Below are positions 1 to 64,000 of a stretch of DNA of 64,000 bases, piece after piece. The position numbers and the translations under genes are program-made. The notes under the pieces are model-generated. The model was not told the DNA's origin. It did not search any database and worked only from the letters and a program-made list of their open reading frames with translations. Origin of the DNA: Salinispira sp. (GTDB taxonomy: Bacteria; Spirochaetota; Spirochaetia; DSM-27196; Salinispiraceae); assembly GCA_965226555.1 (NCBI GenBank), contig CBDDDG010000010.1, forward strand, positions 512,001 through 576,000, written 5' to 3'. Position 1 is the stretch's first letter. Every line of letters starts with the position of its first letter.

Positions 1-10
1 ATTGCCGATA

Positions 11-83
11 TGAGCCGCATTGGATTCGAACCAATGACCCACGCCTTAAAAGGGCGTTGCTCTACCGGCTGAGCTAGCGGCCC
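11..83 (-). tRNA. tRNA-Lys (anticodon TTT)
   Basis: Reverse complement GGGCCGCTAGCTCAGCCGGTAGAGC...CTTTTAA...GGTTCGAATCC folds as a cloverleaf; anticodon loop CTTTTAA. Confidence 0.95.
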
Positions 84-133
84 ATGCAATATACTGGAAT
101 GTAGCAGTCATTCACGCTGGATGTCAACTATTC

Positions 134-172
134 AAAAAAAGAAAAAGCGGCAGAATCACCATTCCGACGCTT
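134..172 (-). terminator. Probable rho-independent terminator of the 197..1915 gene
   Basis: On the minus strand AAGCGTCGGAAT-GGTG-ATTCTGCCGCTT hairpin followed by a T-rich tail. Confidence 0.6.
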
Positions 173-196
173 CCTCAAAAATTTCATCATATATTT

Positions 197-1915
197 TTAC
201 AGACGAATGGCAATCTCAACAGTGGCGCCAAGTTGATTGAAATCTAAATCGCCATCATTATTAATATGAATGTCGGATATACCGCCCGCCATATTAATGT
301 CGAGAATAAATAAATTGAGACCGAGACCCGCTGTCAGGAAAGAATCGCCATAACCAAGTCTGAGATTTCCAAAATCGCCAAGAAATGAAAACTCAAGTCC
401 CAAATGGAGATGATCCATGATAACCGTAAACAGCCCTTCTTCTCCTTCAAAAAAGCTCCCAAACATTCCAAAGAAATCCTGAATATCGGCATTAAACTTC
501 AAGCCAAACAAATCCGGGTCTCCGGGATCAGGATTGAGATCGGTATTCAGAGAAAGACCAAAGTTCATCCTGAATGGTTGATAGGTATACAGATCTTTCT
601 GAATTTCAGGAGAAACAGTATCGGTTCCCAGAAGTTCAAACCTTTCAAGGGCTGTAAGATACTCCTTGAAACCGGAATAACTTGTCCATGCTATGGGTAT
701 GGGGAGAATATCCTTCAAAGTAAGTCCAAGGGTAAACATTCCGGCATCAAGATCAAGCAATGATCCAACATCAAACAATGCCCCTACATCAACACCAACA
801 TATAGTCCGGTGTATAGGGAATTTTGCTCAAGTAATTCTTCAATGTTCCTCTTCCCAAGCAAGACGGAAATCGGATTTACCTCGGTATAACCGAGAATTG
901 TCGGACGGAGCTGAGCACCAATCGTCACAGGACCAATCGGAAATGCATAACCGGCTGCGAGTATAATGTTTATAACCGCATGGCCCCGTGTCGCGAGAAT
1001 GGGCTCCCCACTGAATTTAGCCTCTGCTCCCACAAAAAGACCAAGACCAAGACCATTACCCACATAGGCAATACTGGCAAGTGCACCAACACGAGCATCG
1101 CCCCCGGGGATAGAATCAAAATTATCCCTGACTACATCATTAATGTCTTTTTTCCAGTTCTCAGCAAGATATTTATCATTTGCAATGTCCTTCTCCGCAA
1201 ATTTCTCGTCAACAAGTTCCTGAATCGCTTCTTCGCTTACACCTTCGTTTTCTTTACGGACTTCCTCTTCAATATGTTCCCGAACCCCTTCATTCATTGC
1301 ATCAATGATCGCTACAAGGTTGGTATCTCCATTGCCGTCTTCTTCAAAAATCGGAGATTGGAGAATTGCTTCAATCAAACTGCTCGGAATCGGAAGTCCG
1401 TTGTCGTCGCCGTCATCATAGTCATCGCTGCCAGTGCCGCCAAACTCTTCGGGAATCTGTTCTGCGAGATCCTCATCAAGATCAATAATTTTTTTGACCG
1501 CCGCCTTAACGGCAGCATCCTGCTCATCCTCTTCAAGATCTTCTATCCACTCTTCAAAGCCCTCAAAACTTTTAGCAAGATCATCTAAATCTTCCTGATC
1601 AAACCCCGGTATTTTCGATATTCCCCGACGGGCATTCCGCGATCCGCCGGCATCACCACCAGCAAGATCAAGCACATATTCAAGAAGCTTGTGGTTTATA
1701 AGAGCGTAGGCAGTGGTTGATGCAAAGGTCATTTCCTCTTGTTCGGAAGCAAATCCCGCAGGATTATAAAAAAATGCCGAAAGCCCTTCAGGATCAGCAG
1801 TGCGAGCACCCCCCAACCCAAATGCGATTGGATGAGGCGGCAGAAAAATATCTTCCTGAGCAGAAAGAGATACAAGAACACTCAAAAAAAACAAGAATAT
1901 AATAAATTTTTTCAA
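197..1915 (-). CDS. Secreted, probably outer-membrane beta-barrel protein (TraF/FadL-like N-terminal motif) with a long acidic insertion
   Basis: Signal peptide; AFGLGGA...AFFYNPAG motif; alternating beta-strand C-terminus. Confidence 0.6.
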   Translation of the reverse strand: MKKFIIFLFFLSVLVSLSAQEDIFLPPHPIAFGLGGARTADPEGLSAFFYNPAGFASEQEEMTFASTTAYALINHKLLEYVLDLAGGDAGGSRNARRGISKIPGFDQEDLDDLAKSFEGFEEWIEDLEEDEQDAAVKAAVKKIIDLDEDLAEQIPEEFGGTGSDDYDDGDDNGLPIPSSLIEAILQSPIFEEDGNGDTNLVAIIDAMNEGVREHIEEEVRKENEGVSEEAIQELVDEKFAEKDIANDKYLAENWKKDINDVVRDNFDSIPGGDARVGALASIAYVGNGLGLGLFVGAEAKFSGEPILATRGHAVINIILAAGYAFPIGPVTIGAQLRPTILGYTEVNPISVLLGKRNIEELLEQNSLYTGLYVGVDVGALFDVGSLLDLDAGMFTLGLTLKDILPIPIAWTSYSGFKEYLTALERFELLGTDTVSPEIQKDLYTYQPFRMNFGLSLNTDLNPDPGDPDLFGLKFNADIQDFFGMFGSFFEGEEGLFTVIMDHLHLGLEFSFLGDFGNLRLGYGDSFLTAGLGLNLFILDINMAGGISDIHINNDGDLDFNQLGATVEIAIRL

Positions 1916-1947
1916 AACAGTACTCCAAAAATTAATTTATACAAATT

Positions 1948-1974
1948 GAAACTTTTGCATTTTGCAAAACTTTG
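1948..1974. repeat. AT-rich palindromic element (family A), single hairpin
   Basis: GAAACTTTTGC-ATTTT-GCAAAACTTTG. Confidence 0.75.
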
Positions 1975-2068
1975 AAATTGGAACAGACACGTAACACTAC
2001 GGAGTATATCTCATACTCCCGCGGAAAACAAGTACCATGCCCAATATGTTGGTATATTTTACCCAATT

Positions 2069-3751
2069 TTATCCGGTAACCGCGCCGCCGCTTGCGCTAT
2101 TGCAGAGGCGGGCAAATTTTGCAAGCGCTCCCTCAGCGTACAGCGCTTTTTTCGGCAGCCATGTTTTTGCTCTCTGGGAAAGTTTCTGATCATCCAGCTC
2201 AACCGTAAGTGTTTTGTTTTTCAAATCGATATTGATGATATCATTATCATACAGCAGGGCAATTGGTCCTCCACTCTGAGCCTCAGGTGTAATGTGACCG
2301 ACAATGAGTCCATGACTGCCCCCGGAAAACCGTCCGTCAGTTATAAGAGCGACCTTGCCCGCAAGGCCTCGGCCTGCAATCGCTGCAGTGGGGGAGAGCA
2401 TCTCACGCATTCCCGGCCCACCCTTGGGGCCTTCATAGCGGATAACGACAACATCGCCCTCAACAATTTTTCCATCGACTATGGCCGTAAAGGCATCCGC
2501 CTCATTTTCGAAAATTCTGGCAGGGCCTCGGTGATTCTGTATTTTTAATCCGCTGGTCTTCAGCACACTCCCCTCAGGCGATAAATTACCAAAGAGCACA
2601 GCAAAGGGACCTGTTTCTTTCTGCGGAGAAGAAAATGGTTTTACCACATCCTGCTCATTAAGCTTCACTTTCACATTATGGAGATTTTCTCGTACTGTTT
2701 TTCCTGTAACAGTGAGGCAATCGCCATGAATGAGTCCTTCATCAAGAAGTATCTTCATAACCATAGCCACACCGCCGACCTTGTCGAGATCTTCCATGAC
2801 ATACCGTCCGGCAGGTTTCATATCGGTAAGGGTGGGTGTGGTGTCATAGAAATAGTTAAAATCATGAATGCTCAGCGCAACCTTGGCCTCATGGGCAAGG
2901 GCAATGAGGTGGAGTACCGCGTTCGTGCTTCCCCCAAGGGCCATGACCGTGCGGATCGCGTTTTCGAATGCCTTCCTCGTCATGATGTCCCGTGGACAGA
3001 TTCCTTCTTTTACCAAAAGGGCAAGCGCAGCGGAAGCTCTGCGAAAATGTTCATCCTGCCGATTATCAAGCGCGGGTATACCAGAACTTCCCGGCAGACT
3101 CATGCCAATTGCTTCCATGGCAGCAGCCATGGTGTTTGCCGTGTACATTCCTCCGCAGGCCCCCGCTCCCGGGCATGCTGAGCATTCTATACCGTGGCGC
3201 TCTTTTTCATCAATTTTTCCTTTGCTGAAGGCGCCTACTGCCTCAAATGCGCTGACAATATCAAGGGACTTTCCATGATAATGTCCGGCGCGAATGGTTC
3301 CCCCGTAGCAGAAAATTGCCGGTCGATTAAGACGAGCCATGGCCATAACAGTACCGGGAATGGTTTTATCGCAGCCCCCAATACCGAATATACCATCGAG
3401 CGCATGTCCCCGGACAACCAACTCAATAACATCGGCAATGGTCTCACGCGATACAAGGCTTGCCTTCATTCCCTCATGTCCCATAGCTTCGCCATCGGTT
3501 ACGACAAAGGTATTGAATTTCATGGGCTTGAGCTTGAACCTGATGAGTTCTTCCTTGGCAATAAGAGCGAGGTCATCATGATGTATATTACAGGGGCTCA
3601 GTTCAGCGCCGGAACTGGCCAGACCAATGAGCGGTTTGGTAAAATCCTCATCGGAAAATCCTATGGCGCGAAGCATGGCGCGGTTCGGCATGCGCTCGAG
3701 TCCATCAGTCATTTCACGGCTATATGTTTTACCGGTTTTTTTTTCAGACAT
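2069..3751 (-). CDS. ilvD: Dihydroxy-acid dehydratase
   Basis: PCN, GGCDKT, ACGGMYTANTM, GGSTNAVLHL, GPKGGPGMREML, TDGRFSG motifs; start moved to MSEKK (3751) to avoid overlap with rpsG. Confidence 0.95.
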   Translation of the reverse strand: MSEKKTGKTYSREMTDGLERMPNRAMLRAIGFSDEDFTKPLIGLASSGAELSPCNIHHDDLALIAKEELIRFKLKPMKFNTFVVTDGEAMGHEGMKASLVSRETIADVIELVVRGHALDGIFGIGGCDKTIPGTVMAMARLNRPAIFCYGGTIRAGHYHGKSLDIVSAFEAVGAFSKGKIDEKERHGIECSACPGAGACGGMYTANTMAAAMEAIGMSLPGSSGIPALDNRQDEHFRRASAALALLVKEGICPRDIMTRKAFENAIRTVMALGGSTNAVLHLIALAHEAKVALSIHDFNYFYDTTPTLTDMKPAGRYVMEDLDKVGGVAMVMKILLDEGLIHGDCLTVTGKTVRENLHNVKVKLNEQDVVKPFSSPQKETGPFAVLFGNLSPEGSVLKTSGLKIQNHRGPARIFENEADAFTAIVDGKIVEGDVVVIRYEGPKGGPGMREMLSPTAAIAGRGLAGKVALITDGRFSGGSHGLIVGHITPEAQSGGPIALLYDNDIINIDLKNKTLTVELDDQKLSQRAKTWLPKKALYAEGALAKFARLCNSASGGAVTG

Positions 3752-3758
3752 TATAGAA

Positions 3759-4232
3759 CTACCAGCGGTAATGGGCAAAGGCCTTGTTGGCTTCTGCCAT
3801 TCTATGTGTATCTTCTTTTTTCTTGAAGGCATTGCCGGTATTACTGTAGGCGTCCATAAATTCAGCGCTGAGCTTTTGTGCCATTGATTTTCCGTTTCGA
3901 TTCTTTGCGGCAGAAATTATCCAGCGCATGGCAAGCGCTTCACGGCGGCTTTCCCTGATTTCGACAGGAACCTGATATGTTGATCCGCCGACACGGCGGC
4001 TCTTTACTTCAATGACAGGTTTCACATTCTCAATTGCAGTGAGAAATACTTCCAGCGGTTTTACGTCTGAAATTTTTTCTCCTAAAACTCCCATAACACC
4101 GTACATAACCCGTGTAGCAATAGTCCGCTTCCCATGAATCATCATTCGTTTGATAAATTTCGTAATGATCGGAGAACCGTAACGGGTATCGGGGAGTAAT
4201 GGTTTTTTTGGTGGAATTCGTCTTCTCGGCAT
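3759..4232 (-). CDS. rpsG: 30S ribosomal protein S7
   Basis: KSRRVGGSTYQVP and HRMAEANKAFAHYRW motifs. Confidence 0.98.
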   Translation of the reverse strand: MPRRRIPPKKPLLPDTRYGSPIITKFIKRMMIHGKRTIATRVMYGVMGVLGEKISDVKPLEVFLTAIENVKPVIEVKSRRVGGSTYQVPVEIRESRREALAMRWIISAAKNRNGKSMAQKLSAEFMDAYSNTGNAFKKKEDTHRMAEANKAFAHYRW

Positions 4233-4240
4233 ACTTTCCT

Positions 4241-4615
4241 CTAGGCCTTTGGTCTTTTCGCCCCGTAGCGCGAACGTCCTTTTTTTCGATCCTCTACACC
4301 GAGAGTATCCTTTGCGCCCCTGACAATATGGTAACGGACACCGGGTAGATCTTTTACCCGCCCGCCCCGCATGAGTACAACCGAGTGTTCCTGAAGATTA
4401 TGTCCGATTCCGGGAATATAGGCAGTTACTTCAATTCCATTACTCAAGCGCACACGGGCGACTTTTCGCAGAGCAGAGTTCGGCTTTCTCGGTGTTACTG
4501 TCATTACCCGAGTACAGACGCCCCGCTTCTGCGGGCATGACTGAAGTGCCGGGCTCTTGGTTTTCTTAACAGTTGTTTTACGTCCTTTTCTAATGAGCTG
4601 GTTAATAGTGGGCAT
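4241..4615 (-). CDS. rpsL: 30S ribosomal protein S12
   Basis: [27 protein letters not shown] motifs. Confidence 0.99.
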
Positions 4616-4682
4616 TAGCCCCTCCTCAATTCAACAGTAGAGTGAAACAATATCATGATATTTTGTCTTCGTCAAGAAACTT

Positions 4683-7600
4683 TTACTCATCATCAGCATC
4701 GTCTATAAGATCCTGGGCCTCTATCACGGCAGCATTGGCATATTCCTTCGCGGCCTGCATTTCTTTTTCACGTTGATTAAGAATCTGCTGAATATGAACG
4801 TCAAGATCACCTCTCTTCTCATCGTAGAGTTTGAGTTTGTTGTAGGAACGCATACCTGTTCCCGCAGGAATGAGATGACCAATGATAACATTCTCTTTTA
4901 ATCCCCGCAGATTGTCGATTGACCCCGCGATTGCCGCGTTGGTAAGTACGCGGGTTGTTTCCTGGAAGGATGCTGCTGAAATGAAACTCTCGATATTCAG
5001 CGATGCGCGGGTAATTCCAAGCAGAAGCGGGCGAGCCACCGCGGGCTGTCCGCCCTCCTTCTCTACCTTCTGATTTTCTTCACGAAACTTGGGCTTATCA
5101 ATCTGCTGATTATAGATAAACTCAGTATCTCCAACCTCAACTATTTCAACCTTGCGCATCATCTGACGAATAATAACTCCGATATGCTTATCATTGATAT
5201 CGACTCCCTGAAGACGGTACACTTCCTGAACCTCATTAACAAGAAAGCGCTGAAGAGCATTTTCACCCAGTATCTGAAGAATATCGTGCGGATCGGCCGC
5301 GCCATCGCAGATCGGCTCACCCGCTTCAACCAAGTCGCCTTCGCGAACAAGAAGATGCCGTCCCATGGGGACCAGATGCTTCTGCTGCATGCCGAAATTG
5401 TCCTCAATGAGAATAACCCTTCGGGACTTCACGATACCTTCCATGTGAACAGTGCCATTTACCTTTGCCAACACTGCCGCAAGACGGGGGCGACGCGCTT
5501 CAAAGAGTTCGCCAACACGCGGCAGGCCTCCGGTAATATCCCGAGTCTTGACAGATTCCTTCAGGAGCTTGGCAAGAGAGCTTCCAGCTTCCACTTTGGC
5601 GCCGTTCTCAACATTGAGATAGGATCCTCCCGGAAGATGATATGTCGCTAGTTCCTTATCATTAGCATTCTTCAGAATAATTCGCGGCTGCATGTTTTCA
5701 TTACCCAGTTCAGTTATTTTTTTCTCAACATTGCCGGTATCTTCGTTCACTTCTTCTTTCAGCGTTGTTTTATCAATATCTTCATAGTGAACGATACCGC
5801 TGTGTTCGGCGAGGATAGGTTCTGAAAAGGGGTCAAAGGTTGCGATTGCTTCTTCTGCTTCCACAATAGCATCTTCATTGACAAGAAGTTCAGCGCCATT
5901 ACGAATTTCAATGCGCTGTTCCTGTGCCGTAAGATACAGGATGTTTTTACGGAGCACAGCATAGGCATTTTCCTGAGCCTGAATGGATTTCTTCCCAATT
6001 TTAATAACATCCTGCCCCTTAACAATCTTGTCGCCTTCCGCCACAAGAAGTTTCGCATTCTTTTTGAGTTTTATCTCCTCAAGTACCTTACTAGCCCTAA
6101 CAAAGCCTTTTCGGGTAAACAGACGGGTTCCGTTCTTGAGCGTTACCGTTTGACCGTGGATACTGTTGATAATTACCCGATAACGGAGAAATGTCCGGCT
6201 TTCTTCTGAGGCATTAGTTGCCGCTCCGCCGATATGGAAGGTGCGCATGGTAAGCTGTGTCCCTGGTTGCCCAATACTCTGCGCGGCAATAATTCCAACG
6301 GCTTCTCCAATTTCAACAGTGCGGTTAGTCGCAAGATTTCTTCCATAACATTTCTGGCATACACCATATTTGGACTCACAGGTAAGAACGGTTCGGATGC
6401 GCACCGATTCAATTCCCGCCTCTTCAATGGCTGCGGCAGTTTCATCGTTGATTTCTTCATTGACATCAACAAGTATTTCACCGCTTATGGGATGCCTGAT
6501 TCCTTCTATGACAAAGCGTCCGGTAATACGTTCCGCAAGAGTTTCAACAATTTCTTCTCCATCTTTGAGAGCGGTATATTCAATACCGTTAATGGTTCCG
6601 CAGTCTTCCTCATTAACGACCACATCTTGGGCAATATCAACAAGACGGCGGGTGAGATATCCCGCATCCGCAGTTTTGAGAGCAGTGTCGGCAAGCCCCT
6701 TTCTCGCACCATTAGTTGAAATAAAGAATTCGATAATTGACAGACCTTCCTTAAAATTGGCGCGGATAGGGAGTTCAATAATTTCACCGCTCGGTTTTGC
6801 CATGAGACCCCGCATTCCCGCAAGCTGACGAATCTGGCTTCGGCTTCCGCGCGCACCTGAATTCGCCATCATGAATACCGGATTGAAACCCTGACGATCA
6901 ACAAGAAGCTGCTCCATCATTTCGGTCGTGAGCGCCTCATTTGTTTGCGACCACACTTCGACAACCTTGTTATAGCGCTCTTCATTTGTTATGTGTCCCT
7001 GACTATATTGATTTTGAATTGCCATGACATCTTTATTGGCTTTTTCTATCATTTCCGGTTTTTTCTCCGGTATAATGATGTCGTTAATACCAATAGTTGC
7101 GCCAAAAATTGTTGCATATTTGAAACCAAGATTTTTTATCTGGGTCAGCATCCGTACGGTAAGATATGCCCCATGGACGGCATATACCTTGGCAATAAAG
7201 GACCTCAGTTCCTTATCGCCCAGAGCATAATTCACAAACTCCACTTCATCAGGCATGCCATCATTGAAAATAAGGCGGCCGGCTGTTGTTTCAATGACCT
7301 CATCTTTGTAGGGATTTTTTGCGATTTTGATCTTTATGAGCGCCTGATAATCTATGTCTCTGTTCTCAATGGCATACAAAACTTCATCGGTTGAAATGAA
7401 GCGCTTGCCTTCACCTCTTGCCCCCTCTCGATGACGGGTAAGATAGTTGATGCCGAGAACCATGTCCTGAGAGGGGAAAACGATCGGCTTGCCGTTTGCA
7501 GGATTAAGCAGATTTCGCGCCGAGAGCATGAGTGTCCAGCATTCAATCTGAGCAGCCTGGGTGAGGGGAATATGCACCGCCATCTGATCACCGTCAAAGT

Positions 7601-8951
7601 CTGCATTGTAGGCATGGCAAACGAGGGGGTTCAGTTTGATTGCCTTGGAATCGACAAGAATTGGTTCAAATGCCTGTATACCGAGGCGGTGCAGGGTTGG
7701 CGCCCGATTGAGCAGAACAGGGTGTTCCTTGACTACTTCATCAAGTATTGCCCAGACTTCGGGGGTTTCCTGTTCAACTAAAGTCTTCGCGCGTTTGATA
7801 TTATAAACAACATCCTTCTCGACAAGTTTCTTCATTATGAAGGGCTTGTATAATTCAAGCGCCATTTTGGTCGGCAACCCGCACTGATGAAGTTCCAGAT
7901 CGGGACCGACAACAATTACGGAACGCCCTGAATAATCCACTCTCTTTCCAAGCAGGTTCTGGCGAAAACGCCCCTGCTTACCCTTAAGCATATCTGAAAG
8001 CGACTTAAGCGGACGATTCGATGCCCCCTTTACTACCCGCTTCTTCTTACTGTTATCGAAAAGAGCGTCTACCGCTTCCTGAAGCATCCGTTTTTCATTT
8101 CGGATGATAATATCAGGAGCATTGAGCCCCATGAGGCGCTTGAGACGGTTATTGCGGTTAATCACACGACGATACAAATCATTCAGATCAGAAGTCGCAA
8201 AACGTCCACCGTCAAGCTGAACCATCGGACGGAGCTCAGGTGGAATAACCGGAATAGTATCAAGTACCATCCACACGGCCTTATTCTTGCTGTTCTTAAA
8301 ATTACCGACAATCTCAATACGCTTTAGAAGACGTTGATCCGCCTTATCGCCTTTTTCAATCATCAGATTCCGAAGTTCGGCGCTCAAGGCTTCAAGATCT
8401 GTGGTTTCAAGAAGGTTTCGAATTGCTTCGGCTCCAATATTCGCAGAAAAAGTCATTCCGTAACGTTCTCTGGCCTCCATATATTCATCTTCCGTGAGTA
8501 AATCGGAGCGCTTGAGATCGGTATCGCCCGGATCAATAACAACATATTTTTCGTAATAGAGAATGGATCGTAAATCGGCAACTTTCAGATCAAGGAGAAT
8601 GCCCATTCGACTGGGTATTGAACGGTAATACCATATATGCGAAACAGGGCTGGCAAGTTCAATATGTCCCATTCGCTCCCGGCGAACCTTCGGATGCGTT
8701 ACTTCAACTCCGCAACGGTCACAGACAACACCCTTATACCGGATACTCTTGAATTTACCGCAGTAGCATTCCCATTCCTTTGTCGTTCCGAAAATTCGTT
8801 CGCAGAATAATCCGTCCTTTTCAGGACGCAGGGTACGGTAATTAATGGTTTCGGGTTTTTTTACTTCGCCGTAACTCCATGAGCGAATCTGCTCCGGAGA
8901 AGCGAGCTTAATCATAATACTATTAAAATCCTGCATTTCCTGCACAGACAC
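4683..8951 (-). CDS. rpoC: RNA polymerase beta' subunit
   Basis: [12 protein letters not shown] catalytic motif; N-terminal zinc finger. Confidence 0.99.
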
Positions 8952-8957
8952 ACCTTC

Positions 8958-11900
8958 CTAAAAATTACTTTTTTGGCGATTAATCAATTCTTCATCCCGC
9001 TCTGTAAGAGGAATCTGCTTCCCCTTGGAATCGTAGATGGAAAGATCCAATGCCAGACCGCGTAATTCCTGAACAAGTACATTAAAAGATTCCGGAACAC
9101 CAGCAGTTGTACCAGGTTCTCCCTTAACAATACTTTCATAAATTTTTGCCCGACCATTCATATCATCGGATTTGATTGTAAGGAGTTCTTGGAGGGTGTT
9201 TGCGGCGCCGTAGGCTTCAAGTGCCCATACTTCCATTTCACCAAGACGCTGTCCGCCGAATTGGGCCTTACCGCCCAGAGGCTGCTGGGTAACCAGACTG
9301 TAGGGACCAGTGGAACGGGCATGCATTTTGTCGGTAACTAAGTGATGAAGTTTGATCATATACATATAGCCGACCATAACTTCGTTCTCAAAGGAAACAC
9401 CGGTTTTACCATCGTAAAGCGTTGTTTTCGATGTACCCGGACAATCTCCCTTCACCAATAAGTCATGAATTTCCTGACCGGTTGCCGATTGAAAGACCGG
9501 AGTAGTATACCAACTGCTGTTCTTTACAGCAGCCCAACCCAGCATTGTCTCAAGAAGCTGACCAATGTTCATACGGGATGGAACTCCCAAGGGATTAAGA
9601 CAGATTTCAAGAGGAGTTCCATCTGCCATGAATGGCATATCTTCTTCAGGCAGTACCCGAGCAATGATTCCCTTGTTTCCATGACGCCCCGCCATTTTAT
9701 CGCCTTCCTGAAGTTTCTTCTTGGTGGCGATCAGAACCTTCACAATTTCCTCAACTCCCGGGGACAGGTCATCACCTTCACTGCGGCGCAGACGCTGAAC
9801 ATCAATTACCGTGCCCTCCACTCCGTGAGGTATTCTAAGAGATGTGTCACGCACTTCCTTTGCCTTTTCTCCAAAGATGGAGTTAAGCAGTTTAAATTCC
9901 GGAGTAGTTTCTGTTTCACTTTTCGGAGTAATTTTGCCGACCAGAATATCTCCGGAGGCGACTTTAGTACCGGCACAGACAATTCCCTCTTCATCAAGCC
10001 AAGAAAAGGCGGACTCGGAGGTATTAGGGATGTCGCGGGTTATTTTTTCAGAACCAAGCTTTGTCTCCCGGACTTCAATACTGAATTCACGAATATGAAT
10101 TGAAGTAAAAACATCTTCCTTCACAATTTTTTCTGAAACAAGAATAGCATCCTCGTAGTTGTAGCCGTTCCATGGCATAAATCCAACCAGTATATTGCGG
10201 CCCAGCGATAATTCACCCTTGAATGTAGAGGGGCCATCGGCTATTGCCTGACCTGATGCAATTACTTCTTTGTAATGCACCATTGGTTTCTGTACATAAC
10301 AGGTGTCCTGGTTTGTCCGCTGGTATTTGATAAGATCATATACATCCACGTCATCTTTTGATGTTGCTTCATCGGGAGTAACTTCTATGCGGGCATTAGA
10401 AACATAGGTAACCGTCCCTTTCCGCTTTGCCTTCACGAGTACTCCTGAATCGTATGCTATTTTCGATTCCATGCCGGTACCCACCCGCGGAGGTTCTGGA
10501 TTTACAAGGGGCACCGCCTGACGCTGCATATTGGATCCCATGAGGGCACGGTTTGCGTCATCATGTTCAAGGAAGGGAATAAGCGCTGACGATACTGAAA
10601 TAACCTGTTTAGGATTAACATCCATGTATTCAATATCTTCCGGCGCGCTGCTTGTATAATCTCCCTGACGGCGTACAGAAACCTGTTCATCAAGAAAGTG
10701 ACCGCTATCGCTTATGGATGCATTTGCCTGAGCAATAAAATACTTTTCCTCATCCATTGCCGACAGATACGCAATTTCATCGGTAACCTGCTTGTTTTTA
10801 ACCTTGCGATAGGGTGTTTCAAGGAAGCCGTAATCATTAACCCGGGTATAGGCTGCAAGGCTCACAATGAGCCCGATATTTGGTCCTTCAGGAGTTTCAA
10901 TAGGACACATGCGGCCATAGTGAGTGTAATGAACATCACGAACCTCAAACCCCGCCCGATCGCGGCTTAAGCCACCGGGACCGAGGGCATTCAGCCTGCG
11001 TTTGTGCGTCAGCTCGGATAGCGGGTTAACCTGATCCATAAATTGCGAAAGCTGACTTGAACCAAAAAATTCTTTTACAGCGGCTACAATGGGTTTAATT
11101 GAGATGAGGTCCTGTGGCTTAATTGTTTCCATTTCCTTAAGGGTCATCCGTTCCTTGGCTATTCGTTCCATTCTGCTGAAGGCCACTTTCAGCTGATTGG
11201 TCAAAAGTTCGCCAACAGAACGAATCCTCCGATTACCGAGATGATCAATATCATCAACATTTACTTCACCTATATATACGCGAATGAGATAGGCAATGGT
11301 ATTTGTAATATCCTCTTTTGTGAGAACGTGTTCTTCGGGAGCATCAGCATACTCAAAGCGTTTATTGAGTTTATAGCGCCCCACCCTCCCCAAATCGTAA
11401 CGCCGCGGAGTAAAAAAGATTGATGCAAAGTCCTTTTCGGCACCCTCTACGGTAATCGGTTCTCCCGGCATGATAATCGAATACACGGACAGAAGCGCTG
11501 CATCCCGGGAAGGCTCATCAAGTCCTTCTCCCTTATTCAGCTTGACATCTTCACGATCGAAACAATTAAGAATGATATCTGAATGAAGACTACCGGGATC
11601 ATCATCATCAATGATAGTAACTTCCTTAATTCCAGAATGATTAAGTTCATCAATATCGTGAGGATGTATTTTATCGCCCGCTCTGTATAGCTTTTTTTCT
11701 TCACCATCCACCGAAATGATAACAGCCCGGCCGAGTACCTTTCCCCTGAGGGATTCCCTGCCCTTTGCGGTATCGCGCACCTTAACATCTTTCAATGTAT
11801 AAAAGAGATCAATGATCTTTTCCCGCGTATCATAACCGAGAGCGCGGAGAAAGAGAGTTATCAGTATCTTTTTTTTCCTGTCAATTTTCGCATAGATGAG

Positions 11901-12455
11901 ATCTCTCTTCTGATCAATTTCAAATTCAAGCCAAGAACCTCTATACGGTATGATTCTGGAACTGTATATTCCCTTTTCATTGGAAAAAACAACTCCGGGG
12001 CTCCGATGAATCTGACTGACAATGACCCTCTCTGCTCCGTTATATATGAATGTTCCCCTTTCGGTCATAACGGGGACATCACCCATATATATATCTTTCT
12101 GGCGAATTTCACCTGTTTCGGTAAAAAACAGATTAATTTTCGCCTTAATCGGAACAGAATAGGTATGTCCCTTTTCCTTGCACTCAATCTCGCTAAATTT
12201 AATATTGTCTTCATCGAGTGTGTAATGGTCGTAGCTGAGAACCATGTCGCCCGACTGGCTCTCAATGGGAAAGGTATTCTGAAAAACCTGTTCCAGGCCC
12301 ATTACGCGAAGTTTATTTCCTTCAGCGAGATGGTTTCGCTGAAGGAATATTTCATACGAAGAAAGTTGAATATCAACCAGATCCGGCAACTCCATAGCAG
12401 TTCCTGCTGAAGTGCCGACTTCAATACGCTCAACGGTACTGTCACGACCAAACAT
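8958..12455 (-). CDS. rpoB: RNA polymerase beta subunit
   Basis: [25 protein letters not shown] and rifampicin cluster motifs. Confidence 0.99.
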
Positions 12456-12509
12456 TCATCCCCTCCCGTAGTGTAGTGTGAAAAAATATGATACTGAAGC
12501 AGTCAATAA

Positions 12510-12896
12510 TTATTTTACCTCGACTGCCGCACCCGCTTCTTCAAGCGTTTTTTTGATTTTCGCAGCCTCATCCTTTGAGACATTTTCCTTGACAACACCA
12601 TTTGCTTCAACGAGTTCCTTTGCCTCCTTAAGACCAAGACCGGAAACAATTGTACGCACTGCCTTAATGACGTTTATCTTCTTTTCTCCGGTATTCGCAA
12701 TTTTAACAGTAAATTCAGTCTGTTCATCCTCTACTGCAGACGCTGCGTCGGCATCACCCGCAGGAGCTGCTGCCATTGCAACAGGAGCAACTGCGCTAAC
12801 GCCAAACTTTTCTTCCATTGCCTTGATCAGCTCTGATACCTCAAGAACCGTCATACCCGCAATTGCGTCCAAAATATCATTTGTTGAAAGTGCCAT
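12510..12896 (-). CDS. rplL: 50S ribosomal protein L7/L12
   Basis: EEKFGVSA hinge, GLGLKEAK motif. Confidence 0.98.
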
Positions 12897-12979
12897 ATTA
12901 TCTTCCTCCTAATAATTTCATTTTACAGTGATAGCATAGCACTTCTTAATAAAAGAATACTAACACTGCTTTTTTTCCT

Positions 12980-13076
12980 GAAACTTTTGCATAAAGCATA
13001 AGTTTCTCATTCGGAATGCTTTTATACGCTTAGCATTCTCGCATTTTGTAGAAAATTTTGCATGCACAAAACTTTT
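12980..13076. repeat. AT-rich palindromic element (family A), composite hairpin-linker-hairpin copy
   Basis: GAAACTTTTGCATAAAGCATAAGTTTC + GGAATGCT...TTAGCATTCTC linker + GTAGAAAATTTTGCATGCACAAAACTTT. Confidence 0.8.
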
Positions 13077-13128
13077 TTCCTGTTTCTTCTGGAAATCCGT
13101 TATTCGGATTCTATTCTGCCCCTATGCC

Positions 13129-13668
13129 TTATGCAGATTTTTGTTCAGCCTTTTTTTCAGCAAGGGCCTGTAAAGTTCGAACAAGCTTTGTACTGACAGC
13201 ATTTAATGCAAAGGTAAGGCTCTGAATTGGCGCATTCATTGTTCCCATAAGCTGCGCGATGAGTTCCAAGCGTCCTGGTAATTTACTGAATGCTTCCAGA
13301 TCATTCAGATCAAGTATTTTTCCATCGATCAGCGCGCCCTTAACGGAAAGAGAGCTGTCTTTTGAAAAATTTATGATTTCTTTCGCGACAGGAGCGGATT
13401 CATCCTGCGCGAGGGCGACCGCAGTCGGCCCGGTGAGAAAATCTCCCAGAGCAGGATATTCGAGATCCCTGAGAGCGATTTCTGCATGCCGATTTTTAAC
13501 GACATAATATTCAGCACTCAGTTCTCTCAGTGCGATCCGGAGTTTTGTAATCTCTCCAACGCTCAGGCCTCTATAATCGGTAAAAATGAAATCATTTACT
13601 CCGCTGAAGTTATCCTTCAATGATTGAACAGCAGCTCTCTTTGCTTCCGTAACCTTAGTTTTATACAT
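13129..13668 (-). CDS. rplJ: 50S ribosomal protein L10
   Basis: DYRGL, VVKN, LTGPTAVA motifs; position in operon. Confidence 0.96.
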   Translation of the reverse strand: MYKTKVTEAKRAAVQSLKDNFSGVNDFIFTDYRGLSVGEITKLRIALRELSAEYYVVKNRHAEIALRDLEYPALGDFLTGPTAVALAQDESAPVAKEIINFSKDSSLSVKGALIDGKILDLNDLEAFSKLPGRLELIAQLMGTMNAPIQSLTFALNAVSTKLVRTLQALAEKKAEQKSA

Positions 13669-14354
13669 TATTTGCCATCCTCATCCAAGTACACAAGTTT
13701 TATTCCCGGCCCCATGGTTGATGAGACGGCAAGACTTTTGAAAAAGTCACCCTTTGTTTCCGGGGGACGCTTCCGGTTAACCTCCGAAATAACGGTTTGA
13801 ATGTTCACAAGGAGATCGTTTTCACTCATGGAAACTTTGCCAACTGCCAGATGAATAACCCCTGTTTTATCGGAACGGAATTCAACACGTCCTTTTTTCA
13901 GCTCATTAATTGCAGATGAAACATTCAGAGTAACTGTCTGCGTTTTCGGATTCGGCATGAGACCACGGCGGCCGAGAATCTGTCCGAGTTTTCCAACATC
14001 CTTCATCATATCAGGAGTTGCAACTGCAACATCAAAATCAAGCCAACCTTCTTTAATTTTTTTGATGAGATCATCATCACCAACGTAAATGGCACCAGCA
14101 TCCATGGCCTCTTTTGCCTTCTCTCCCTTCGCAAAGACCAGGATTTTCTTCTCAGTTCGAAACTGGTGAGGAAGAACAAGGGTATCTCGAATGGTCATAC
14201 TTTTCTTCACATTCAAACGTATTGCAATTTCAACGGTCTCATCGAATTTTGCAAAGGCCACTGTTTTAAGCAGCCTGACTGCTTCCTGTGGAGAATATCG
14301 TTTGTCTTTATCGTATTCCTTAAGGGTGTTTCTGTAGTGTTTTCCCTGTCTCAT
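13668..14354 (-). CDS. rplA: 50S ribosomal protein L1
   Basis: FDETVE, GRRGLMPNPK, SSTMGPG motifs. Confidence 0.97.
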   Translation of the reverse strand: MRQGKHYRNTLKEYDKDKRYSPQEAVRLLKTVAFAKFDETVEIAIRLNVKKSMTIRDTLVLPHQFRTEKKILVFAKGEKAKEAMDAGAIYVGDDDLIKKIKEGWLDFDVAVATPDMMKDVGKLGQILGRRGLMPNPKTQTVTLNVSSAINELKKGRVEFRSDKTGVIHLAVGKVSMSENDLLVNIQTVISEVNRKRPPETKGDFFKSLAVSSTMGPGIKLVYLDEDGK

Positions 14355-14356
14355 AC

Positions 14357-14788
14357 CTACTCCTCACACTCAACACCCATTGATCGGGCAGTGCCTGCAA
14401 TAATGTTAATTGCAGCATCAATAGTATTCGCGTTTAAATCGTCCATTTTTATTTCTGCTATTTTTTTCAATTGTTCACGGCTTATTTTGCCAACCTTAAC
14501 CTTATGCGGCTCAGCTGAACCGGACTCAAGTCCAATTTCTTTCTTAATGAGCACAGCAGCAGGTGGGCTTTTTATTTCAAAAGTGAAACTGCGGTCATAA
14601 TAAACAGTAATGATTACAGGAACCAGCAACCCGGCTTCAATATGTTTTGAAGCCTCATTAAACTGCTGAACAAACTGAGGCGCACTCAGACCATGAGGTC
14701 CTAATGCAGGCCCGACAGGTTGAGCAGGCGTAGCTTTCTGCGCGGGAATCTGAAATTTGATAAAGCCCGTTACTCTCTTCTTAGCCAT
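14357..14788 (-). CDS. rplK: 50S ribosomal protein L11
   Basis: [16 protein letters not shown] motifs. Confidence 0.97.
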
Positions 14789-14836
14789 TATATTATACTC
14801 CTCAGGGGTTCCCTCATCACATTTATAGAAACTTTC

Positions 14837-15382
14837 TTATACTTTTTCTACCTGACGAAACTCAACTTCGACAGGAGTATTCCGTCCAAAAATACCAACA
14901 GTTATCTTCAGACGATTTTTTTCATTATGAACTTCTTCAATCTTTCCAGTAAATGACTCAAAGGGACCATCAATTATACGTACTGTTTCGCCTTCAACAT
15001 AATTCTGCCGGAATTTAAAATTGGAATCACCCTTGATTTCTCCAATGCGGGCAAGAAGATTTTTTGTTTCTTCCGTTGAAATTGCCTGTGGTTTGGAATT
15101 TGACTTTGTACCGACAAAACCGCTTACTCCCTGAAGACGATAAATTTGCGAAGTGTAGTGCTGCCACCCAGATTCGGGAAGATCCATCTCAAGAAAAATA
15201 TAACCCGGCAGAACTTTTTGTAACCGTTCCTTCCGCTTAGCGTCAAGCACTTTTTCGGCAGGCACCTTGACATCGCTTACTACCGCAGCAAAATCCTCAT
15301 CATCCATCATTTTGCGAATAGTTTTTTCAATTTTATTTTCATGTCCTGTAAAGGAATGTAAAACATACCAGTTTTTCGCCAT
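14837..15382 (-). CDS. nusG: Transcription termination/antitermination factor NusG
   Basis: WYVLH...GHENK N-terminus, KOW motif, IFGRNTPVE; start MAKNW at 15382. Confidence 0.96.
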   Translation of the reverse strand: MAKNWYVLHSFTGHENKIEKTIRKMMDDEDFAAVVSDVKVPAEKVLDAKRKERLQKVLPGYIFLEMDLPESGWQHYTSQIYRLQGVSGFVGTKSNSKPQAISTEETKNLLARIGEIKGDSNFKFRQNYVEGETVRIIDGPFESFTGKIEEVHNEKNRLKITVGIFGRNTPVEVEFRQVEKV

Positions 15383-15413
15383 CAACTCTCTCTCAGCCAG
15401 ATATAATATAGAG

Positions 15414-15441
15414 AGAAAGTTTTGCATTTTGCAAAACTTTC
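15414..15441. repeat. AT-rich palindromic element (family A), single hairpin
   Basis: AGAAAGTTTTGC-ATTTT-GCAAAACTTTC. Confidence 0.8.
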
Positions 15442-15453
15442 ATATAATAGTTA

Positions 15454-15633
15454 TCAGAAAATTAATTCAACCAAATTTGCCAACAGAAAATCCACCAGTC
15501 CGAGGGCAAGCGCAAAGAGGGTAATTGATACCAATACAACACGTGTACTGGAGGAAACCTCTTCCCTGCTTGGCCAGACCACTTTCTTAAGATCCGCGAC
15601 AATGTCTTTAAAAAACTGAATTACACGTTTCAT
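15454..15633 (-). CDS. secE: Preprotein translocase subunit SecE (59 aa, below ORF-track cutoff)
   Basis: Manual translation MKRVIQFFKDIVADLKKVVWPSREEV...LGLVDFLLANLVELIF; lies between tRNA-Trp and nusG. Confidence 0.95.
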   Translation of the reverse strand: MKRVIQFFKDIVADLKKVVWPSREEVSSSTRVVLVSITLFALALGLVDFLLANLVELIF

Positions 15634-15653
15634 ATCCCAACCCTATAAAGTAA

Positions 15654-15726
15654 CAGGCCCAGCAGGAATCGAACCTGCAACCTTCGGTTTTGGAGACCGA
15701 CGCTCTGCCAGTTGAGCTATAGGCCT
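15654..15726 (-). tRNA. tRNA-Trp (CCA)
   Basis: Reverse complement AGGCCTATAGCTCAACTGGCAGAGC GTCGG TCTCCAAA ACCGA...GGTTCGATTCC. Confidence 0.95.
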
Positions 15727-15738
15727 GTATACGGCCTG

Positions 15739-15811
15739 AGCCTCCGACCGGATTTGAACCGGTGACCCCCACCTTACCATGGTGATGCTCTACCAGCTGA
15801 GCTACAGAGGC
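15739..15811 (-). tRNA. tRNA-Thr (GGT)
   Basis: Reverse complement GCCTCTGTAGCTCAGCTGGTAGAGC...ATGGTAA...GGTTCAAATCC. Confidence 0.93.
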
Positions 15812-15863
15812 ATAAACCAGCACAATAGCAGAACAACATTCCTTCTGTCAATACATACGGATC

Positions 15864-15890
15864 GAAAGTTTTACAAAATGTAAAACTTTC
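15864..15890. repeat. AT-rich palindromic element (family A), covariant hairpin
   Basis: GAAAGTTTTAC-AAAAT-GTAAAACTTTC. Confidence 0.75.
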
Positions 15891-15898
15891 AGATGATT

Positions 15899-16345
15899 TT
15901 ATTCCCGAGTCTCTGCTTTTTTTCTCATCAGGCGATATATGTTTCCAAAGGCATTTGCCCGGCTTGGAGTCAAATGAACCTGCAGTTCGGTCTGATTGCA
16001 GAAATCTTCAACAAGTGAAGAAGAGTTCTGCAGAAAATCGTCAACCAAAAGCCCGCTCAGCGCTTGAATTAAAATAGAAAGATAGCCGCGAACCAACAGG
16101 GCATCGCTCTGCCCCCTGAACTCAATGCGTCCATCTTTCACACTGTGCCCGACATATACATTCGAAACACAGCCCTGAACAAAATTATCAGCTGTTTCTT
16201 CTCCATAGCGCAGGGCTGGGATATCGTCACCAAAATGAGTAAGCTGACGATACATTTCCATACGATCCAGCTCAGCTGCATCTCTCAATTCTTCGGCAAT
16301 ATCCTGTAAATATGCCGCGGCTTCTTCAATCGTTTTATTATTCAT
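15899..16345 (-). CDS. sufE: SufE family Fe-S cluster sulfur acceptor
   Basis: VQGCVSNVY, SDALLVRG, LTPSRANAF motifs. Confidence 0.88.
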   Translation of the reverse strand: MNNKTIEEAAAYLQDIAEELRDAAELDRMEMYRQLTHFGDDIPALRYGEETADNFVQGCVSNVYVGHSVKDGRIEFRGQSDALLVRGYLSILIQALSGLLVDDFLQNSSSLVEDFCNQTELQVHLTPSRANAFGNIYRLMRKKAETRE

Positions 16346-16372
16346 TGCTAAAGAAAGAAGCACTCTCCATAG

Positions 16373-18541
16373 TTATTGAAGTACATCTAAAAGATCGGTA
16401 AGAAATGTTTCCAATGCACCATTACCATCTACAATGGAATATTCACGTTCGGTTTCAAGATAGAGCAGTTGCTGTGCCGGGGTTGCCTGGTTTGCGAAGC
16501 CAACCACTACGTCCCGGGCAAGGGAAATTCCGTCCTGACGCCCCGCATCTTCCGAAGTTTTATAATTTGACCGGATTTCTGTTCTCAGAGCCGGAAAAAC
16601 CGCTTCAAGTTCCCGCGAACCGACAAAATTCTCAAGTGCCTGACGGTTCTGGAATCCATTAGAATCTTCTGCTGTGCGGCGTATCGCGTCAATATCTATA
16701 CGATATTCAGCATATTTATTCTGAATTGATTCTAACTGCTGCTTGATTTTTTGCAAATCATCAATTTCTGCCTGAAGTTCAGTGGAAAATTGCTGCAATT
16801 CATCTCTCCGAGCATTAACATCTGCCAATTCTTCGTTGAGCCCTGAAATTTGAGTTTCATATGATTCAGTTAATTCATTGGTGTCGGACAATTCAACCAA
16901 AAGTTCGCTTTCTCTTTCAAGAACCGCCGCCTGTATCTGCTCATTTATGGCAGTAACGGTTGCAGCTGTATCAATTTCTGTCCGGGCAATAATGGCATTA
17001 ACCGCTTGCAAATTATCGTTGACGACCTGATCTGCCGCGGCGTATCCCATATAAATAAGACTATCGTTTATTAATGATACGTTTTCCTCAAGCTCAGGAA
17101 GTACCTGCAGCGCGCTGTCGAAATTATTAAGGGCAAGCGTATAATTACCATCTCTCATTGCCTGTTCCGCAGCCTGAACAAGGTCTGAAACAGCTTTTGT
17201 TCGCGTATCTAATTCATTGGCAAACTGCTGATTGAGGGCATCGCGGGCATCGGAAATGAGGATATTATTCGCTGTGCGCAGTTCCGGCATGAGGGTGAAT
17301 GTTTCATTGTATATTTCCGATGCGAGTTCTTCATTATTATTACGCAGGGCATTGTTTGCCCGTTCATTGTTCGAACGGATACGGTTGAGAACCTCAAGCT
17401 GATCTGTCAGAGAAGTTACGGTTTCTTCACTATTGAGGGCATTCTGAATGTAATCTTCAATAATTGAAATGACGAAAAGATCAGATGCTCTCCTGTTTGC
17501 GAGGGCGCCAAGGGAGACAACACGTTCTTCATTCAGGAATGTCTGGATCTGACGAATAATGGGAAGTCCATTTTCCCAATTTCTGTTCACAAGCTGTGCC
17601 TGTAATCGTTCAAAAAGCCCGAGAAGTTGGTCTTCAATACCGGATGCCGCCTGCCGTTCTTCCGTAAGCTGGCTCAATGTGTCTCTGGCATTCTGTAAAT
17701 TATCGGCAATGGCATCTGAATCGGCTAGGGCCTGAGATTGCTGCTCAAGTTCTGCGCGCAGATTACTTTCCTGTACCCGTAAGTCGTCAAGAAGTTGATC
17801 TCGTTCAGATTTGAGACCAGTAAGTTCAGTTGAATACTCACCTTGCAGCTGAGCAATGTTATTTTCCAGTTCTGCCTGTTCATTAAGTAATTCTTCTTCA
17901 TAAAGTGCCAGTTGTTCTGCATAGAAGGCCCTCAAAGCATTTTCCCGAGCTGCAAGGAGTCGGATAATTTCAGCTTCACTGCGCCCTTCACGTTCCAGAG
18001 TAGCCTGCAAATCTCCAAGTTCACCGATAATCAGTTCATCATACTCGCTTTTTCGGGAATCAATTCTCGTGAGTAAATTTTCACTCAGAGACTGACGCTG
18101 TTCTTCAAGACCGGTGAGACGCTGCTCAAAATTCTGGATTTCCTGCTCTTTTGCGGATATTTGATCCTGAGACTGCTTCTGAAGTTCCCTGAGCAGCTGA
18201 CCTTCCAGACTTGAAAACTCAATACTTGTTCGAGCAATTGTCGTTGAATCATTCTGGAATGCCCGCCCGAGTAAGAAAATAACAACCGCTACTACAATAA
18301 ATGCCACAAGATTAACCAAAACAGGAAACAAAATTCCCGATTTTGCTCCCTTCAGGACAAAGGCATCTTCGGTCAGAGATGCAGTATTTTCTGATGTGAT
18401 ATTTTCTATGCTCTTCAGTACTTCGCGACGGTCATCTTCGGAAATGCCAATGTCTGAAGATTCCGCAAAAGCATCATCGTGCTGAATATCATTTTTCTGA
18501 ATATCATCTTCGAGAAGATTCGATGAAGTATCTGCTGCCAT
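16373..18541 (-). CDS. Membrane-anchored long coiled-coil protein, function unknown
   Basis: One TM segment (FPVLVNLVAFIVVAVVIFLLG) then heptad-rich E/Q/L sequence; GGAGG SD before MAADT at 18541. Confidence 0.75.
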   Translation of the reverse strand: MAADTSSNLLEDDIQKNDIQHDDAFAESSDIGISEDDRREVLKSIENITSENTASLTEDAFVLKGAKSGILFPVLVNLVAFIVVAVVIFLLGRAFQNDSTTIARTSIEFSSLEGQLLRELQKQSQDQISAKEQEIQNFEQRLTGLEEQRQSLSENLLTRIDSRKSEYDELIIGELGDLQATLEREGRSEAEIIRLLAARENALRAFYAEQLALYEEELLNEQAELENNIAQLQGEYSTELTGLKSERDQLLDDLRVQESNLRAELEQQSQALADSDAIADNLQNARDTLSQLTEERQAASGIEDQLLGLFERLQAQLVNRNWENGLPIIRQIQTFLNEERVVSLGALANRRASDLFVISIIEDYIQNALNSEETVTSLTDQLEVLNRIRSNNERANNALRNNNEELASEIYNETFTLMPELRTANNILISDARDALNQQFANELDTRTKAVSDLVQAAEQAMRDGNYTLALNNFDSALQVLPELEENVSLINDSLIYMGYAAADQVVNDNLQAVNAIIARTEIDTAATVTAINEQIQAAVLERESELLVELSDTNELTESYETQISGLNEELADVNARRDELQQFSTELQAEIDDLQKIKQQLESIQNKYAEYRIDIDAIRRTAEDSNGFQNRQALENFVGSRELEAVFPALRTEIRSNYKTSEDAGRQDGISLARDVVVGFANQATPAQQLLYLETEREYSIVDGNGALETFLTDLLDVLQ

Positions 18542-18637
18542 ACAATTTCTCCTCCTTAAAACGAACACAAACTTTGAACAGAATGTACATAAAGAAATAT
18601 TAATAGTATAATATGCTAAGATTATATCTTTGTCTAC

Positions 18638-18738
18638 TAGAAATTTTGCATAAAGCAAAAATTTCAGATTCGGAATGCTTTCCATGTGCTTAGCATTCTC
18701 CTATTTTATAGAATAGTTTTGCATTTTGCAAAACTTTG
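18638..18738. repeat. AT-rich palindromic element (family A), composite copy
   Basis: TAGAAATTTTGCATAAAGCAAAAATTTC + GGAATGCT...TTAGCATTCTCC + AGTTTTGCATTTTGCAAAACTTT. Confidence 0.85.
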
Positions 18739-19371
18739 TTATAGATTGTTATGAGGTATTTATGAACACGCGGATCCACCGCCCTGTTATTTTCCATGTT
18801 CGCTTAACAGGAAGCGTTTTTGTTACGACGCTCGCCAGCACATGGTTGATACTGGTGAGAAAATTGACCCCCATGGCAATGCAGCACAACAAACACACAG
18901 CGGCGATCTTGTTATGCGTCCGCACTCTCTTTCGGTAAGATACGACATGCTTAAACTCATCATTCTCTTTTCTCCCGCGCAGCAGGCAATGACAGATGTA
19001 CATCACTCGTAATTGAACGTCTCCTTCCCTTCAGTGACCCGCAGCACCAGCACCGGCACACCATGCCATTCGTCGCACTGCCTCAACTGGTAACTCGTTG
19101 ATCGTTGATAATCATACCCGCTCGGTTTGGACTGCATCACTATAGAACCCCTGATGTTTTTGCGCGATCAAGGAGCAACCGCTCATGTTTCCGCGGAATC
19201 CCGCTTTACCGAAGTTTTGCATTCACACAGGTAGAGCCCATGCAATTGCGGCAGGGTATCTCCTTCCCTCAAAAGCATTTTTCAGACCCGCGCAGTTCGT
19301 GCCCTCTGCCCTTATCGGTCTCACAACCTGCACATACGTTCCTGTCTTTGTGTTATGAGGTATACTCCGAT

Positions 19372-19928
19372 ATGAACACGCGGATAATATTTCTGTTTTT
19401 CTTTTTGAACGCAACTTTCTTGTTATTTTCTCAGGAACCGGTCGTTTCCGATCGGTTAAATTGTTGAATCTTTGAATAAAGGTTCGGGCCCGACAACAAG
19501 AATATCTGAAAAAAACAGTTCTGTTTTGCCTGAAACAGCGCTTTTCAGGAAGATCTGGCATCCTGAAACAGCGCGCTTCCCGAGCGGGTACCTTTACTGT
19601 TCTGGAACTTCCCGCCAATCCATTGGAGAAGCTTGAGGAAATCGGTATTATTGTTCCTGCGCAGATACGCTGGCAGCTGAATGAATCTCCCACCTCCGAA
19701 CAATGGACAAGCGCCGGAGCATTTTCATTTCTCGTTACACAGTTGTATGATATTCCCGGGGGAATGTTCTACAGCCTCATGCCAGGCGCGCATTATGCAA
19801 GCAAGGAATTACAATACCTCAATCTTCTTCCATTAGATATGCATCACGGAGAACCAATAAGCGGAACAATGGCAACCAGCATACTTGATCGTGTTGACCT
19901 CATGCTCGAAAATGGAGATATACGATGA
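19372..19928 (+). pseudogene. Frame-broken secreted hypothetical protein (or local sequence error)
   Basis: Signal-peptide start MNTRIIFLFFFLNATFLLFSQ stops at 19467; a C-terminal ORF 19623..19928 is coupled to the next gene. Confidence 0.4.
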
Positions 19929-21184
19929 TAAAACCTCTGCAGCCAATAAAACCGACAAAGCTGACTCTCTTACTGCTTTTGTCCATATTCTCTCTGAGCG
20001 AAGTCCTTGGACAATCCGGCTTTACCTTTGATTTTGATGGACGCATTCAACTCTCTCCGTATCAGTATGATTATCCTGATGGAAATAAAGTGACCATTGA
20101 GATAGCTCCGGATCTTCTGCTTGAAGGAAGAAATTCCCTCGGACCTGATTCTGAGCTTTTGTATCGCCTCGGGGGAAATCTCCTATACTCCCGATACGAT
20201 AAATTTCAGGGAAACCTCAGCGATATCGCCATAGAATTACATATTGGACAAGATCAACCCACCTCCTTCGACCTTATTTTGGGTCGTCAGATTTTCTCTG
20301 ATCCAATAGGAAACATTCTTTCCCAGGGACTTGACGGAATTAATGCCACTCTCCTCGTAGACGATACATTCGAAGCGCATGTGGGGGTGGGATACCTCGG
20401 TCTTTTTCCCGCAAGCTACAGCAATGCTCAACTCAGTGATGATGAAGTTGAAAATCCGACCGAATGGGGAAGCGCTCCAGACAGGCTTTTTGTGATTGGA
20501 GATGCCAGCTTTTTTCCTGCTCCGACAGTTTCACTGGGACTCCACGGCGGTCTGCAAATTGATCTGCAGGAAAATGCATCAACGTATGACTACACAAGCT
20601 GGTATGTCGGCATCGACAGCGTTGGGATACTTGTGCCTGACGCGCCGCCTGATCTTGAGTATCGGGCGCAGGTAAGCCTTGGAGCAGGACCCTCCAATGA
20701 GGATATGGCAGCTGCGCCGGGAATTTTCCTGAGTAATTACTGGTCAGTGCTTATTCCGGGAACTTTCAGTACCGGAGAAGTTGAGATTGGAGCAGATTTT
20801 GCCAGCGGAGAGGGAGACATTGGAGGATTTTCGGCTTTTTCGATTGTACCTCAGGGGGAATTCTTCAGAGGCGGGCTTGATGAGATTTTTTCTCTGAGCT
20901 GGCGTGTAGGATGGAACCCCCTCATTAATCTTGATGATTCGATCTGGCTGAGAAATACCAATATCTACTTAAGCGGTAAACATTTCTGGAATACATCAGA
21001 AAGCGCAAGAACCATAAGCAGGCAGCAGACGGCAGGCGGGGAAGATTTTGGGCATGAACTGAGCATTGGCTTCAGCACTAGTCTGCTATCCGATTTTACG
21101 ATAGAGGGGATCATCGGCGGTTTATTCAAAGGAACCGAGGATGTCAGGTGGTTCTCAAAAATAACTCTTTCTTTGTTGTTCTAA
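19925..21184 (+). CDS. Probable outer-membrane beta-barrel protein
   Basis: Signal peptide, aromatic/Gly-rich beta pattern, C-terminal Phe. Confidence 0.6.
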   Translation: MIKPLQPIKPTKLTLLLLLSIFSLSEVLGQSGFTFDFDGRIQLSPYQYDYPDGNKVTIEIAPDLLLEGRNSLGPDSELLYRLGGNLLYSRYDKFQGNLSDIAIELHIGQDQPTSFDLILGRQIFSDPIGNILSQGLDGINATLLVDDTFEAHVGVGYLGLFPASYSNAQLSDDEVENPTEWGSAPDRLFVIGDASFFPAPTVSLGLHGGLQIDLQENASTYDYTSWYVGIDSVGILVPDAPPDLEYRAQVSLGAGPSNEDMAAAPGIFLSNYWSVLIPGTFSTGEVEIGADFASGEGDIGGFSAFSIVPQGEFFRGGLDEIFSLSWRVGWNPLINLDDSIWLRNTNIYLSGKHFWNTSESARTISRQQTAGGEDFGHELSIGFSTSLLSDFTIEGIIGGLFKGTEDVRWFSKITLSLLF

Positions 21185-21304
21185 CGTGTTCTCAGTTGAT
21201 GTTGTCTGTCACCGTCAATGTTGATCAATCCAAACCCTGCGGAGCAGGAAGCACGGCGGAGAAAAGTTGTCTGTCAATGTTGTTCTTCATCAATCCAAAA
21301 ATAA

Positions 21305-22597
21305 TTAAAAACTGAAACGAACACCAAGATTAAAATTTCTGAGGTCAAAGGCGAGTGTTTCATCGGCAAAGATAAAACCGGGAATTTCATTATCGGAAAA
21401 CAGGTAATTCAGAAACGAAGCGGCTTTAAATTCAGTGAGATCGGTGGAAATAAACATAACTGGATTATACTCGGCATAAAAACGCAGGAAGCGATCCGGG
21501 AGTGAAATTTCCGCTCCCAAGGTAAGTGAGATTTCCGCCGGAGTAATTTCGTCAATAAATTTTCCTTCGCTATGATCCAAACGCAGCCCAGCTCCGAGAG
21601 CAAGATAGGGTCTGAGCAGGTTTATTTTATCCAAAAAATAAAAACCGCCATCTAAGCGTATAACCGATAAGGGATTTGTGCGGAGGATATCCGGACTGTT
21701 GCTGATCAAATAAAGACCAAAGGCATAGGTCTTAAATCCCAATTTAAAGAATACATCGGCGGGAACGGGAAACCATGCGACATTTACTCCGAAAAATTGA
21801 AAATTGTTTAATAAAATATCGAGATTCCACCGAATTGTCGACTTCTGTTCAAGTTCCAGAGTGGTTTCGTTAAACCCCAAATACAGTTCATTTTCAATGG
21901 GATAATGGCCATTGATAACGGCGCGGTAACTATATATGGCAGGATTCGGAAGATCCAGCGCGGTTGCACCGGTTTCATCTATGAGAATATCTTCGGATGT
22001 GAGCCCCGATATTGTTGTTCCCGGCAGGGCATTTATGGTAAGTTTTTCTTCGTTAACAAGATAAAAGAAATTTTCTTTGATTACCTCAACAAGACCTTCC
22101 CAGATGATACCGCGGGAGAGGGCTTTGAAATCGAGCCGAAGGCCTGTTTCAATAGTGGTTTCACCAAATTTTATGAGTTTCAGCAGATCAAAGGTTTCAT
22201 AATAATAGCTAACATTATTCAAATCGCCCTGTACCTGAACAAATACCCAACTGTCGGCATCTGTTTGCCGGATCAGTTCCTGCTTTCCTTCAAAGGTCGG
22301 CGGTATCTCGTCTTCTTCAGATTCTAGGATAACCACCTCGGGAGTTGAACCAAATATCTGAGTAAGAACAGAATTATATATAAAAAATTTATTAAATTCA
22401 GAAAAGTTTTCAGGGGCTTCAAAAAGAAAAACCATACGGCGGGGGCGGGTAAAATCGATCTGTTCAATGACTTCGGTCTCGGAATCGCTTACTTCTTCGG
22501 AGGCTCCGCCCGCGTGGACAGCAGCCGAAAGCAGAGACAAAATACATACAATACCGAGAACACACTGTTTCTTCACTATCTCTCCCCTCACCACCAT
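21305..22597 (-). CDS. Secreted protein, probable PEGA-like domain plus C-terminal beta-barrel
   Basis: Signal peptide; ends FNLGVRFSF; overlaps upstream gene. Confidence 0.6.
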   Translation of the reverse strand: MVVRGEIVKKQCVLGIVCILSLLSAAVHAGGASEEVSDSETEVIEQIDFTRPRRMVFLFEAPENFSEFNKFFIYNSVLTQIFGSTPEVVILESEEDEIPPTFEGKQELIRQTDADSWVFVQVQGDLNNVSYYYETFDLLKLIKFGETTIETGLRLDFKALSRGIIWEGLVEVIKENFFYLVNEEKLTINALPGTTISGLTSEDILIDETGATALDLPNPAIYSYRAVINGHYPIENELYLGFNETTLELEQKSTIRWNLDILLNNFQFFGVNVAWFPVPADVFFKLGFKTYAFGLYLISNSPDILRTNPLSVIRLDGGFYFLDKINLLRPYLALGAGLRLDHSEGKFIDEITPAEISLTLGAEISLPDRFLRFYAEYNPVMFISTDLTEFKAASFLNYLFSDNEIPGFIFADETLAFDLRNFNLGVRFSF

Positions 22598-23814
22598 GTA
22601 TTCATTACCTGAATTTTCAAAGTTTCAGGATCAAGTCGGTACATAGTGTCCCCACTGGGGCTGAATGTGTACAGAATATTTGAGCGGGCCTCCGTCCGGG
22701 TCTCATCAAGTAATGTACCATTGAGATCATATCGCTTCAATTTTCCTGTAGGCTCATATACGATAATATTTTCATTCGTGTAGGAAAAGCGGAACGATTT
22801 ATCGGTTGCGGAAAGATCAATTGGCTTAGTATTTCTTTGGTTGCCCGATTGAATACTATCGGGCTGGTATTCTGTTTCATAAGCAATTGCAATTATCTGA
22901 GTATTACTGAGTTCCCAGAGATGGAGCATGTTGTCTGCCAGATTGTGCAAAAGAAAAAGCGCACCGTCATTAGTTTGAATAATGCCATCAAGCTCATACC
23001 CTCGATTATCCTCACTGGCTTCAGGAGGATCCTTAACAATGTCTATCGTCTTAAGGCCGCCATCACCGTGGGGTTGCAAAGTTCCAGATGGATCAATTTC
23101 CTCCTTATACGCAGAGAGAGAAAGCTGAAAATAGCCTATCGACTCACCTTCAGCCGTTCTGTCGGAAGCTTCACCTACTCCAAAAATATACACGCCGTCT
23201 TGGGGAGTTGATGAGAAAACAACGGAAAAACCGCCAAGAAGACCATGAGCAACAGTTCCAGCGAACTCCTTGGTCTTTCTGTCAATAGTAACTGAACCAG
23301 CAAGAAAAATTGGTTTAGTTGTATTCTCGCTCTCATCTACATTCTCGCTCTCATCTACATTCTCGCCCTCATCTATAATCTCAACATCAAGGGACGCAAA
23401 CGGAAGTCCGAATGAACTCTGAAAATTGAATTCGGGTAGTATTTGCAGATACCACATAAGCTCTCCAGATTTGTTGAGCATCATCAGAATTTGCCTGCCT
23501 GCTCCCGGAGACGGACTGACGAGAAAAACCACATTCTCCTCATCATTATTCTCCTCATTTTTGTAGATGATGGGCAGGAGCTGATACCGTGTATTTGTTG
23601 AATTCGCGATGCCGGAATCAATATCAATGATGCGTTGAGCATATGCATGCTCTCTAGTTATGCCTCCCAGATAATTGGGGAAGGGACTACTTTCAAAGAG
23701 TTCACAACTGCCAATAAGTATAATAATAGCGCAACTACATAGGAGAAAGTTTTGCATTGGAAAATTGTGCAAGCACAATTTCCAGGAGCAAAAGTTTCTC
23801 AGTATTTTATTCAT
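22588..23814 (-). CDS. Lipoprotein, function unknown (signal peptide contains a family A element)
   Basis: Lipobox IILIGSC; DESENV micro-repeats. Confidence 0.65.
   Translation of the reverse strand: MNKILRNFCSWKLCLHNFPMQNFLLCSCAIIILIGSCELFESSPFPNYLGGITREHAYAQRIIDIDSGIANSTNTRYQLLPIIYKNEENNDEENVVFLVSPSPGAGRQILMMLNKSGELMWYLQILPEFNFQSSFGLPFASLDVEIIDEGENVDESENVDESENTTKPIFLAGSVTIDRKTKEFAGTVAHGLLGGFSVVFSSTPQDGVYIFGVGEASDRTAEGESIGYFQLSLSAYKEEIDPSGTLQPHGDGGLKTIDIVKDPPEASEDNRGYELDGIIQTNDGALFLLHNLADNMLHLWELSNTQIIAIAYETEYQPDSIQSGNQRNTKPIDLSATDKSFRFSYTNENIIVYEPTGKLKRYDLNGTLLDETRTEARSNILYTFSPSGDTMYRLDPETLKIQVMNTWW
23743..23800. repeat. AT-rich palindromic element (family A), nested-hairpin copy inside a CDS
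   Basis: GAGAAAGTTTTGC-ATTGGAAAATTGTGCAAGCACAATTTCCAGGA-GCAAAAGTTTCTC. Confidence 0.85.
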
Positions 23815-23817
23815 ATT

Positions 23818-25062
23818 TCACCACTGTACCTGAACTCCAAAACTGATGGGCGGGATGCCAATAGGAGTGAATATCCAGTTACGGCCAAGTAACTGATTTC
23901 CAATACCAAGAGCATACTTTAACTCACCTCGGGCAAAAATCTGAAAAAAATCAAGATTAAGCTCAAGCGTGAGGTTTCCCAAACTGACATAGACATCGTT
24001 AAAGTCTTTTATTGAGTGTAGGTTCTCTGAAAGCGATGTTTTGACAACACCCAGTCCGACACCAATGCTCATGCGGAGAAGCGACTCGGGAGGAAAAAAT
24101 ACGTACTGTCCGATGTAAAATGAGAAGTCGGTATTTACATTGGAACTTGTGTAGCCGGAACCGGAGGGTTTATATGCAGAGGAATATGTGGCATCATGCA
24201 GATGCATGCCAAGGTATGCAAAGGTTTCATCGGGAAGCAGATACATTTTCAGACCGAAGCCGATTCCCTGCGCTAATCCGAGGGTCCAATACGATTGAAG
24301 GGCAAAGCGTTTCTGCGACCAGAGCTTTTCAAGGTCGATGTTTACATTTTTTTCATCCATGATCACATCAAAGCTGCGGGAATGATATCCCTCTTTTCGT
24401 AATTCCATTACCACAGTATCGTTAACTCTGAAGGGTGTATAGGGAACGAGAATGTCGCCCTCTGAAATGGTACCGACATCCTGACCGGCAAAGAAAACCT
24501 GCACTCCCTCCTGTTCTCCGGTAATAGATATTTCGTTAACCCTGTTTAAAAATGGGCTATATTCATAGCGATTACTCAGATATTCGCGCACCGATTCACC
24601 AAGCACGAGAACGGCATCATTTATTGTCGTAAAAAAGGTCGCTCCGGTACGGGCACGGGTAAATGCGCCTCGTATTCCGGTATCTGTTAAGGCATCGTAC
24701 AGATTGTACTGAATAAATATATTTGATCCGTCAACGGAATAAAAGATGGCAATGATAAAACCGGCGCCTTCGGCATCAATTTCCGTGAAGAAATCATTAA
24801 GACGGATAGCATTTCCCTCACCACTGTCCACGGTATTTCTCTGATAGGTAATAAGCGGATCAGAAACCAGCGGCAGACCAAGAATCGCAACCTCTTCAAC
24901 AACCCTGTTCACAAGCGGAAGGGTAACGTCATCGCCGGCCGGTTCATCTGAAAGATCGACAAAATATAAAAGCACAGAATCACCATCTTCCTGAGCTGTT
25001 ACGAGCTGTGTAATGTGTATAAGGAGCATAGCGATTATATAGACACGCGCATGTTTCATCAT
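23818..25062 (-). CDS. Secreted PEGA-like / beta-barrel protein
   Basis: Signal peptide; VFFAGQDVG...MELRKEGYH PEGA-like motif; ends FGVQVQW. Confidence 0.6.
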   Translation of the reverse strand: MMKHARVYIIAMLLIHITQLVTAQEDGDSVLLYFVDLSDEPAGDDVTLPLVNRVVEEVAILGLPLVSDPLITYQRNTVDSGEGNAIRLNDFFTEIDAEGAGFIIAIFYSVDGSNIFIQYNLYDALTDTGIRGAFTRARTGATFFTTINDAVLVLGESVREYLSNRYEYSPFLNRVNEISITGEQEGVQVFFAGQDVGTISEGDILVPYTPFRVNDTVVMELRKEGYHSRSFDVIMDEKNVNIDLEKLWSQKRFALQSYWTLGLAQGIGFGLKMYLLPDETFAYLGMHLHDATYSSAYKPSGSGYTSSNVNTDFSFYIGQYVFFPPESLLRMSIGVGLGVVKTSLSENLHSIKDFNDVYVSLGNLTLELNLDFFQIFARGELKYALGIGNQLLGRNWIFTPIGIPPISFGVQVQW

Positions 25063-26750
25063 TTTGATGTCATTACCTCAACACCATTCCAGTCTGGAGG
25101 AGGGGGATTTTGTATACAGTTCTTACTGTCCTTAATCATCTTGTCGATAAGATAATCTTTACCGCCTGTTTGTTTATGTAATTCAGTAAAGCGCTTATAG
25201 GCATCTTCGAATTGACGGCTGTAAAACTGGAGCATCGCCCTATTATGTTCATTCCATACATTCCTGAGATTCTCAGGCGAGTCCTTCTTGGCTACGGTGT
25301 AGATACCGAGACCCTCTTTCTTACCCTTAACGGCAACCTTTCCGACAATGCGGCAGAGAACATCCTTCCTCACCTGCTTGTACAAAGGCTCCGCAATGAG
25401 AACTTCCTGCCGAAAATACTTGGTTAAGCCCTCAAGACGGGAGGCAACGTTTACGGTATCGCCGATTACCGTGTAGTCAAGCTTCTTGTCGGTACCAATG
25501 TTGCCAACCGTTACCGGTCCGTAGTTTATTCCAACGCCGATACGAAACTCAGGAATGTTTTTTTGCCTCTGCTCAGCATTGAATTTGCCAACCGCTTCAA
25601 TCATTTCTATACCGGTAAGAACAGCCTGTAAGGCATCATCATCGCGCTGAACGGGAGCGCCGAAGAAAGCCATGATGGCATCGCCGATATACTTATCGAT
25701 AACACCATTTCGGTTCATTATTATATCGACCATATACTGAAAATAGCGGTTGAGATTGTTCACGAGCTCATCCGGTTTCATGTTTTCTGAAATGGATGTG
25801 AAACTTCGGATATCCGAAAAAAGCACGGACAGAGTTCTGTTTTGTCCGACGAGCATGGATTCAGGACTGGCAAAGAATTGGTTAATCAATTCCTGAGGAA
25901 CATATTTCTGGAAAATATTACGGATCTTGCTTTCTTTTTTCTGAGCAACGGCAGCATCAAAGGCATATCTCTTTATACGTCCATAGGCGCTGTCAAGTTC
26001 CCTGATCATCACATTAAAGGTATTGGAGAGTTGACCAATTTCATCCCTGAACTGGATGGGCACTTGGGCGCTGAAATTATTGGTAGTGATAATTTTCTTC
26101 ATTACCTCCCCTACCTCACGAAGAGGCCTGGTAATGAAGCCGGTAAAGAGAAGCAGAAGGATAACCATAATGACTGAACTGATAACTACCAGAAGGGCTG
26201 TTTGAATTGTAATCCGATAAATATCCTGAAAGAATATATCTCTGCTCTCGGAAAGCAGCACATACCAAGAGAAGGGCGCAAATGAGAACCCCATTGTTAC
26301 CCGTTCTTCACCGTCAATAACCGCGTCGAGGAATTGCCTGTTGTCGGCTTCAGCTCTGGCGAGAAGGGGCGCTGTTTCGTTTTCCTGAAGCATAAATGGC
26401 AGAGCGGGATCGGCGAGAGAATTTTCCGCGGTTCCAAGTACCACCTTTCCTTCCGCATCCATTACGAAAATGATTTCTGTTTCGCTGCGGAGAATGCTCT
26501 CTGCGTAAAGCTCTATGCTTCCTTCCAGCGCCTGTATCATTTCCGGCTGACCCGCAAGATCATTGTCGACGAGAAGACGCCATTGGCTTTCAATATATTT
26601 TTCAAGTTCATTGACCTTGAACTCAAAAAACTCCACTGCTACTCTGGTAATACCGGTGCTCGCGCTGTAAAATGATGCAACTCCGCCAATAATCAATCCG
26701 ACTACCATAAGCGGAAGCACAACGAGCACAAATTTAAGCCTAATACTCAT
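25059..26750 (-). CDS. Membrane class III adenylate/guanylate cyclase with periplasmic sensor and HAMP domain
   Basis: Two TM segments, DEIGQL HAMP, FSDIRSFT, DKYIGDAIMA, IGDTVNVASRLEG. Confidence 0.93.
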   Translation of the reverse strand: MSIRLKFVLVVLPLMVVGLIIGGVASFYSASTGITRVAVEFFEFKVNELEKYIESQWRLLVDNDLAGQPEMIQALEGSIELYAESILRSETEIIFVMDAEGKVVLGTAENSLADPALPFMLQENETAPLLARAEADNRQFLDAVIDGEERVTMGFSFAPFSWYVLLSESRDIFFQDIYRITIQTALLVVISSVIMVILLLLFTGFITRPLREVGEVMKKIITTNNFSAQVPIQFRDEIGQLSNTFNVMIRELDSAYGRIKRYAFDAAVAQKKESKIRNIFQKYVPQELINQFFASPESMLVGQNRTLSVLFSDIRSFTSISENMKPDELVNNLNRYFQYMVDIIMNRNGVIDKYIGDAIMAFFGAPVQRDDDALQAVLTGIEMIEAVGKFNAEQRQKNIPEFRIGVGINYGPVTVGNIGTDKKLDYTVIGDTVNVASRLEGLTKYFRQEVLIAEPLYKQVRKDVLCRIVGKVAVKGKKEGLGIYTVAKKDSPENLRNVWNEHNRAMLQFYSRQFEDAYKRFTELHKQTGGKDYLIDKMIKDSKNCIQNPPPPDWNGVEVMTSK

Positions 26751-26789
26751 AATATTCCTTCTACTTTCCTGCCAATTTTCTATTCTATC

Positions 26790-26878
26790 AGAAATTTTTG
26801 CCTAAAGCAAAAGTTCTTTATAATACACTATTAATAATGTGTATACTACCTGAAACTTTATCAATGCAAAACTTTCTA
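26790..26878. repeat. Two degenerate family A hairpins next to the IS5 end
   Basis: AGAAATTTTTGCCTAAAGCAAAAGTTCT and GAAACTTTATCAATGCAAAACTTTCT. Confidence 0.6.
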
Positions 26879-27523
26879 CCTGACATATATATCTGGAGAC
26901 CATTGCATAATCCATGGTTTTATTGATGTAGGGAAGGATGATAAAAAATTTGAGATAAAGTGATGGGATGATGCGGGAAAAACGGGGTGATAACACCATC
27001 TGAGTGCCTGCAAAGGATCGCATTTCGCTCATTTTCGACCGTTTCTCCGCTGGTTTTCGTCTTTCGGGCGTCTGTTGCCGGTCGGCTTCTGCCGTTTGTC
27101 CCGAATGCGGTCGCTAAGCCGCCCATTTTCCCTGTTTCTGCAATTCCAAAATCTTCGGTACCCGTTTCAAATTATACGCAATAGCAGACAACAGATGCTG
27201 CGTATGCGCTTTTGTTATTCCGACATAGCGGGTTCTCCCCCCGCCAAACCATTGGTGCATTCCTCCGAATGTGCGTTCTATTTTGTACCGTCCGCGCTGT
27301 ATCTCTTTGTTCCTCAGTTTCTGCTCCGCGGTCAATTGCTTCTTCTTCTCACCCTTCTTCGCTCTGGCTACCTTCCACATAATGCCGTCTTTCAGCTTTC
27401 TCTTCTTCAGCGCCGCTCGGTTCTTCGTGCTTGTATATCCTTTGTCCGCCTGCACTTCTACGTTCTCATCCAATTGCCCCTTATCGAGTAGCGTTTCAAA
27501 CACCGTACTGTCATGGACATTCG

Positions 27524-27571
27524 CCGGGGCTGGTCGGAGGCTGCGCCTCCTGCTCGCCCATGCGTCCGGGG
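27524..27571. repeat. GC-rich element (family B) inserted in frame, flanked by a CCGGGG duplication
   Basis: CCGGGG-CTGGTCGGAGGCTGCGCCTCCTGCTCGCCCATGCGT-CCGGGG; identical core at 50303-50344 and 50477-50518 (reverse). Confidence 0.85.
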
Positions 27572-28010
27572 TGGTCTCGACCGCTACCATAAGCCCATTG
27601 TCATCGGCAAGACAATGCTTCTTCGCTCCAAAATGAAATTCCCCATTCTTTTTCGTCCACCTCATATCGGTATCTACTCTGTCCGCAAACTTCTCCGGTT
27701 CCCGCTCTAAGGATTTATTATCCGATTGAGCGCATTCATCACTGTCTGTGCGATCAACGATCCCGCGGGGTTTTCTCGGACTTCTGGTAATGCTCGCATC
27801 AACTTTAACCGCTTTCTTAATCATAATCCCCCGCGTTTCAAGCTGTCGGTTTATTTCATTAAGCAGTCGGTCAAAGATTCCCGCTTTCGTCATGGCTGTG
27901 CGAAAACGGCTGAGAACACTGTGATCCGGCACATCATCTTCCACAATAAGACCGCAGAAATTCGATGCTCCCATGCTGTCATTCACCATATCTTCCACAC
28001 CATAATCGCT

Positions 28011-28141
28011 ACAAAACTTTTGCTTTGGAAAATTGTGCTTGCACAATTTCCAATAGCAAAAGTTTCAGATTCGAAATGCTTTCTCTGTGCTTAGCATTCT
28101 CCTATGCTATAGAAAGTTTTGCCTGAGGCAAAACTTCTATT
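28011..28141. repeat. Full composite family A element inserted in the IS5 transposase
   Basis: Nested hairpin + GAAATGCT...TTAGCATTCTCC linker + TAGAAAGTTTTGCCTGAGGCAAAACTTCTA. Confidence 0.9.
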
Positions 28142-28575
28142 GAGATCATTCCACATTCCCAATAGAAGCATTTTGAACAGCAGCAGGCCAGGGTAGGCAG
28201 CCCTGCCGACCGCGCTGCTTCCTCGGGTATCGTGTTCTGTAATAATTTCCTCAATGGGCTTCCAGTCGATAATCTGGTCAATTTTCCGATAGAAGGTGTT
28301 TTTCCGTGTACGTCTTTCCATACTGTCTGCGACAAATGACATAGTGTGCTCCTGAGATTTGATCATGGTAAGGATCATAACATATATATGAGGACTGATT
28401 ACAGCCAGAAAGCAAAAAATCGAAAGAAAAATTCAAAAAAGTTCATATGGGATGTTGACACTCTGGATAAATGAACGGTACTATAATATCACCGATGAGA
28501 CTGTTGCCATGCAATGATCTCATCTGGTTAATTACCCATACAGATAATTGCATACCACGTTTAGCCCAAGCCTCT

Positions 28576-29589
28576 CTACCCGGGCAGCCGCATAATTTTC
28601 TGAAGGCTTGCCGTGATGGAAGAGATATAACCTGTACCGAAAAGGTTGAGATGATTAAGGAGATGATAAAGATTATAAATCTCCTTTCTTATTTCATATT
28701 CTTTTTCAAACGATATAATATCAGCATAGCCCTGATAGAAACAATGATCAAAGCCGCCGAAGAGTTCAGTCATGGCGAGTTCGGCTTCATGATGCCCCCA
28801 GTATACAGCTGGATCGATGAGGGCGGTACAGGGTGAAGCAGACAGCATTATTGTTACATAGTTGCCTCCCCAGAGATCGCCATGGAGAAGGCTGGACGGC
28901 GGACGTTCGGGAATAAAGTCTCCAAGTCTTTTCATAAGCTGCCTGATATTTCGGGAAACATGAGGGGGTATACTGAATTTCTTTTCAGCGTCTTCCAACT
29001 GACAGGCAAGGCGTTGTTCAGTAAAGAATGTAACCCAGTTTTCTGAACACTGGTTCAGCTGAACGGTAAGACCAAGATAATTATTATGATCAAGTCCATA
29101 GAGGGGCTGGTCGGCGGCGGCGCGCGGGGGCTGGTCGGCGCTGCTCGCCTGCTCGCCCATGCGCCTGTTGCTGAGACGCGGGGGCTGGGCTGCGCTTTTT
29201 TTGTGGAAGCTTGCCAAGGCCCTCCCGAAATTTTCGGAGAGCTGCGCGCTTGACGGCATGTGTGAGAGAAATTCCATAAGAATGCCATGCGGGAGAACTG
29301 CATATACTCGGGGAATGTGAATTCCCTCAACGCGATGTTCAGCCAGAAGCCGCAGCCCCTGTGCCTCTGCCGCAAAAAAGGTACGGGGAACATTGCGGTT
29401 TTCCTTATACAGAATTTTCCCGATGCGGGGATGGCTGATTGCCTGAACATTACTTATACATCCGCCGCCGAGGGGTTCCCGTGCGCATTCTTTGGAACTG
29501 AGTTCTCCTCCGGCAAGATGAGAAAGCGCAGAATTAATATCGGGAAATTGCCCGGGTACTTCGGGTTTTCCTCCGGTATGCGCGGACAT
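28576..29589 (-). CDS. Fructosamine kinase family protein
   Basis: GGGCI, AEAQGL, LLHGDLWGGN, IDPAVYWGHHEAELAM, YNLYHLLNHLNLFG. Confidence 0.93.
   Translation of the reverse strand: MSAHTGGKPEVPGQFPDINSALSHLAGGELSSKECAREPLGGGCISNVQAISHPRIGKILYKENRNVPRTFFAAEAQGLRLLAEHRVEGIHIPRVYAVLPHGILMEFLSHMPSSAQLSENFGRALASFHKKSAAQPPRLSNRRMGEQASSADQPPRAAADQPLYGLDHNNYLGLTVQLNQCSENWVTFFTEQRLACQLEDAEKKFSIPPHVSRNIRQLMKRLGDFIPERPPSSLLHGDLWGGNYVTIMLSASPCTALIDPAVYWGHHEAELAMTELFGGFDHCFYQGYADIISFEKEYEIRKEIYNLYHLLNHLNLFGTGYISSITASLQKIMRLPG
29103..29190. repeat. Family B GC-rich element, in frame inside fructosamine kinase
   Basis: GGGGCTGGTCGG x2, CCTGCTCGCCCATGCG, CTGTTGCTGAGACG shared with 27524, 47358 and 48999 copies. 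Confidence 0.75.
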
Positions 29590-30068
29590 TATAAGCTGCC
29601 TGATTTAAATAAGCCGAGCATATTATCAATGGTTCGCTTTACGATAATGAAAACATTTTCAAACCCTTCCGCGCCCCCATAGTAGGGATCTGGAACGTCA
29701 TCCGAGCTGCTGCCTTCAGGATCAAATTCACGGAACATGCGGAGGCGGGCTGATGTATTTTCTCCCGCAAGACGCTGAATTTCCCTGTAGTGTCCCCTAT
29801 CCATAACAAAAACATAATCATAGTACTCCATATCTGAGGCTCTGAAATGCCTCGCGGCATGGCTGAATGAAAATCCGTGATGAGCTGCTGTACGTCTCAT
29901 GCGCGGGTCTGCATTTTCACCGACATGGTACCCATGCGTACCGGCAGATTCCACTTCACAATTCATATTCTGTTCCCGCGCGGTCTTCTCAAACACAGCA
30001 TGTGCCAGCGGACTGCGGCAAATGTTTCCGGTACATACGAACAAAATTTTTTTTACACGATCTTTCAT
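29589..30068 (-). CDS. Low molecular weight protein-tyrosine phosphatase
   Basis: VCTGNICRSP active-site loop, DVPDPYYG. Confidence 0.95.
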   Translation of the reverse strand: MKDRVKKILFVCTGNICRSPLAHAVFEKTAREQNMNCEVESAGTHGYHVGENADPRMRRTAAHHGFSFSHAARHFRASDMEYYDYVFVMDRGHYREIQRLAGENTSARLRMFREFDPEGSSSDDVPDPYYGGAEGFENVFIIVKRTIDNMLGLFKSGSL

Positions 30069-30079
30069 GAATATCCTCT

Positions 30080-30135
30080 AGAAATTTTTGCATTGGAAAA
30101 TTGCGCTTGCACAATTTTCAGTAGCAAAAATTTCC
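30080..30135. repeat. Family A nested-hairpin element
   Basis: AGAAATTTTTGC-ATTGGAAAATTGCGCTTGCACAATTTTCAGTA-GCAAAAATTTCC. Confidence 0.85.
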
Positions 30136-30136
30136 T

Positions 30137-30694
30137 CTATTGGCAGTATTTCTGCAGTTCATTAAGCACACTTTCCAGTAACTGCTGGGGCGTATGGAGT
30201 CCTGTGTCAAAAATAATATCAGCAAACTGATATTGATTATTGTCAATTTTATATGTTTTGAGATAACGCTCACGATCTTCCCTGTCCCGCTTCTCGGTGT
30301 GGGCAAGAGCATACTCCTCGCTCCAGCCTTCCCGCTTCCTGATCCGATCTATTCGTACAGACAGGTCGGCGTGAAGATATACTTTGAGACAGGCATCTTT
30401 CTTCAGCCAGATTGCCAAGCGGGAAGCCAGTACGGAGCCGGTTTCTTCGGCCATCTCACGTTGACGCCTGTCGATAAGGCGGTCAATTTCATCGTTTACG
30501 GCAGCTTCTGACATAATATCCTCCAGACTCTGACCCCGCTCGGCAGCCAGAGCGCGGAAGGTATAGTTGACCAGTTTTAAGTTCAGGGTATTCGCAATGA
30601 GAGTACTTAAGGTAGTGTTGCCGCAGCCGCTTTTACCTGAAACCGCAATAATGGACTTGTTGCGATGGAGACAGCTTTTCACATGTTCTATCAT
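30137..30694 (-). CDS. cmk: Cytidylate kinase-like protein (archaeal-type/AAA family)
   Basis: SGKSGCGNTT P-loop, SRLAIW, RDREDRERY...YKID. Confidence 0.8.
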   Translation of the reverse strand: MIEHVKSCLHRNKSIIAVSGKSGCGNTTLSTLIANTLNLKLVNYTFRALAAERGQSLEDIMSEAAVNDEIDRLIDRRQREMAEETGSVLASRLAIWLKKDACLKVYLHADLSVRIDRIRKREGWSEEYALAHTEKRDREDRERYLKTYKIDNNQYQFADIIFDTGLHTPQQLLESVLNELQKYCQ

Positions 30695-31557
30695 TCAAGA
30701 TTCCTCAAATGTTCACGGATATTTTCCAGAGCATTTTTTATTTCGATAATTTGGGCAGGTATATGATCGGTAATGTTTTTTGATGCAATGGTATTTACCT
30801 CACGGTTCATCTCCTGACATATAAAATCGAGACGCTTGGCAGCAGCTGCATCTGAGGAAATTTCCCGGACAAACTGTTCAATATGATTGTTCAGCCTGTC
30901 CAGCTCTTCGGTAATGGAATGTTTGACAAGGAGAACCGCAATTTCAGCGAGTACCCGATCTTCCGGAATGTGATCGCCAAGAACCGCGTGGAAACGATCG
31001 CGCAGGCGTTTGTGCACATGTTCTTCGATCTGCGAGGCAGATTTCTGAACAATACTGAAATGTGATGTGATTTTTTCAAGCTGTGTGGTGATATCCCTGA
31101 CCGTTTCACTGCCTTCACGCCTTCGATGCTTTATAAACTCTTCCAGGGCCTGCTCCCCTGCTTTTTCAAGGATATCACGGAGTTCATCGGAAATATGAAT
31201 AGTATCCGGCATGATATGTTCCCTGAATTCCAGAATGTGGTCGATGGTGATTTCACCGGGAAGGTTCAGGTCTCTCTGAATTGAAGCGAGCATGTTTCGC
31301 AGATCTTCCGCCTTTTTCGGATCAATAGTAGGGGCACTGTCTCCGCTGCTGCTGACAGTGAGTTTCACTTCCACACGTCCCCGCCGGCAGCGATCTCGAA
31401 GGAGGGAACTGAACCATTCCTCAAAAAAAATAAAACTGCCGGGAACGGATAATCTCATATCCAGATAGCGGTGATTAAACCCTCGTATTTCCAGAAATAC
31501 ACTGTGCCGCGCATTGGAACATTCAGCATAGGCGTAAGCGGTCATACTGTGAATCAT
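30691..31557 (-). CDS. YicC/YloC family endoribonuclease
   Basis: MIHSMTAYA, NHRYLD, ITEELDRL, LDFICQEMNREVNTIASK. Confidence 0.93.
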   Translation of the reverse strand: MIHSMTAYAYAECSNARHSVFLEIRGFNHRYLDMRLSVPGSFIFFEEWFSSLLRDRCRRGRVEVKLTVSSSGDSAPTIDPKKAEDLRNMLASIQRDLNLPGEITIDHILEFREHIMPDTIHISDELRDILEKAGEQALEEFIKHRRREGSETVRDITTQLEKITSHFSIVQKSASQIEEHVHKRLRDRFHAVLGDHIPEDRVLAEIAVLLVKHSITEELDRLNNHIEQFVREISSDAAAAKRLDFICQEMNREVNTIASKNITDHIPAQIIEIKNALENIREHLRNLE

Positions 31558-33116
31558 ACATTACTCTCCAGCATCTCTGTCAGCCGTTTTCCGATCTGCC
31601 AGTTATTGCCTGCTCCCATAGTAACAAAAATATCTGTTTTTTGCAGCCGTTCTTTTACAAAAAGAGCCGCTTTTTCAAAATTGGGTATGTAATAGACATG
31701 GGGATGTGTTTTTCGGATTTCCCTGTACAGGCGATCTCCGTGAATGTTCCCCGGATTCGGTTCACGGGCTGAAGCATATATATCGTTTAGAATGAGAAGA
31801 TCGGCGCATGCAAAGGAAGCGGCAAAGTCTTCAAGCAGCGCCGTTGTACGGCTGTAGGTATGGGACATAAAATCGACAATGAGTCTGCGCCCGGGGAAAA
31901 ATTCACGGTAGCCTGCGAGGGTTGTCTGTATTGCTGTCGGATGATGCGCATAGTCATCCATGATTCTGATTCCGTCAATATCGGCAATGAGCTCACTTCG
32001 GCGCTTTGTTCCTGTGTAGTGAGTGAGCGCCGCGCTCATACGCGGATACGGAGATTCGGCTGATCTTCCATGGGTAGAGGTATATATCTGATTCAAAAGG
32101 ATAATGGCCGCAACTGCATCGAGTACCGCATGTCTGCCGGGATAATTCAGTGTGAAGGGGGTATCTATTCCCCGCAAAGAGAAGCGCTGCGCGCCGTTTT
32201 CAACCCTGCGGGATCTGATGCCGTACCTGCCATCTGCCTGAAATCCGTAGGCAATGGGTTCAATATCGGGGCGGGTCTGCCTGCTTTTCCGCGCAAGCGC
32301 GGCGGCGCCCGGATCATCGGCGCAATAGATGAGGGTGCCGGCAGGCGGAACTCTGGCAAGCAATTCTTCAAAGGCGGATTGGACATCGTTTTCATCTCTG
32401 AAATAGTCCAGATGATCGGCTTCAATGCTGGTAACGAGCAGATACTTCGGGGTGAATTTGAGAAAATTACGCCGATATTCGCATGTTTCTGCAATAAAAA
32501 AATCGTTGCCGCCCCTGTACACGGCGCTGCCGGCTGCATATGTCGGGGCTGCGCTGCCGGCTGCATATGTCGGGGCTGCGCTGCCGGCTGCATATGTCGG
32601 GGCTGGCAGATTAGGCAGATTAGGCAGAGCTGAGCCGACAAGCACCTGCCCCGTGAGGCCGAGTTCCCGAGCAATGAGCGCGGTAATGGCAGTAGTGGTG
32701 GTCTTGCCATGCACGCCGCTCACCGCGGCAAAGGGCATGCATGAGGCATACTGCGCAAGGGCCTCCGAAAATTCCAGCGGCTTATAGCCCATTTCCCGCG
32801 CCCTCAGGAGCTCAGGATGAGTCTCAGGATTGTAGGCTGAAGAGTAGATAAGCATATCGGCATGCTCTGGTACGTTTTCAGCGCTGAACCCTTCATGAAC
32901 AGCTATTCCGTTTCGTTTCAGAATTTCATCGGTATAAAATACTTCGGCGATATCAGAACCGCTTACCAGCGCTCCCGATTGGGCGCAGAGTTCGGCAAGC
33001 GCGGACATACCTGTTCCCTTGATACCGACCATGTACACGGACATACCGTTGAGTGAATGGGGGGAGAGGCTGCGGGGAACATGAGGCGCATGGGGCGCAT
33101 GAAAAGCAGAGCGCAT
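31554..33116 (-). CDS. murC: UDP-N-acetylmuramate--L-alanine ligase
   Basis: GIKGTGMSALA, GVHGKTTTT, DHLDYF, DDYAHHPTAI, TMGAG; exact start uncertain. Confidence 0.93.
   Translation of the reverse strand: MRSAFHAPHAPHVPRSLSPHSLNGMSVYMVGIKGTGMSALAELCAQSGALVSGSDIAEVFYTDEILKRNGIAVHEGFSAENVPEHADMLIYSSAYNPETHPELLRAREMGYKPLEFSEALAQYASCMPFAAVSGVHGKTTTTAITALIARELGLTGQVLVGSALPNLPNLPAPTYAAGSAAPTYAAGSAAPTYAAGSAVYRGGNDFFIAETCEYRRNFLKFTPKYLLVTSIEADHLDYFRDENDVQSAFEELLARVPPAGTLIYCADDPGAAALARKSRQTRPDIEPIAYGFQADGRYGIRSRRVENGAQRFSLRGIDTPFTLNYPGRHAVLDAVAAIILLNQIYTSTHGRSAESPYPRMSAALTHYTGTKRRSELIADIDGIRIMDDYAHHPTAIQTTLAGYREFFPGRRLIVDFMSHTYSRTTALLEDFAASFACADLLILNDIYASAREPNPGNIHGDRLYREIRKTHPHVYYIPNFEKAALFVKERLQKTDIFVTMGAGNNWQIGKRLTEMLESNV
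32524..32628. repeat. In-frame tandem repeats in murC (27 bp x3, then 9 bp x2+)
   Basis: GCGCTGCCGGCTGCATATGTCGGGGCT x3 (APTYAAGSA); GGCAGATTA repeats. Confidence 0.9.
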
Positions 33117-33125
33117 GAATACAGA

Positions 33126-33932
33126 TTACTGAATGGTGCTTGTTTTGGCAATGAGTTTTTCGAGCAGATCAGATTGACGGGAGAGAAAGCGCCGTTTTCT
33201 CGGATGAGGTTCTGAAACGGAAATATTTTCGATAATGCGGGCGGGGGAAGCGCTGAGAATGATGATTTCATCGGCAAGAAGAAGAGCTTCTTCAGGGTCA
33301 TGGGTAACCAGCACGAAACCCGGGCGGTGCTCCATACAGTATTGCTGGAACCAGCCGTATATTTTGTTCCGGGTAAGAAAGTCCAGACGGGAGAATGGTT
33401 CATCGAGAAGGAGGAAGTCGCTTCGAAGGAGGCAGGCGCGCATGAAGGCGGCGCGCTGCCGCATTCCTCCCGAAAGTTGGCGCGGATAATGATCGCCGAA
33501 ATCCGCCAGGCCGAAGTTCTCCAGTTCTCCGCGCGCCCTTTCCAGAGCATCATGATCCCTGCGGATAATGAGCGGCAGGGCGGCATTTTCCGTAATGGTT
33601 TTCCAAGGGAGGAGGAGATCGTTTTGCTGCATGTAGCTTATCCAGCCGGGTTCGGCGAGACGGGAGGCGCCATCGTAAAAGAGGTCGCCCGAAGAAGGCG
33701 CGAGTAAGCCGGCGGCAATATGAAGAAGGGTGCTCTTTCCGCAGCCGCTTGGACCGAGTACTGCCGTTGCCTTCCCCGGGGGAACCTGGAAACTGATGCC
33801 GTTGAGTACCGTATTGTCGCCATAGGCATGGCTGATGTTTCTCAACTCAAGCAGGCGGACTGACCCGCTGCTGCTATGAGCAGCAGTCTGGTTCAGCACA
33901 TCTCCTGAAACATTTTCAGGGAAGGTAGTCAT
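33126..33932 (-). CDS. ABC transporter ATP-binding subunit (ThiZ/NitT-like)
   Basis: GPSGCGKST, LSGGMRQR, LLDEPF, VTHD; start MTTFP at 33932. Confidence 0.9.
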   Translation of the reverse strand: MTTFPENVSGDVLNQTAAHSSSGSVRLLELRNISHAYGDNTVLNGISFQVPPGKATAVLGPSGCGKSTLLHIAAGLLAPSSGDLFYDGASRLAEPGWISYMQQNDLLLPWKTITENAALPLIIRRDHDALERARGELENFGLADFGDHYPRQLSGGMRQRAAFMRACLLRSDFLLLDEPFSRLDFLTRNKIYGWFQQYCMEHRPGFVLVTHDPEEALLLADEIIILSASPARIIENISVSEPHPRKRRFLSRQSDLLEKLIAKTSTIQ

Positions 33933-34926
33933 TGGTGAAGCTATTCTCAGTATCGAGCCTTCGCGGAATGAGATCATTTTCAAAGAGCCAATGCGCATAA
34001 CGTTCCCAGACAACGGCACGCATCTCTCCCCATCGCGGGGCATCTGAAATGAACTCATCTGCCAGAAATATGAGACTTTCCCTGGCCAGATCAAGGGGAA
34101 TTTCGGGGGCTGCCTCAACCAGCAGTTCTGCCGCCTGCCGAGGATTGTTAACAGCATAGTCGTATCCTCTGCTGATTGCCCGCATGAATTTCCGCGCCAG
34201 TTCAGGATTGCTCCGCAGCATTTCTTCACTGCTGATAATGACGGGGGTATAGTAGTCAAATACCTCGTTCATTTCTGCCAGAGCCAGATAACTGAGTTCA
34301 ACACCTCTATTTTGCGCCTCCGCCATTGTCCATCCTTCAAAGACCCATGAGAAATCTACCTCCCGTTCAGCAACGGCAAAGAAGTCGGCCGTGCCGGTGT
34401 TCAGAATTCTGATATCATCCAGTGAAGCGCCCTCCGCCTTCAGGAGAGTATCGAGCATGGCTGTTTCAACAGGGCTTCCCCAGCCGCCATAGGTGAGACC
34501 CACCAGATCAGCAACAGAGCGCAGGTTTTCCGGTGAGGCAAAACCTGAGGTATTGTGCTGAATGACCGCTGCAAGAGCGACAATTGGTACATTGTCCTCT
34601 CCTGTTCGGGCAAAGGTTACCGCTTCCTGATAACTGTAGCCAAACTGGGCCTGATTAAGAGCAACGAGAACTTCGGCGCTCGCCTCAGCGGGTTGAATAA
34701 TAGTAACTTCAAGCCCCTCCTCGGCAAAATACCCCAGAGAATCGGCCAGATAGGCTCCGGTATGGTTTGTGTTCGGAACCCAGTCCAGCACAAGAACAAG
34801 GGAAACGACATCTTCACGCTCCCCCTGTGTCTCCACATTCCCTGCGGCAATGAGTATGCCGGGCATGAGTATGAGTACAAGTACGAGCGCACATGCGCGT
34901 ACTACGATATGGTATCGAAAAATCAT
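33916..34926 (-). CDS. ABC substrate-binding protein, NMT1/THI5 (ThiY-like) family
   Basis: LDWVPNTNHTG, SYQE, QHNTSGF, YGGWGSPVE, FTNDYLP; GGAGG SD before 34926. Confidence 0.9.
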   Translation of the reverse strand: MIFRYHIVVRACALVLVLILMPGILIAAGNVETQGEREDVVSLVLVLDWVPNTNHTGAYLADSLGYFAEEGLEVTIIQPAEASAEVLVALNQAQFGYSYQEAVTFARTGEDNVPIVALAAVIQHNTSGFASPENLRSVADLVGLTYGGWGSPVETAMLDTLLKAEGASLDDIRILNTGTADFFAVAEREVDFSWVFEGWTMAEAQNRGVELSYLALAEMNEVFDYYTPVIISSEEMLRSNPELARKFMRAISRGYDYAVNNPRQAAELLVEAAPEIPLDLARESLIFLADEFISDAPRWGEMRAVVWERYAHWLFENDLIPRRLDTENSFTNDYLP

Positions 34927-35810
34927 CAATGTATTCCTCCTGTATGATATGAATATTTCTGATGTTGATGTTGATTGTGCCGATTGTGGGCATTTCCGCC
35001 TTGGCGGACTGTCAGACCTTCGAGAAGCAGGACAAACAGGAAGAGCCCGATACTGAGCAGCATAATTGTTACAATTGCTGCAAATAATTGTGCCGCAGCA
35101 AAGGATTTCTGACTGCGGATGAGGTACACGCCCAATCCTGATGCCCCGCCAAGCCACTCTCCGATAACTGCCCCCATGACCGCATAGGTAGCTGAAATGC
35201 GCAGTCCGGCAAAAAATGCCGGTATTGATCCGGGGAGTTTTACATGACAGATAAGCTGCCAACGGTTCGCCCCCATGCTCCGCATCAGATCGATATAGTC
35301 GCTGTCTAATGCCCGGAAACTCTTGAGGAGATTTATCAGCATGGGGAAAAAACAGACCAGCACTACCGCGAGTATTTTCGGAAGGAAGCCGAAGCCAAAC
35401 CAGAGAACAAAGAGCGGCGCTACCGCAATGAGCGGAATTGTCTGGCTCATAACTGCCGCCGGATAGAGTAATTTGTAGACTGTTCGAAGCATATCCATGA
35501 GAAATGCGAGAATGAGGGCAAAAATGGTGGCAATAAAAAGTCCGAGGAGGGCGGCTGCCAGAGTTCCCCGGGCATGTTTCATAATTAACGGAAACTGCTC
35601 AAAGAAGGTTAACAGGACGGCATAGGGTGAAGGAAGAGCATACGGCGGCAAAAATAACGAGAGGATATGCCAGAAAGCAATGAAGAGAATGAAAGAAAGG
35701 AGGGCAAAGCTGTATTTTTGCCGGAAGTTCTGCCGGAACGTTTGCCAAAACGCGGCAAAAAACGGTGTTCCTTTGGGAGCGGTTATTTTTGGAACAGTTA
35801 TGTTTGAAAT
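34926..35810 (-). CDS. ABC transporter permease (ThiX-like); true start probably upstream of the TTG at 35651, possibly ATT at 35810
   Basis: LPSP, QTIPLIAVAPL, GAVIGEWLG motifs; frame open to 35810 and contains the first TM helix. Confidence 0.8.
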   Translation of the reverse strand: MSNITVPKITAPKGTPFFAAFWQTFRQNFRQKYSFALLSFILFIAFWHILSLFLPPYALPSPYAVLLTFFEQFPLIMKHARGTLAAALLGLFIATIFALILAFLMDMLRTVYKLLYPAAVMSQTIPLIAVAPLFVLWFGFGFLPKILAVVLVCFFPMLINLLKSFRALDSDYIDLMRSMGANRWQLICHVKLPGSIPAFFAGLRISATYAVMGAVIGEWLGGASGLGVYLIRSQKSFAAAQLFAAIVTIMLLSIGLFLFVLLLEGLTVRQGGNAHNRHNQHQHQKYSYHTGGIH

Positions 35811-35811
35811 A

Positions 35812-35903
35812 GAATGTCCCTCCGCCGGTATTATCCGGATCAGGTAAAGGGTCGAAGATCATTCTTCCTCTCAGCCGACAGAGTCAGCTCCCCTGCTGTC
35901 ATG
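35812..35903 (-). promoter_or_regulatory. TPP riboswitch
   Basis: Reverse complement GGGGAGC...GCTGAGAGG...GACCCTTTACCTGATCCGGATAATACCGGCGGAGGGA; upstream of a THI5-type ABC operon. Confidence 0.92.
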
Positions 35904-37104
35904 AACGTTTTGCAAAATTTTCAGCAGCAAAACTTTGTGTTACGTGGAATATACCGAAAATATGGATGGGAGTCAATAGCTGCCGAACACCCTTATTCTG
36001 CCTTAGGCGATCGGGCCTGAGTCGCTAAGTCGTAGGCAAAGATTTTGTCAGCCACATCATCTACCACCCACATTGTTGTGCCATCCGACCAGATGCCAGC
36101 GGGGTTAGCATTCCCTGCATCAGAAAGTGTGGCGGCATCGAAATCCGGCGGATCAGCACCGGGCGTTTTGGTTCCTCTGTTGTAGGCAAAAATTTTACTA
36201 GTGGCTGAGGGAGGCCTACTCACCACCCACATCGTTGTCTCATTCGCCCAGATGCCTTTGGGAGCGAACTTCGCAGAAAGAGTAAAATCGTTATCACTAT
36301 CGCGCATTTTGCTTGCTATGGTGTAGGCTTGAAGGCTATTAATGTTTGCGGTCGTTGTCCACATTGTTGTTCCATTTGACCAGATGCTCTCAGGAGTGGA
36401 AAGTCCGGTAGCAACAATATCAGTAATATCTTTTGCTGAATCGCGTCCTTTGTCGCTCATCCTGTAGGCACGGATGTCGGCAGGAGCTGGACCATCTGCA
36501 TTCATTACCCACATTGTTGTGCCATCCGACCAGATGCCTGAGTAAGTTCTATTACCTCCTCCATCGGGAAGTGTGAATTCTTTATCTTCATCGCGCGCCT
36601 TGGTCCCCATGTTGTAGGCATAAATTTTGTTATCCCTCCTATCCGACACCCACATTGTTGTGCCATCCGACCAGATGTCATTAGGGTCAGTATTCCCAGA
36701 GGCAAGCGCGGGGAAATCGTCTCTGTGATTCCCTGCGGAGTCATATCCTCCTTCGTCATAGTCGTCTTTGTCATAACCGTAGAGGTCGTATTCCGTGTCG
36801 GTGTCGCGGTGTTTGCCTTCAGCATTAAAGCCTTCTGCGTCATAACCCTGTTCGTCATAACCATCCGGCCCATATTTCTTTCCGTTACGATGATTGCCGT
36901 CTACATTGAAACCCGCTGCGTTATAGCCATCTTTGCCATAACCGTAGAGGTCGTATTTCATGCCGGTGTCGCGATGTTTGCCTTCAGCATTAAAGCCCTT
37001 AGCGTTGTAACCATCTTCGCCATAGCCATCATCGTTGAATTTCGTTCCGTTACGATGTTTGCCATCAGCATTAAAACCGGCAGCATTGTAACCGTCTGCT
37101 TTAT

Positions 37105-38828
37105 GAGCCTGTCGTACATAAATACCTCATGTTGTTTGATGTGAGTCGATGGATGTGGGAATGATGGTGGGAATGAGTATTGCCGTCAGTTATCGCGTTG
37201 TTTTCTTCAGGCGCGGGGTGGCATCGTGAACCCATTCGCGCTTCGATGATGCCAGTTGGAACTATGCGCGGGCGCAACGGGGGGAGTTTTTCTATTATCC
37301 ATAGGTCATTTTCAGTCGATGAAGTCTCTTGCAATTATAAGCCAACGCGACAAGTTCCCATTCACTCGTAACATGTGCAAGGCCTCTGTGGAGAAATTGT
37401 CGAAATCCCATGCACTGCTTAATAATCCCGAATACCGGTTCCACCGTCTGCTTCCTGCGGGCATAGAGCTTTCGGTTCTCGGACTTCTGAAATTTGGCGT
37501 TCATATCTTTTATCCATGGCTTGGATTCTTTTGGAGGCGTGTTGTTGGCATTCTTCTCTTCCGGTCGATAGTCATATTCTCGCGGATTATGTGTCTCTTC
37601 AGCCCGAACAGACACCAGAACATCTATCCCCATTTCTTCCTCTACTGTTTTCACTTCATCGCCATTGACAAAGCCCGCGTCAGCAAGCGCTCGCTCGGGC
37701 TTCCCGACATCTGGGGAAACAGAGAGACAATCGTTTACCAGTTCATTCCGGTCAGATGAACACTGGGAAACACGCGTCCCGACAATTAATTGCGTGCCAT
37801 CGGCATCGACTACCGCCTGAGCATTATAGGCCTGCTGTGTTCCCGATCCCTTTGTCATAATACGGCTGTCAGGATCAGTGTTGTTGCATGCCTGCTCGCC
37901 CTTCGGCAGAATCTCCTGCGCCTTCGCTGAAATGTCTTCAGGTTCATCATCGGCAAAAAGTGTTTTCTGTCCGTCCGCAGGCGGGATCGCCCGATCAGGA
38001 GGACCTTCGCTCTGAGCGTCTGTCTTCGCTCCCCCGCCGGGGGAAACATCTTCCGTATCATTTGCTCCATCTTTTTTCTCCGCTTTCTCCTGTTCTCTTT
38101 CCTCGCGGACACGCGCGCGTCTTTCCACTTCAGCTCGCGCATGGATCATCTTTTCGCGGAGTTTCTGCCTTCGGGCAATCTCCTGTGGTAATCTGTTCGC
38201 ATCCTCATCGTCTGCGGTATCGGCCGCTTCTGCCTCCACTAACAATTTCTGAATGTCCTCATCAAGCCGTTTCTCCAGCTCCTCAGCCCGATCATAGCTC
38301 ACATTTTCGAATTTACTCGCATTGGCTTTAATGTGTGTCCCATCTATACTGACCGTCCCGACCTTCAGAATGCCTATCTCTTTGGCAAGCAGCAGAATAC
38401 GGATAAACGCTTTGTGTATCGCTTCTGTATTTTTTCGGCGAAAGCGACAAATAGTATCGTGATCGGGATGCGTGTTGCCGGTCAGATAGAGCGCACAGAT
38501 ATTCTCGTACGTTGACCGTTCTATCCGGCGACTGCTAAATCGTCCTTCCGTGTAGCTATATATCAGCAAGGCAAGCATCATTTTCGGATGATATTGCTCG
38601 CTCCCGCTTCCCCGCCTATTGATATGAAAAACGGTACTGTCTATGGTGCTTACCGCTTCGTTAATAAAATTGACCAGATGATCTTCGGGAACCCAATCTC
38701 TCATATCAAGAGGCATCAGGAATTGTTGATCTTGACTACATGACTTAAATCGTTGCATGAAAAAACTATATCAGATTCTCCAATCAAACGCAATACCACT
38801 ATCAACCCGGGTAAAGTCCGACAGGCTC
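37105..38828 (-). mobile_element. IS1182-family insertion sequence, apparently intact
   Basis: IRs GAGCCTGTCGTACATA / GAGCCTGTCGGACTTT; TTAT duplication at 37101-37104 and 38829-38832. Confidence 0.92.
37295..38758 (-). CDS. IS1182-family transposase
   Basis: YHPKMMLALLIY, PDHDTICRFR, IDGTHIKANAS, TDPDSR, ADAGF, RKQTVEPVFG. Confidence 0.95.
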   Translation of the reverse strand: MQRFKSCSQDQQFLMPLDMRDWVPEDHLVNFINEAVSTIDSTVFHINRRGSGSEQYHPKMMLALLIYSYTEGRFSSRRIERSTYENICALYLTGNTHPDHDTICRFRRKNTEAIHKAFIRILLLAKEIGILKVGTVSIDGTHIKANASKFENVSYDRAEELEKRLDEDIQKLLVEAEAADTADDEDANRLPQEIARRQKLREKMIHARAEVERRARVREEREQEKAEKKDGANDTEDVSPGGGAKTDAQSEGPPDRAIPPADGQKTLFADDEPEDISAKAQEILPKGEQACNNTDPDSRIMTKGSGTQQAYNAQAVVDADGTQLIVGTRVSQCSSDRNELVNDCLSVSPDVGKPERALADAGFVNGDEVKTVEEEMGIDVLVSVRAEETHNPREYDYRPEEKNANNTPPKESKPWIKDMNAKFQKSENRKLYARRKQTVEPVFGIIKQCMGFRQFLHRGLAHVTSEWELVALAYNCKRLHRLKMTYG

Positions 38829-39440
38829 TTATAACCATTTCTATTGTAGCCATTTGCGTTGTAGCCGTCTGCGGTGTAGCCCTCCGCATCGTAGCCAGCT
38901 GCGTTATAACCGTCTTTGTTGTAGCCATCCGCATCGTAACCATCTGCGTTATAGCCGTCAATATCGTAACCGGCAGCATCGTAGCCGTCTTTGTTGTAAC
39001 CGTAGAGGTCGTATTCCGTGCCGGTGATATAGTGAATACCATCGTCATAAAACCCCCACATGTCGCAGGCAGTGAGAAGTATTCCCGCAATAAAAAATGC
39101 CGCGAGCATATATAATCCGAAACGTTTCTGCGCGGAATGCTTCCGGGCATTTTTCTTTTTGTTTAAGTTCAAATTCTTCATGAATTTCCTCCATATAGGA
39201 TAGAGTATAATGGCAGGCATAAGCCAAGGTCAAGCAAAACTTTCATATATTGCAATTCGTAAGTACACCATCAAAGCCTAATCATCCCAACACACAGCGA
39301 TGTCCGGTAAATCGTACATCGCTTTTTTTTAATGATCTCCCTGTTGCGCCTGTTGTACATCCATCCTCCCTACACTTTTTATGAATGTTCTGATATAATG
39401 CCGTGTTATGCATCCAAAATGAGCGGCAAAAGGAGCTATT

Positions 39441-41024
39441 ATGCGGAATGGGAACGAGCGGAACGTGAGAGTTGGTCTGTTTGGGGTGGGGCTGGACACC
39501 TACTGGCCCCAATTTGCTGGTCTTAAAGAGCGGCTTGAAGGATATCTGCAGGCAGTTGCCGGTATTATCTGTTCCGATAGTCCCGATAACTCCGACATTC
39601 GGACGGATGCCCTGCCAAACGCCCACACCCGACAGCCAAACGAACAACCAGACGCGCAGCCAAACGAGCAGCCAAACGAGCAGCCAAACGCGCACCGGGC
39701 GCAGAGCCTCCATGCAGGGAAATCGGCGGGGGTGGAGATGGTGAATGCCGGGTTGGTGGATAATCCGCAGAAGGCAGCGCTGACTGGCACTATGTTCAGG
39801 GAGCAGCGGGTCGATATCATTTTTTTATATATTTCGACCTATGCGCTGTCTTCGACTGTGCTGCCGGTGGTTCGTGAAGCCGGAGCGCCCGTCATTGTTC
39901 TGAACATTCAGCCGGTGGCTGCGATCAATTACACCTCATTTAATGCCATGAATGACCGCGGCAGAATGACCGGCGAATGGCTGGCTCATTGTCAGGCCTG
40001 CGCTGCGCCCGAAATTGCCAATGTGTGTAACCGAGCCGGCATAGACTATCATATTCTCACCGGTTATCTGGGCGATGAGTCAATGGAGGCGGAAATTCAT
40101 GAATGGATTGCTGCTGCCCGAACGGCAAAAATTATGCGCGCCAATCGTTTGGGGTTGATGGGGCATTATTACGGCGGCATGCTCGATGTCTACAGCGATC
40201 TTACCCGTCAGTTGTCGGCCTTTGGCGGGCATGCGGAAATTGTGGAAATTGATGAGCTTGCCGCCCTCTGCCGTGAGCCGGGCGAGGATGATGTGGCGGG
40301 CAGAATTGCCGAATTTAGGCGGGTGTTTCAGGTTGCCCCCGAATGCGGACAGGCGGAGCTGGAGCGGGCGGCGCGGACATCGCTGGGTCTGGACAGGCTT
40401 GTCGAGCGTCATGAGCTGGGTTCGCTTGCCTATTTTTATGCGGGGGAGCCGGGATCGGTTCATGAAGATATTATCAGTTCGGTCATTGCCGGCAACACGC
40501 TGCTCACTGCCCGCCATGTGCCGGTGGCGGGGGAATATGAGGTAAAGAATGCGCAGGCAATGAAGATAATGGATAGCTTCGATGCCGGCGGGTCTTTTTC
40601 CGAGTTTTACGCCATGGATTTTGCCGATGATGTTGTGCTGCTCGGGCACGATGGGCCTGCGCACGCGGCAATTGCCGATGGGCGGGTTGGTCTTGTGCCT
40701 CTGCCGGTTTACCACGGCAAACCCGGGCGGGGACTTTCCATACAGATGACAGTGAAAAACGGGCCGGTTACCGTTTTGTCGGTGGTGGAGGGGGCGCATG
40801 AAATGTTTCTGCTTGCGGCCGAAGGGGAGAGCGTGCCCGGGCCGGTGCTGCACATTGGTAATACGAACAGCCGTTACCGCTTTCCCATTCCGGTGAAAGA
40901 TTTCATAAACCGCTGGGCGATGGTCGGCCCCTCGCATCATTCTGCCATCGGCATCGGCCATATCGCTTCCAAAATAGATAAATTTGCCCAGTTAACGGGC
41001 ATCTCCATGAAACAAATCTGTTGA
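39441..41024 (+). CDS. L-fucose/L-arabinose isomerase family protein
   Basis: GLDTYWPQF, AGEYEVKN, LGHDGP, GPSHH motifs; low-complexity QPNE insertion near the N-terminus. Confidence 0.85.
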   Translation: MRNGNERNVRVGLFGVGLDTYWPQFAGLKERLEGYLQAVAGIICSDSPDNSDIRTDALPNAHTRQPNEQPDAQPNEQPNEQPNAHRAQSLHAGKSAGVEMVNAGLVDNPQKAALTGTMFREQRVDIIFLYISTYALSSTVLPVVREAGAPVIVLNIQPVAAINYTSFNAMNDRGRMTGEWLAHCQACAAPEIANVCNRAGIDYHILTGYLGDESMEAEIHEWIAAARTAKIMRANRLGLMGHYYGGMLDVYSDLTRQLSAFGGHAEIVEIDELAALCREPGEDDVAGRIAEFRRVFQVAPECGQAELERAARTSLGLDRLVERHELGSLAYFYAGEPGSVHEDIISSVIAGNTLLTARHVPVAGEYEVKNAQAMKIMDSFDAGGSFSEFYAMDFADDVVLLGHDGPAHAAIADGRVGLVPLPVYHGKPGRGLSIQMTVKNGPVTVLSVVEGAHEMFLLAAEGESVPGPVLHIGNTNSRYRFPIPVKDFINRWAMVGPSHHSAIGIGHIASKIDKFAQLTGISMKQIC

Positions 41025-41038
41025 ATGAGGTGAATACA

Positions 41039-41356
41039 ATGATGAAACGTGTCGGCTTTGCCATGCAGCTTATGCCGGGCAGGGTCAGGGAGTATCGGCG
41101 GCGGCATAATGAAATATGGCCGGAGCTGGTTAAGGAACTGGAGGCAGCCGGAGTGCGGGACTATGTTATCTATTTTGATCTGCGCAGCAACACCCTCTTT
41201 GCCAGCCAGAAACTGACTGAGGATAACAGCGCCGAACTTTTGCCGGGCAGTGAAATTGTGAAAAAATGGTGGGATTCAATGGCAGACCTCATGGAAACCC
41301 ATGCCGATAATTCCCCCGTTGTGTATGATCTTGAAGAAGTGTTCTTCATGGAGTAG
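41039..41356 (+). CDS. rhaM: L-rhamnose mutarotase
   Basis: EYRRRHNEIWPEL, KKWWDSMADLM, LEEVF. Confidence 0.92.
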   Translation: MMKRVGFAMQLMPGRVREYRRRHNEIWPELVKELEAAGVRDYVIYFDLRSNTLFASQKLTEDNSAELLPGSEIVKKWWDSMADLMETHADNSPVVYDLEEVFFME

Positions 41357-41357
41357 G

Positions 41358-42920
41358 ATGGAGCCGATGGCAGAGACCGTTCTGAAATTGAAGAATATCA
41401 GCAAGACCTTTCCCGGGGTACGCGCCCTCAATGCTGTGTCATTTGAGTTGCGCCGGGGGGAGGTTCACGGCATTCTGGGAGAGAACGGGGCAGGAAAATC
41501 GACCCTCATTAAAATTATTACCGGTGTTCATCAGCCCGATGAGGGCGAAATCTACCTGCATGGCGAGGCAGTGCATTTTGCCTCCCCGCGTGAGGCTCAA
41601 AACAGCGGCATTGCTGCTATTTATCAGCATGTTACCTGCTATCCCGATCTGAGTGTTGCCGAAAATATCTTCATGGGCCATGAGAGCATACATCCTGTCA
41701 GTAAAACCATCGACTGGAAGCGCATGCGCGAGCGGGCGCAGGAACTTCTGGATCAGCTTGATGCGCCCTTTTCTCCTCGGGCGCGCATGGGCGATCTGTC
41801 GGTAGCGCGGCAGCAGATTGTGGAAATTGCCAAGGCGCTTTCCATGAATGCCCGCATTATTATTATGGATGAGCCGACGGCGGCGCTCTCGCAGCATGAG
41901 AGCGAGGAGCTGTACCGCATAATTGCCAAGCTTCGGGCTGAGGGAACGTCAATTATTTTCATATCGCATCGGCTGGAAGATATTTACCGGCTCGCTGAAC
42001 GGGTTACTGTTTTTCGCGATGCTGAGTATATCGGCACCTGGAATACCGAGGGGCTTTCCCGAGATGAAATTGTTGTTGCCATGGTCGGCCGGGAGATTAC
42101 GCAGATGTTTCCCCGGCACAGCGCCGAGCCCGGAGAGGAGCTGCTGCGCGTGGAGGGGCTGGGGCGAGTCGGATTTTTCAGAGATGTATCGTTTTCCCTG
42201 CGGCGGGGGGAGATACTTGCCCTCACCGGTCTTGTGGGCGCCGGAAGAACCGAGCTCTGCGAGGCCATATACGGCATTGCTCCGGCGGATGTGGGAAGCA
42301 TGAGTATTGACGGGGTGGAGTGCCGCATCAGTACGCCGATGCAGGCGCTGCATGCCGGTATTGGTTATATGCCGGAGGATCGGCAGAAGCAGGGGCTCAT
42401 TCTGAGCTGGTCCATAAGCCGGAACATTACCCTCCCGGAACTGTCGGCATACGCCCGCAGGGGCTGGCTGCGGGAAAGCCGCGAGTATGAGGCTGCCGGC
42501 AGGCTGGCAGACAGGCTGGCTGTGAAGGCAGGCGATGTGTTCACGGCTGTTTCGACGCTTTCCGGCGGTAATCAGCAGAAGGTCGTTGTCGCAAAAATCA
42601 TCTCCGGCACGCTCAAAATTATTATTCTGGATGAGCCGACAAAGGGAGTGGACATTGGCGCCAAGGCGGCAATTTATGAAATTATCAACGGACTTGCCTC
42701 CCAGGGCTACGGCATTATTATGGTATCGTCCGAAATGCCGGAGGTTCTGGGGCTGAGCGACCGCATTGCCGTTATGCGCAAGGGGCGCCTGACCGCCCTC
42801 CTTCAGACCTCCGAAACCAGTCAGGAAGAAATTCTCCATGCTGCCATGCACATAGAAAAGGCGGAGTGGCAGCCGGAAAAGGCGGAACAGCCGGAAAAGG
42901 CGGAGCGGCATGAGGGGTAA
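41358..42920 (+). CDS. Rhamnose-type sugar ABC transporter ATP-binding protein
   Basis: GENGAGKST, two NBD halves, LSGGNQQK, DEPTKGVD. Confidence 0.92.
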   Translation: MEPMAETVLKLKNISKTFPGVRALNAVSFELRRGEVHGILGENGAGKSTLIKIITGVHQPDEGEIYLHGEAVHFASPREAQNSGIAAIYQHVTCYPDLSVAENIFMGHESIHPVSKTIDWKRMRERAQELLDQLDAPFSPRARMGDLSVARQQIVEIAKALSMNARIIIMDEPTAALSQHESEELYRIIAKLRAEGTSIIFISHRLEDIYRLAERVTVFRDAEYIGTWNTEGLSRDEIVVAMVGREITQMFPRHSAEPGEELLRVEGLGRVGFFRDVSFSLRRGEILALTGLVGAGRTELCEAIYGIAPADVGSMSIDGVECRISTPMQALHAGIGYMPEDRQKQGLILSWSISRNITLPELSAYARRGWLRESREYEAAGRLADRLAVKAGDVFTAVSTLSGGNQQKVVVAKIISGTLKIIILDEPTKGVDIGAKAAIYEIINGLASQGYGIIMVSSEMPEVLGLSDRIAVMRKGRLTALLQTSETSQEEILHAAMHIEKAEWQPEKAEQPEKAERHEG

Positions 42921-43884
42921 TATGCGCGCGCGGGAGCTGGGCATGCTCTTGTTCATTGCCGCGCTCAGTCTGATCATTCAGCTTCGGAATCCGGTGTTTC
43001 TGAGCATCAGCAACATCACATCGCTTTTAACGAATACCTCCATTCTTGCCATATTAGCTGTGGGCATGATGCTCGTGCTGGTGACGCGGGGCATTGATCT
43101 GTCCATTGGGGCCATTATTGCCTTCAGCGGTATGATAACCGCCCTGACGGTGGCGGCGAATCCTGCCCTTCACCCCCTGCTTGCCCTGCTGGAGGGAACG
43201 CTCGTTGGACTGGCGGTGGGGGTTATTAACGGCGCGCTGGTGGCATACGGGGGCATAATGCCCATTATTGCAACGCTGGGAATGATGAATGCCGTGCGCG
43301 GTCTTACCTATGTTGTTTCGGGGGGGCAGTGGGTGAGTTCCTACCAAATGTCCGATGGCTTTAAGGCCATTGCCACCGGCAGTACCCTCGGCATCAATAA
43401 CCTTATTTTCATAACCATCTGCGTGTATGCGGGAGCTGTCTTTTTTGTGCAGCATACGCGCATTGGGCGGCGCATTTACGCTGTCGGCTCCAACCCCGAT
43501 GCCGCCGAAGTATCGGGACTGCCGAAGAAACGCCTCATTTTACTGGCCTACAGCATTATGGGCGCACTCGCCGGGCTGGCGGGGGTACTGTGGGTGGCGA
43601 AGTTTGCATCGGCACAGGGAAACACCGCGCTGGGCTATGAGCTTCTGGTCATTGCTGCCTGCATTCTCGGCGGCGTGAGCATATCCGGCGGGGTCGGGCG
43701 CCTCTCCGGTCTCATTCTCGGCGCCATTCTGCTCGGTATTCTGAACAACGCCCTTCCGCTCATAAACATTTCCCCTTTCTGGCAGTTGGCCATTCAGGGC
43801 ATAACAATAATGATTGCCGCCATAACCAATGTTCTCGTGCGGCGCAATAATGAGCGGGCAGTGCTCGCAGGCAGGGAAAGATGA
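42910..43884 (+). CDS. Sugar ABC transporter permease
   Basis: GIDLSIG, IATLG, GRRIYAVGSN, GGVSISGG. Confidence 0.92.
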   Translation: MRGNMRARELGMLLFIAALSLIIQLRNPVFLSISNITSLLTNTSILAILAVGMMLVLVTRGIDLSIGAIIAFSGMITALTVAANPALHPLLALLEGTLVGLAVGVINGALVAYGGIMPIIATLGMMNAVRGLTYVVSGGQWVSSYQMSDGFKAIATGSTLGINNLIFITICVYAGAVFFVQHTRIGRRIYAVGSNPDAAEVSGLPKKRLILLAYSIMGALAGLAGVLWVAKFASAQGNTALGYELLVIAACILGGVSISGGVGRLSGLILGAILLGILNNALPLINISPFWQLAIQGITIMIAAITNVLVRRNNERAVLAGRER

Positions 43885-44888
43885 TCGGGAAGAATTCAGA
43901 TGGGCAGGGGGGCCAGGGGCGGCAGGTGCGGAGCCTTGCCATCCAGCGCCAGTTCAGTTGGCGGCAGTTCTTTTTTCAGTGGGAATGGGCGCTGTTTGTT
44001 CTGCTCATTCTTGTGTTCGCGGTGAACTCCGGAATATCACCCTATTTTCTTTCTCTGAAAAACATTATCAATGCCCCATCGACATTTCTGGACAAGGCCT
44101 TCATTGTGTTTCCCATGATCTTTGTTATTATTCTGGGCAAAATTGATATTTCGGCGGCATCGACCGCCGCCCTGTCGGCAGTGCTCATGGCAGTGGCATA
44201 CAATGCCGGACTGCCCATGCCGCTGGCAATGCTTCTCTGCCTGCTGGTCGGCATTCTTGCGGGCGCCATTAATGCTCTCATTATGATTCGCTTTAAGGAA
44301 CTGTCGTTCGTCATTGTAACTCTGGCAACCATGATTCTCTACCGCGGTATTGCCTACATTATTCTCGGCGATCAGGCATCGGGAGATTTTCCGCGCTGGT
44401 TTTCGTTTCTGGGCTGGGGCTCGGTGCTGGGCATTCCCTTCATTGTTATTGCCTTTGTTGTTGCGGCGGTCATTTTTGGTCTGATTCTGCATAAAACAGT
44501 TCTGGGGAGGATGATTTACGGCATGGGATCAAACGCCGAAACCTGCCGTTATTCAGGGATCAATGTCGATAGGGTTACCTTCATTGTTTTTACGCTTACC
44601 GGGCTCATGTCTGCTGTGACGGCGCTGTTTCTGGCTTCCCGTACCGGCAGCACCAGACCGAACATTGCTACCGGGTATGAGCTGGAGATCATTACCATGG
44701 TGGTACTCGGGGGGGTGAGCACCAGCGGCGGAATCGGGCGCATTGGCGGGCCAATTCTGGCAGTGTTCATTATCGGTTATGTGAGCTATGGCATGGGGCT
44801 TGCCAACATTCAGGCTCCCATTGTGCTTGTGGTCATTGGGCTGCTGCTCATTTTTTCCGTCCTAACACAGAAATTCCGCGCTGCGTAA
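43881..44888 (+). CDS. Sugar ABC transporter permease (second subunit)
   Basis: IDIS, VTLAT, GYELEIITMVVLGGVS. Confidence 0.92.
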   Translation: MIGKNSDGQGGQGRQVRSLAIQRQFSWRQFFFQWEWALFVLLILVFAVNSGISPYFLSLKNIINAPSTFLDKAFIVFPMIFVIILGKIDISAASTAALSAVLMAVAYNAGLPMPLAMLLCLLVGILAGAINALIMIRFKELSFVIVTLATMILYRGIAYIILGDQASGDFPRWFSFLGWGSVLGIPFIVIAFVVAAVIFGLILHKTVLGRMIYGMGSNAETCRYSGINVDRVTFIVFTLTGLMSAVTALFLASRTGSTRPNIATGYELEIITMVVLGGVSTSGGIGRIGGPILAVFIIGYVSYGMGLANIQAPIVLVVIGLLLIFSVLTQKFRAA

Positions 44889-45089
44889 GTTCCTGCGCTG
44901 CGGGAAATAATGAAAAAAAGAATGAATTTTAGGGTTTTGGGGTATGTAAGGGGTGGAGAATGGTGTAGTCTGAGTACTCAGAACCGATGAATAATTTTTT
45001 CTGCGTGGAAAAAAGACTACCGGCAGATATAATGGAGTTATGCAAAAGTTTCTGTTATAATACTTCCAGTTATTAAGAAGGAGGAAAAT

Positions 45090-47261
45090 ATGTGTGTTCA
45101 TTTTATGCGGAGAGGAACCCTTTTTCTATTCTGCTCAATGTTTATTGTATTGATGGCGGGATGTCCAATGCCGGAACCCAATATGGGGGGGGGGGGGGGG
45201 GGGGGTAATGTAAGCCCGCCGGGCACAATGGATGCCCCAACTCTTGAAGCGGGAGATGAGCAACTCATTGCAACATGGACTGCGCCAACAAACACCGGCG
45301 GCAGCGAAATTACCGGCTATGAACTGCAATATAGCTCAGATGGCGGAACCACATGGTCAGATCCTCCTATTGAAGTCGCCGCGCTAGCCGCAAAGGCCAT
45401 CATCTCCGGCCTGAGCAACGGCAGCAGTTATGAAGTACAGGTACGCGCAGTCAACGCGCAGGGCGCAGGCGGCTGGTCGGACAGCGCATTAGCAAGCCCT
45501 GTTGCCGTTCCCCATGCTCCGAACGCTCCCGGGCTTACCCCGGAAAATAGTCAACTAACAGTTTATTGGACTGCGCCGACCAGCGATGGTGGCAGCGCCA
45601 TTACCGGCTATGAGCTGCAATATAGACAATATAGCTCAGACGGCGGAACCACATGGTCGGATCCTCCTATTGAAGTCGCCGCTCCAGCCACAAAGACCAT
45701 CATCACCGGCCTAATCAACGGCAGCAGTTATGAAGTACAGGTACGCGCCGTCAACGCGCAGGGCGCAGGCGGCTGGTCGGACAGCGCATTAGCAAGCCCT
45801 GTTGCCGTTCCCGGTGCTCCCGACTTGCCAAGCCTCACCGTGGAAAATGAGCAACTTCGCATTTCATGGGCAGCGCCGACCAACACCGGCGGCAGCGACA
45901 TTACCGGCTATGACCTGCGCTACGCACTAAACAATTCACCCCTGCCGGACGATCCGCAAATTAGCAACACAAGCAATACCTCTCATACCATTATGCAACT
46001 GGAAATTGGCAGCCGCTACACCGTACAGGTGCGCGGCATCAACGCGCAGGGCAGGGGTTCGTGGTCAGAATCCGCAGCGAAAACATTCCCGCTCATTGCG
46101 ACACAGGTGCCGGAGGGTACGGAGGTCTTTGTCATTCTTTCGACTGTTGACAACGCAATTGCCAATGCCGCAAACCCAAACATTACTGTGGTTCCAGTTA
46201 CTTCCCCGGCATTAACGGTCGTCTTACCGACAATTGATGCGGCTACCGGAATTATTATGGTTACCGCAAGCACAAGCCCGGGAACATATACGGTATCTGG
46301 TACAGACGGAGGAAGCGAACTGTTTGCCCCCGAAAAGTTCTCTGTTACCCTGAGTCCTCCTACTAACGCTGAACTGAAAACAGCGGTAACTAATGGAATA
46401 TCAAACTGGGGACAAACTGCCGATCTCAACTACATTCTTACCGCGGCAGTAACGGACATGTCCGAAGTGTTCAAAGATAAAACCGCATTCAATGGAAATA
46501 TCTCGGGTTGGACTGTCAGCGCTGTAACGGATATGTCGGAAATGTTCAATAACGCAGACGCATTCAATCGTGATCTTAATAATTGGGATGTCAGCGCGGT
46601 AACGGATATGTCGGGGATGTTCCATCGCACAGACGCATTCAATGGCAATATCTCAAGCTGGAATGTCAGCTCGGTAACAGATATGTCGCAAATGTTCAGT
46701 GACACAGACGCATTCAATAGCAACATCTCGGGCTGGACTGTCAGTAAGGTAACGGATATGTTGGGGATGTTCAATAACGCAAGCGCATTCAATGGCAATA
46801 TCTCGGGATGGAATGTCAGCGCGGTAACGAATATGTCGGGGATGTTTGGTAACACAAGCGCATTCAATGGCGACATTTCCGGTTGGGATGTCAGTAAGGT
46901 AACGACTATGGCCAGTATGTTCCAGAGCGCAATCGCATTCAATGGCAACATTTCCGGTTGGGATGTCAGCTCGGTAACGACTATGAGCAATATGTTCGTT
47001 TTTACAAGCGCATTCAATGGCGACATCTCCGGTTGGGATGTCAGCTCGGTAACGACTATGTATTCTATGTTCTTTTTGGCAAGCGCATTCAATCAGAATC
47101 TTACTGCATGGGGCGGGACAGATGAAGGGAGCTTACGGCGTGATCCTAATGATAATAGCAAATATGGAGTAACGGTAACGGATATGTTTACGAGTTCCGG
47201 CGTTGTGGATACCGGGGGCGTGGGTGTTCCCGATTGGTATACTGAGATTATTGCCTATTAA
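45090..47261 (+). CDS. Surface lipoprotein: 3 fibronectin type III domains + DUF285/BspA-like 25-aa repeats
   Basis: Lipobox LMAGC; WTAP...GGSxITGY...YEVQVRAVN x3; AFNGNISGWDVSxVTxMxxMF repeats. Confidence 0.9.
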   Translation: MCVHFMRRGTLFLFCSMFIVLMAGCPMPEPNMGGGGGGGNVSPPGTMDAPTLEAGDEQLIATWTAPTNTGGSEITGYELQYSSDGGTTWSDPPIEVAALAAKAIISGLSNGSSYEVQVRAVNAQGAGGWSDSALASPVAVPHAPNAPGLTPENSQLTVYWTAPTSDGGSAITGYELQYRQYSSDGGTTWSDPPIEVAAPATKTIITGLINGSSYEVQVRAVNAQGAGGWSDSALASPVAVPGAPDLPSLTVENEQLRISWAAPTNTGGSDITGYDLRYALNNSPLPDDPQISNTSNTSHTIMQLEIGSRYTVQVRGINAQGRGSWSESAAKTFPLIATQVPEGTEVFVILSTVDNAIANAANPNITVVPVTSPALTVVLPTIDAATGIIMVTASTSPGTYTVSGTDGGSELFAPEKFSVTLSPPTNAELKTAVTNGISNWGQTADLNYILTAAVTDMSEVFKDKTAFNGNISGWTVSAVTDMSEMFNNADAFNRDLNNWDVSAVTDMSGMFHRTDAFNGNISSWNVSSVTDMSQMFSDTDAFNSNISGWTVSKVTDMLGMFNNASAFNGNISGWNVSAVTNMSGMFGNTSAFNGDISGWDVSKVTTMASMFQSAIAFNGNISGWDVSSVTTMSNMFVFTSAFNGDISGWDVSSVTTMYSMFFLASAFNQNLTAWGGTDEGSLRRDPNDNSKYGVTVTDMFTSSGVVDTGGVGVPDWYTEIIAY
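45185..45205 (+). repeat. G21 homopolymer in the coding sequence just after the lipobox
   Basis: 21 consecutive G, currently in frame. Confidence 0.9.
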
Positions 47262-47279
47262 CGAGTTGCAATTCAACTC

Positions 47280-47316
47280 AGGCAGGCGCGGAAAAAAATC
47301 CGTGCCTGCCTTTTTT
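47280..47316 (+). terminator. Rho-independent terminator
   Basis: AGGCAGGCGCGGA-AAAAAA-TCCGTGCCTGCCT followed by a T run. Confidence 0.8.
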
Positions 47317-47357
47317 CGATAGAGACGGCTGCCTGTTTGTTATCTGTCTGCCCGATT

Positions 47358-47455
47358 CGGCTGCCCATGCGACTGTTGCTGAGACGGGGGGCTAGTCGGC
47401 GCTCCGCGCCTGCTCGCCCAAGCATCCGGCTCACCCAAGCGGCGGGATCAGGTCA
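47358..47455. repeat. Family B GC-rich element (long form)
   Basis: CCCATGCGACTGTTGCTGAGACGGGGGGCTAGTCGG...CCTGCTCGCCCA...GCGGCGGGATCAGGTCAA. Confidence 0.7.
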
Positions 47456-47528
47456 ATATCCCAAAATAATAAAAATAATTACAAAAATTTTTCATATTCA
47501 CCATTCATATTTTACCCGTCTATATAGT

Positions 47529-47744
47529 ATGGGGAAAGATTATATCGATATGGTACATGATAAAATCTGGAAATATGTTTTCGGGAATGCTCAGATATTC
47601 CGTGATTTCATATATTCATACTTCAACAAAGACCTCGCACGGAGCATGGAGAGCATCAACACAGAGCATACCAGCCCCCGCATTCCCCAATCCCCTGAAA
47701 AAAATTCACAAATTTTGCAAAATTCTCTCAAAAAACATAGTTAA
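47529..47744 (+). pseudogene. N-terminal fragment of an Rpn/YhgA-like nuclease
   Basis: HDKIWKYVFGNAQIFRDFI resembles the Rpn N-terminal HDxxFK...F motif; truncated. Confidence 0.55.
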
Positions 47745-47860
47745 AAATGACTTTTTACCCGTTATAGATATATAAGGGAGAATTCACCATGGGACCATGT
47801 CGCCATGGGAGCTCCCCTATTAAGAAAAAAACGTTCAAAAAAAATCTTCAGGAGGATTGT

Positions 47861-48997
47861 ATGATCGATTTCAAAGAAAAACCCGCCCCCGTTCCCTACG
47901 ACCAAGGATACCGCTCCCTACTGTTCCAACCCGCAATAATGCTCCAATTTCTTCAACGCTTTGTCGGAGGCGCATGGACGAAAAAACTCCGAACCGAGGA
48001 TATAACCATTGAAAACGGTACCTTTTTTATCGACCATGCGAAAACACGGATGGCCGACATCGTCTGCAAAATCAGGACTCGGGATCACACGGGAGATGTT
48101 GCTATCTATGTGCTCCTTGAGCATCAGTCTGGAGTGGACAAAGACATGCCCCTCCGCATGTCGGAATATACGAATCTGCTCTATCGGAACATTCACCGCT
48201 CCGGAGAAATTCCCGATGACTGCGAGGTGGTATTTCTGCCCATTGTGTTCTATAATGGTACGCGAAAATGGAAGGTGCCGGGGAATGTCAGAGAGCGGAA
48301 CACGCGGGAATTCCCGCAGTATCTTGCTCCTTTTCCCTACGATCTTATTAACGAGAGCGATTATTCTGCGGAGCAGCTGCAGCAGCGGGGAAGAATGTTT
48401 GCGGCTGTCATGTACCTTGATCTGTACTCGAAAAATCTACTGAATACGGATTGGGACATTCGGAAGGTGGAGAAAGCGATAGCAGAAATGCTGAATGAGG
48501 AATCGCTGGAGCTGATAGAGGAATTTGTCGGCGTGGTAGATTCGATGTTCGGAATTGTTATAGACTTTGACACGTTAATGAAACAATTACAAAGAACAAA
48601 AGAACCGAGAGGTAAGGAGGTAGCAAAAATGTTCAGAATGAATGCGGAAACATTCAGAGCGCGCATTGCGGAAATGGGTCGGCAGGAAGGACTTCAGGCA
48701 GGATTGCAGACAGGTCGTGAAGAAGGACTTCAGACAGGTCGGCAGGAAGGATTGCAAGAAGGACTTCAGACAGGATTGCAGACAGGTCGTGAAGAAGGAC
48801 TGCAGACAGGTCGGCAGGAAGGACTTCAGACAGGATTGCAGACAGGTCGGCAGGAAGGCCGCGCGGAGGGGCATATTGAGGAACGGAGAAAAAACGCCCG
48901 CAGTATGTTTTTGGAAGGCTTGTCGACCGAGGCTGTTCAGAGAATTACCGGGCTGAGCGATGAGGAAATGCGGACAGTGCGGAACGGATCGCATTAA
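47861..48997 (+). CDS. Rpn family (YhgA-like PD-(D/E)XK) recombination-promoting nuclease / putative transposase
   Basis: ADIV, LEHQS, MPLRM..Y, PIVFYNG..W motifs; C-terminal GRQEG repeats and HTH-like tail; GGAGG SD. Confidence 0.9.
   Translation: MIDFKEKPAPVPYDQGYRSLLFQPAIMLQFLQRFVGGAWTKKLRTEDITIENGTFFIDHAKTRMADIVCKIRTRDHTGDVAIYVLLEHQSGVDKDMPLRMSEYTNLLYRNIHRSGEIPDDCEVVFLPIVFYNGTRKWKVPGNVRERNTREFPQYLAPFPYDLINESDYSAEQLQQRGRMFAAVMYLDLYSKNLLNTDWDIRKVEKAIAEMLNEESLELIEEFVGVVDSMFGIVIDFDTLMKQLQRTKEPRGKEVAKMFRMNAETFRARIAEMGRQEGLQAGLQTGREEGLQTGRQEGLQEGLQTGLQTGREEGLQTGRQEGLQTGLQTGRQEGRAEGHIEERRKNARSMFLEGLSTEAVQRITGLSDEEMRTVRNGSH
48629..48997 (+). CDS. Putative in-frame intragenic small protein (RpnS-like, 122 aa)
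   Basis: AAGGAGGT SD upstream of an in-frame ATG (MFRMNAE...). Confidence 0.6.
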   Translation: MFRMNAETFRARIAEMGRQEGLQAGLQTGREEGLQTGRQEGLQEGLQTGLQTGREEGLQTGRQEGLQTGLQTGRQEGRAEGHIEERRKNARSMFLEGLSTEAVQRITGLSDEEMRTVRNGSH

Positions 48998-48998
48998 T

Positions 48999-49113
48999 TG
49001 GCGCTGCTCGGCCTGCTCACCCAAGCCTCCTGCTCGCCATGCGACTGTTGCTGGGGCTAGGGGCTGGTCGGAGGCTTGCGCATCCGGTTCGCTTATGCGG
49101 CGGGGTTAGGTCA
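48999..49113. repeat. Family B GC-rich element (long form)
   Basis: CCTCCTGCTCGCCATGCGACTGTTGCTG...GGGGCTGGTCGGAGGCT...GCGGCGGGGTTAGGTCAA. Confidence 0.72.
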
Positions 49114-49177
49114 AATAGTAGAAAGTTTTGCATAAATAAAATTTTGCCTTGAAAAATTGTGCAGAGCACAATTTTCT

Positions 49178-49609
49178 GTGAGAATATCGGGTCAATAAAA
49201 GACTATTCAAAAGAAACAATTGCCATACTCAAAGATATGATACAGAATGAGAGTGCCGAAAATAAAGAGGTATTGTATGACAAAGTTTTGCATTCTGCAA
49301 AACTTTCTACAAAGTGCGAGAATGCTCCGCACATAAAAGCATTCCAAATGAGAAACTTTTGCTACTGGAAATTGTGCAAGCACAATTTTCCAATGCAAAA
49401 GTTTCTGTGAATGGATAAGCATACGGTTTTATGGTACGATAACGAAAGATGAGGCAAAGAAATTATTTGCTGCTCGGACCCAGCGTGATCATGCAATCAA
49501 AATGTTCAAAGAGGGTCTGTCTATGGACCTTATTCATAAGATTACCGATCTCAGCAGGGATGAAATTCGAGCATTTCAGAAAAACGGTAGTGAAAACGGT
49601 AAAAAGTAA
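49178..49609 (+). pseudogene. C-terminal remnant of an Rpn paralogue interrupted by a family A element
   Basis: AIKMFKEGLSMDLIHKITDLSRDEI matches ARSMFLEGLSTEAVQRITGLSDEEM; removing 49281-49410 joins KEVLY-EWISI. Confidence 0.65.
49281..49407. repeat. Full composite family A element flanked by TGA/TGA
   Basis: Hairpin + GAGAATGCT...AGCATTCC linker + nested hairpin. Confidence 0.85.
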
Positions 49610-49746
49610 CAGCACAGCCGCGCATTGCCCCCATGTGTCTGTTGCTGAGGATGGGGTGCTGAGGATGGGGTCAGATCACAGTAATATCCCCCCAACGTCC
49701 GTAGTCTCATCCTTTGATATGTGTTCCTGAATGTAGTATACTCATT

Positions 49747-49802
49747 GAAAGGTTTACTACTGGAAATTGTGCACGCACAATTTTCCAATGCAAAACTTTC
49801 TG
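49747..49802. repeat. Family A nested-hairpin element upstream of the antitoxin gene
   Basis: CTACTGGAAATTGTGCACGCACAATTTTCCAATGCAAAACTTTC. Confidence 0.75.
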
Positions 49803-49839
49803 TTATTTAATGACCACATAAGGATCGGAGGGAAACAAT

Positions 49840-50082
49840 ATGAAAACAAATATTGTTGATATAGGTAACTCAAAAGGCATTTTGGTATCACAAGAAATCT
49901 TACAACAATGCCATATTACCGATAAGGCTGATATGAGTGTTCATAAAAACCGTATTGTGTTAGCACCCGTTAAAAAAGTAAGAAAAAACTGGGATCGTGC
50001 TTTTCGAAAAATGGCGGAACGGAAAGAAGATACACTTTTAATGGAATCAGTCCCTTATAACAACGAAGACTGGCAATGGTGA
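49840..50082 (+). CDS. AbrB/MazE/SpoVT family antitoxin
   Basis: IGNSKGI N-terminus, RKNWDRAF, ends EDWQW. Confidence 0.88.
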   Translation: MKTNIVDIGNSKGILVSQEILQQCHITDKADMSVHKNRIVLAPVKKVRKNWDRAFRKMAERKEDTLLMESVPYNNEDWQW

Positions 50083-50182
50083 TAAACCAATACGAAATTT
50101 ATCTGGTTTGCTTAGATCCGACCATCGGTGCAGAAACCAAAAAGTCAAAGATATCATTAAAGAAATGTTGGTGGATGAATAA
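50076..50182 (+). pseudogene. PemK/MazF toxin with an internal deletion
   Basis: N-terminus MVINQYEIYLVCLDPTIGAETKK joined out of frame to C-terminus VKDIIKEMLVDE*. Confidence 0.8.
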
Positions 50183-50208
50183 AATCAATTACTGAGACTA
50201 TGAGAAAC

Positions 50209-50582
50209 TTTTCCAATGCAAAAGTTTCCTGTACAAAGTTTTGCAAAATGCAAAACTTTCTATAAAATAGGAGAATGCTAAGCACAAAGAAAGCATTCCT
50301 GACGGACGCATGGGCGAGCAGGAGGCGCAGCCTCCGACCAGCCCTCGGAAACTTTTGCTACTGGAAATTGCGTTCTGCACAATTTTCCAATGCAAAAGTT
50401 TCCTGTACAAAGTTTTGCAAAATGCAAAACTTTCTATAAAATAGGAGAATGCTAAGCACAAAGAAAGCATTCCTGACGGACGCATGGGCGAGCAGGAGGC
50501 GCAGCCTCCGACCAGCCCTCGGAAACTTTTGCTACTGGAAATTGCGTTCTGCACAATTTTCCAATGCAAAAGTTTCCTGTAT
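50209..50582. repeat. Perfect 174-bp tandem repeat (about 2.1 units), composite of families A and B
   Basis: TTCCAATGCAAAAGTTTCCTGTA recurs at 50211, 50385 and 50559. Confidence 0.92.
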
Positions 50583-50604
50583 AAATTCATAAAAGGAGGT
50601 TTTT

Positions 50605-51636
50605 ATGAAAAAAACTTTATGGATCGCTCTGTTGCTAATTATTGCTATTAGTAGCGGAGCATTGTTTGCTGGTGGAGGCAGTGAGTCCGGAGAAGCATCC
50701 GGGCGGCATGCCTTCGTGTTTAAGAATACCGGAAATCCTTATGGCGATAAGCAGATGGAAGGTTTCGCGGATGGTATACGGGAACTGGGGCTTGAACCCA
50801 TTACCCGCGCTCCCGATCAGCCCAGTGCTGAGGCTCAAATTCAGATTATTGAGCAGCTCATTGCGCAGGGGGTCGATTCCATTACCATTACTGCCAACGA
50901 TTTTGATGCCCTGCAGCCGGTGCTTGAAAAGGCCCGCGATGCCGGCATTGCGGTACTCTCGGCCGACTCGGCGCTGAATCCTGCAAGCCGCATCACCCAC
51001 ATTAATCAGGCTGACTCGGAGAGGATCGGAAGAACCCTCATTCAGGCTGCCTACGATATGGCGGGAGGCGCCGGAGAAATTGCCATTCTTTCGGCAACAA
51101 GCCAGGCTTCCAATCAGAATCTGTGGATTGAGTGGATGGAGAAGGAGCTTGCGGAGAATGCCGATAAGTACAAGGATATCGATCTGGTAGCCGTTGTGTA
51201 TGGCGATGATCTGCGCGACAAGTCGGTGAGTGAGACTGAAGCTCTGCTCCAGCGCTTTCCGAATTTAAAGGTCATTATTGCGCCCACCACGGTAGGTATT
51301 GCAGCTGCCGGACGGGTAATTACTGACCGCGGTCTCATTGGGCAAATAAGTGTTACCGGTCTCGGGTTGCCGTCTGAAATGGCTGAGTACATTGAGAACG
51401 GGGCAACGCCCTATATGTTCCTGTGGAATCCTGTTGATGTTGGTTATCTTTCCGCCTTTGCCGCGGTTTCCGCTTCCGAAGGGGAGCTGAATGGCGCTGT
51501 GGGCGAAGGGTTTTCTGCCGGACGTCTGGGCAATTTTGAGGTGGTTCAAGCCGGCGATGGCGGTACTGAGGTACTCCTTGGCGCGCCCTTCAAGTTTGAA
51601 CCGGGCAACATTGCCGAATGGAAGACTGTCTACTAA
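50605..51636 (+). CDS. Rhamnose ABC transporter substrate-binding protein
   Basis: KNTGNPY, LSATSQASNQN, YGDDLRDKS, APTTVGI, TGLGLPSEM, LWNPVD. Confidence 0.9.
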   Translation: MKKTLWIALLLIIAISSGALFAGGGSESGEASGRHAFVFKNTGNPYGDKQMEGFADGIRELGLEPITRAPDQPSAEAQIQIIEQLIAQGVDSITITANDFDALQPVLEKARDAGIAVLSADSALNPASRITHINQADSERIGRTLIQAAYDMAGGAGEIAILSATSQASNQNLWIEWMEKELAENADKYKDIDLVAVVYGDDLRDKSVSETEALLQRFPNLKVIIAPTTVGIAAAGRVITDRGLIGQISVTGLGLPSEMAEYIENGATPYMFLWNPVDVGYLSAFAAVSASEGELNGAVGEGFSAGRLGNFEVVQAGDGGTEVLLGAPFKFEPGNIAEWKTVY

Positions 51637-51649
51637 GCCGACCGGTTGT

Positions 51650-51698
51650 CCGCGCAGCTACATGACGAGCCGCGCAGCTACATGACGAGCCGCGCAGC
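51650..51698. repeat. 20-bp tandem repeat
   Basis: CCGCGCAGCTACATGACGAG x2 plus a partial unit. Confidence 0.8.
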
Positions 51699-51725
51699 GG
51701 CAGGTAGTATAGGTAGATATAATAG

Positions 51726-51755
51726 AGGCTCGGGGAATTCCCCGAGCCTTTTTTT
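51726..51755 (+). terminator. Rho-independent terminator
   Basis: AGGCTCGGGGAATTCCCCGAGCCT + TTTTTT. Confidence 0.88.
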
Positions 51756-51792
51756 GAGCGTAAAGTCCTCGCTCGGCGGTTAATGCTGCGGC

Positions 51793-53283
51793 TTAGTTCT
51801 GCGGGTTGTAGTTCTGCGGGGGGTGATGTTTGCGGATGAGCGCCCGTCCTTCTGCAATGGATGATATTTCCCCGCAGGTCAGGGACTGCATGAGCAGGTT
51901 GCCTAAGGCGGTTGCCTCCGCGGGGCCCGCGCTGTTTGTAATGCCGGTTTCGTTTGCGGTGAGCTGGCAGAGCAGTTCATTCCGGCAGCCGCCTCCTATT
52001 ATATAGAGGGTTTTCGCGCGGGAACCGGTGAGTTCGGCGAGAATGTCCAGATTTTCTGCGTAGCACTTCGCAAGGCTTTCCATAATAACCAACGCTGTTT
52101 CGCCCATGTTTTGAGGCGGCTGCTGGGCTGTTTCCCTGCAGAATTCCTGCACCCGCTGAACCATACCATTGCCCGGCTCGCCGGGTTTGAGGAAGCGCGG
52201 GTCATCAACATCGATGAGCGAAGGGCGCAGCATCCGATTGCCCTCTGCCGCTGCATCTGCCGTTTCCTTGGCTGCGCTGACAATGCTGCCATAATCCGGG
52301 AGCCCGCCATCTGCCCACTCGCGGCGGCATTCCTGCAGAATCCATAACCCCATAATGTTTTTCAGAAATCGGAAACCCCCATCCGCCCCGCCCTCATTGG
52401 TGAAGTTGGCTGCCAGCGCTGCCTCGTTTATGAGCACCTCGTCCGACTCACGTCCCAGCAGGCTCCATGTCCCGCTTGAGAGATAGGCGTAAGTGCTGTT
52501 TTCGCTGCCACCGCCGCCAATGGAACCGCCGCCGGTGTGGGCGGCGGTTTCGGGGAGGGGCAGGGCTGCCACTGCCGAGCCGGTGTCGTGGCAGGCGGGG
52601 GCAATAACTTTTACCCCGGACGGAGCGCCAACGGCGCGGCGGATATCATCATTCAATGACCCCAGAACTGTGCCCGAGGGCACCACCCTGCCGAAGAGCT
52701 GCCGTGGAATGTTCAGCTCGTCAATGAGATCCCATGCCCAGTCCCGGGCAAGCGGATTATAAAGCTGGGTGGTGGTGGCATTGCTGAATTCGTTGGCTTT
52801 CACACCGCAGAGCCAGTAATTGAGCAGGTCGGGAATGGTCAGGAAACTGCGGGCGGCTGCCAGCCGGGCACTTCGGTTTTCGACTTCTTCCCGGAGTTGA
52901 TAGATGGTGTTAAAGGGCAGAAACTGAATGCCGGTTGCGCCGTAAATCCGCATATCGCCCAGCATGGCCCGCACCGATTCCATGATTCCATCGCTTCGGG
53001 CATCACGATAATGGAAGGGATTGCCCAGCATATCGCCCGAGGCATCGAGCAGGGCATAATCGACCCCCCATGAATCGATGCCGATGGAAACAATGCGCTT
53101 CCCGTAGCGGGTGAACGCTGCCCGGCAACCCGCCAGTATTTCGGCATATAATGCCGCTGCGTCCCAGTACAGGTGGCGGACGCGCAGTAATGGGGTGGGA
53201 AAACGGTGAATAACATCGAATGTTGTCAGATCACCGGCAATGACCCGACCGCTTTCGGCTCCTAAATCGATTGCAATGTGCAT
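51793..53283 (-). CDS. rhaB: Rhamnulokinase
   Basis: AIDLGAESGR, GIDSWGVDY, HDTGSAV, SSGTWSLLG, FTNEGG, GPAEATALGN. Confidence 0.92.
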   Translation of the reverse strand: MHIAIDLGAESGRVIAGDLTTFDVIHRFPTPLLRVRHLYWDAAALYAEILAGCRAAFTRYGKRIVSIGIDSWGVDYALLDASGDMLGNPFHYRDARSDGIMESVRAMLGDMRIYGATGIQFLPFNTIYQLREEVENRSARLAAARSFLTIPDLLNYWLCGVKANEFSNATTTQLYNPLARDWAWDLIDELNIPRQLFGRVVPSGTVLGSLNDDIRRAVGAPSGVKVIAPACHDTGSAVAALPLPETAAHTGGGSIGGGGSENSTYAYLSSGTWSLLGRESDEVLINEAALAANFTNEGGADGGFRFLKNIMGLWILQECRREWADGGLPDYGSIVSAAKETADAAAEGNRMLRPSLIDVDDPRFLKPGEPGNGMVQRVQEFCRETAQQPPQNMGETALVIMESLAKCYAENLDILAELTGSRAKTLYIIGGGCRNELLCQLTANETGITNSAGPAEATALGNLLMQSLTCGEISSIAEGRALIRKHHPPQNYNPQN

Positions 53284-53345
53284 TGTTTTCTCCTCTTTGT
53301 CGGCTGCGCTCAATGGCTTGCTGGCGCGGGCGCGGGGCGGGCGGA

Positions 53346-54473
53346 TCAGGTAGTTTTCGCAGCGCGGTATTTTTCTGCCTCCCAGTTCCGAATAAAATTG
53401 ATGTTGGCCTCCGGCATGAATTGGACGCCGCCGAAGGAACGGGCATACATGACAATTTTCACATTGTCCTCAAAAAGCTGTCTGGCCAGCGCTGCTTTCC
53501 GGTCATTTTCCTGAGCGGCAATAATTCCCTGCCCCTTCACGGCAATTATTACCGGCGCGAATCCTTCATTGTGCTGAAAGGCAGCAATATCATGCTCCAG
53601 TTCGGCAGGATCGTTCACGAAGAGCGGGCGGTATCCGCAATAGACAATGTGATCGGGGGTAATGCTGAGCCTGAGCCCGGCGAAGTTCTGCTCATTCATA
53701 ATGCAGTTGTCGATGTCGCTGTTCGTGAACATGAGCAGGGACTTGCCGGGGAGGGCGGCTGCGGCTCTGGTCATTAAACGCCTGCTCACGCTGTCGGTGA
53801 GTTCATGGCTGTTCTGCGCTGGTTCTTTGTCGATGCGCTGCGCGATGCGGCTGAACAGCGCGCCGTATATGCTGCGTATTTCCGCGGCGCTGTCGGCAGC
53901 GGCGAAGACGCCGTGGTTCTGCAAAAGCATCAGCTTCGTTGATGCAGGGCGGGAACGGGAGCGCTCAAGGGCTTCCCTCAGCGCGGCAGCCAGAACATAT
54001 CCGGGATCCAGCACCGGCAACCAGATAAATTCCTCCCCGAGTATTTCCCGGGCGGCGCGGACATTGTCCGCTGAGCAGGTCAGTCCATTGACCATTGTCG
54101 GATGAATGTGCACCACATAGCGGAAGGGAAAGAGATTGTGCAGCAGAGACTCCACGCTGGGTCTCCGGGCATTCCCGGCAGCGCTGCCCCCCGCTGCGCG
54201 GGCATTCATCATGTCGGCGAGCACGGCAGCCTCGCGCGCATCGGCATCGCGCGAATAGGTTTTTGTCCATATGGCATTGAGAGCTCTGCGCGACATTGCA
54301 ACGAAGCCATCGGCATTAATGCCCGCGAGCGGAATGCCGGAGGCCTTCACGTGGAGAATCTCATTGTTCTTAACCGACGTGTTGCCGCCGCCGCCCAGCA
54401 CATAGTCCGGGTTGGCTCCGTATTCGCGGGAGAGGGCGATAATGGTGTTCAAATCCTGGTCAGCGCTGCGCAT
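53346..54473 (-). CDS. Class II aldolase (probable rhamnulose-1-phosphate aldolase domain)
   Basis: GGGGNTSVK, VKASG, RPSVESLLH, HIHP, LQNHG, TPDH. Confidence 0.82.
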   Translation of the reverse strand: MRSADQDLNTIIALSREYGANPDYVLGGGGNTSVKNNEILHVKASGIPLAGINADGFVAMSRRALNAIWTKTYSRDADAREAAVLADMMNARAAGGSAAGNARRPSVESLLHNLFPFRYVVHIHPTMVNGLTCSADNVRAAREILGEEFIWLPVLDPGYVLAAALREALERSRSRPASTKLMLLQNHGVFAAADSAAEIRSIYGALFSRIAQRIDKEPAQNSHELTDSVSRRLMTRAAAALPGKSLLMFTNSDIDNCIMNEQNFAGLRLSITPDHIVYCGYRPLFVNDPAELEHDIAAFQHNEGFAPVIIAVKGQGIIAAQENDRKAALARQLFEDNVKIVMYARSFGGVQFMPEANINFIRNWEAEKYRAAKTT

Positions 54474-54474
54474 G

Positions 54475-55728
54475 TCAGCTCCGTACCGATAATACCCTTC
54501 GCTCGTAGTTCATAACCTCGGTAATGAGTTCGCGGTCGGTCGGCACATTCTCCGAACGGCAGTATTCATCCCAGACCAGTCCCAACGGCATTGTCTTGAG
54601 TTCCTCCAGCAGCGCGAGCCGGGCGAAGAAATTGCCCTCAGCATCGTATTTTTGCAGGATATCACGGGGTTCGAGCAGGGCGGCTAACAGGGCCTTCAGG
54701 GTAGCGCGGCTGCCGAGGGCGTAGGCGCCAATGCGGTTAATGGTGGCATCAAAAAAATCTAATCCAATGTGAGTTTTCTCCAAAACATCGGCGCGCGCCA
54801 ATTCCTGCATGAGGGCGAGGAGATCATCGTTGAGAATGACCACGTGGTCCGAGTCCCAGCGCATCGGGCGGCTGACATGCAGCAGCAGTTCATCCTGAAA
54901 TTGGAAGATGGCCGATATTTTATCGGCAAGCGATTCAGTCGGATGAAAATGTCCCATGTCGAGGCAGAGAAGAATGTGACGGGTGAGCGAATATCCGAGA
55001 TAAAACTCATGAGAACCCGTTACGTAGGCCTCGCTGCCAATACCGAAGAGCTTCGACTCCACCGCATCGCGCATGAAATTCCGGGGAAACTTCAGGCTCA
55101 GTATTTCATCGAGGCTTTCGGTCAGCAAACGGCGGTGACCGCAGCGGTCCACCGGCAGATCCTTGGAGCCATCGGGAATCCAGATATTATGGATGCAGGG
55201 GCTGCCCTGCGCTTCCCCGAACCATGCCGCAATCTTCCTGCTCTGCTTCACATGGTCAATCCAGAACCGTCGTATTCCGCTGTCCTTATGACTCAGGGTA
55301 AATCCATCGTCCGCATGACGATGCGCGAAGAGGGTGGCGTTAAAATCGAGCGCTATGCCATGCTCCATTCCCCATTCCAGCCAGCTTGCGAAATGCCGGG
55401 TGTCAATTTCATCGCGATCGACCTGTTCATCGGCAAAATCGCCGTAACTGGCATGGAGGCTGAGCCGGTGCCGACCGGGAATAAGACTACAGGCCATTAT
55501 CAGATCATCGCGGAGCTCGGCAATACTGCCCGCCCTGCCCGGATAATTACCGGTAACCTGTATGCCCCCCTTGTCCAGCCCCCCGCGGGCTGTCTCAAAG
55601 CCGCCGACATCATCGCCCTGCCAGCAATGGATACTCAGCGGCTGCTGCCTCAATGCGGCAATGGCCTCATCAACATTGACCCCCAGTTCTCCGTAAGAAC
55701 TGCGCGCAAAATCCAGTGATGCATTCAT
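54475..55728 (-). CDS. rhaA: L-rhamnose isomerase
   Basis: SIHCWQGDD, WIPDGSKD, ESKLFGIG, DMGHFHPTE, HVSRPMRWDSDHVV, GLDFFDA. Confidence 0.96.
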   Translation of the reverse strand: MNASLDFARSSYGELGVNVDEAIAALRQQPLSIHCWQGDDVGGFETARGGLDKGGIQVTGNYPGRAGSIAELRDDLIMACSLIPGRHRLSLHASYGDFADEQVDRDEIDTRHFASWLEWGMEHGIALDFNATLFAHRHADDGFTLSHKDSGIRRFWIDHVKQSRKIAAWFGEAQGSPCIHNIWIPDGSKDLPVDRCGHRRLLTESLDEILSLKFPRNFMRDAVESKLFGIGSEAYVTGSHEFYLGYSLTRHILLCLDMGHFHPTESLADKISAIFQFQDELLLHVSRPMRWDSDHVVILNDDLLALMQELARADVLEKTHIGLDFFDATINRIGAYALGSRATLKALLAALLEPRDILQKYDAEGNFFARLALLEELKTMPLGLVWDEYCRSENVPTDRELITEVMNYERRVLSVRS

Positions 55729-55932
55729 ATATCCTCCCATTAGCACATTTTGCATTATACACAAAATCGGAACAACGGCGCTGCGCCTGTATTTCCCATA
55801 TAATAGAAACTTTTGCAAAAGTTTGGGATATTACGGTTTGATCAGACCCCACTTTGACCTATTTATGCGATCATTTCTTCCGATTCCCTCCATCGCCCGC
55901 GGGGAGATCGCGTGAGCCGTTGCTGGGGAGAA

Positions 55933-56880
55933 TTAGAAGTTGCCGATGGGTATGAGCTGCGATTGGATAATGTTCCGGCTCTCTTCATCGCTGAGGCCGC
56001 TGATATGGGGACGGGGTGTTTCAGGGGGGAGAATATCATCCAGAACCCCCGCGCCCCCCACATCTTCCACATCTTCCGAAACCTCCGCAATAGATATGCC
56101 TTCCGGCGGCAAGTGGCTGCTCCCCGTGGACTGATGCAGCTCTGTGATATTGCCGTAAACGGTCAGGTTCACCGTTCCTCTGAGTTGATTATGCGGAAAA
56201 AGACGAATGAACGCGTAATTGTCGGTAAAAGGGAGGAGCTGCACCCAGCCGGGAAAGGTACTTTCTATTTTGAAACTTCGTTCGGGAACATCGGGCAGGG
56301 GGATTTTGAGAAGCACTTCATCATAGGCAGCGCTTTCGGGATTTTTCAGCTCAACTCGGTGGGTATAGAGGGCTTGCCCAGATGTATTGTCGTACACAAT
56401 TGTGTTATTTCCATTATGCATGGTAAGAATGTCATTGAAGTGATACTCGCGGAGAGAATGCTGCGGAGGTGTTCTGTCTTCCACGAGCTCCGCCTGCAAT
56501 GAGGGGGAGGTATTGTGAGCAAGCGGACGGGGAATAGTATTGATGTTGGTGAGGAGCATGCCGTTGCTCTCCCGCTGATTCCGGGTAACAACAATATCGC
56601 CGGAGCGCATTTCATCGGGCATGCGGAACTCAATGCGGGAAGATTCCCACAGAAGAATATGCGATTTTGTTATGTGTTGATTTCCGACGCGAAGCGTACT
56701 CCCGGGTTCCTGTAGTCCGAAAAAGTATCCGCGAATGGTAACGGAGGAGCCCGGAAATGCCTGCTGGGGAGATACATGCGTTAACACGGGTTTTCTCAGG
56801 AATAGAAAAACCGCAATGAGGAAACACAGCAGAACAAGGACGGAGGCAATGAGAAGCCAGCGGTGATGTTTCAGACTCAT
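55933..56880 (-). CDS. Membrane-anchored IPT/TIG-domain protein
   Basis: N-terminal TM; P.LTHVSP...PGSSVTIRG.FFG...W....I motif. Confidence 0.7.
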   Translation of the reverse strand: MSLKHHRWLLIASVLVLLCFLIAVFLFLRKPVLTHVSPQQAFPGSSVTIRGYFFGLQEPGSTLRVGNQHITKSHILLWESSRIEFRMPDEMRSGDIVVTRNQRESNGMLLTNINTIPRPLAHNTSPSLQAELVEDRTPPQHSLREYHFNDILTMHNGNNTIVYDNTSGQALYTHRVELKNPESAAYDEVLLKIPLPDVPERSFKIESTFPGWVQLLPFTDNYAFIRLFPHNQLRGTVNLTVYGNITELHQSTGSSHLPPEGISIAEVSEDVEDVGGAGVLDDILPPETPRPHISGLSDEESRNIIQSQLIPIGNF

Positions 56881-57386
56881 TGCCCTTCCGATTCCGCTGT
56901 GTCAGCGGCCGTTACGACAAGTTGATATTCGGATACCAGAATTTCAAGCTCAAGATTTGCCGACTGTTCATTTCCGGCGTCTATACCAAGAGGATAGAAA
57001 ATAACCGGAGTGCCGGAGTTAATGGGAATACTCTTCAAGCTTGTCTGATAACGCATTTTGTTATCGGTGTTATTTCTCACCCAGGCCTCTCCCTGAGCAA
57101 TTAAGGTTATTGTCTCGTTTCTGTTCCGAAACGGAACAAATTCCACATCGACAATAATGTTGCCCCCGCTGAGATGTAAATCGACTCCCTTTCCGGGAAT
57201 GGTCCATTCATCGATGTCGAAGTTCCAGATAACCTCATTGTTGTTCTGCAGCACGCGGACATTGATGTATATTCTGAGGATATTGTCGCCTGTGTTTTCA
57301 CGGTTACTCCCCTCGTCCTGCGCAGGGAGGAGATTACCCGCAAATCCGTTGATAAAAAGAAAGAAAAGGAGAACTGCCAGCCTCAT
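56877..57386 (-). CDS. Secreted hypothetical protein
   Basis: Signal peptide; translationally coupled within the ECF operon. Confidence 0.7.
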   Translation of the reverse strand: MRLAVLLFFLFINGFAGNLLPAQDEGSNRENTGDNILRIYINVRVLQNNNEVIWNFDIDEWTIPGKGVDLHLSGGNIIVDVEFVPFRNRNETITLIAQGEAWVRNNTDNKMRYQTSLKSIPINSGTPVIFYPLGIDAGNEQSANLELEILVSEYQLVVTAADTAESEGQ

Positions 57387-58141
57387 GGATCTCCTTCGAT
57401 AAACGGAGCGCGTATAAACCGCGACTCACCGAGAAGTTCGAATTCATTAATATCGGGAAGCTGAATGGTGAGGGTATTAATGGAACCGTTGAGATTATCG
57501 ATTCCTTCCAGAAATCTGAGGAGCTGTTCGATATCCTGCACATTTACCTGAAGGTCAATGCCGTCTGTACTGCCTGCGCCGTTGGCGCCCGTTGCGCCCT
57601 CTTTGTCGGAGCTGCCTGCGCCGTTGGCGCCCGTTGCGCCCTCTTTGTCGGAGCTGCCTGCGCCGTTGGCGCCCGTTGCGCCGCGTCTGCCGGTATTGAC
57701 CGGAAGAACCTCAATGGAGGAGGTATTGTATTCAGAAAATTCCGATGTGTTTACGAGGTTGAAATTTTGGGGGAGCCGGGAAGGAGTATTTTCCGACACA
57801 AAAAAGAACGCAAAAATAAGAATAGCAGCCGCAAAAACCGCAATCCAATGAGTTGAACGCTGTGAATTGTTCTGGGAATTGTTCTGTTCCGGCATATCGA
57901 TAACATTTTTTGCGAGGGCTTCGACCCGGGCAGCAGCTTCGGTATAGGCATGAGACATATGTTCGTCATCTTCCCGCATTGTTTTCTGCAGCAATTGATA
58001 AGCCTCAAGGCGGGGAGCCAATGCGGGGTCGGCCAGAACCCGCGCCTCAACCGATGAGCGATACTGCTCGGGAACTTCGTTATCCAGCAGTTCCATGAGG
58101 ATGTCATCATTCAGGGCATCATTCCGGGGCATGCAAACCAT
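57383..58141 (-). CDS. Probable anti-sigma factor
   Basis: LMELLDNE anti-sigma-like N-terminus, single TM, directly downstream of the ECF sigma. Confidence 0.7.
   Translation of the reverse strand: MVCMPRNDALNDDILMELLDNEVPEQYRSSVEARVLADPALAPRLEAYQLLQKTMREDDEHMSHAYTEAAARVEALAKNVIDMPEQNNSQNNSQRSTHWIAVFAAAILIFAFFFVSENTPSRLPQNFNLVNTSEFSEYNTSSIEVLPVNTGRRGATGANGAGSSDKEGATGANGAGSSDKEGATGANGAGSTDGIDLQVNVQDIEQLLRFLEGIDNLNGSINTLTIQLPDINEFELLGESRFIRAPFIEGDP
57570..57682. repeat. In-frame 42-bp tandem repeat (GATGANGAGSSDKE)
   Basis: About 2.7 identical units. Confidence 0.88.
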
Positions 58142-58649
58142 CCTTTTTCAGAAGATTCGACATTTTCTCACGCGCTCTGAATACGCGCATTTTCACGTTT
58201 GCTTCACTGATCTTCAGTACCTTTCCTATTTCTCTGTAGTTTAATCGACCATATTCTACCAGAACAAGTACTTCCCGCAATTTTTGCGGCAATGTATTCA
58301 CGGCCTGCCGCACGGAAAGCGAGGTTTCCTGTTTGAGAAAAATGTCCTCGCCCGATTCGGCGCTGCGGGTGTCGCCGGTAAGCACTTTTTCGTAGGCCCA
58401 GCGTTCGCGCTTCTGCCGTTTGGCATGATTGAGCGCCATATTTTTCACAACCCGAATGAGCCAGTACTTGATCTGATTCTGGTTCGGAATGCGTTCCGGG
58501 CGCTCACAGAGCTTTATGAATGCTTCATGGCATAATTCTTCCGCTACTTCCATGTTAAAGGTAATGCGATAGGCAATACGGATAAGAATAACACTTGTTT
58601 CGGCATAGGCCTTCTTGAAAAATTGTTCCCGCTCATCACTCCATTTCAT
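58119..58649 (-). CDS. ECF RNA polymerase sigma factor
   Basis: AEELCHEAF, WLIRVVKN, YREIGKVLKISEANVKMRVFRAR. Confidence 0.93.
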   Translation of the reverse strand: MKWSDEREQFFKKAYAETSVILIRIAYRITFNMEVAEELCHEAFIKLCERPERIPNQNQIKYWLIRVVKNMALNHAKRQKRERWAYEKVLTGDTRSAESGEDIFLKQETSLSVRQAVNTLPQKLREVLVLVEYGRLNYREIGKVLKISEANVKMRVFRAREKMSNLLKKDGLHAPE

Positions 58650-58682
58650 TAAACAACTAATCCCCTGCCAAAGTTACATATA

Positions 58683-58725
58683 TAGAAAATTTTGCTCAGC
58701 AAAATTTTCAGTAGCAAAATTTTGA
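58683..58725. repeat. Degenerate family A element between cysS and the ECF sigma
   Basis: TAGAAAATTTTGCTCAGCAAAATTTTCAGTAGCAAAATTTTG. Confidence 0.65.
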
Positions 58726-58731
58726 TATTCT

Positions 58732-60201
58732 TTATCGGGAAGATTCTGTTTCCCAGCGGGTTCCATGCGGACCATCAATAAGAATAATACCTTTTTTTGC
58801 CAGTTGCTCACGGATCTGATCGGCGCGGGCAAAATTGTTATGTTTACGAGCCGCGCTGCGTTCATCTATAAGATTCTGAATAGTTTCTGGTATTTTTTCC
58901 GAAGTTCCAGAGCTGTCGCTTTTCGATTCTCCCGCTCCCGCATGCGGCTGTTTCATAAGATCAAGACCGAGAACGCTGTCCATCTCTTCAATGAGCATTC
59001 GCTTTTCACCGGGCGGAACTGCCGAATCTTTCACAAGAGCCCAGAGCTCGGCGAGAGCTTTTGGCGTATTCAGATCATCGGCAAGCGCCGCAGTAAATGC
59101 TTCCCGCCTCAGGGAAGCCGCCTCGCCCAGTTCTGCAGCGGGCGGAAAATCCTGCAATTCCTTCACAAACCGGTAAAGCCGTGAACGGGCAGCGCCGGCA
59201 GCCGACATGGATTCATCGCTGAAGTGGAGCTGGGTACGATAATGCGCTCCGAGAACCAGATACCGGTAATCGAGCGGATGATATTTCATATTCAGCAGAT
59301 TTTTGACGGTAAGAAACGTTCCGCTTGATCTGCTCATTTTACCGCGGTCTAACAACAGAAAGGCAGAATGAAACCAGAAACGCACCCAAGGACTTTTTCC
59401 GCTGAATGCCTCACTTTGGGCAATTTCGTTACTATGATGAACGGGAATAAGATCGGTTCCGCCGCAGTGAATGTCGAACTGCTCGCCAAGGAAGGTCAGG
59501 CTCATGGCTGAACATTCAATGTGCCAGCCCGGATATCCCCGTCCCCAGGGGCTGTTCCAGTTCAGGGCATGATTCTCGAATTTCGATTTTGTGAACCAGA
59601 GCACAAAGTCATGCGGATTCCGCTTAACGCTGTCGGTTCCAACACGGGAACGTTCGTTACTGAAATTGAGACGGGCCATTTTACCATAATCGGCAACCTT
59701 CGCAACATCGAAATAGACATTGCCTCCAGCCTCATAGGCATAGCCTTTTTTCTGAAGAACAGTGATCATCTCAATCATTTCAGGAATGTGATCACTGGCC
59801 TTACACAGAACATCCGGCATCTCAATGTTCAGGAGCGCGCTGTCCTTCAGAAAGACCTCGGTAAAATGTTCGGCAATTTCCAGAATAGTGCGCTGCTGTT
59901 CCCGGGCGCTCCTGAGCATTTTATCTTCACCGCTGTCTCCATCGTCGCTGAGGTGGCCAATGTCGGTAATGTTCATAACATGGCGCAGTTCATAGCCGAA
60001 GAATGTGAGGGTGCGGCGCAGAATGTCTTCGGCAATAAAGGTTCGGAAATTGCCTATATGAATATAGTTATAGACTGTCGGCCCGCAGGCATATATTTTG
60101 ACCATGTTATTCCGGACGGTGAGGGGTTCCTTGCAGCGGGAGGCGGTGTTATAGAGATTGAGAATCGGCTTAGAGGGGGTCACTTTTGTAGTCAGCTCCA
60201 C
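58732..60201 (-). CDS. cysS: Cysteine--tRNA ligase
   Basis: [31 protein letters not shown]. Confidence 0.96.
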
Positions 60202-60215
60202 TATACTATGGGAAT

Positions 60216-61139
60216 ATGAGCATTCTATTTCAGAACCTGAAAAGTATCAAGCTGCGCGGCAGAATACGCTGGAACTTTCCCATGGCAGAGCTGAGCAGTT
60301 TCAAAACCGGCGGTTCTGCCGACATTGCGACATGGCCCGAGAGTACGGAGGAGCTGCTCGCGCTTGTACATGCGGCGCGGGCGCAGAACCTGCCATGGAT
60401 TGTTCTGGGCGGCGGGTCGAACATCCTCATTTCCGACCGGGGCATACGCGGAATGGTCATTCTCACCACGGAAATGAATGATATACGGCGGGAAGGGCAG
60501 CGTGTTATTGCGGCTCCCGGGGCGCCTATGAGCGAAGTGTCTGCCAGAGCAGCAAACTGGGGACTGGCCGGGCTCGATTTTATATACGCGATGCCCGGCA
60601 GTTCCGGCGGCGCCGTGTGGATGAATGCCCGTTGTTACGGATCGGAAATTGCCGATGTTCTTGAATGGACGGAGTATATTGATATTGATGCCGATCCGCT
60701 CGAAGTGAAGCGGCTTGCCATTCATGCAGATGATTTTTCCTACAAGCGCTCACCTTTTCAGCGTAACCGGAACATTATCCTTGAGAGCTCCTACCTGCTT
60801 ACACTGGGAAAACGGGAAGAACTCTGGAAAAAGATGCGGGAACATGAGGACGACAGAACACGAAAGGGGCATTTTCTTGCGCCCTGCGCGGGAAGCATAT
60901 TCAAAAACAACCGGAGCTTTGGCGCGCCATCGGGAAAGATCATTGATAGCCTCAAAATGCGGGGAACAAGAATTGGCGGAGCAAAGGTATCCGATCTTCA
61001 TGCGAACATTATCATTAATGAAAACACAGCATCCGCCGCCGAAATTGCGCGGCTCATTCATCTCATTCATGAGCGGGTGCTGGAAGAATTGGGATTCGAC
61101 CTTGAGCCTGAGGTCATTAAGATCGGGCAATGGAGCTAA
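60216..61139 (+). CDS. murB: UDP-N-acetylenolpyruvoylglucosamine reductase
   Basis: LGGGSNIL, PGSSGGAVWMNA, AGSIFKN, HANIIIN, LEPEV. Confidence 0.95.
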   Translation: MSILFQNLKSIKLRGRIRWNFPMAELSSFKTGGSADIATWPESTEELLALVHAARAQNLPWIVLGGGSNILISDRGIRGMVILTTEMNDIRREGQRVIAAPGAPMSEVSARAANWGLAGLDFIYAMPGSSGGAVWMNARCYGSEIADVLEWTEYIDIDADPLEVKRLAIHADDFSYKRSPFQRNRNIILESSYLLTLGKREELWKKMREHEDDRTRKGHFLAPCAGSIFKNNRSFGAPSGKIIDSLKMRGTRIGGAKVSDLHANIIINENTASAAEIARLIHLIHERVLEELGFDLEPEVIKIGQWS

Positions 61140-62791
61140 TTTTTTAGGGAGCATTCAACATTGAATTCCCAGCCCTCCAGGAATGCCCTCGGTTCGGCAC
61201 CGTAGAGTATGCGGTCGAAAAAGATATTTCCGGGCGAGCGCATGCTGTATTCCAACGTGAACTGATGTGTGGGGCGATCAATGCTCAGGGCTGCGCGCAG
61301 TTCCATACCGACCATTATGTCGAAGGGACTGGGCAGGAAGTCTATGCGCTGTTCCGCATCGTTTGTGCCCCAAATACCTGTCTCCAGCACGAAGGAGGGC
61401 AGCGTCAAAACAAGGGAGGCCGACATCCTATCAAAATAGGGCTGCAAATCTTCCCATAGAATCTTGAAATCAATTTCCGATCGGACAACATCGCCGATGG
61501 AGGCAGCAATGAGGGTGGAGAAATTGTTCTGGTTGGGACGATACTCAACATTCAGTTTTCCCTTCAGCAGATTCGAACCGCCCTCCACTCCCAGAACAAT
61601 ACGTGTATCGTCCTGCCACTTTTCCAGAAATGATATATATGTCGAAAAGCTGTTTTTAATATCCATTCTTCCCTCGAATTTGACAAACCTCCCCTTTTTT
61701 ACATCGATGCCGTAATTGGAATCGGGATCGGAACCTGAGCCGGATCGCAGGTAGCTTTCGGAAAGATATGCCCCCCGCACAGCAACATTCCATGAGATGG
61801 AATCTTCCAATGGGGAGCCGAAACCATATGGTATTTTTCCCTTAACCTGCCAGTTTAGTCTTAGCCACCAGGAAGGAGGATTGACAACATAGGGAATTTC
61901 GGGGTGCAGGGATACCTGCAAACCAGCATAGGCATTCAGATTTTCGGAAATTTGTGTGTCGATATCGGAGGACTGTGTCTTAACCGCGAGTACATTGTTC
62001 AGCAAAACACGATTACCCGGCATCCACAAATTATGAAGCAGATCATCCCTGCCAGCCCCCTCCCAGTTTTCAACCTGACTTATGATGCGAAGGGAAAACG
62101 GGGCAGCAGCGGTCGTGGAGCTGGCAGGCGGGCTGGCAGCAGCGCCCGGCACACCGGCATCGCCCGGCGGGTTACCGGTCGGGTTACCGGTCGAGTTACC
62201 GGTCGAGTTACCGGTCGGGTTACCGGTCGGGTTGCCGGAAAACATTCCCGGGACAATGTGCAGTATTATCCCGAAATTTCTGAACTGGCCGTTCGGGAAA
62301 AAGGAGGATGCAAGAAGCATGGACGGCAAACTGAGCTGAAGAGCCGGAAAATGCGCATCGGAGCCGGGGAGACCGAAGAATATCATGCTGTCCGATGCCT
62401 TTGTGCCTGACAGCGGATTCCGAATGAGCCCCGATATTCCCCGCTGACTGAGCATTCCCGCAGTGAGATGAATAGCATTATCGGGGAAGGCGTACTCGGC
62501 TGCGAGCAGATAGTTAGAAAAGCACAGGGGATATGGACCGCAGCGTACCGAGAGATCGGATACTGCCATTCTGAGAATGATATTGTCGTTTTCCAGTTCG
62601 ATCTGGAGATCATACGAACGAAAATCCAATGTTTTCGTGCTTATCTCAAAATTCTGGAAAATTTCATCCCCAAACAATCCGGGAGGCTTGAGAACCTGCA
62701 CAGCGATGAAAATAAAAATGCAAAGAACGTTTTGCCTTATGCAAAATTTTCTTCCCGGATATTCCTGTTTTGATGAAATACACCTGCCCAT
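61136..62791 (-). CDS. Hypothetical (probably secreted) protein with GNPT/GNST micro-repeats
   Basis: Long ORF, hydrophobic N-terminal segment; start uncertain. Confidence 0.55.
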   Translation of the reverse strand: MGRCISSKQEYPGRKFCIRQNVLCIFIFIAVQVLKPPGLFGDEIFQNFEISTKTLDFRSYDLQIELENDNIILRMAVSDLSVRCGPYPLCFSNYLLAAEYAFPDNAIHLTAGMLSQRGISGLIRNPLSGTKASDSMIFFGLPGSDAHFPALQLSLPSMLLASSFFPNGQFRNFGIILHIVPGMFSGNPTGNPTGNSTGNSTGNPTGNPPGDAGVPGAAASPPASSTTAAAPFSLRIISQVENWEGAGRDDLLHNLWMPGNRVLLNNVLAVKTQSSDIDTQISENLNAYAGLQVSLHPEIPYVVNPPSWWLRLNWQVKGKIPYGFGSPLEDSISWNVAVRGAYLSESYLRSGSGSDPDSNYGIDVKKGRFVKFEGRMDIKNSFSTYISFLEKWQDDTRIVLGVEGGSNLLKGKLNVEYRPNQNNFSTLIAASIGDVVRSEIDFKILWEDLQPYFDRMSASLVLTLPSFVLETGIWGTNDAEQRIDFLPSPFDIMVGMELRAALSIDRPTHQFTLEYSMRSPGNIFFDRILYGAEPRAFLEGWEFNVECSLKN

Positions 62792-62931
62792 ACATTAGAA
62801 ACAGGGCAAAAAGAATTCATGACTGAGAATTATTGAAAATTATTGAAAATTATTGAGAAAAGCGCGCGCAGGGCGCAGACAAGCGCTTCAGCGCGCAGGG
62901 CAGACAAGCGCTTCAACGCGCAGGGCGATCT

Positions 62932-63486
62932 TCAGGGCTGTATGGTTGTGGTATGAACCGCCGAGGCAGTAGCTTTGTCCTTCAAATGCTCAATAATGGC
63001 CACGGAAAATTCGGCTGCGGCGCCCGCTCCGACAGCAGTAATAAGCCCTTCATCGTACAGAACCCGCTCGGGGGTATAGATGCCGGAACCCGCCTGATCC
63101 TCAAAGCCCGGGTAGCAAGTAAACCGGCGGTTTCCGAGGATACCTGCCCCCGAACGGCCGAGCGTTACCGCGGGGGCAGCGCATATGGCGCACATGAGAA
63201 CCCCAGCGTCATTGCTCTCGCGCAGCAGCGCAACAAGGTCCGCATTAGCGGCAAGATTTGCCGAACCGGGCATTCCTCCCGGGCATATAATTGCATCGGG
63301 AGCGGAATCGGCAAAATCGGCAATGCACATATCGGCCTTCACGGTAACATTGTGGCTGCCTGTCGGATAAAGATCATTATTTAACGAGACCGTTGTAAGC
63401 TCTATGCCCGCTCTGCGCAGAAAATCGATGGGGGTAACGGCTTCAACCTCCTCAAAACCATCTGCCAGAAAAACATATACGCTCAT
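62932..63486 (-). CDS. DJ-1/PfpI (ThiJ/YajL-like) family protein
   Basis: ADGFEEVE, PGGMPG, AICAAP, TCYPG. Confidence 0.93.
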   Translation of the reverse strand: MSVYVFLADGFEEVEAVTPIDFLRRAGIELTTVSLNNDLYPTGSHNVTVKADMCIADFADSAPDAIICPGGMPGSANLAANADLVALLRESNDAGVLMCAICAAPAVTLGRSGAGILGNRRFTCYPGFEDQAGSGIYTPERVLYDEGLITAVGAGAAAEFSVAIIEHLKDKATASAVHTTTIQP

Positions 63487-63540
63487 ACTTCCTCCTCATG
63501 CGGGAACCCCGCCTATCATCCTGCGGGAACCCCGCCAGCT

Positions 63541-63999
63541 TCAGCGATCCAGAATAAACTCAACTCGCCTGTTTTTCCAGCGGTTCTGAGTATCGGCATA
63601 GGGAACAACCGGCATACTGCCGCCCAGTCCCCGAATGGTCATACGTTCCCAATCGACCCCGAGAATAGAGAGCGCCTGTTTGACCTCCAAGGCACGGTTC
63701 CGGCTCAGGGGGATGAGGGTATTTACCTGTTCCCGCTGGCCGGCAAGGCCTGAAAGAATCTGTGACGCATGTCCTTCAATGACAATGTTGTAGTTCGGGT
63801 ACCGGTTGAGAACTTCAGCGAGTCGCCGGAGCGTAGTGAAATTGATCATCTGCTCAGGAGGATCGACATCGAAGAGATATTCGGTATTGGCAGCAAAATA
63901 GATAGATGAAACCCTAATCTTGAAGCGGTCGCCATCTGCAATAATGAGAATATCTATTGGAATAACATCGGAACTTATCGCTACATTGCCCTCGCCATC
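63541..63999 (-). CDS. OmpA-family protein, C-terminal part (start beyond window end)
   Basis: IEGHA, LSRNRA..V, KNRRVEFIL; frame is open to the window edge. Confidence 0.88.
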   Translation of the reverse strand, partial: DGEGNVAISSDVIPIDILIIADGDRFKIRVSSIYFAANTEYLFDVDPPEQMINFTTLRRLAEVLNRYPNYNIVIEGHASQILSGLAGQREQVNTLIPLSRNRALEVKQALSILGVDWERMTIRGLGGSMPVVPYADTQNRWKNRRVEFILDR

Positions 64000-64000
64000 A

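What the first reader, a model, noticed from the sequence alone, without database searches (positions are those of the whole stretch)
1948..62752. Dense family of AT-rich modular palindromic elements (REP/REPIN-like) across the window
Seen: about 20 full or partial copies (1948, 12980, 15414, 15864, 18638, 23743, 26790, 26852, 28011, 30080, 35905, 49119, 49281, 49747, 50203-50580, 55803, 58683, 62725; half-arms near 39233 and 45041). They are built from three interchangeable modules. (i) Arms GAAA[GCA]TTTTGC...GCAAAA[CGA]TTTC around a short loop. (ii) The same arms around a nested GGAAAATTGTGC-NN-GCACAATTTCC hairpin. (iii) A GAATGCT...AGCATTC linker hairpin. Several arms are preceded by GTAG/ATAG/CTAG. 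Established: GTAG plus hairpin is the signature of REPs mobilised by RAYT/TnpA(REP) HUH nucleases, and paired REPs with a conserved linker form BIMEs/REPINs; well-known REPs are GC-rich. Inference: this is an AT-rich, recently active non-autonomous element family in a spirochete that I do not recognise, whose mobiliser is encoded elsewhere.
Basis: partly seen in the sequence, partly recalled or inferred. Interest (0 to 1): 0.82.

Follow-up and report, generated by a model that had tools for sequence, protein, structure and literature searches.

The report
IS5-type hairpin mini-transposon and its stumps
The palindromes are real: hundreds of copies of a gene-less mini-transposon that duplicates 5 bases of its target and shares its ends with a resident IS5-family insertion sequence that likely moves it, while the 25-55-base forms are likely collapsed leftovers; a new family of a known kind, not REP/RAYT elements.

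Summary
The repeats are real: 655 catalogued modules (1.0% of this spirochaete genome), against 0-1 hairpins or linkers in shuffles. The full unit is about 126 bp: short hairpin, linker, nested hairpin. It is a MITE, not a REP. At 36 independent sites of the main branch, 25 have an exact 5-bp target duplication. Empty sites exist in paralogues, including the window's IS5 gene at 28010-28140, and at 3 orthologous sites in a related strain. The 'GTAG/ATAG' is the duplicated target's end plus the terminal G (GTAG at 40 of 1004 ends). No RAYT or Y1 transposase was found. A resident 1340-bp IS5-family element has near-identical ends (GAAACCTTTGCA), 5-bp duplications (7 of 10 copies) and a similar target preference, so it is the likely mobiliser; this is inferred, not shown. 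Solo 27- and 54-bp forms carry the full unit's two outer arms, so they likely arise by deletion between internal repeats. Unexplained: a more diverged subgroup, including the 28010 copy, whose junctions do not copy the target. The scan found this family before on other DNA of this genome, with the same reading.

The parts
1948..1974 (.). 27-bp stump (two outer arms around a 5-base loop), exact 5-bp duplication AAATT
12980..13076 (-). 97-bp short-linker-short form between rplJ and rplL, exact duplication TTCCT
15415..15441 (.). 27-bp stump upstream of nusG; also present in the related strain
15864..15890 (.). 27-bp stump, degenerate; also present in the related strain
18639..18738 (-). short-linker-short form
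23745..23798 (.). 54-bp nested-hairpin solo
26791..26817 (.). degenerate short hairpin (below catalogue threshold)
26852..26876 (.). 25-bp collapsed nested form, exact duplication TACCT
26896..28521 (-). Second IS5-family element (IS-B), 5-bp duplication ATCTG, ends GAGACCATTGCA; its transposase gene is interrupted by the MITE; a 99.8% identical interrupted copy lies on C26 in a different target duplication (GTATA)
28010..28140 (-). Full 126-bp unit plus 5 extra bases, absent from three IS-B paralogues; the extra bases do not copy the target (left CGCTA, right TATTG, empty CGCTG)
30081..30134 (.). 54-bp nested solo between cytidylate-kinase-like and LMW phosphatase genes, exact duplication CTCTA
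35905..35937 (.). collapsed remnant next to a TPP riboswitch (35799-35904)
39233..39244 (.). single arm
44982..45052 (+). Last 71 bp of the 1340-bp IS5 element (IS-A), the likely mobiliser; full copies lie elsewhere, e.g. C18:62204-63543
49121..49175 (.). degenerate short plus inner-hairpin remnant
49281..49405 (+). full 125-bp unit, duplication with one mismatch (TATGA/TGTGA)
49747..49800 (.). 54-bp nested solo
50204..50581 (+). 25-bp remnant followed by two identical 174-bp tandem units (full unit carrying the 42-bp GC-rich insert in its linker), each followed by CTGTA
55806..55824 (.). about 20-bp collapsed remnant abutting an IS481-like end
58685..58723 (.). inner-hairpin remnant plus outer arm
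62725..62751 (.). 27-bp stump, degenerate

Best explanation
A gene-less 126-bp miniature inverted-repeat transposon (MITE) that inserts with a 5-bp target duplication and is likely moved in trans by the DDE transposase of the resident 1340-bp IS5-family element, with the 25-55-bp forms likely left behind by deletion between repeated arms inside the unit. Shown: one ordered unit (27-bp hairpin, linker, 54-bp nested hairpin) bounded by 11-12-bp arms; 5-bp duplications; empty sites; ends and target preference shared with the IS. Inferred: the IS5 enzyme pairs the two outermost arms, cuts with a 5-base stagger at AT-rich (C)TNNNA(G) sites, and repair makes the duplication. Because each end is itself an arm pair, the unit holds two direct repeats; slippage or recombination between them (hairpin-assisted, inferred) removes the middle and leaves a 27- or 54-bp stump in the original duplication, like a solo LTR. 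It is selfish DNA that survives mainly between genes; no host function was shown.
For: Duplication: 19 of 54 full units have exact 5-bp direct repeats versus 0-1 at lengths 3, 4 and 6-9; permuted flanks give means of 0.8, 1.3 and 1.7 against 19/50, 25/156 and 33/286 observed; 25 of 36 independent main-branch sites exact. Empty sites: 131 bp missing from three IS-B paralogues; 67 of 535 isolated elements have a candidate empty paralogue, 36 of them with exactly 5 extra bases (rows not independent); the related strain skips 32, 131 and 137 bp at three sites. Mobiliser: IS-A ends GAAACCTTTGCA / GAAAC[CT]TTTGAA versus MITE GAAACTTTTGCA; exact 5-bp duplications at 7 of 10 copies, all ending in A, 6 of 7 starting with T, as for MITE targets (T 73%, A 73%); 7 intact 337-aa matches at 99-100% identity; NF033581 228 bits, cut-off 140. 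Movement in trans seems to occur here: the MITE-broken IS-B sits at two sites with different duplications. Collapse: inside full units the short part has arm type g/g (42 of 50) and the nested part c/c (49 of 50), the outer pair is c/g (43 of 50); solos with exact duplication are c/g in 14 of 23 short (g/g 2, ambiguous 7) and 13 of 25 nested (c/c 1, g/g 4, ambiguous 7); four paralogous site groups hold different forms at the same spot.
Against: No transposition assay; the link to IS-A rests on 11-12 bp of end identity and target match. IS-B also makes 5-bp duplications (5 of 5). 18 of the 67 empty-site rows add 4 bases rather than 5, and 13 add other numbers. The window's own 28010 insertion adds 5 bases that do not copy the target. 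In the C-loop subgroup only 1 of 5 sites is exact. Most solos lack an exact duplication (33 of 286, 25 of 156). One terminal base is often C rather than the IS's G. Each orthologous empty site rests on a single contig of depth about 4.5-4.8.
Confidence: 0.82

Rival explanations
1. Same MITE, but moved by the other resident IS5-family element (IS-B, GAGACCATTGCA ends) or by a lost ancestor with hairpinned GAAA ends.
For: IS-B makes 5-bp duplications (5 of 5) and its own 5' end is a 25-bp arm-pair hairpin, the same architecture as the MITE's ends; three intact copies at 381-395 aa open frames.
Against: Ends match the MITE arm at 9 of 12 positions versus 11 of 12 for IS-A; its targets (ATCTG, AGTAT, TATTT, TATAT, GTATA) lack the T...A preference; 18 separate GAGA-type hairpins exist.
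Confidence: 0.08
2. The 27- and 54-bp hairpins are transposition substrates in their own right, not only collapse products.
For: 33 short and 25 nested solos sit in exact duplications; a 27+5-bp indel separates this genome from the related strain and from paralogues; short forms outnumber full units.
Against: Solos carry the outer arms of the full unit rather than their own module's arms, and both first-base variants of the full unit recur among them (14 C to 8 G among right-end GTTTC solos); the same paralogous site holds full and collapsed forms. 27 bp looks too short for a paired-end complex (my knowledge, untested).
Confidence: 0.1
3. REP/REPIN-like elements spread by an HUH (RAYT/Y1) nuclease, or at least the subgroup without duplications is.
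For: Strong single-strand hairpins; some junctions lack a duplication; the genome is 93.5% complete, so a gene could be missing.
Against: No PF01797 or NF047646 match; GTAG at 40 of 1004 ends; 5-bp duplications in the main branch; only 60 of 584 intergenic copies lie between convergent genes versus 218 of 1265 gaps; the subgroup lacking duplications is also more diverged (P 0.005), so age may explain it.
Confidence: 0.04
4. Host-selected regulatory or nucleoid-protein sites (transcription-factor palindromes).
For: Mostly intergenic; a -10-like hexamer sits 4 bases beyond the end on 25 of 106 gene-facing flanks versus 87 of 710 others.
Against: Insertion polymorphism with duplications, insertion into IS genes, absence of the pattern from 40 relatives; the -10 excess is not significant once the target's TA is fixed (P 0.10).
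Confidence: 0.03

Closest known systems
IS5-family MITEs with ISPg1/ISNme1-type ends: BrickBuilt and MITEPgRS of Porphyromonas gingivalis, ATR of Neisseria meningitidis (PMC4596501, passages and Table 2 read)
   Same: Gene-less, intergenic, 12-bp ends of the same type (ISPg1 GAGACCATTGCA, ISNme1 GAGACCTTTGCAAAA) matched to resident IS5 elements; mobilisation inferred from ends.
   Different: About 19 copies there versus hundreds here; their interior is a minisatellite, here it is extra arm pairs; their duplications vary in length, here 5 bp; systematic collapse to 27/54-bp stumps was not in the passages read.
ISAba23 (IS5 family, NF033581 type)
   Same: 46% identical to the IS-A transposase over 319 aa; its left end reads GAAACCTTTGCAC like IS-A.
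   Different: Autonomous element of Acinetobacter/Moraxella plasmids; no 5-bp duplication at the one site I read; no plasmid match to the MITE.
MITEAba12 (PMC6382973, passages read)
   Same: 113-bp AT-rich MITE tied to a resident IS by shared ends and duplication length; 40% of copies keep duplications.
   Different: 9-bp duplication, 16-bp ends, at most 22 copies per genome, mobility observed directly.
REP/BIME/REPIN with RAYT (PMC8266576 and PMC3184786, passages read)
   Same: Hundreds of short intergenic palindromes, composite forms with a linker.
   Different: No conserved GTAG, no RAYT, AT-rich, 5-bp duplications, ends of an IS5 element.

Membership tests
MITE (non-autonomous IS derivative) | Short, no transposase, many copies | tested here: met
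   124-127 bp unit; 655 modules
MITE (non-autonomous IS derivative) | Terminal inverted repeats | tested here: met
   11-bp arms [CG]AAAGTTTTGC / GCAAAAGTTTC
MITE (non-autonomous IS derivative) | Target-site duplication of fixed length | tested here: met
   5 bp; 25 of 36 main-branch sites exact; 1 of 5 in the diverged subgroup
MITE (non-autonomous IS derivative) | Empty sites / insertion polymorphism | tested here: met
MITE (non-autonomous IS derivative) | Resident IS with matching ends and duplication | tested here: met
   IS-A: 11 of 12 end bases, 5-bp duplication at 7 of 10 copies
MITE (non-autonomous IS derivative) | Mobilisation in trans by that transposase | not testable with these tools
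   needs an assay; only indirect sign is broken IS-B at two sites
IS5 family (the partner element) | IS5 transposase profile above cut-off, intact frame | tested here: met
   NF033581 228 bits vs 140; 7 intact copies
REP/REPIN-RAYT | Conserved GTAG 5' of the palindrome | tested here: not met
   40 of 1004 ends
REP/REPIN-RAYT | RAYT/Y1 HUH transposase in the genome, flanked by the repeats | tested here: not met
   genome 93.5% complete
REP/REPIN-RAYT | Imperfect hairpin on single strand | tested here: met
   (predicted only)
Described RNA families (Rfam) | Match at gathering score | tested here: not met
   only three tRNAs and a TPP riboswitch in the window
ISfinder-listed elements | Sequence match to a registered IS or MITE | not testable with these tools

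The most novel reading that the evidence does not exclude
The IS5 transposase moves bare 27-bp arm-pair hairpins directly, which would make them far smaller than the 50-bp lower bound quoted for prokaryotic MITEs, and/or a sister branch integrates without copying its target, carrying 3-5 bases from its previous site through a circular intermediate.
Probability: 0.12. Interest if true: 0.7.

Novelty: new variant of a known kind. Interest (0 to 1): 0.32.

Why it matters
It shows how one IS5 invasion of a single spirochaete lineage can seed hundreds of REP-looking palindromes with no RAYT involved, so GTAG-plus-hairpin alone is not a safe REP diagnosis. The build (every end an arm pair, collapse to 27-bp stumps that keep the duplication) makes a clean natural test of how small a DDE substrate can be. 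The insertions sit inside core operons (rplJ-rplL, upstream of nusG) and often next to promoter-like sequence, so effects on expression are possible but unshown.

Tried and rejected
RAYT/Y1 mobiliser: not found. Other multicopy IS (IS481-like, IS3, IS30, IS982, IS1182, a third IS5 with GGGAAG ends, an unclassified 428-aa family): ends do not match the arms. C26 as an assembly duplicate of the window: rejected, only the IS-B element is shared. Hybrid promoter from the arm's TTGCA and a flanking -10: enrichment on gene-facing flanks (P 0.004) vanishes when conditioned on the target's TA (P 0.10) and is not specific to TTGCA ends. Orientation bias toward genes: 12 vs 6, P 0.24; the 30:9 bias is inflated by duplicated cassettes. 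GAGA-type 25-bp hairpins as parallel stumps of IS-B: only 1 of 18 has an exact 5-bp repeat, so not claimed. A distinct duplication-free mechanism for the C-loop subgroup: confounded with age, 5 sites only, Fisher P 0.08. No RNA holder listed, so expression is untested.
Full report
Observation. The listed copies are all present. The genome (G000, 2.98 Mb, 47% GC, 93.5% complete) holds 1530 arms, 291 short hairpins, 306 nested hairpins and 95 linkers, against 47-58, 0, 0 and 0-1 in three shuffles. A fuzzy catalogue gave 655 modules: 62 full units (short S + linker K + nested N, 124-127 bp), 14 S-K-S, 1 N-K-N, 200 N and 378 S, 30,086 bp or 1.0% of the genome. The S class includes inner-hairpin remnants, and some modules are parts of larger degenerate copies, so loci number fewer than 655. 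The host is a spirochaete by its L1 protein (75% to Salinispira pacifica). Rfam gives nothing for the repeats.

They are insertions with a 5-bp duplication. The copy at 28010-28140 interrupts an IS5-family gene and is absent from three paralogues that are 96-99.6% identical. Of 54 full units with distinct flanks, 19 have an exact 5-bp direct repeat, versus 0-1 at 3, 4 and 6-9 bp. With permuted flanks the expected counts are 0.8, 1.3 and 1.7 against 19 of 50 full, 25 of 156 N and 33 of 286 S. After merging duplicated cassettes, 75 full or S-K-S copies fall into 42 sites: 25 of 36 main-branch sites are exact, 1 of 5 C-loop sites, and 1 nested site was set apart. 67 of 535 isolated elements have a candidate empty paralogue; 36 add exactly 5 bases, 18 add 4, 13 other numbers; these rows are not independent. 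In two runs of another study holding a related strain (mostly 95-99% alike), contigs skip 32, 131 and 137 bases at three elements in a 16-kb stretch with at least 7 elements; each rests on one contig of depth about 4.5-4.8, and the other elements were not bridged in the listed output. In the window, the same runs carry the stumps at 15415 and 15864 and lack the 28010 insertion in their IS-B contig, which may be a paralogue.

Not REP/RAYT. No PF01797 match and no NF047646 match above noise. The 84 exact targets show T first and A last in 73%, with C before and G after in 53%, so 'NTAG' is the end of the duplication plus the element's G; GTAG itself stands at 40 of 1004 ends. In REP systems the GTAG is conserved and used for recognition and cleavage-site choice (PMC8266576, passages). 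Only 60 of 584 intergenic modules are between convergent genes.

The likely mobiliser. Among multicopy IS families, one 1340-bp element (IS-A, e.g. C18:62204-63543) has ends GAAACCTTTGCA and GAAAC[CT]TTTGAA, 11 of 12 identical to the MITE arm. Six uninterrupted copies are 98.6-100% identical; 7 of 10 copies with both ends have exact 5-bp duplications, all ending in A. One copy sits in TATTA directly beside a MITE-type end, and arm-to-arm spacers peak at 5 bases (14 cases). Its transposase is IS5 family, intact in 7 copies and not found in 98 other genomes of the order; the nearest listed proteins outside this organism are about 50% identical, and ISAba23 is 46% identical with the same left end. 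This suggests lateral arrival (inference). The window's 45041 'half-arm' is IS-A's last 71 bp. A second IS5 element, IS-B (window 26896-28521), also duplicates 5 bp and has a hairpinned 5' end, but matches the arms less well. Its MITE-broken copy occurs at two sites with different duplications and 99.8% identity, which points to movement in trans, though gene conversion is not excluded.

Why it looks modular. The unit has four arms, so it contains two direct repeats. A diagnostic fifth base is g/g in the S part (42 of 50), c/c in the N part (49 of 50) and c/g for the outer pair (43 of 50). Solos in exact duplications are c/g in 14 of 23 S (2 g/g, 7 ambiguous) and 13 of 25 N (1 c/c, 4 g/g, 7 ambiguous), and four paralogous site groups carry different forms at one spot. 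Deletion between repeated arms after insertion explains this; independent jumping of S or N modules would keep g/g or c/c. A hybrid stump that became mobile itself is not excluded.

What is unexplained. At 28010 the added 5 bases do not copy the target (left CGCTA, right TATTG, empty CGCTG), and several C-loop copies add 4 bases, often TGT, TGG or AGK before a target A. These copies are also further from their nearest relatives (3-11 differences versus a median of 1, P 0.005), so decay and recombination among duplicated cassettes may suffice; loss of duplications by degeneration, recombination or adjacent deletion is described for IS generally (PMC11708052, abstract only). Five sites are too few to decide.

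Host effects. 65 of 655 modules fall inside mechanically called ORFs, many of them doubtful; 290 lie within 500 bases of the 251 Rpn-family ORFs, about 14% of the genome. A -10-like hexamer 4 bases beyond the end is commoner on gene-facing flanks (25 of 106 vs 87 of 710) but not significantly so once the target's TA is fixed. No function is shown.

Known context. IS5-family MITEs with this end type are described in Porphyromonas and Neisseria (PMC4596501, passages and Table 2); the same logic of matched ends and duplication ties MITEAba12 to ISAba12 (PMC6382973, passages). Spirochaetes rich in MITEs, averaging 145 per genome in one cluster, and a 50-800 bp size range are reported (PMC11602168, passages; supplements not read and could list this family). 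PMC3184786 was read in passages. Five searches (listings only, apart from the papers named) showed no description of this family or of bacterial MITEs collapsing to stumps; the library is incomplete. Earlier scan notes on this genome reached the same reading after I had recorded mine; they pointed me to BrickBuilt's table and stressed the duplication-free subgroup.

Verdict. Real, mobile, and explained as an IS5-type MITE with an unusual arm-pair build. Interest 0.32.

Noticed in passing
window 27527-27568, 50303-50344, 50477-50518: A second, GC-rich 42-bp repeat: an in-frame insertion in IS-B (CCGG duplicated; absent from the C1 copy and from the related strain's contig) and nested in the MITE linker. 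49 near-full copies genome-wide, several in tandem arrays; 118 copies of its 17-base core. Mobiliser unknown.
   Followed up: partly
window 26896-28521 and G000:C26:8371-9996: IS-B copy with a MITE-broken transposase lies at two sites with different 5-bp duplications, a sign of recent movement in trans; IS-B's own 5' end is a 25-bp hairpin, and 18 similar GAGA-type hairpins are scattered in the genome.
   Followed up: partly
window 47789-48997 and genome-wide: Very large Rpn/YhgA-like family: 251 ORFs or fragments; 290 of 655 repeat modules lie within 500 bases of them.
   Followed up: partly
window 45090-47261 and genome-wide: 111 related fibronectin-III/DUF285-type ORFs with lipoprotein-like starts, suggestive of a host-associated lifestyle.
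   Followed up: no
G000:C1:42637-43923: A 9-copy 428-aa ORF inside a 1463-bp element with CAGAACTTCCCCAACAA inverted ends and apparently long flanking repeats has no NCBIfam match: an unclassified IS.
   Followed up: no
window 37100-38832 and 35993-39220: An IS1182 element interrupts a gene made of 15-bp (five-residue) repeats.
   Followed up: no
G000:C12:84255-84724: A roughly 470-bp element with IS-A-like left and right ends around sequence from a third IS5 element; other orphan 71-bp IS-A right ends exist, one at window 44982 just upstream of a gene.
   Followed up: partly
window 35799-35937: A TPP riboswitch abuts a collapsed repeat remnant.
   Followed up: no
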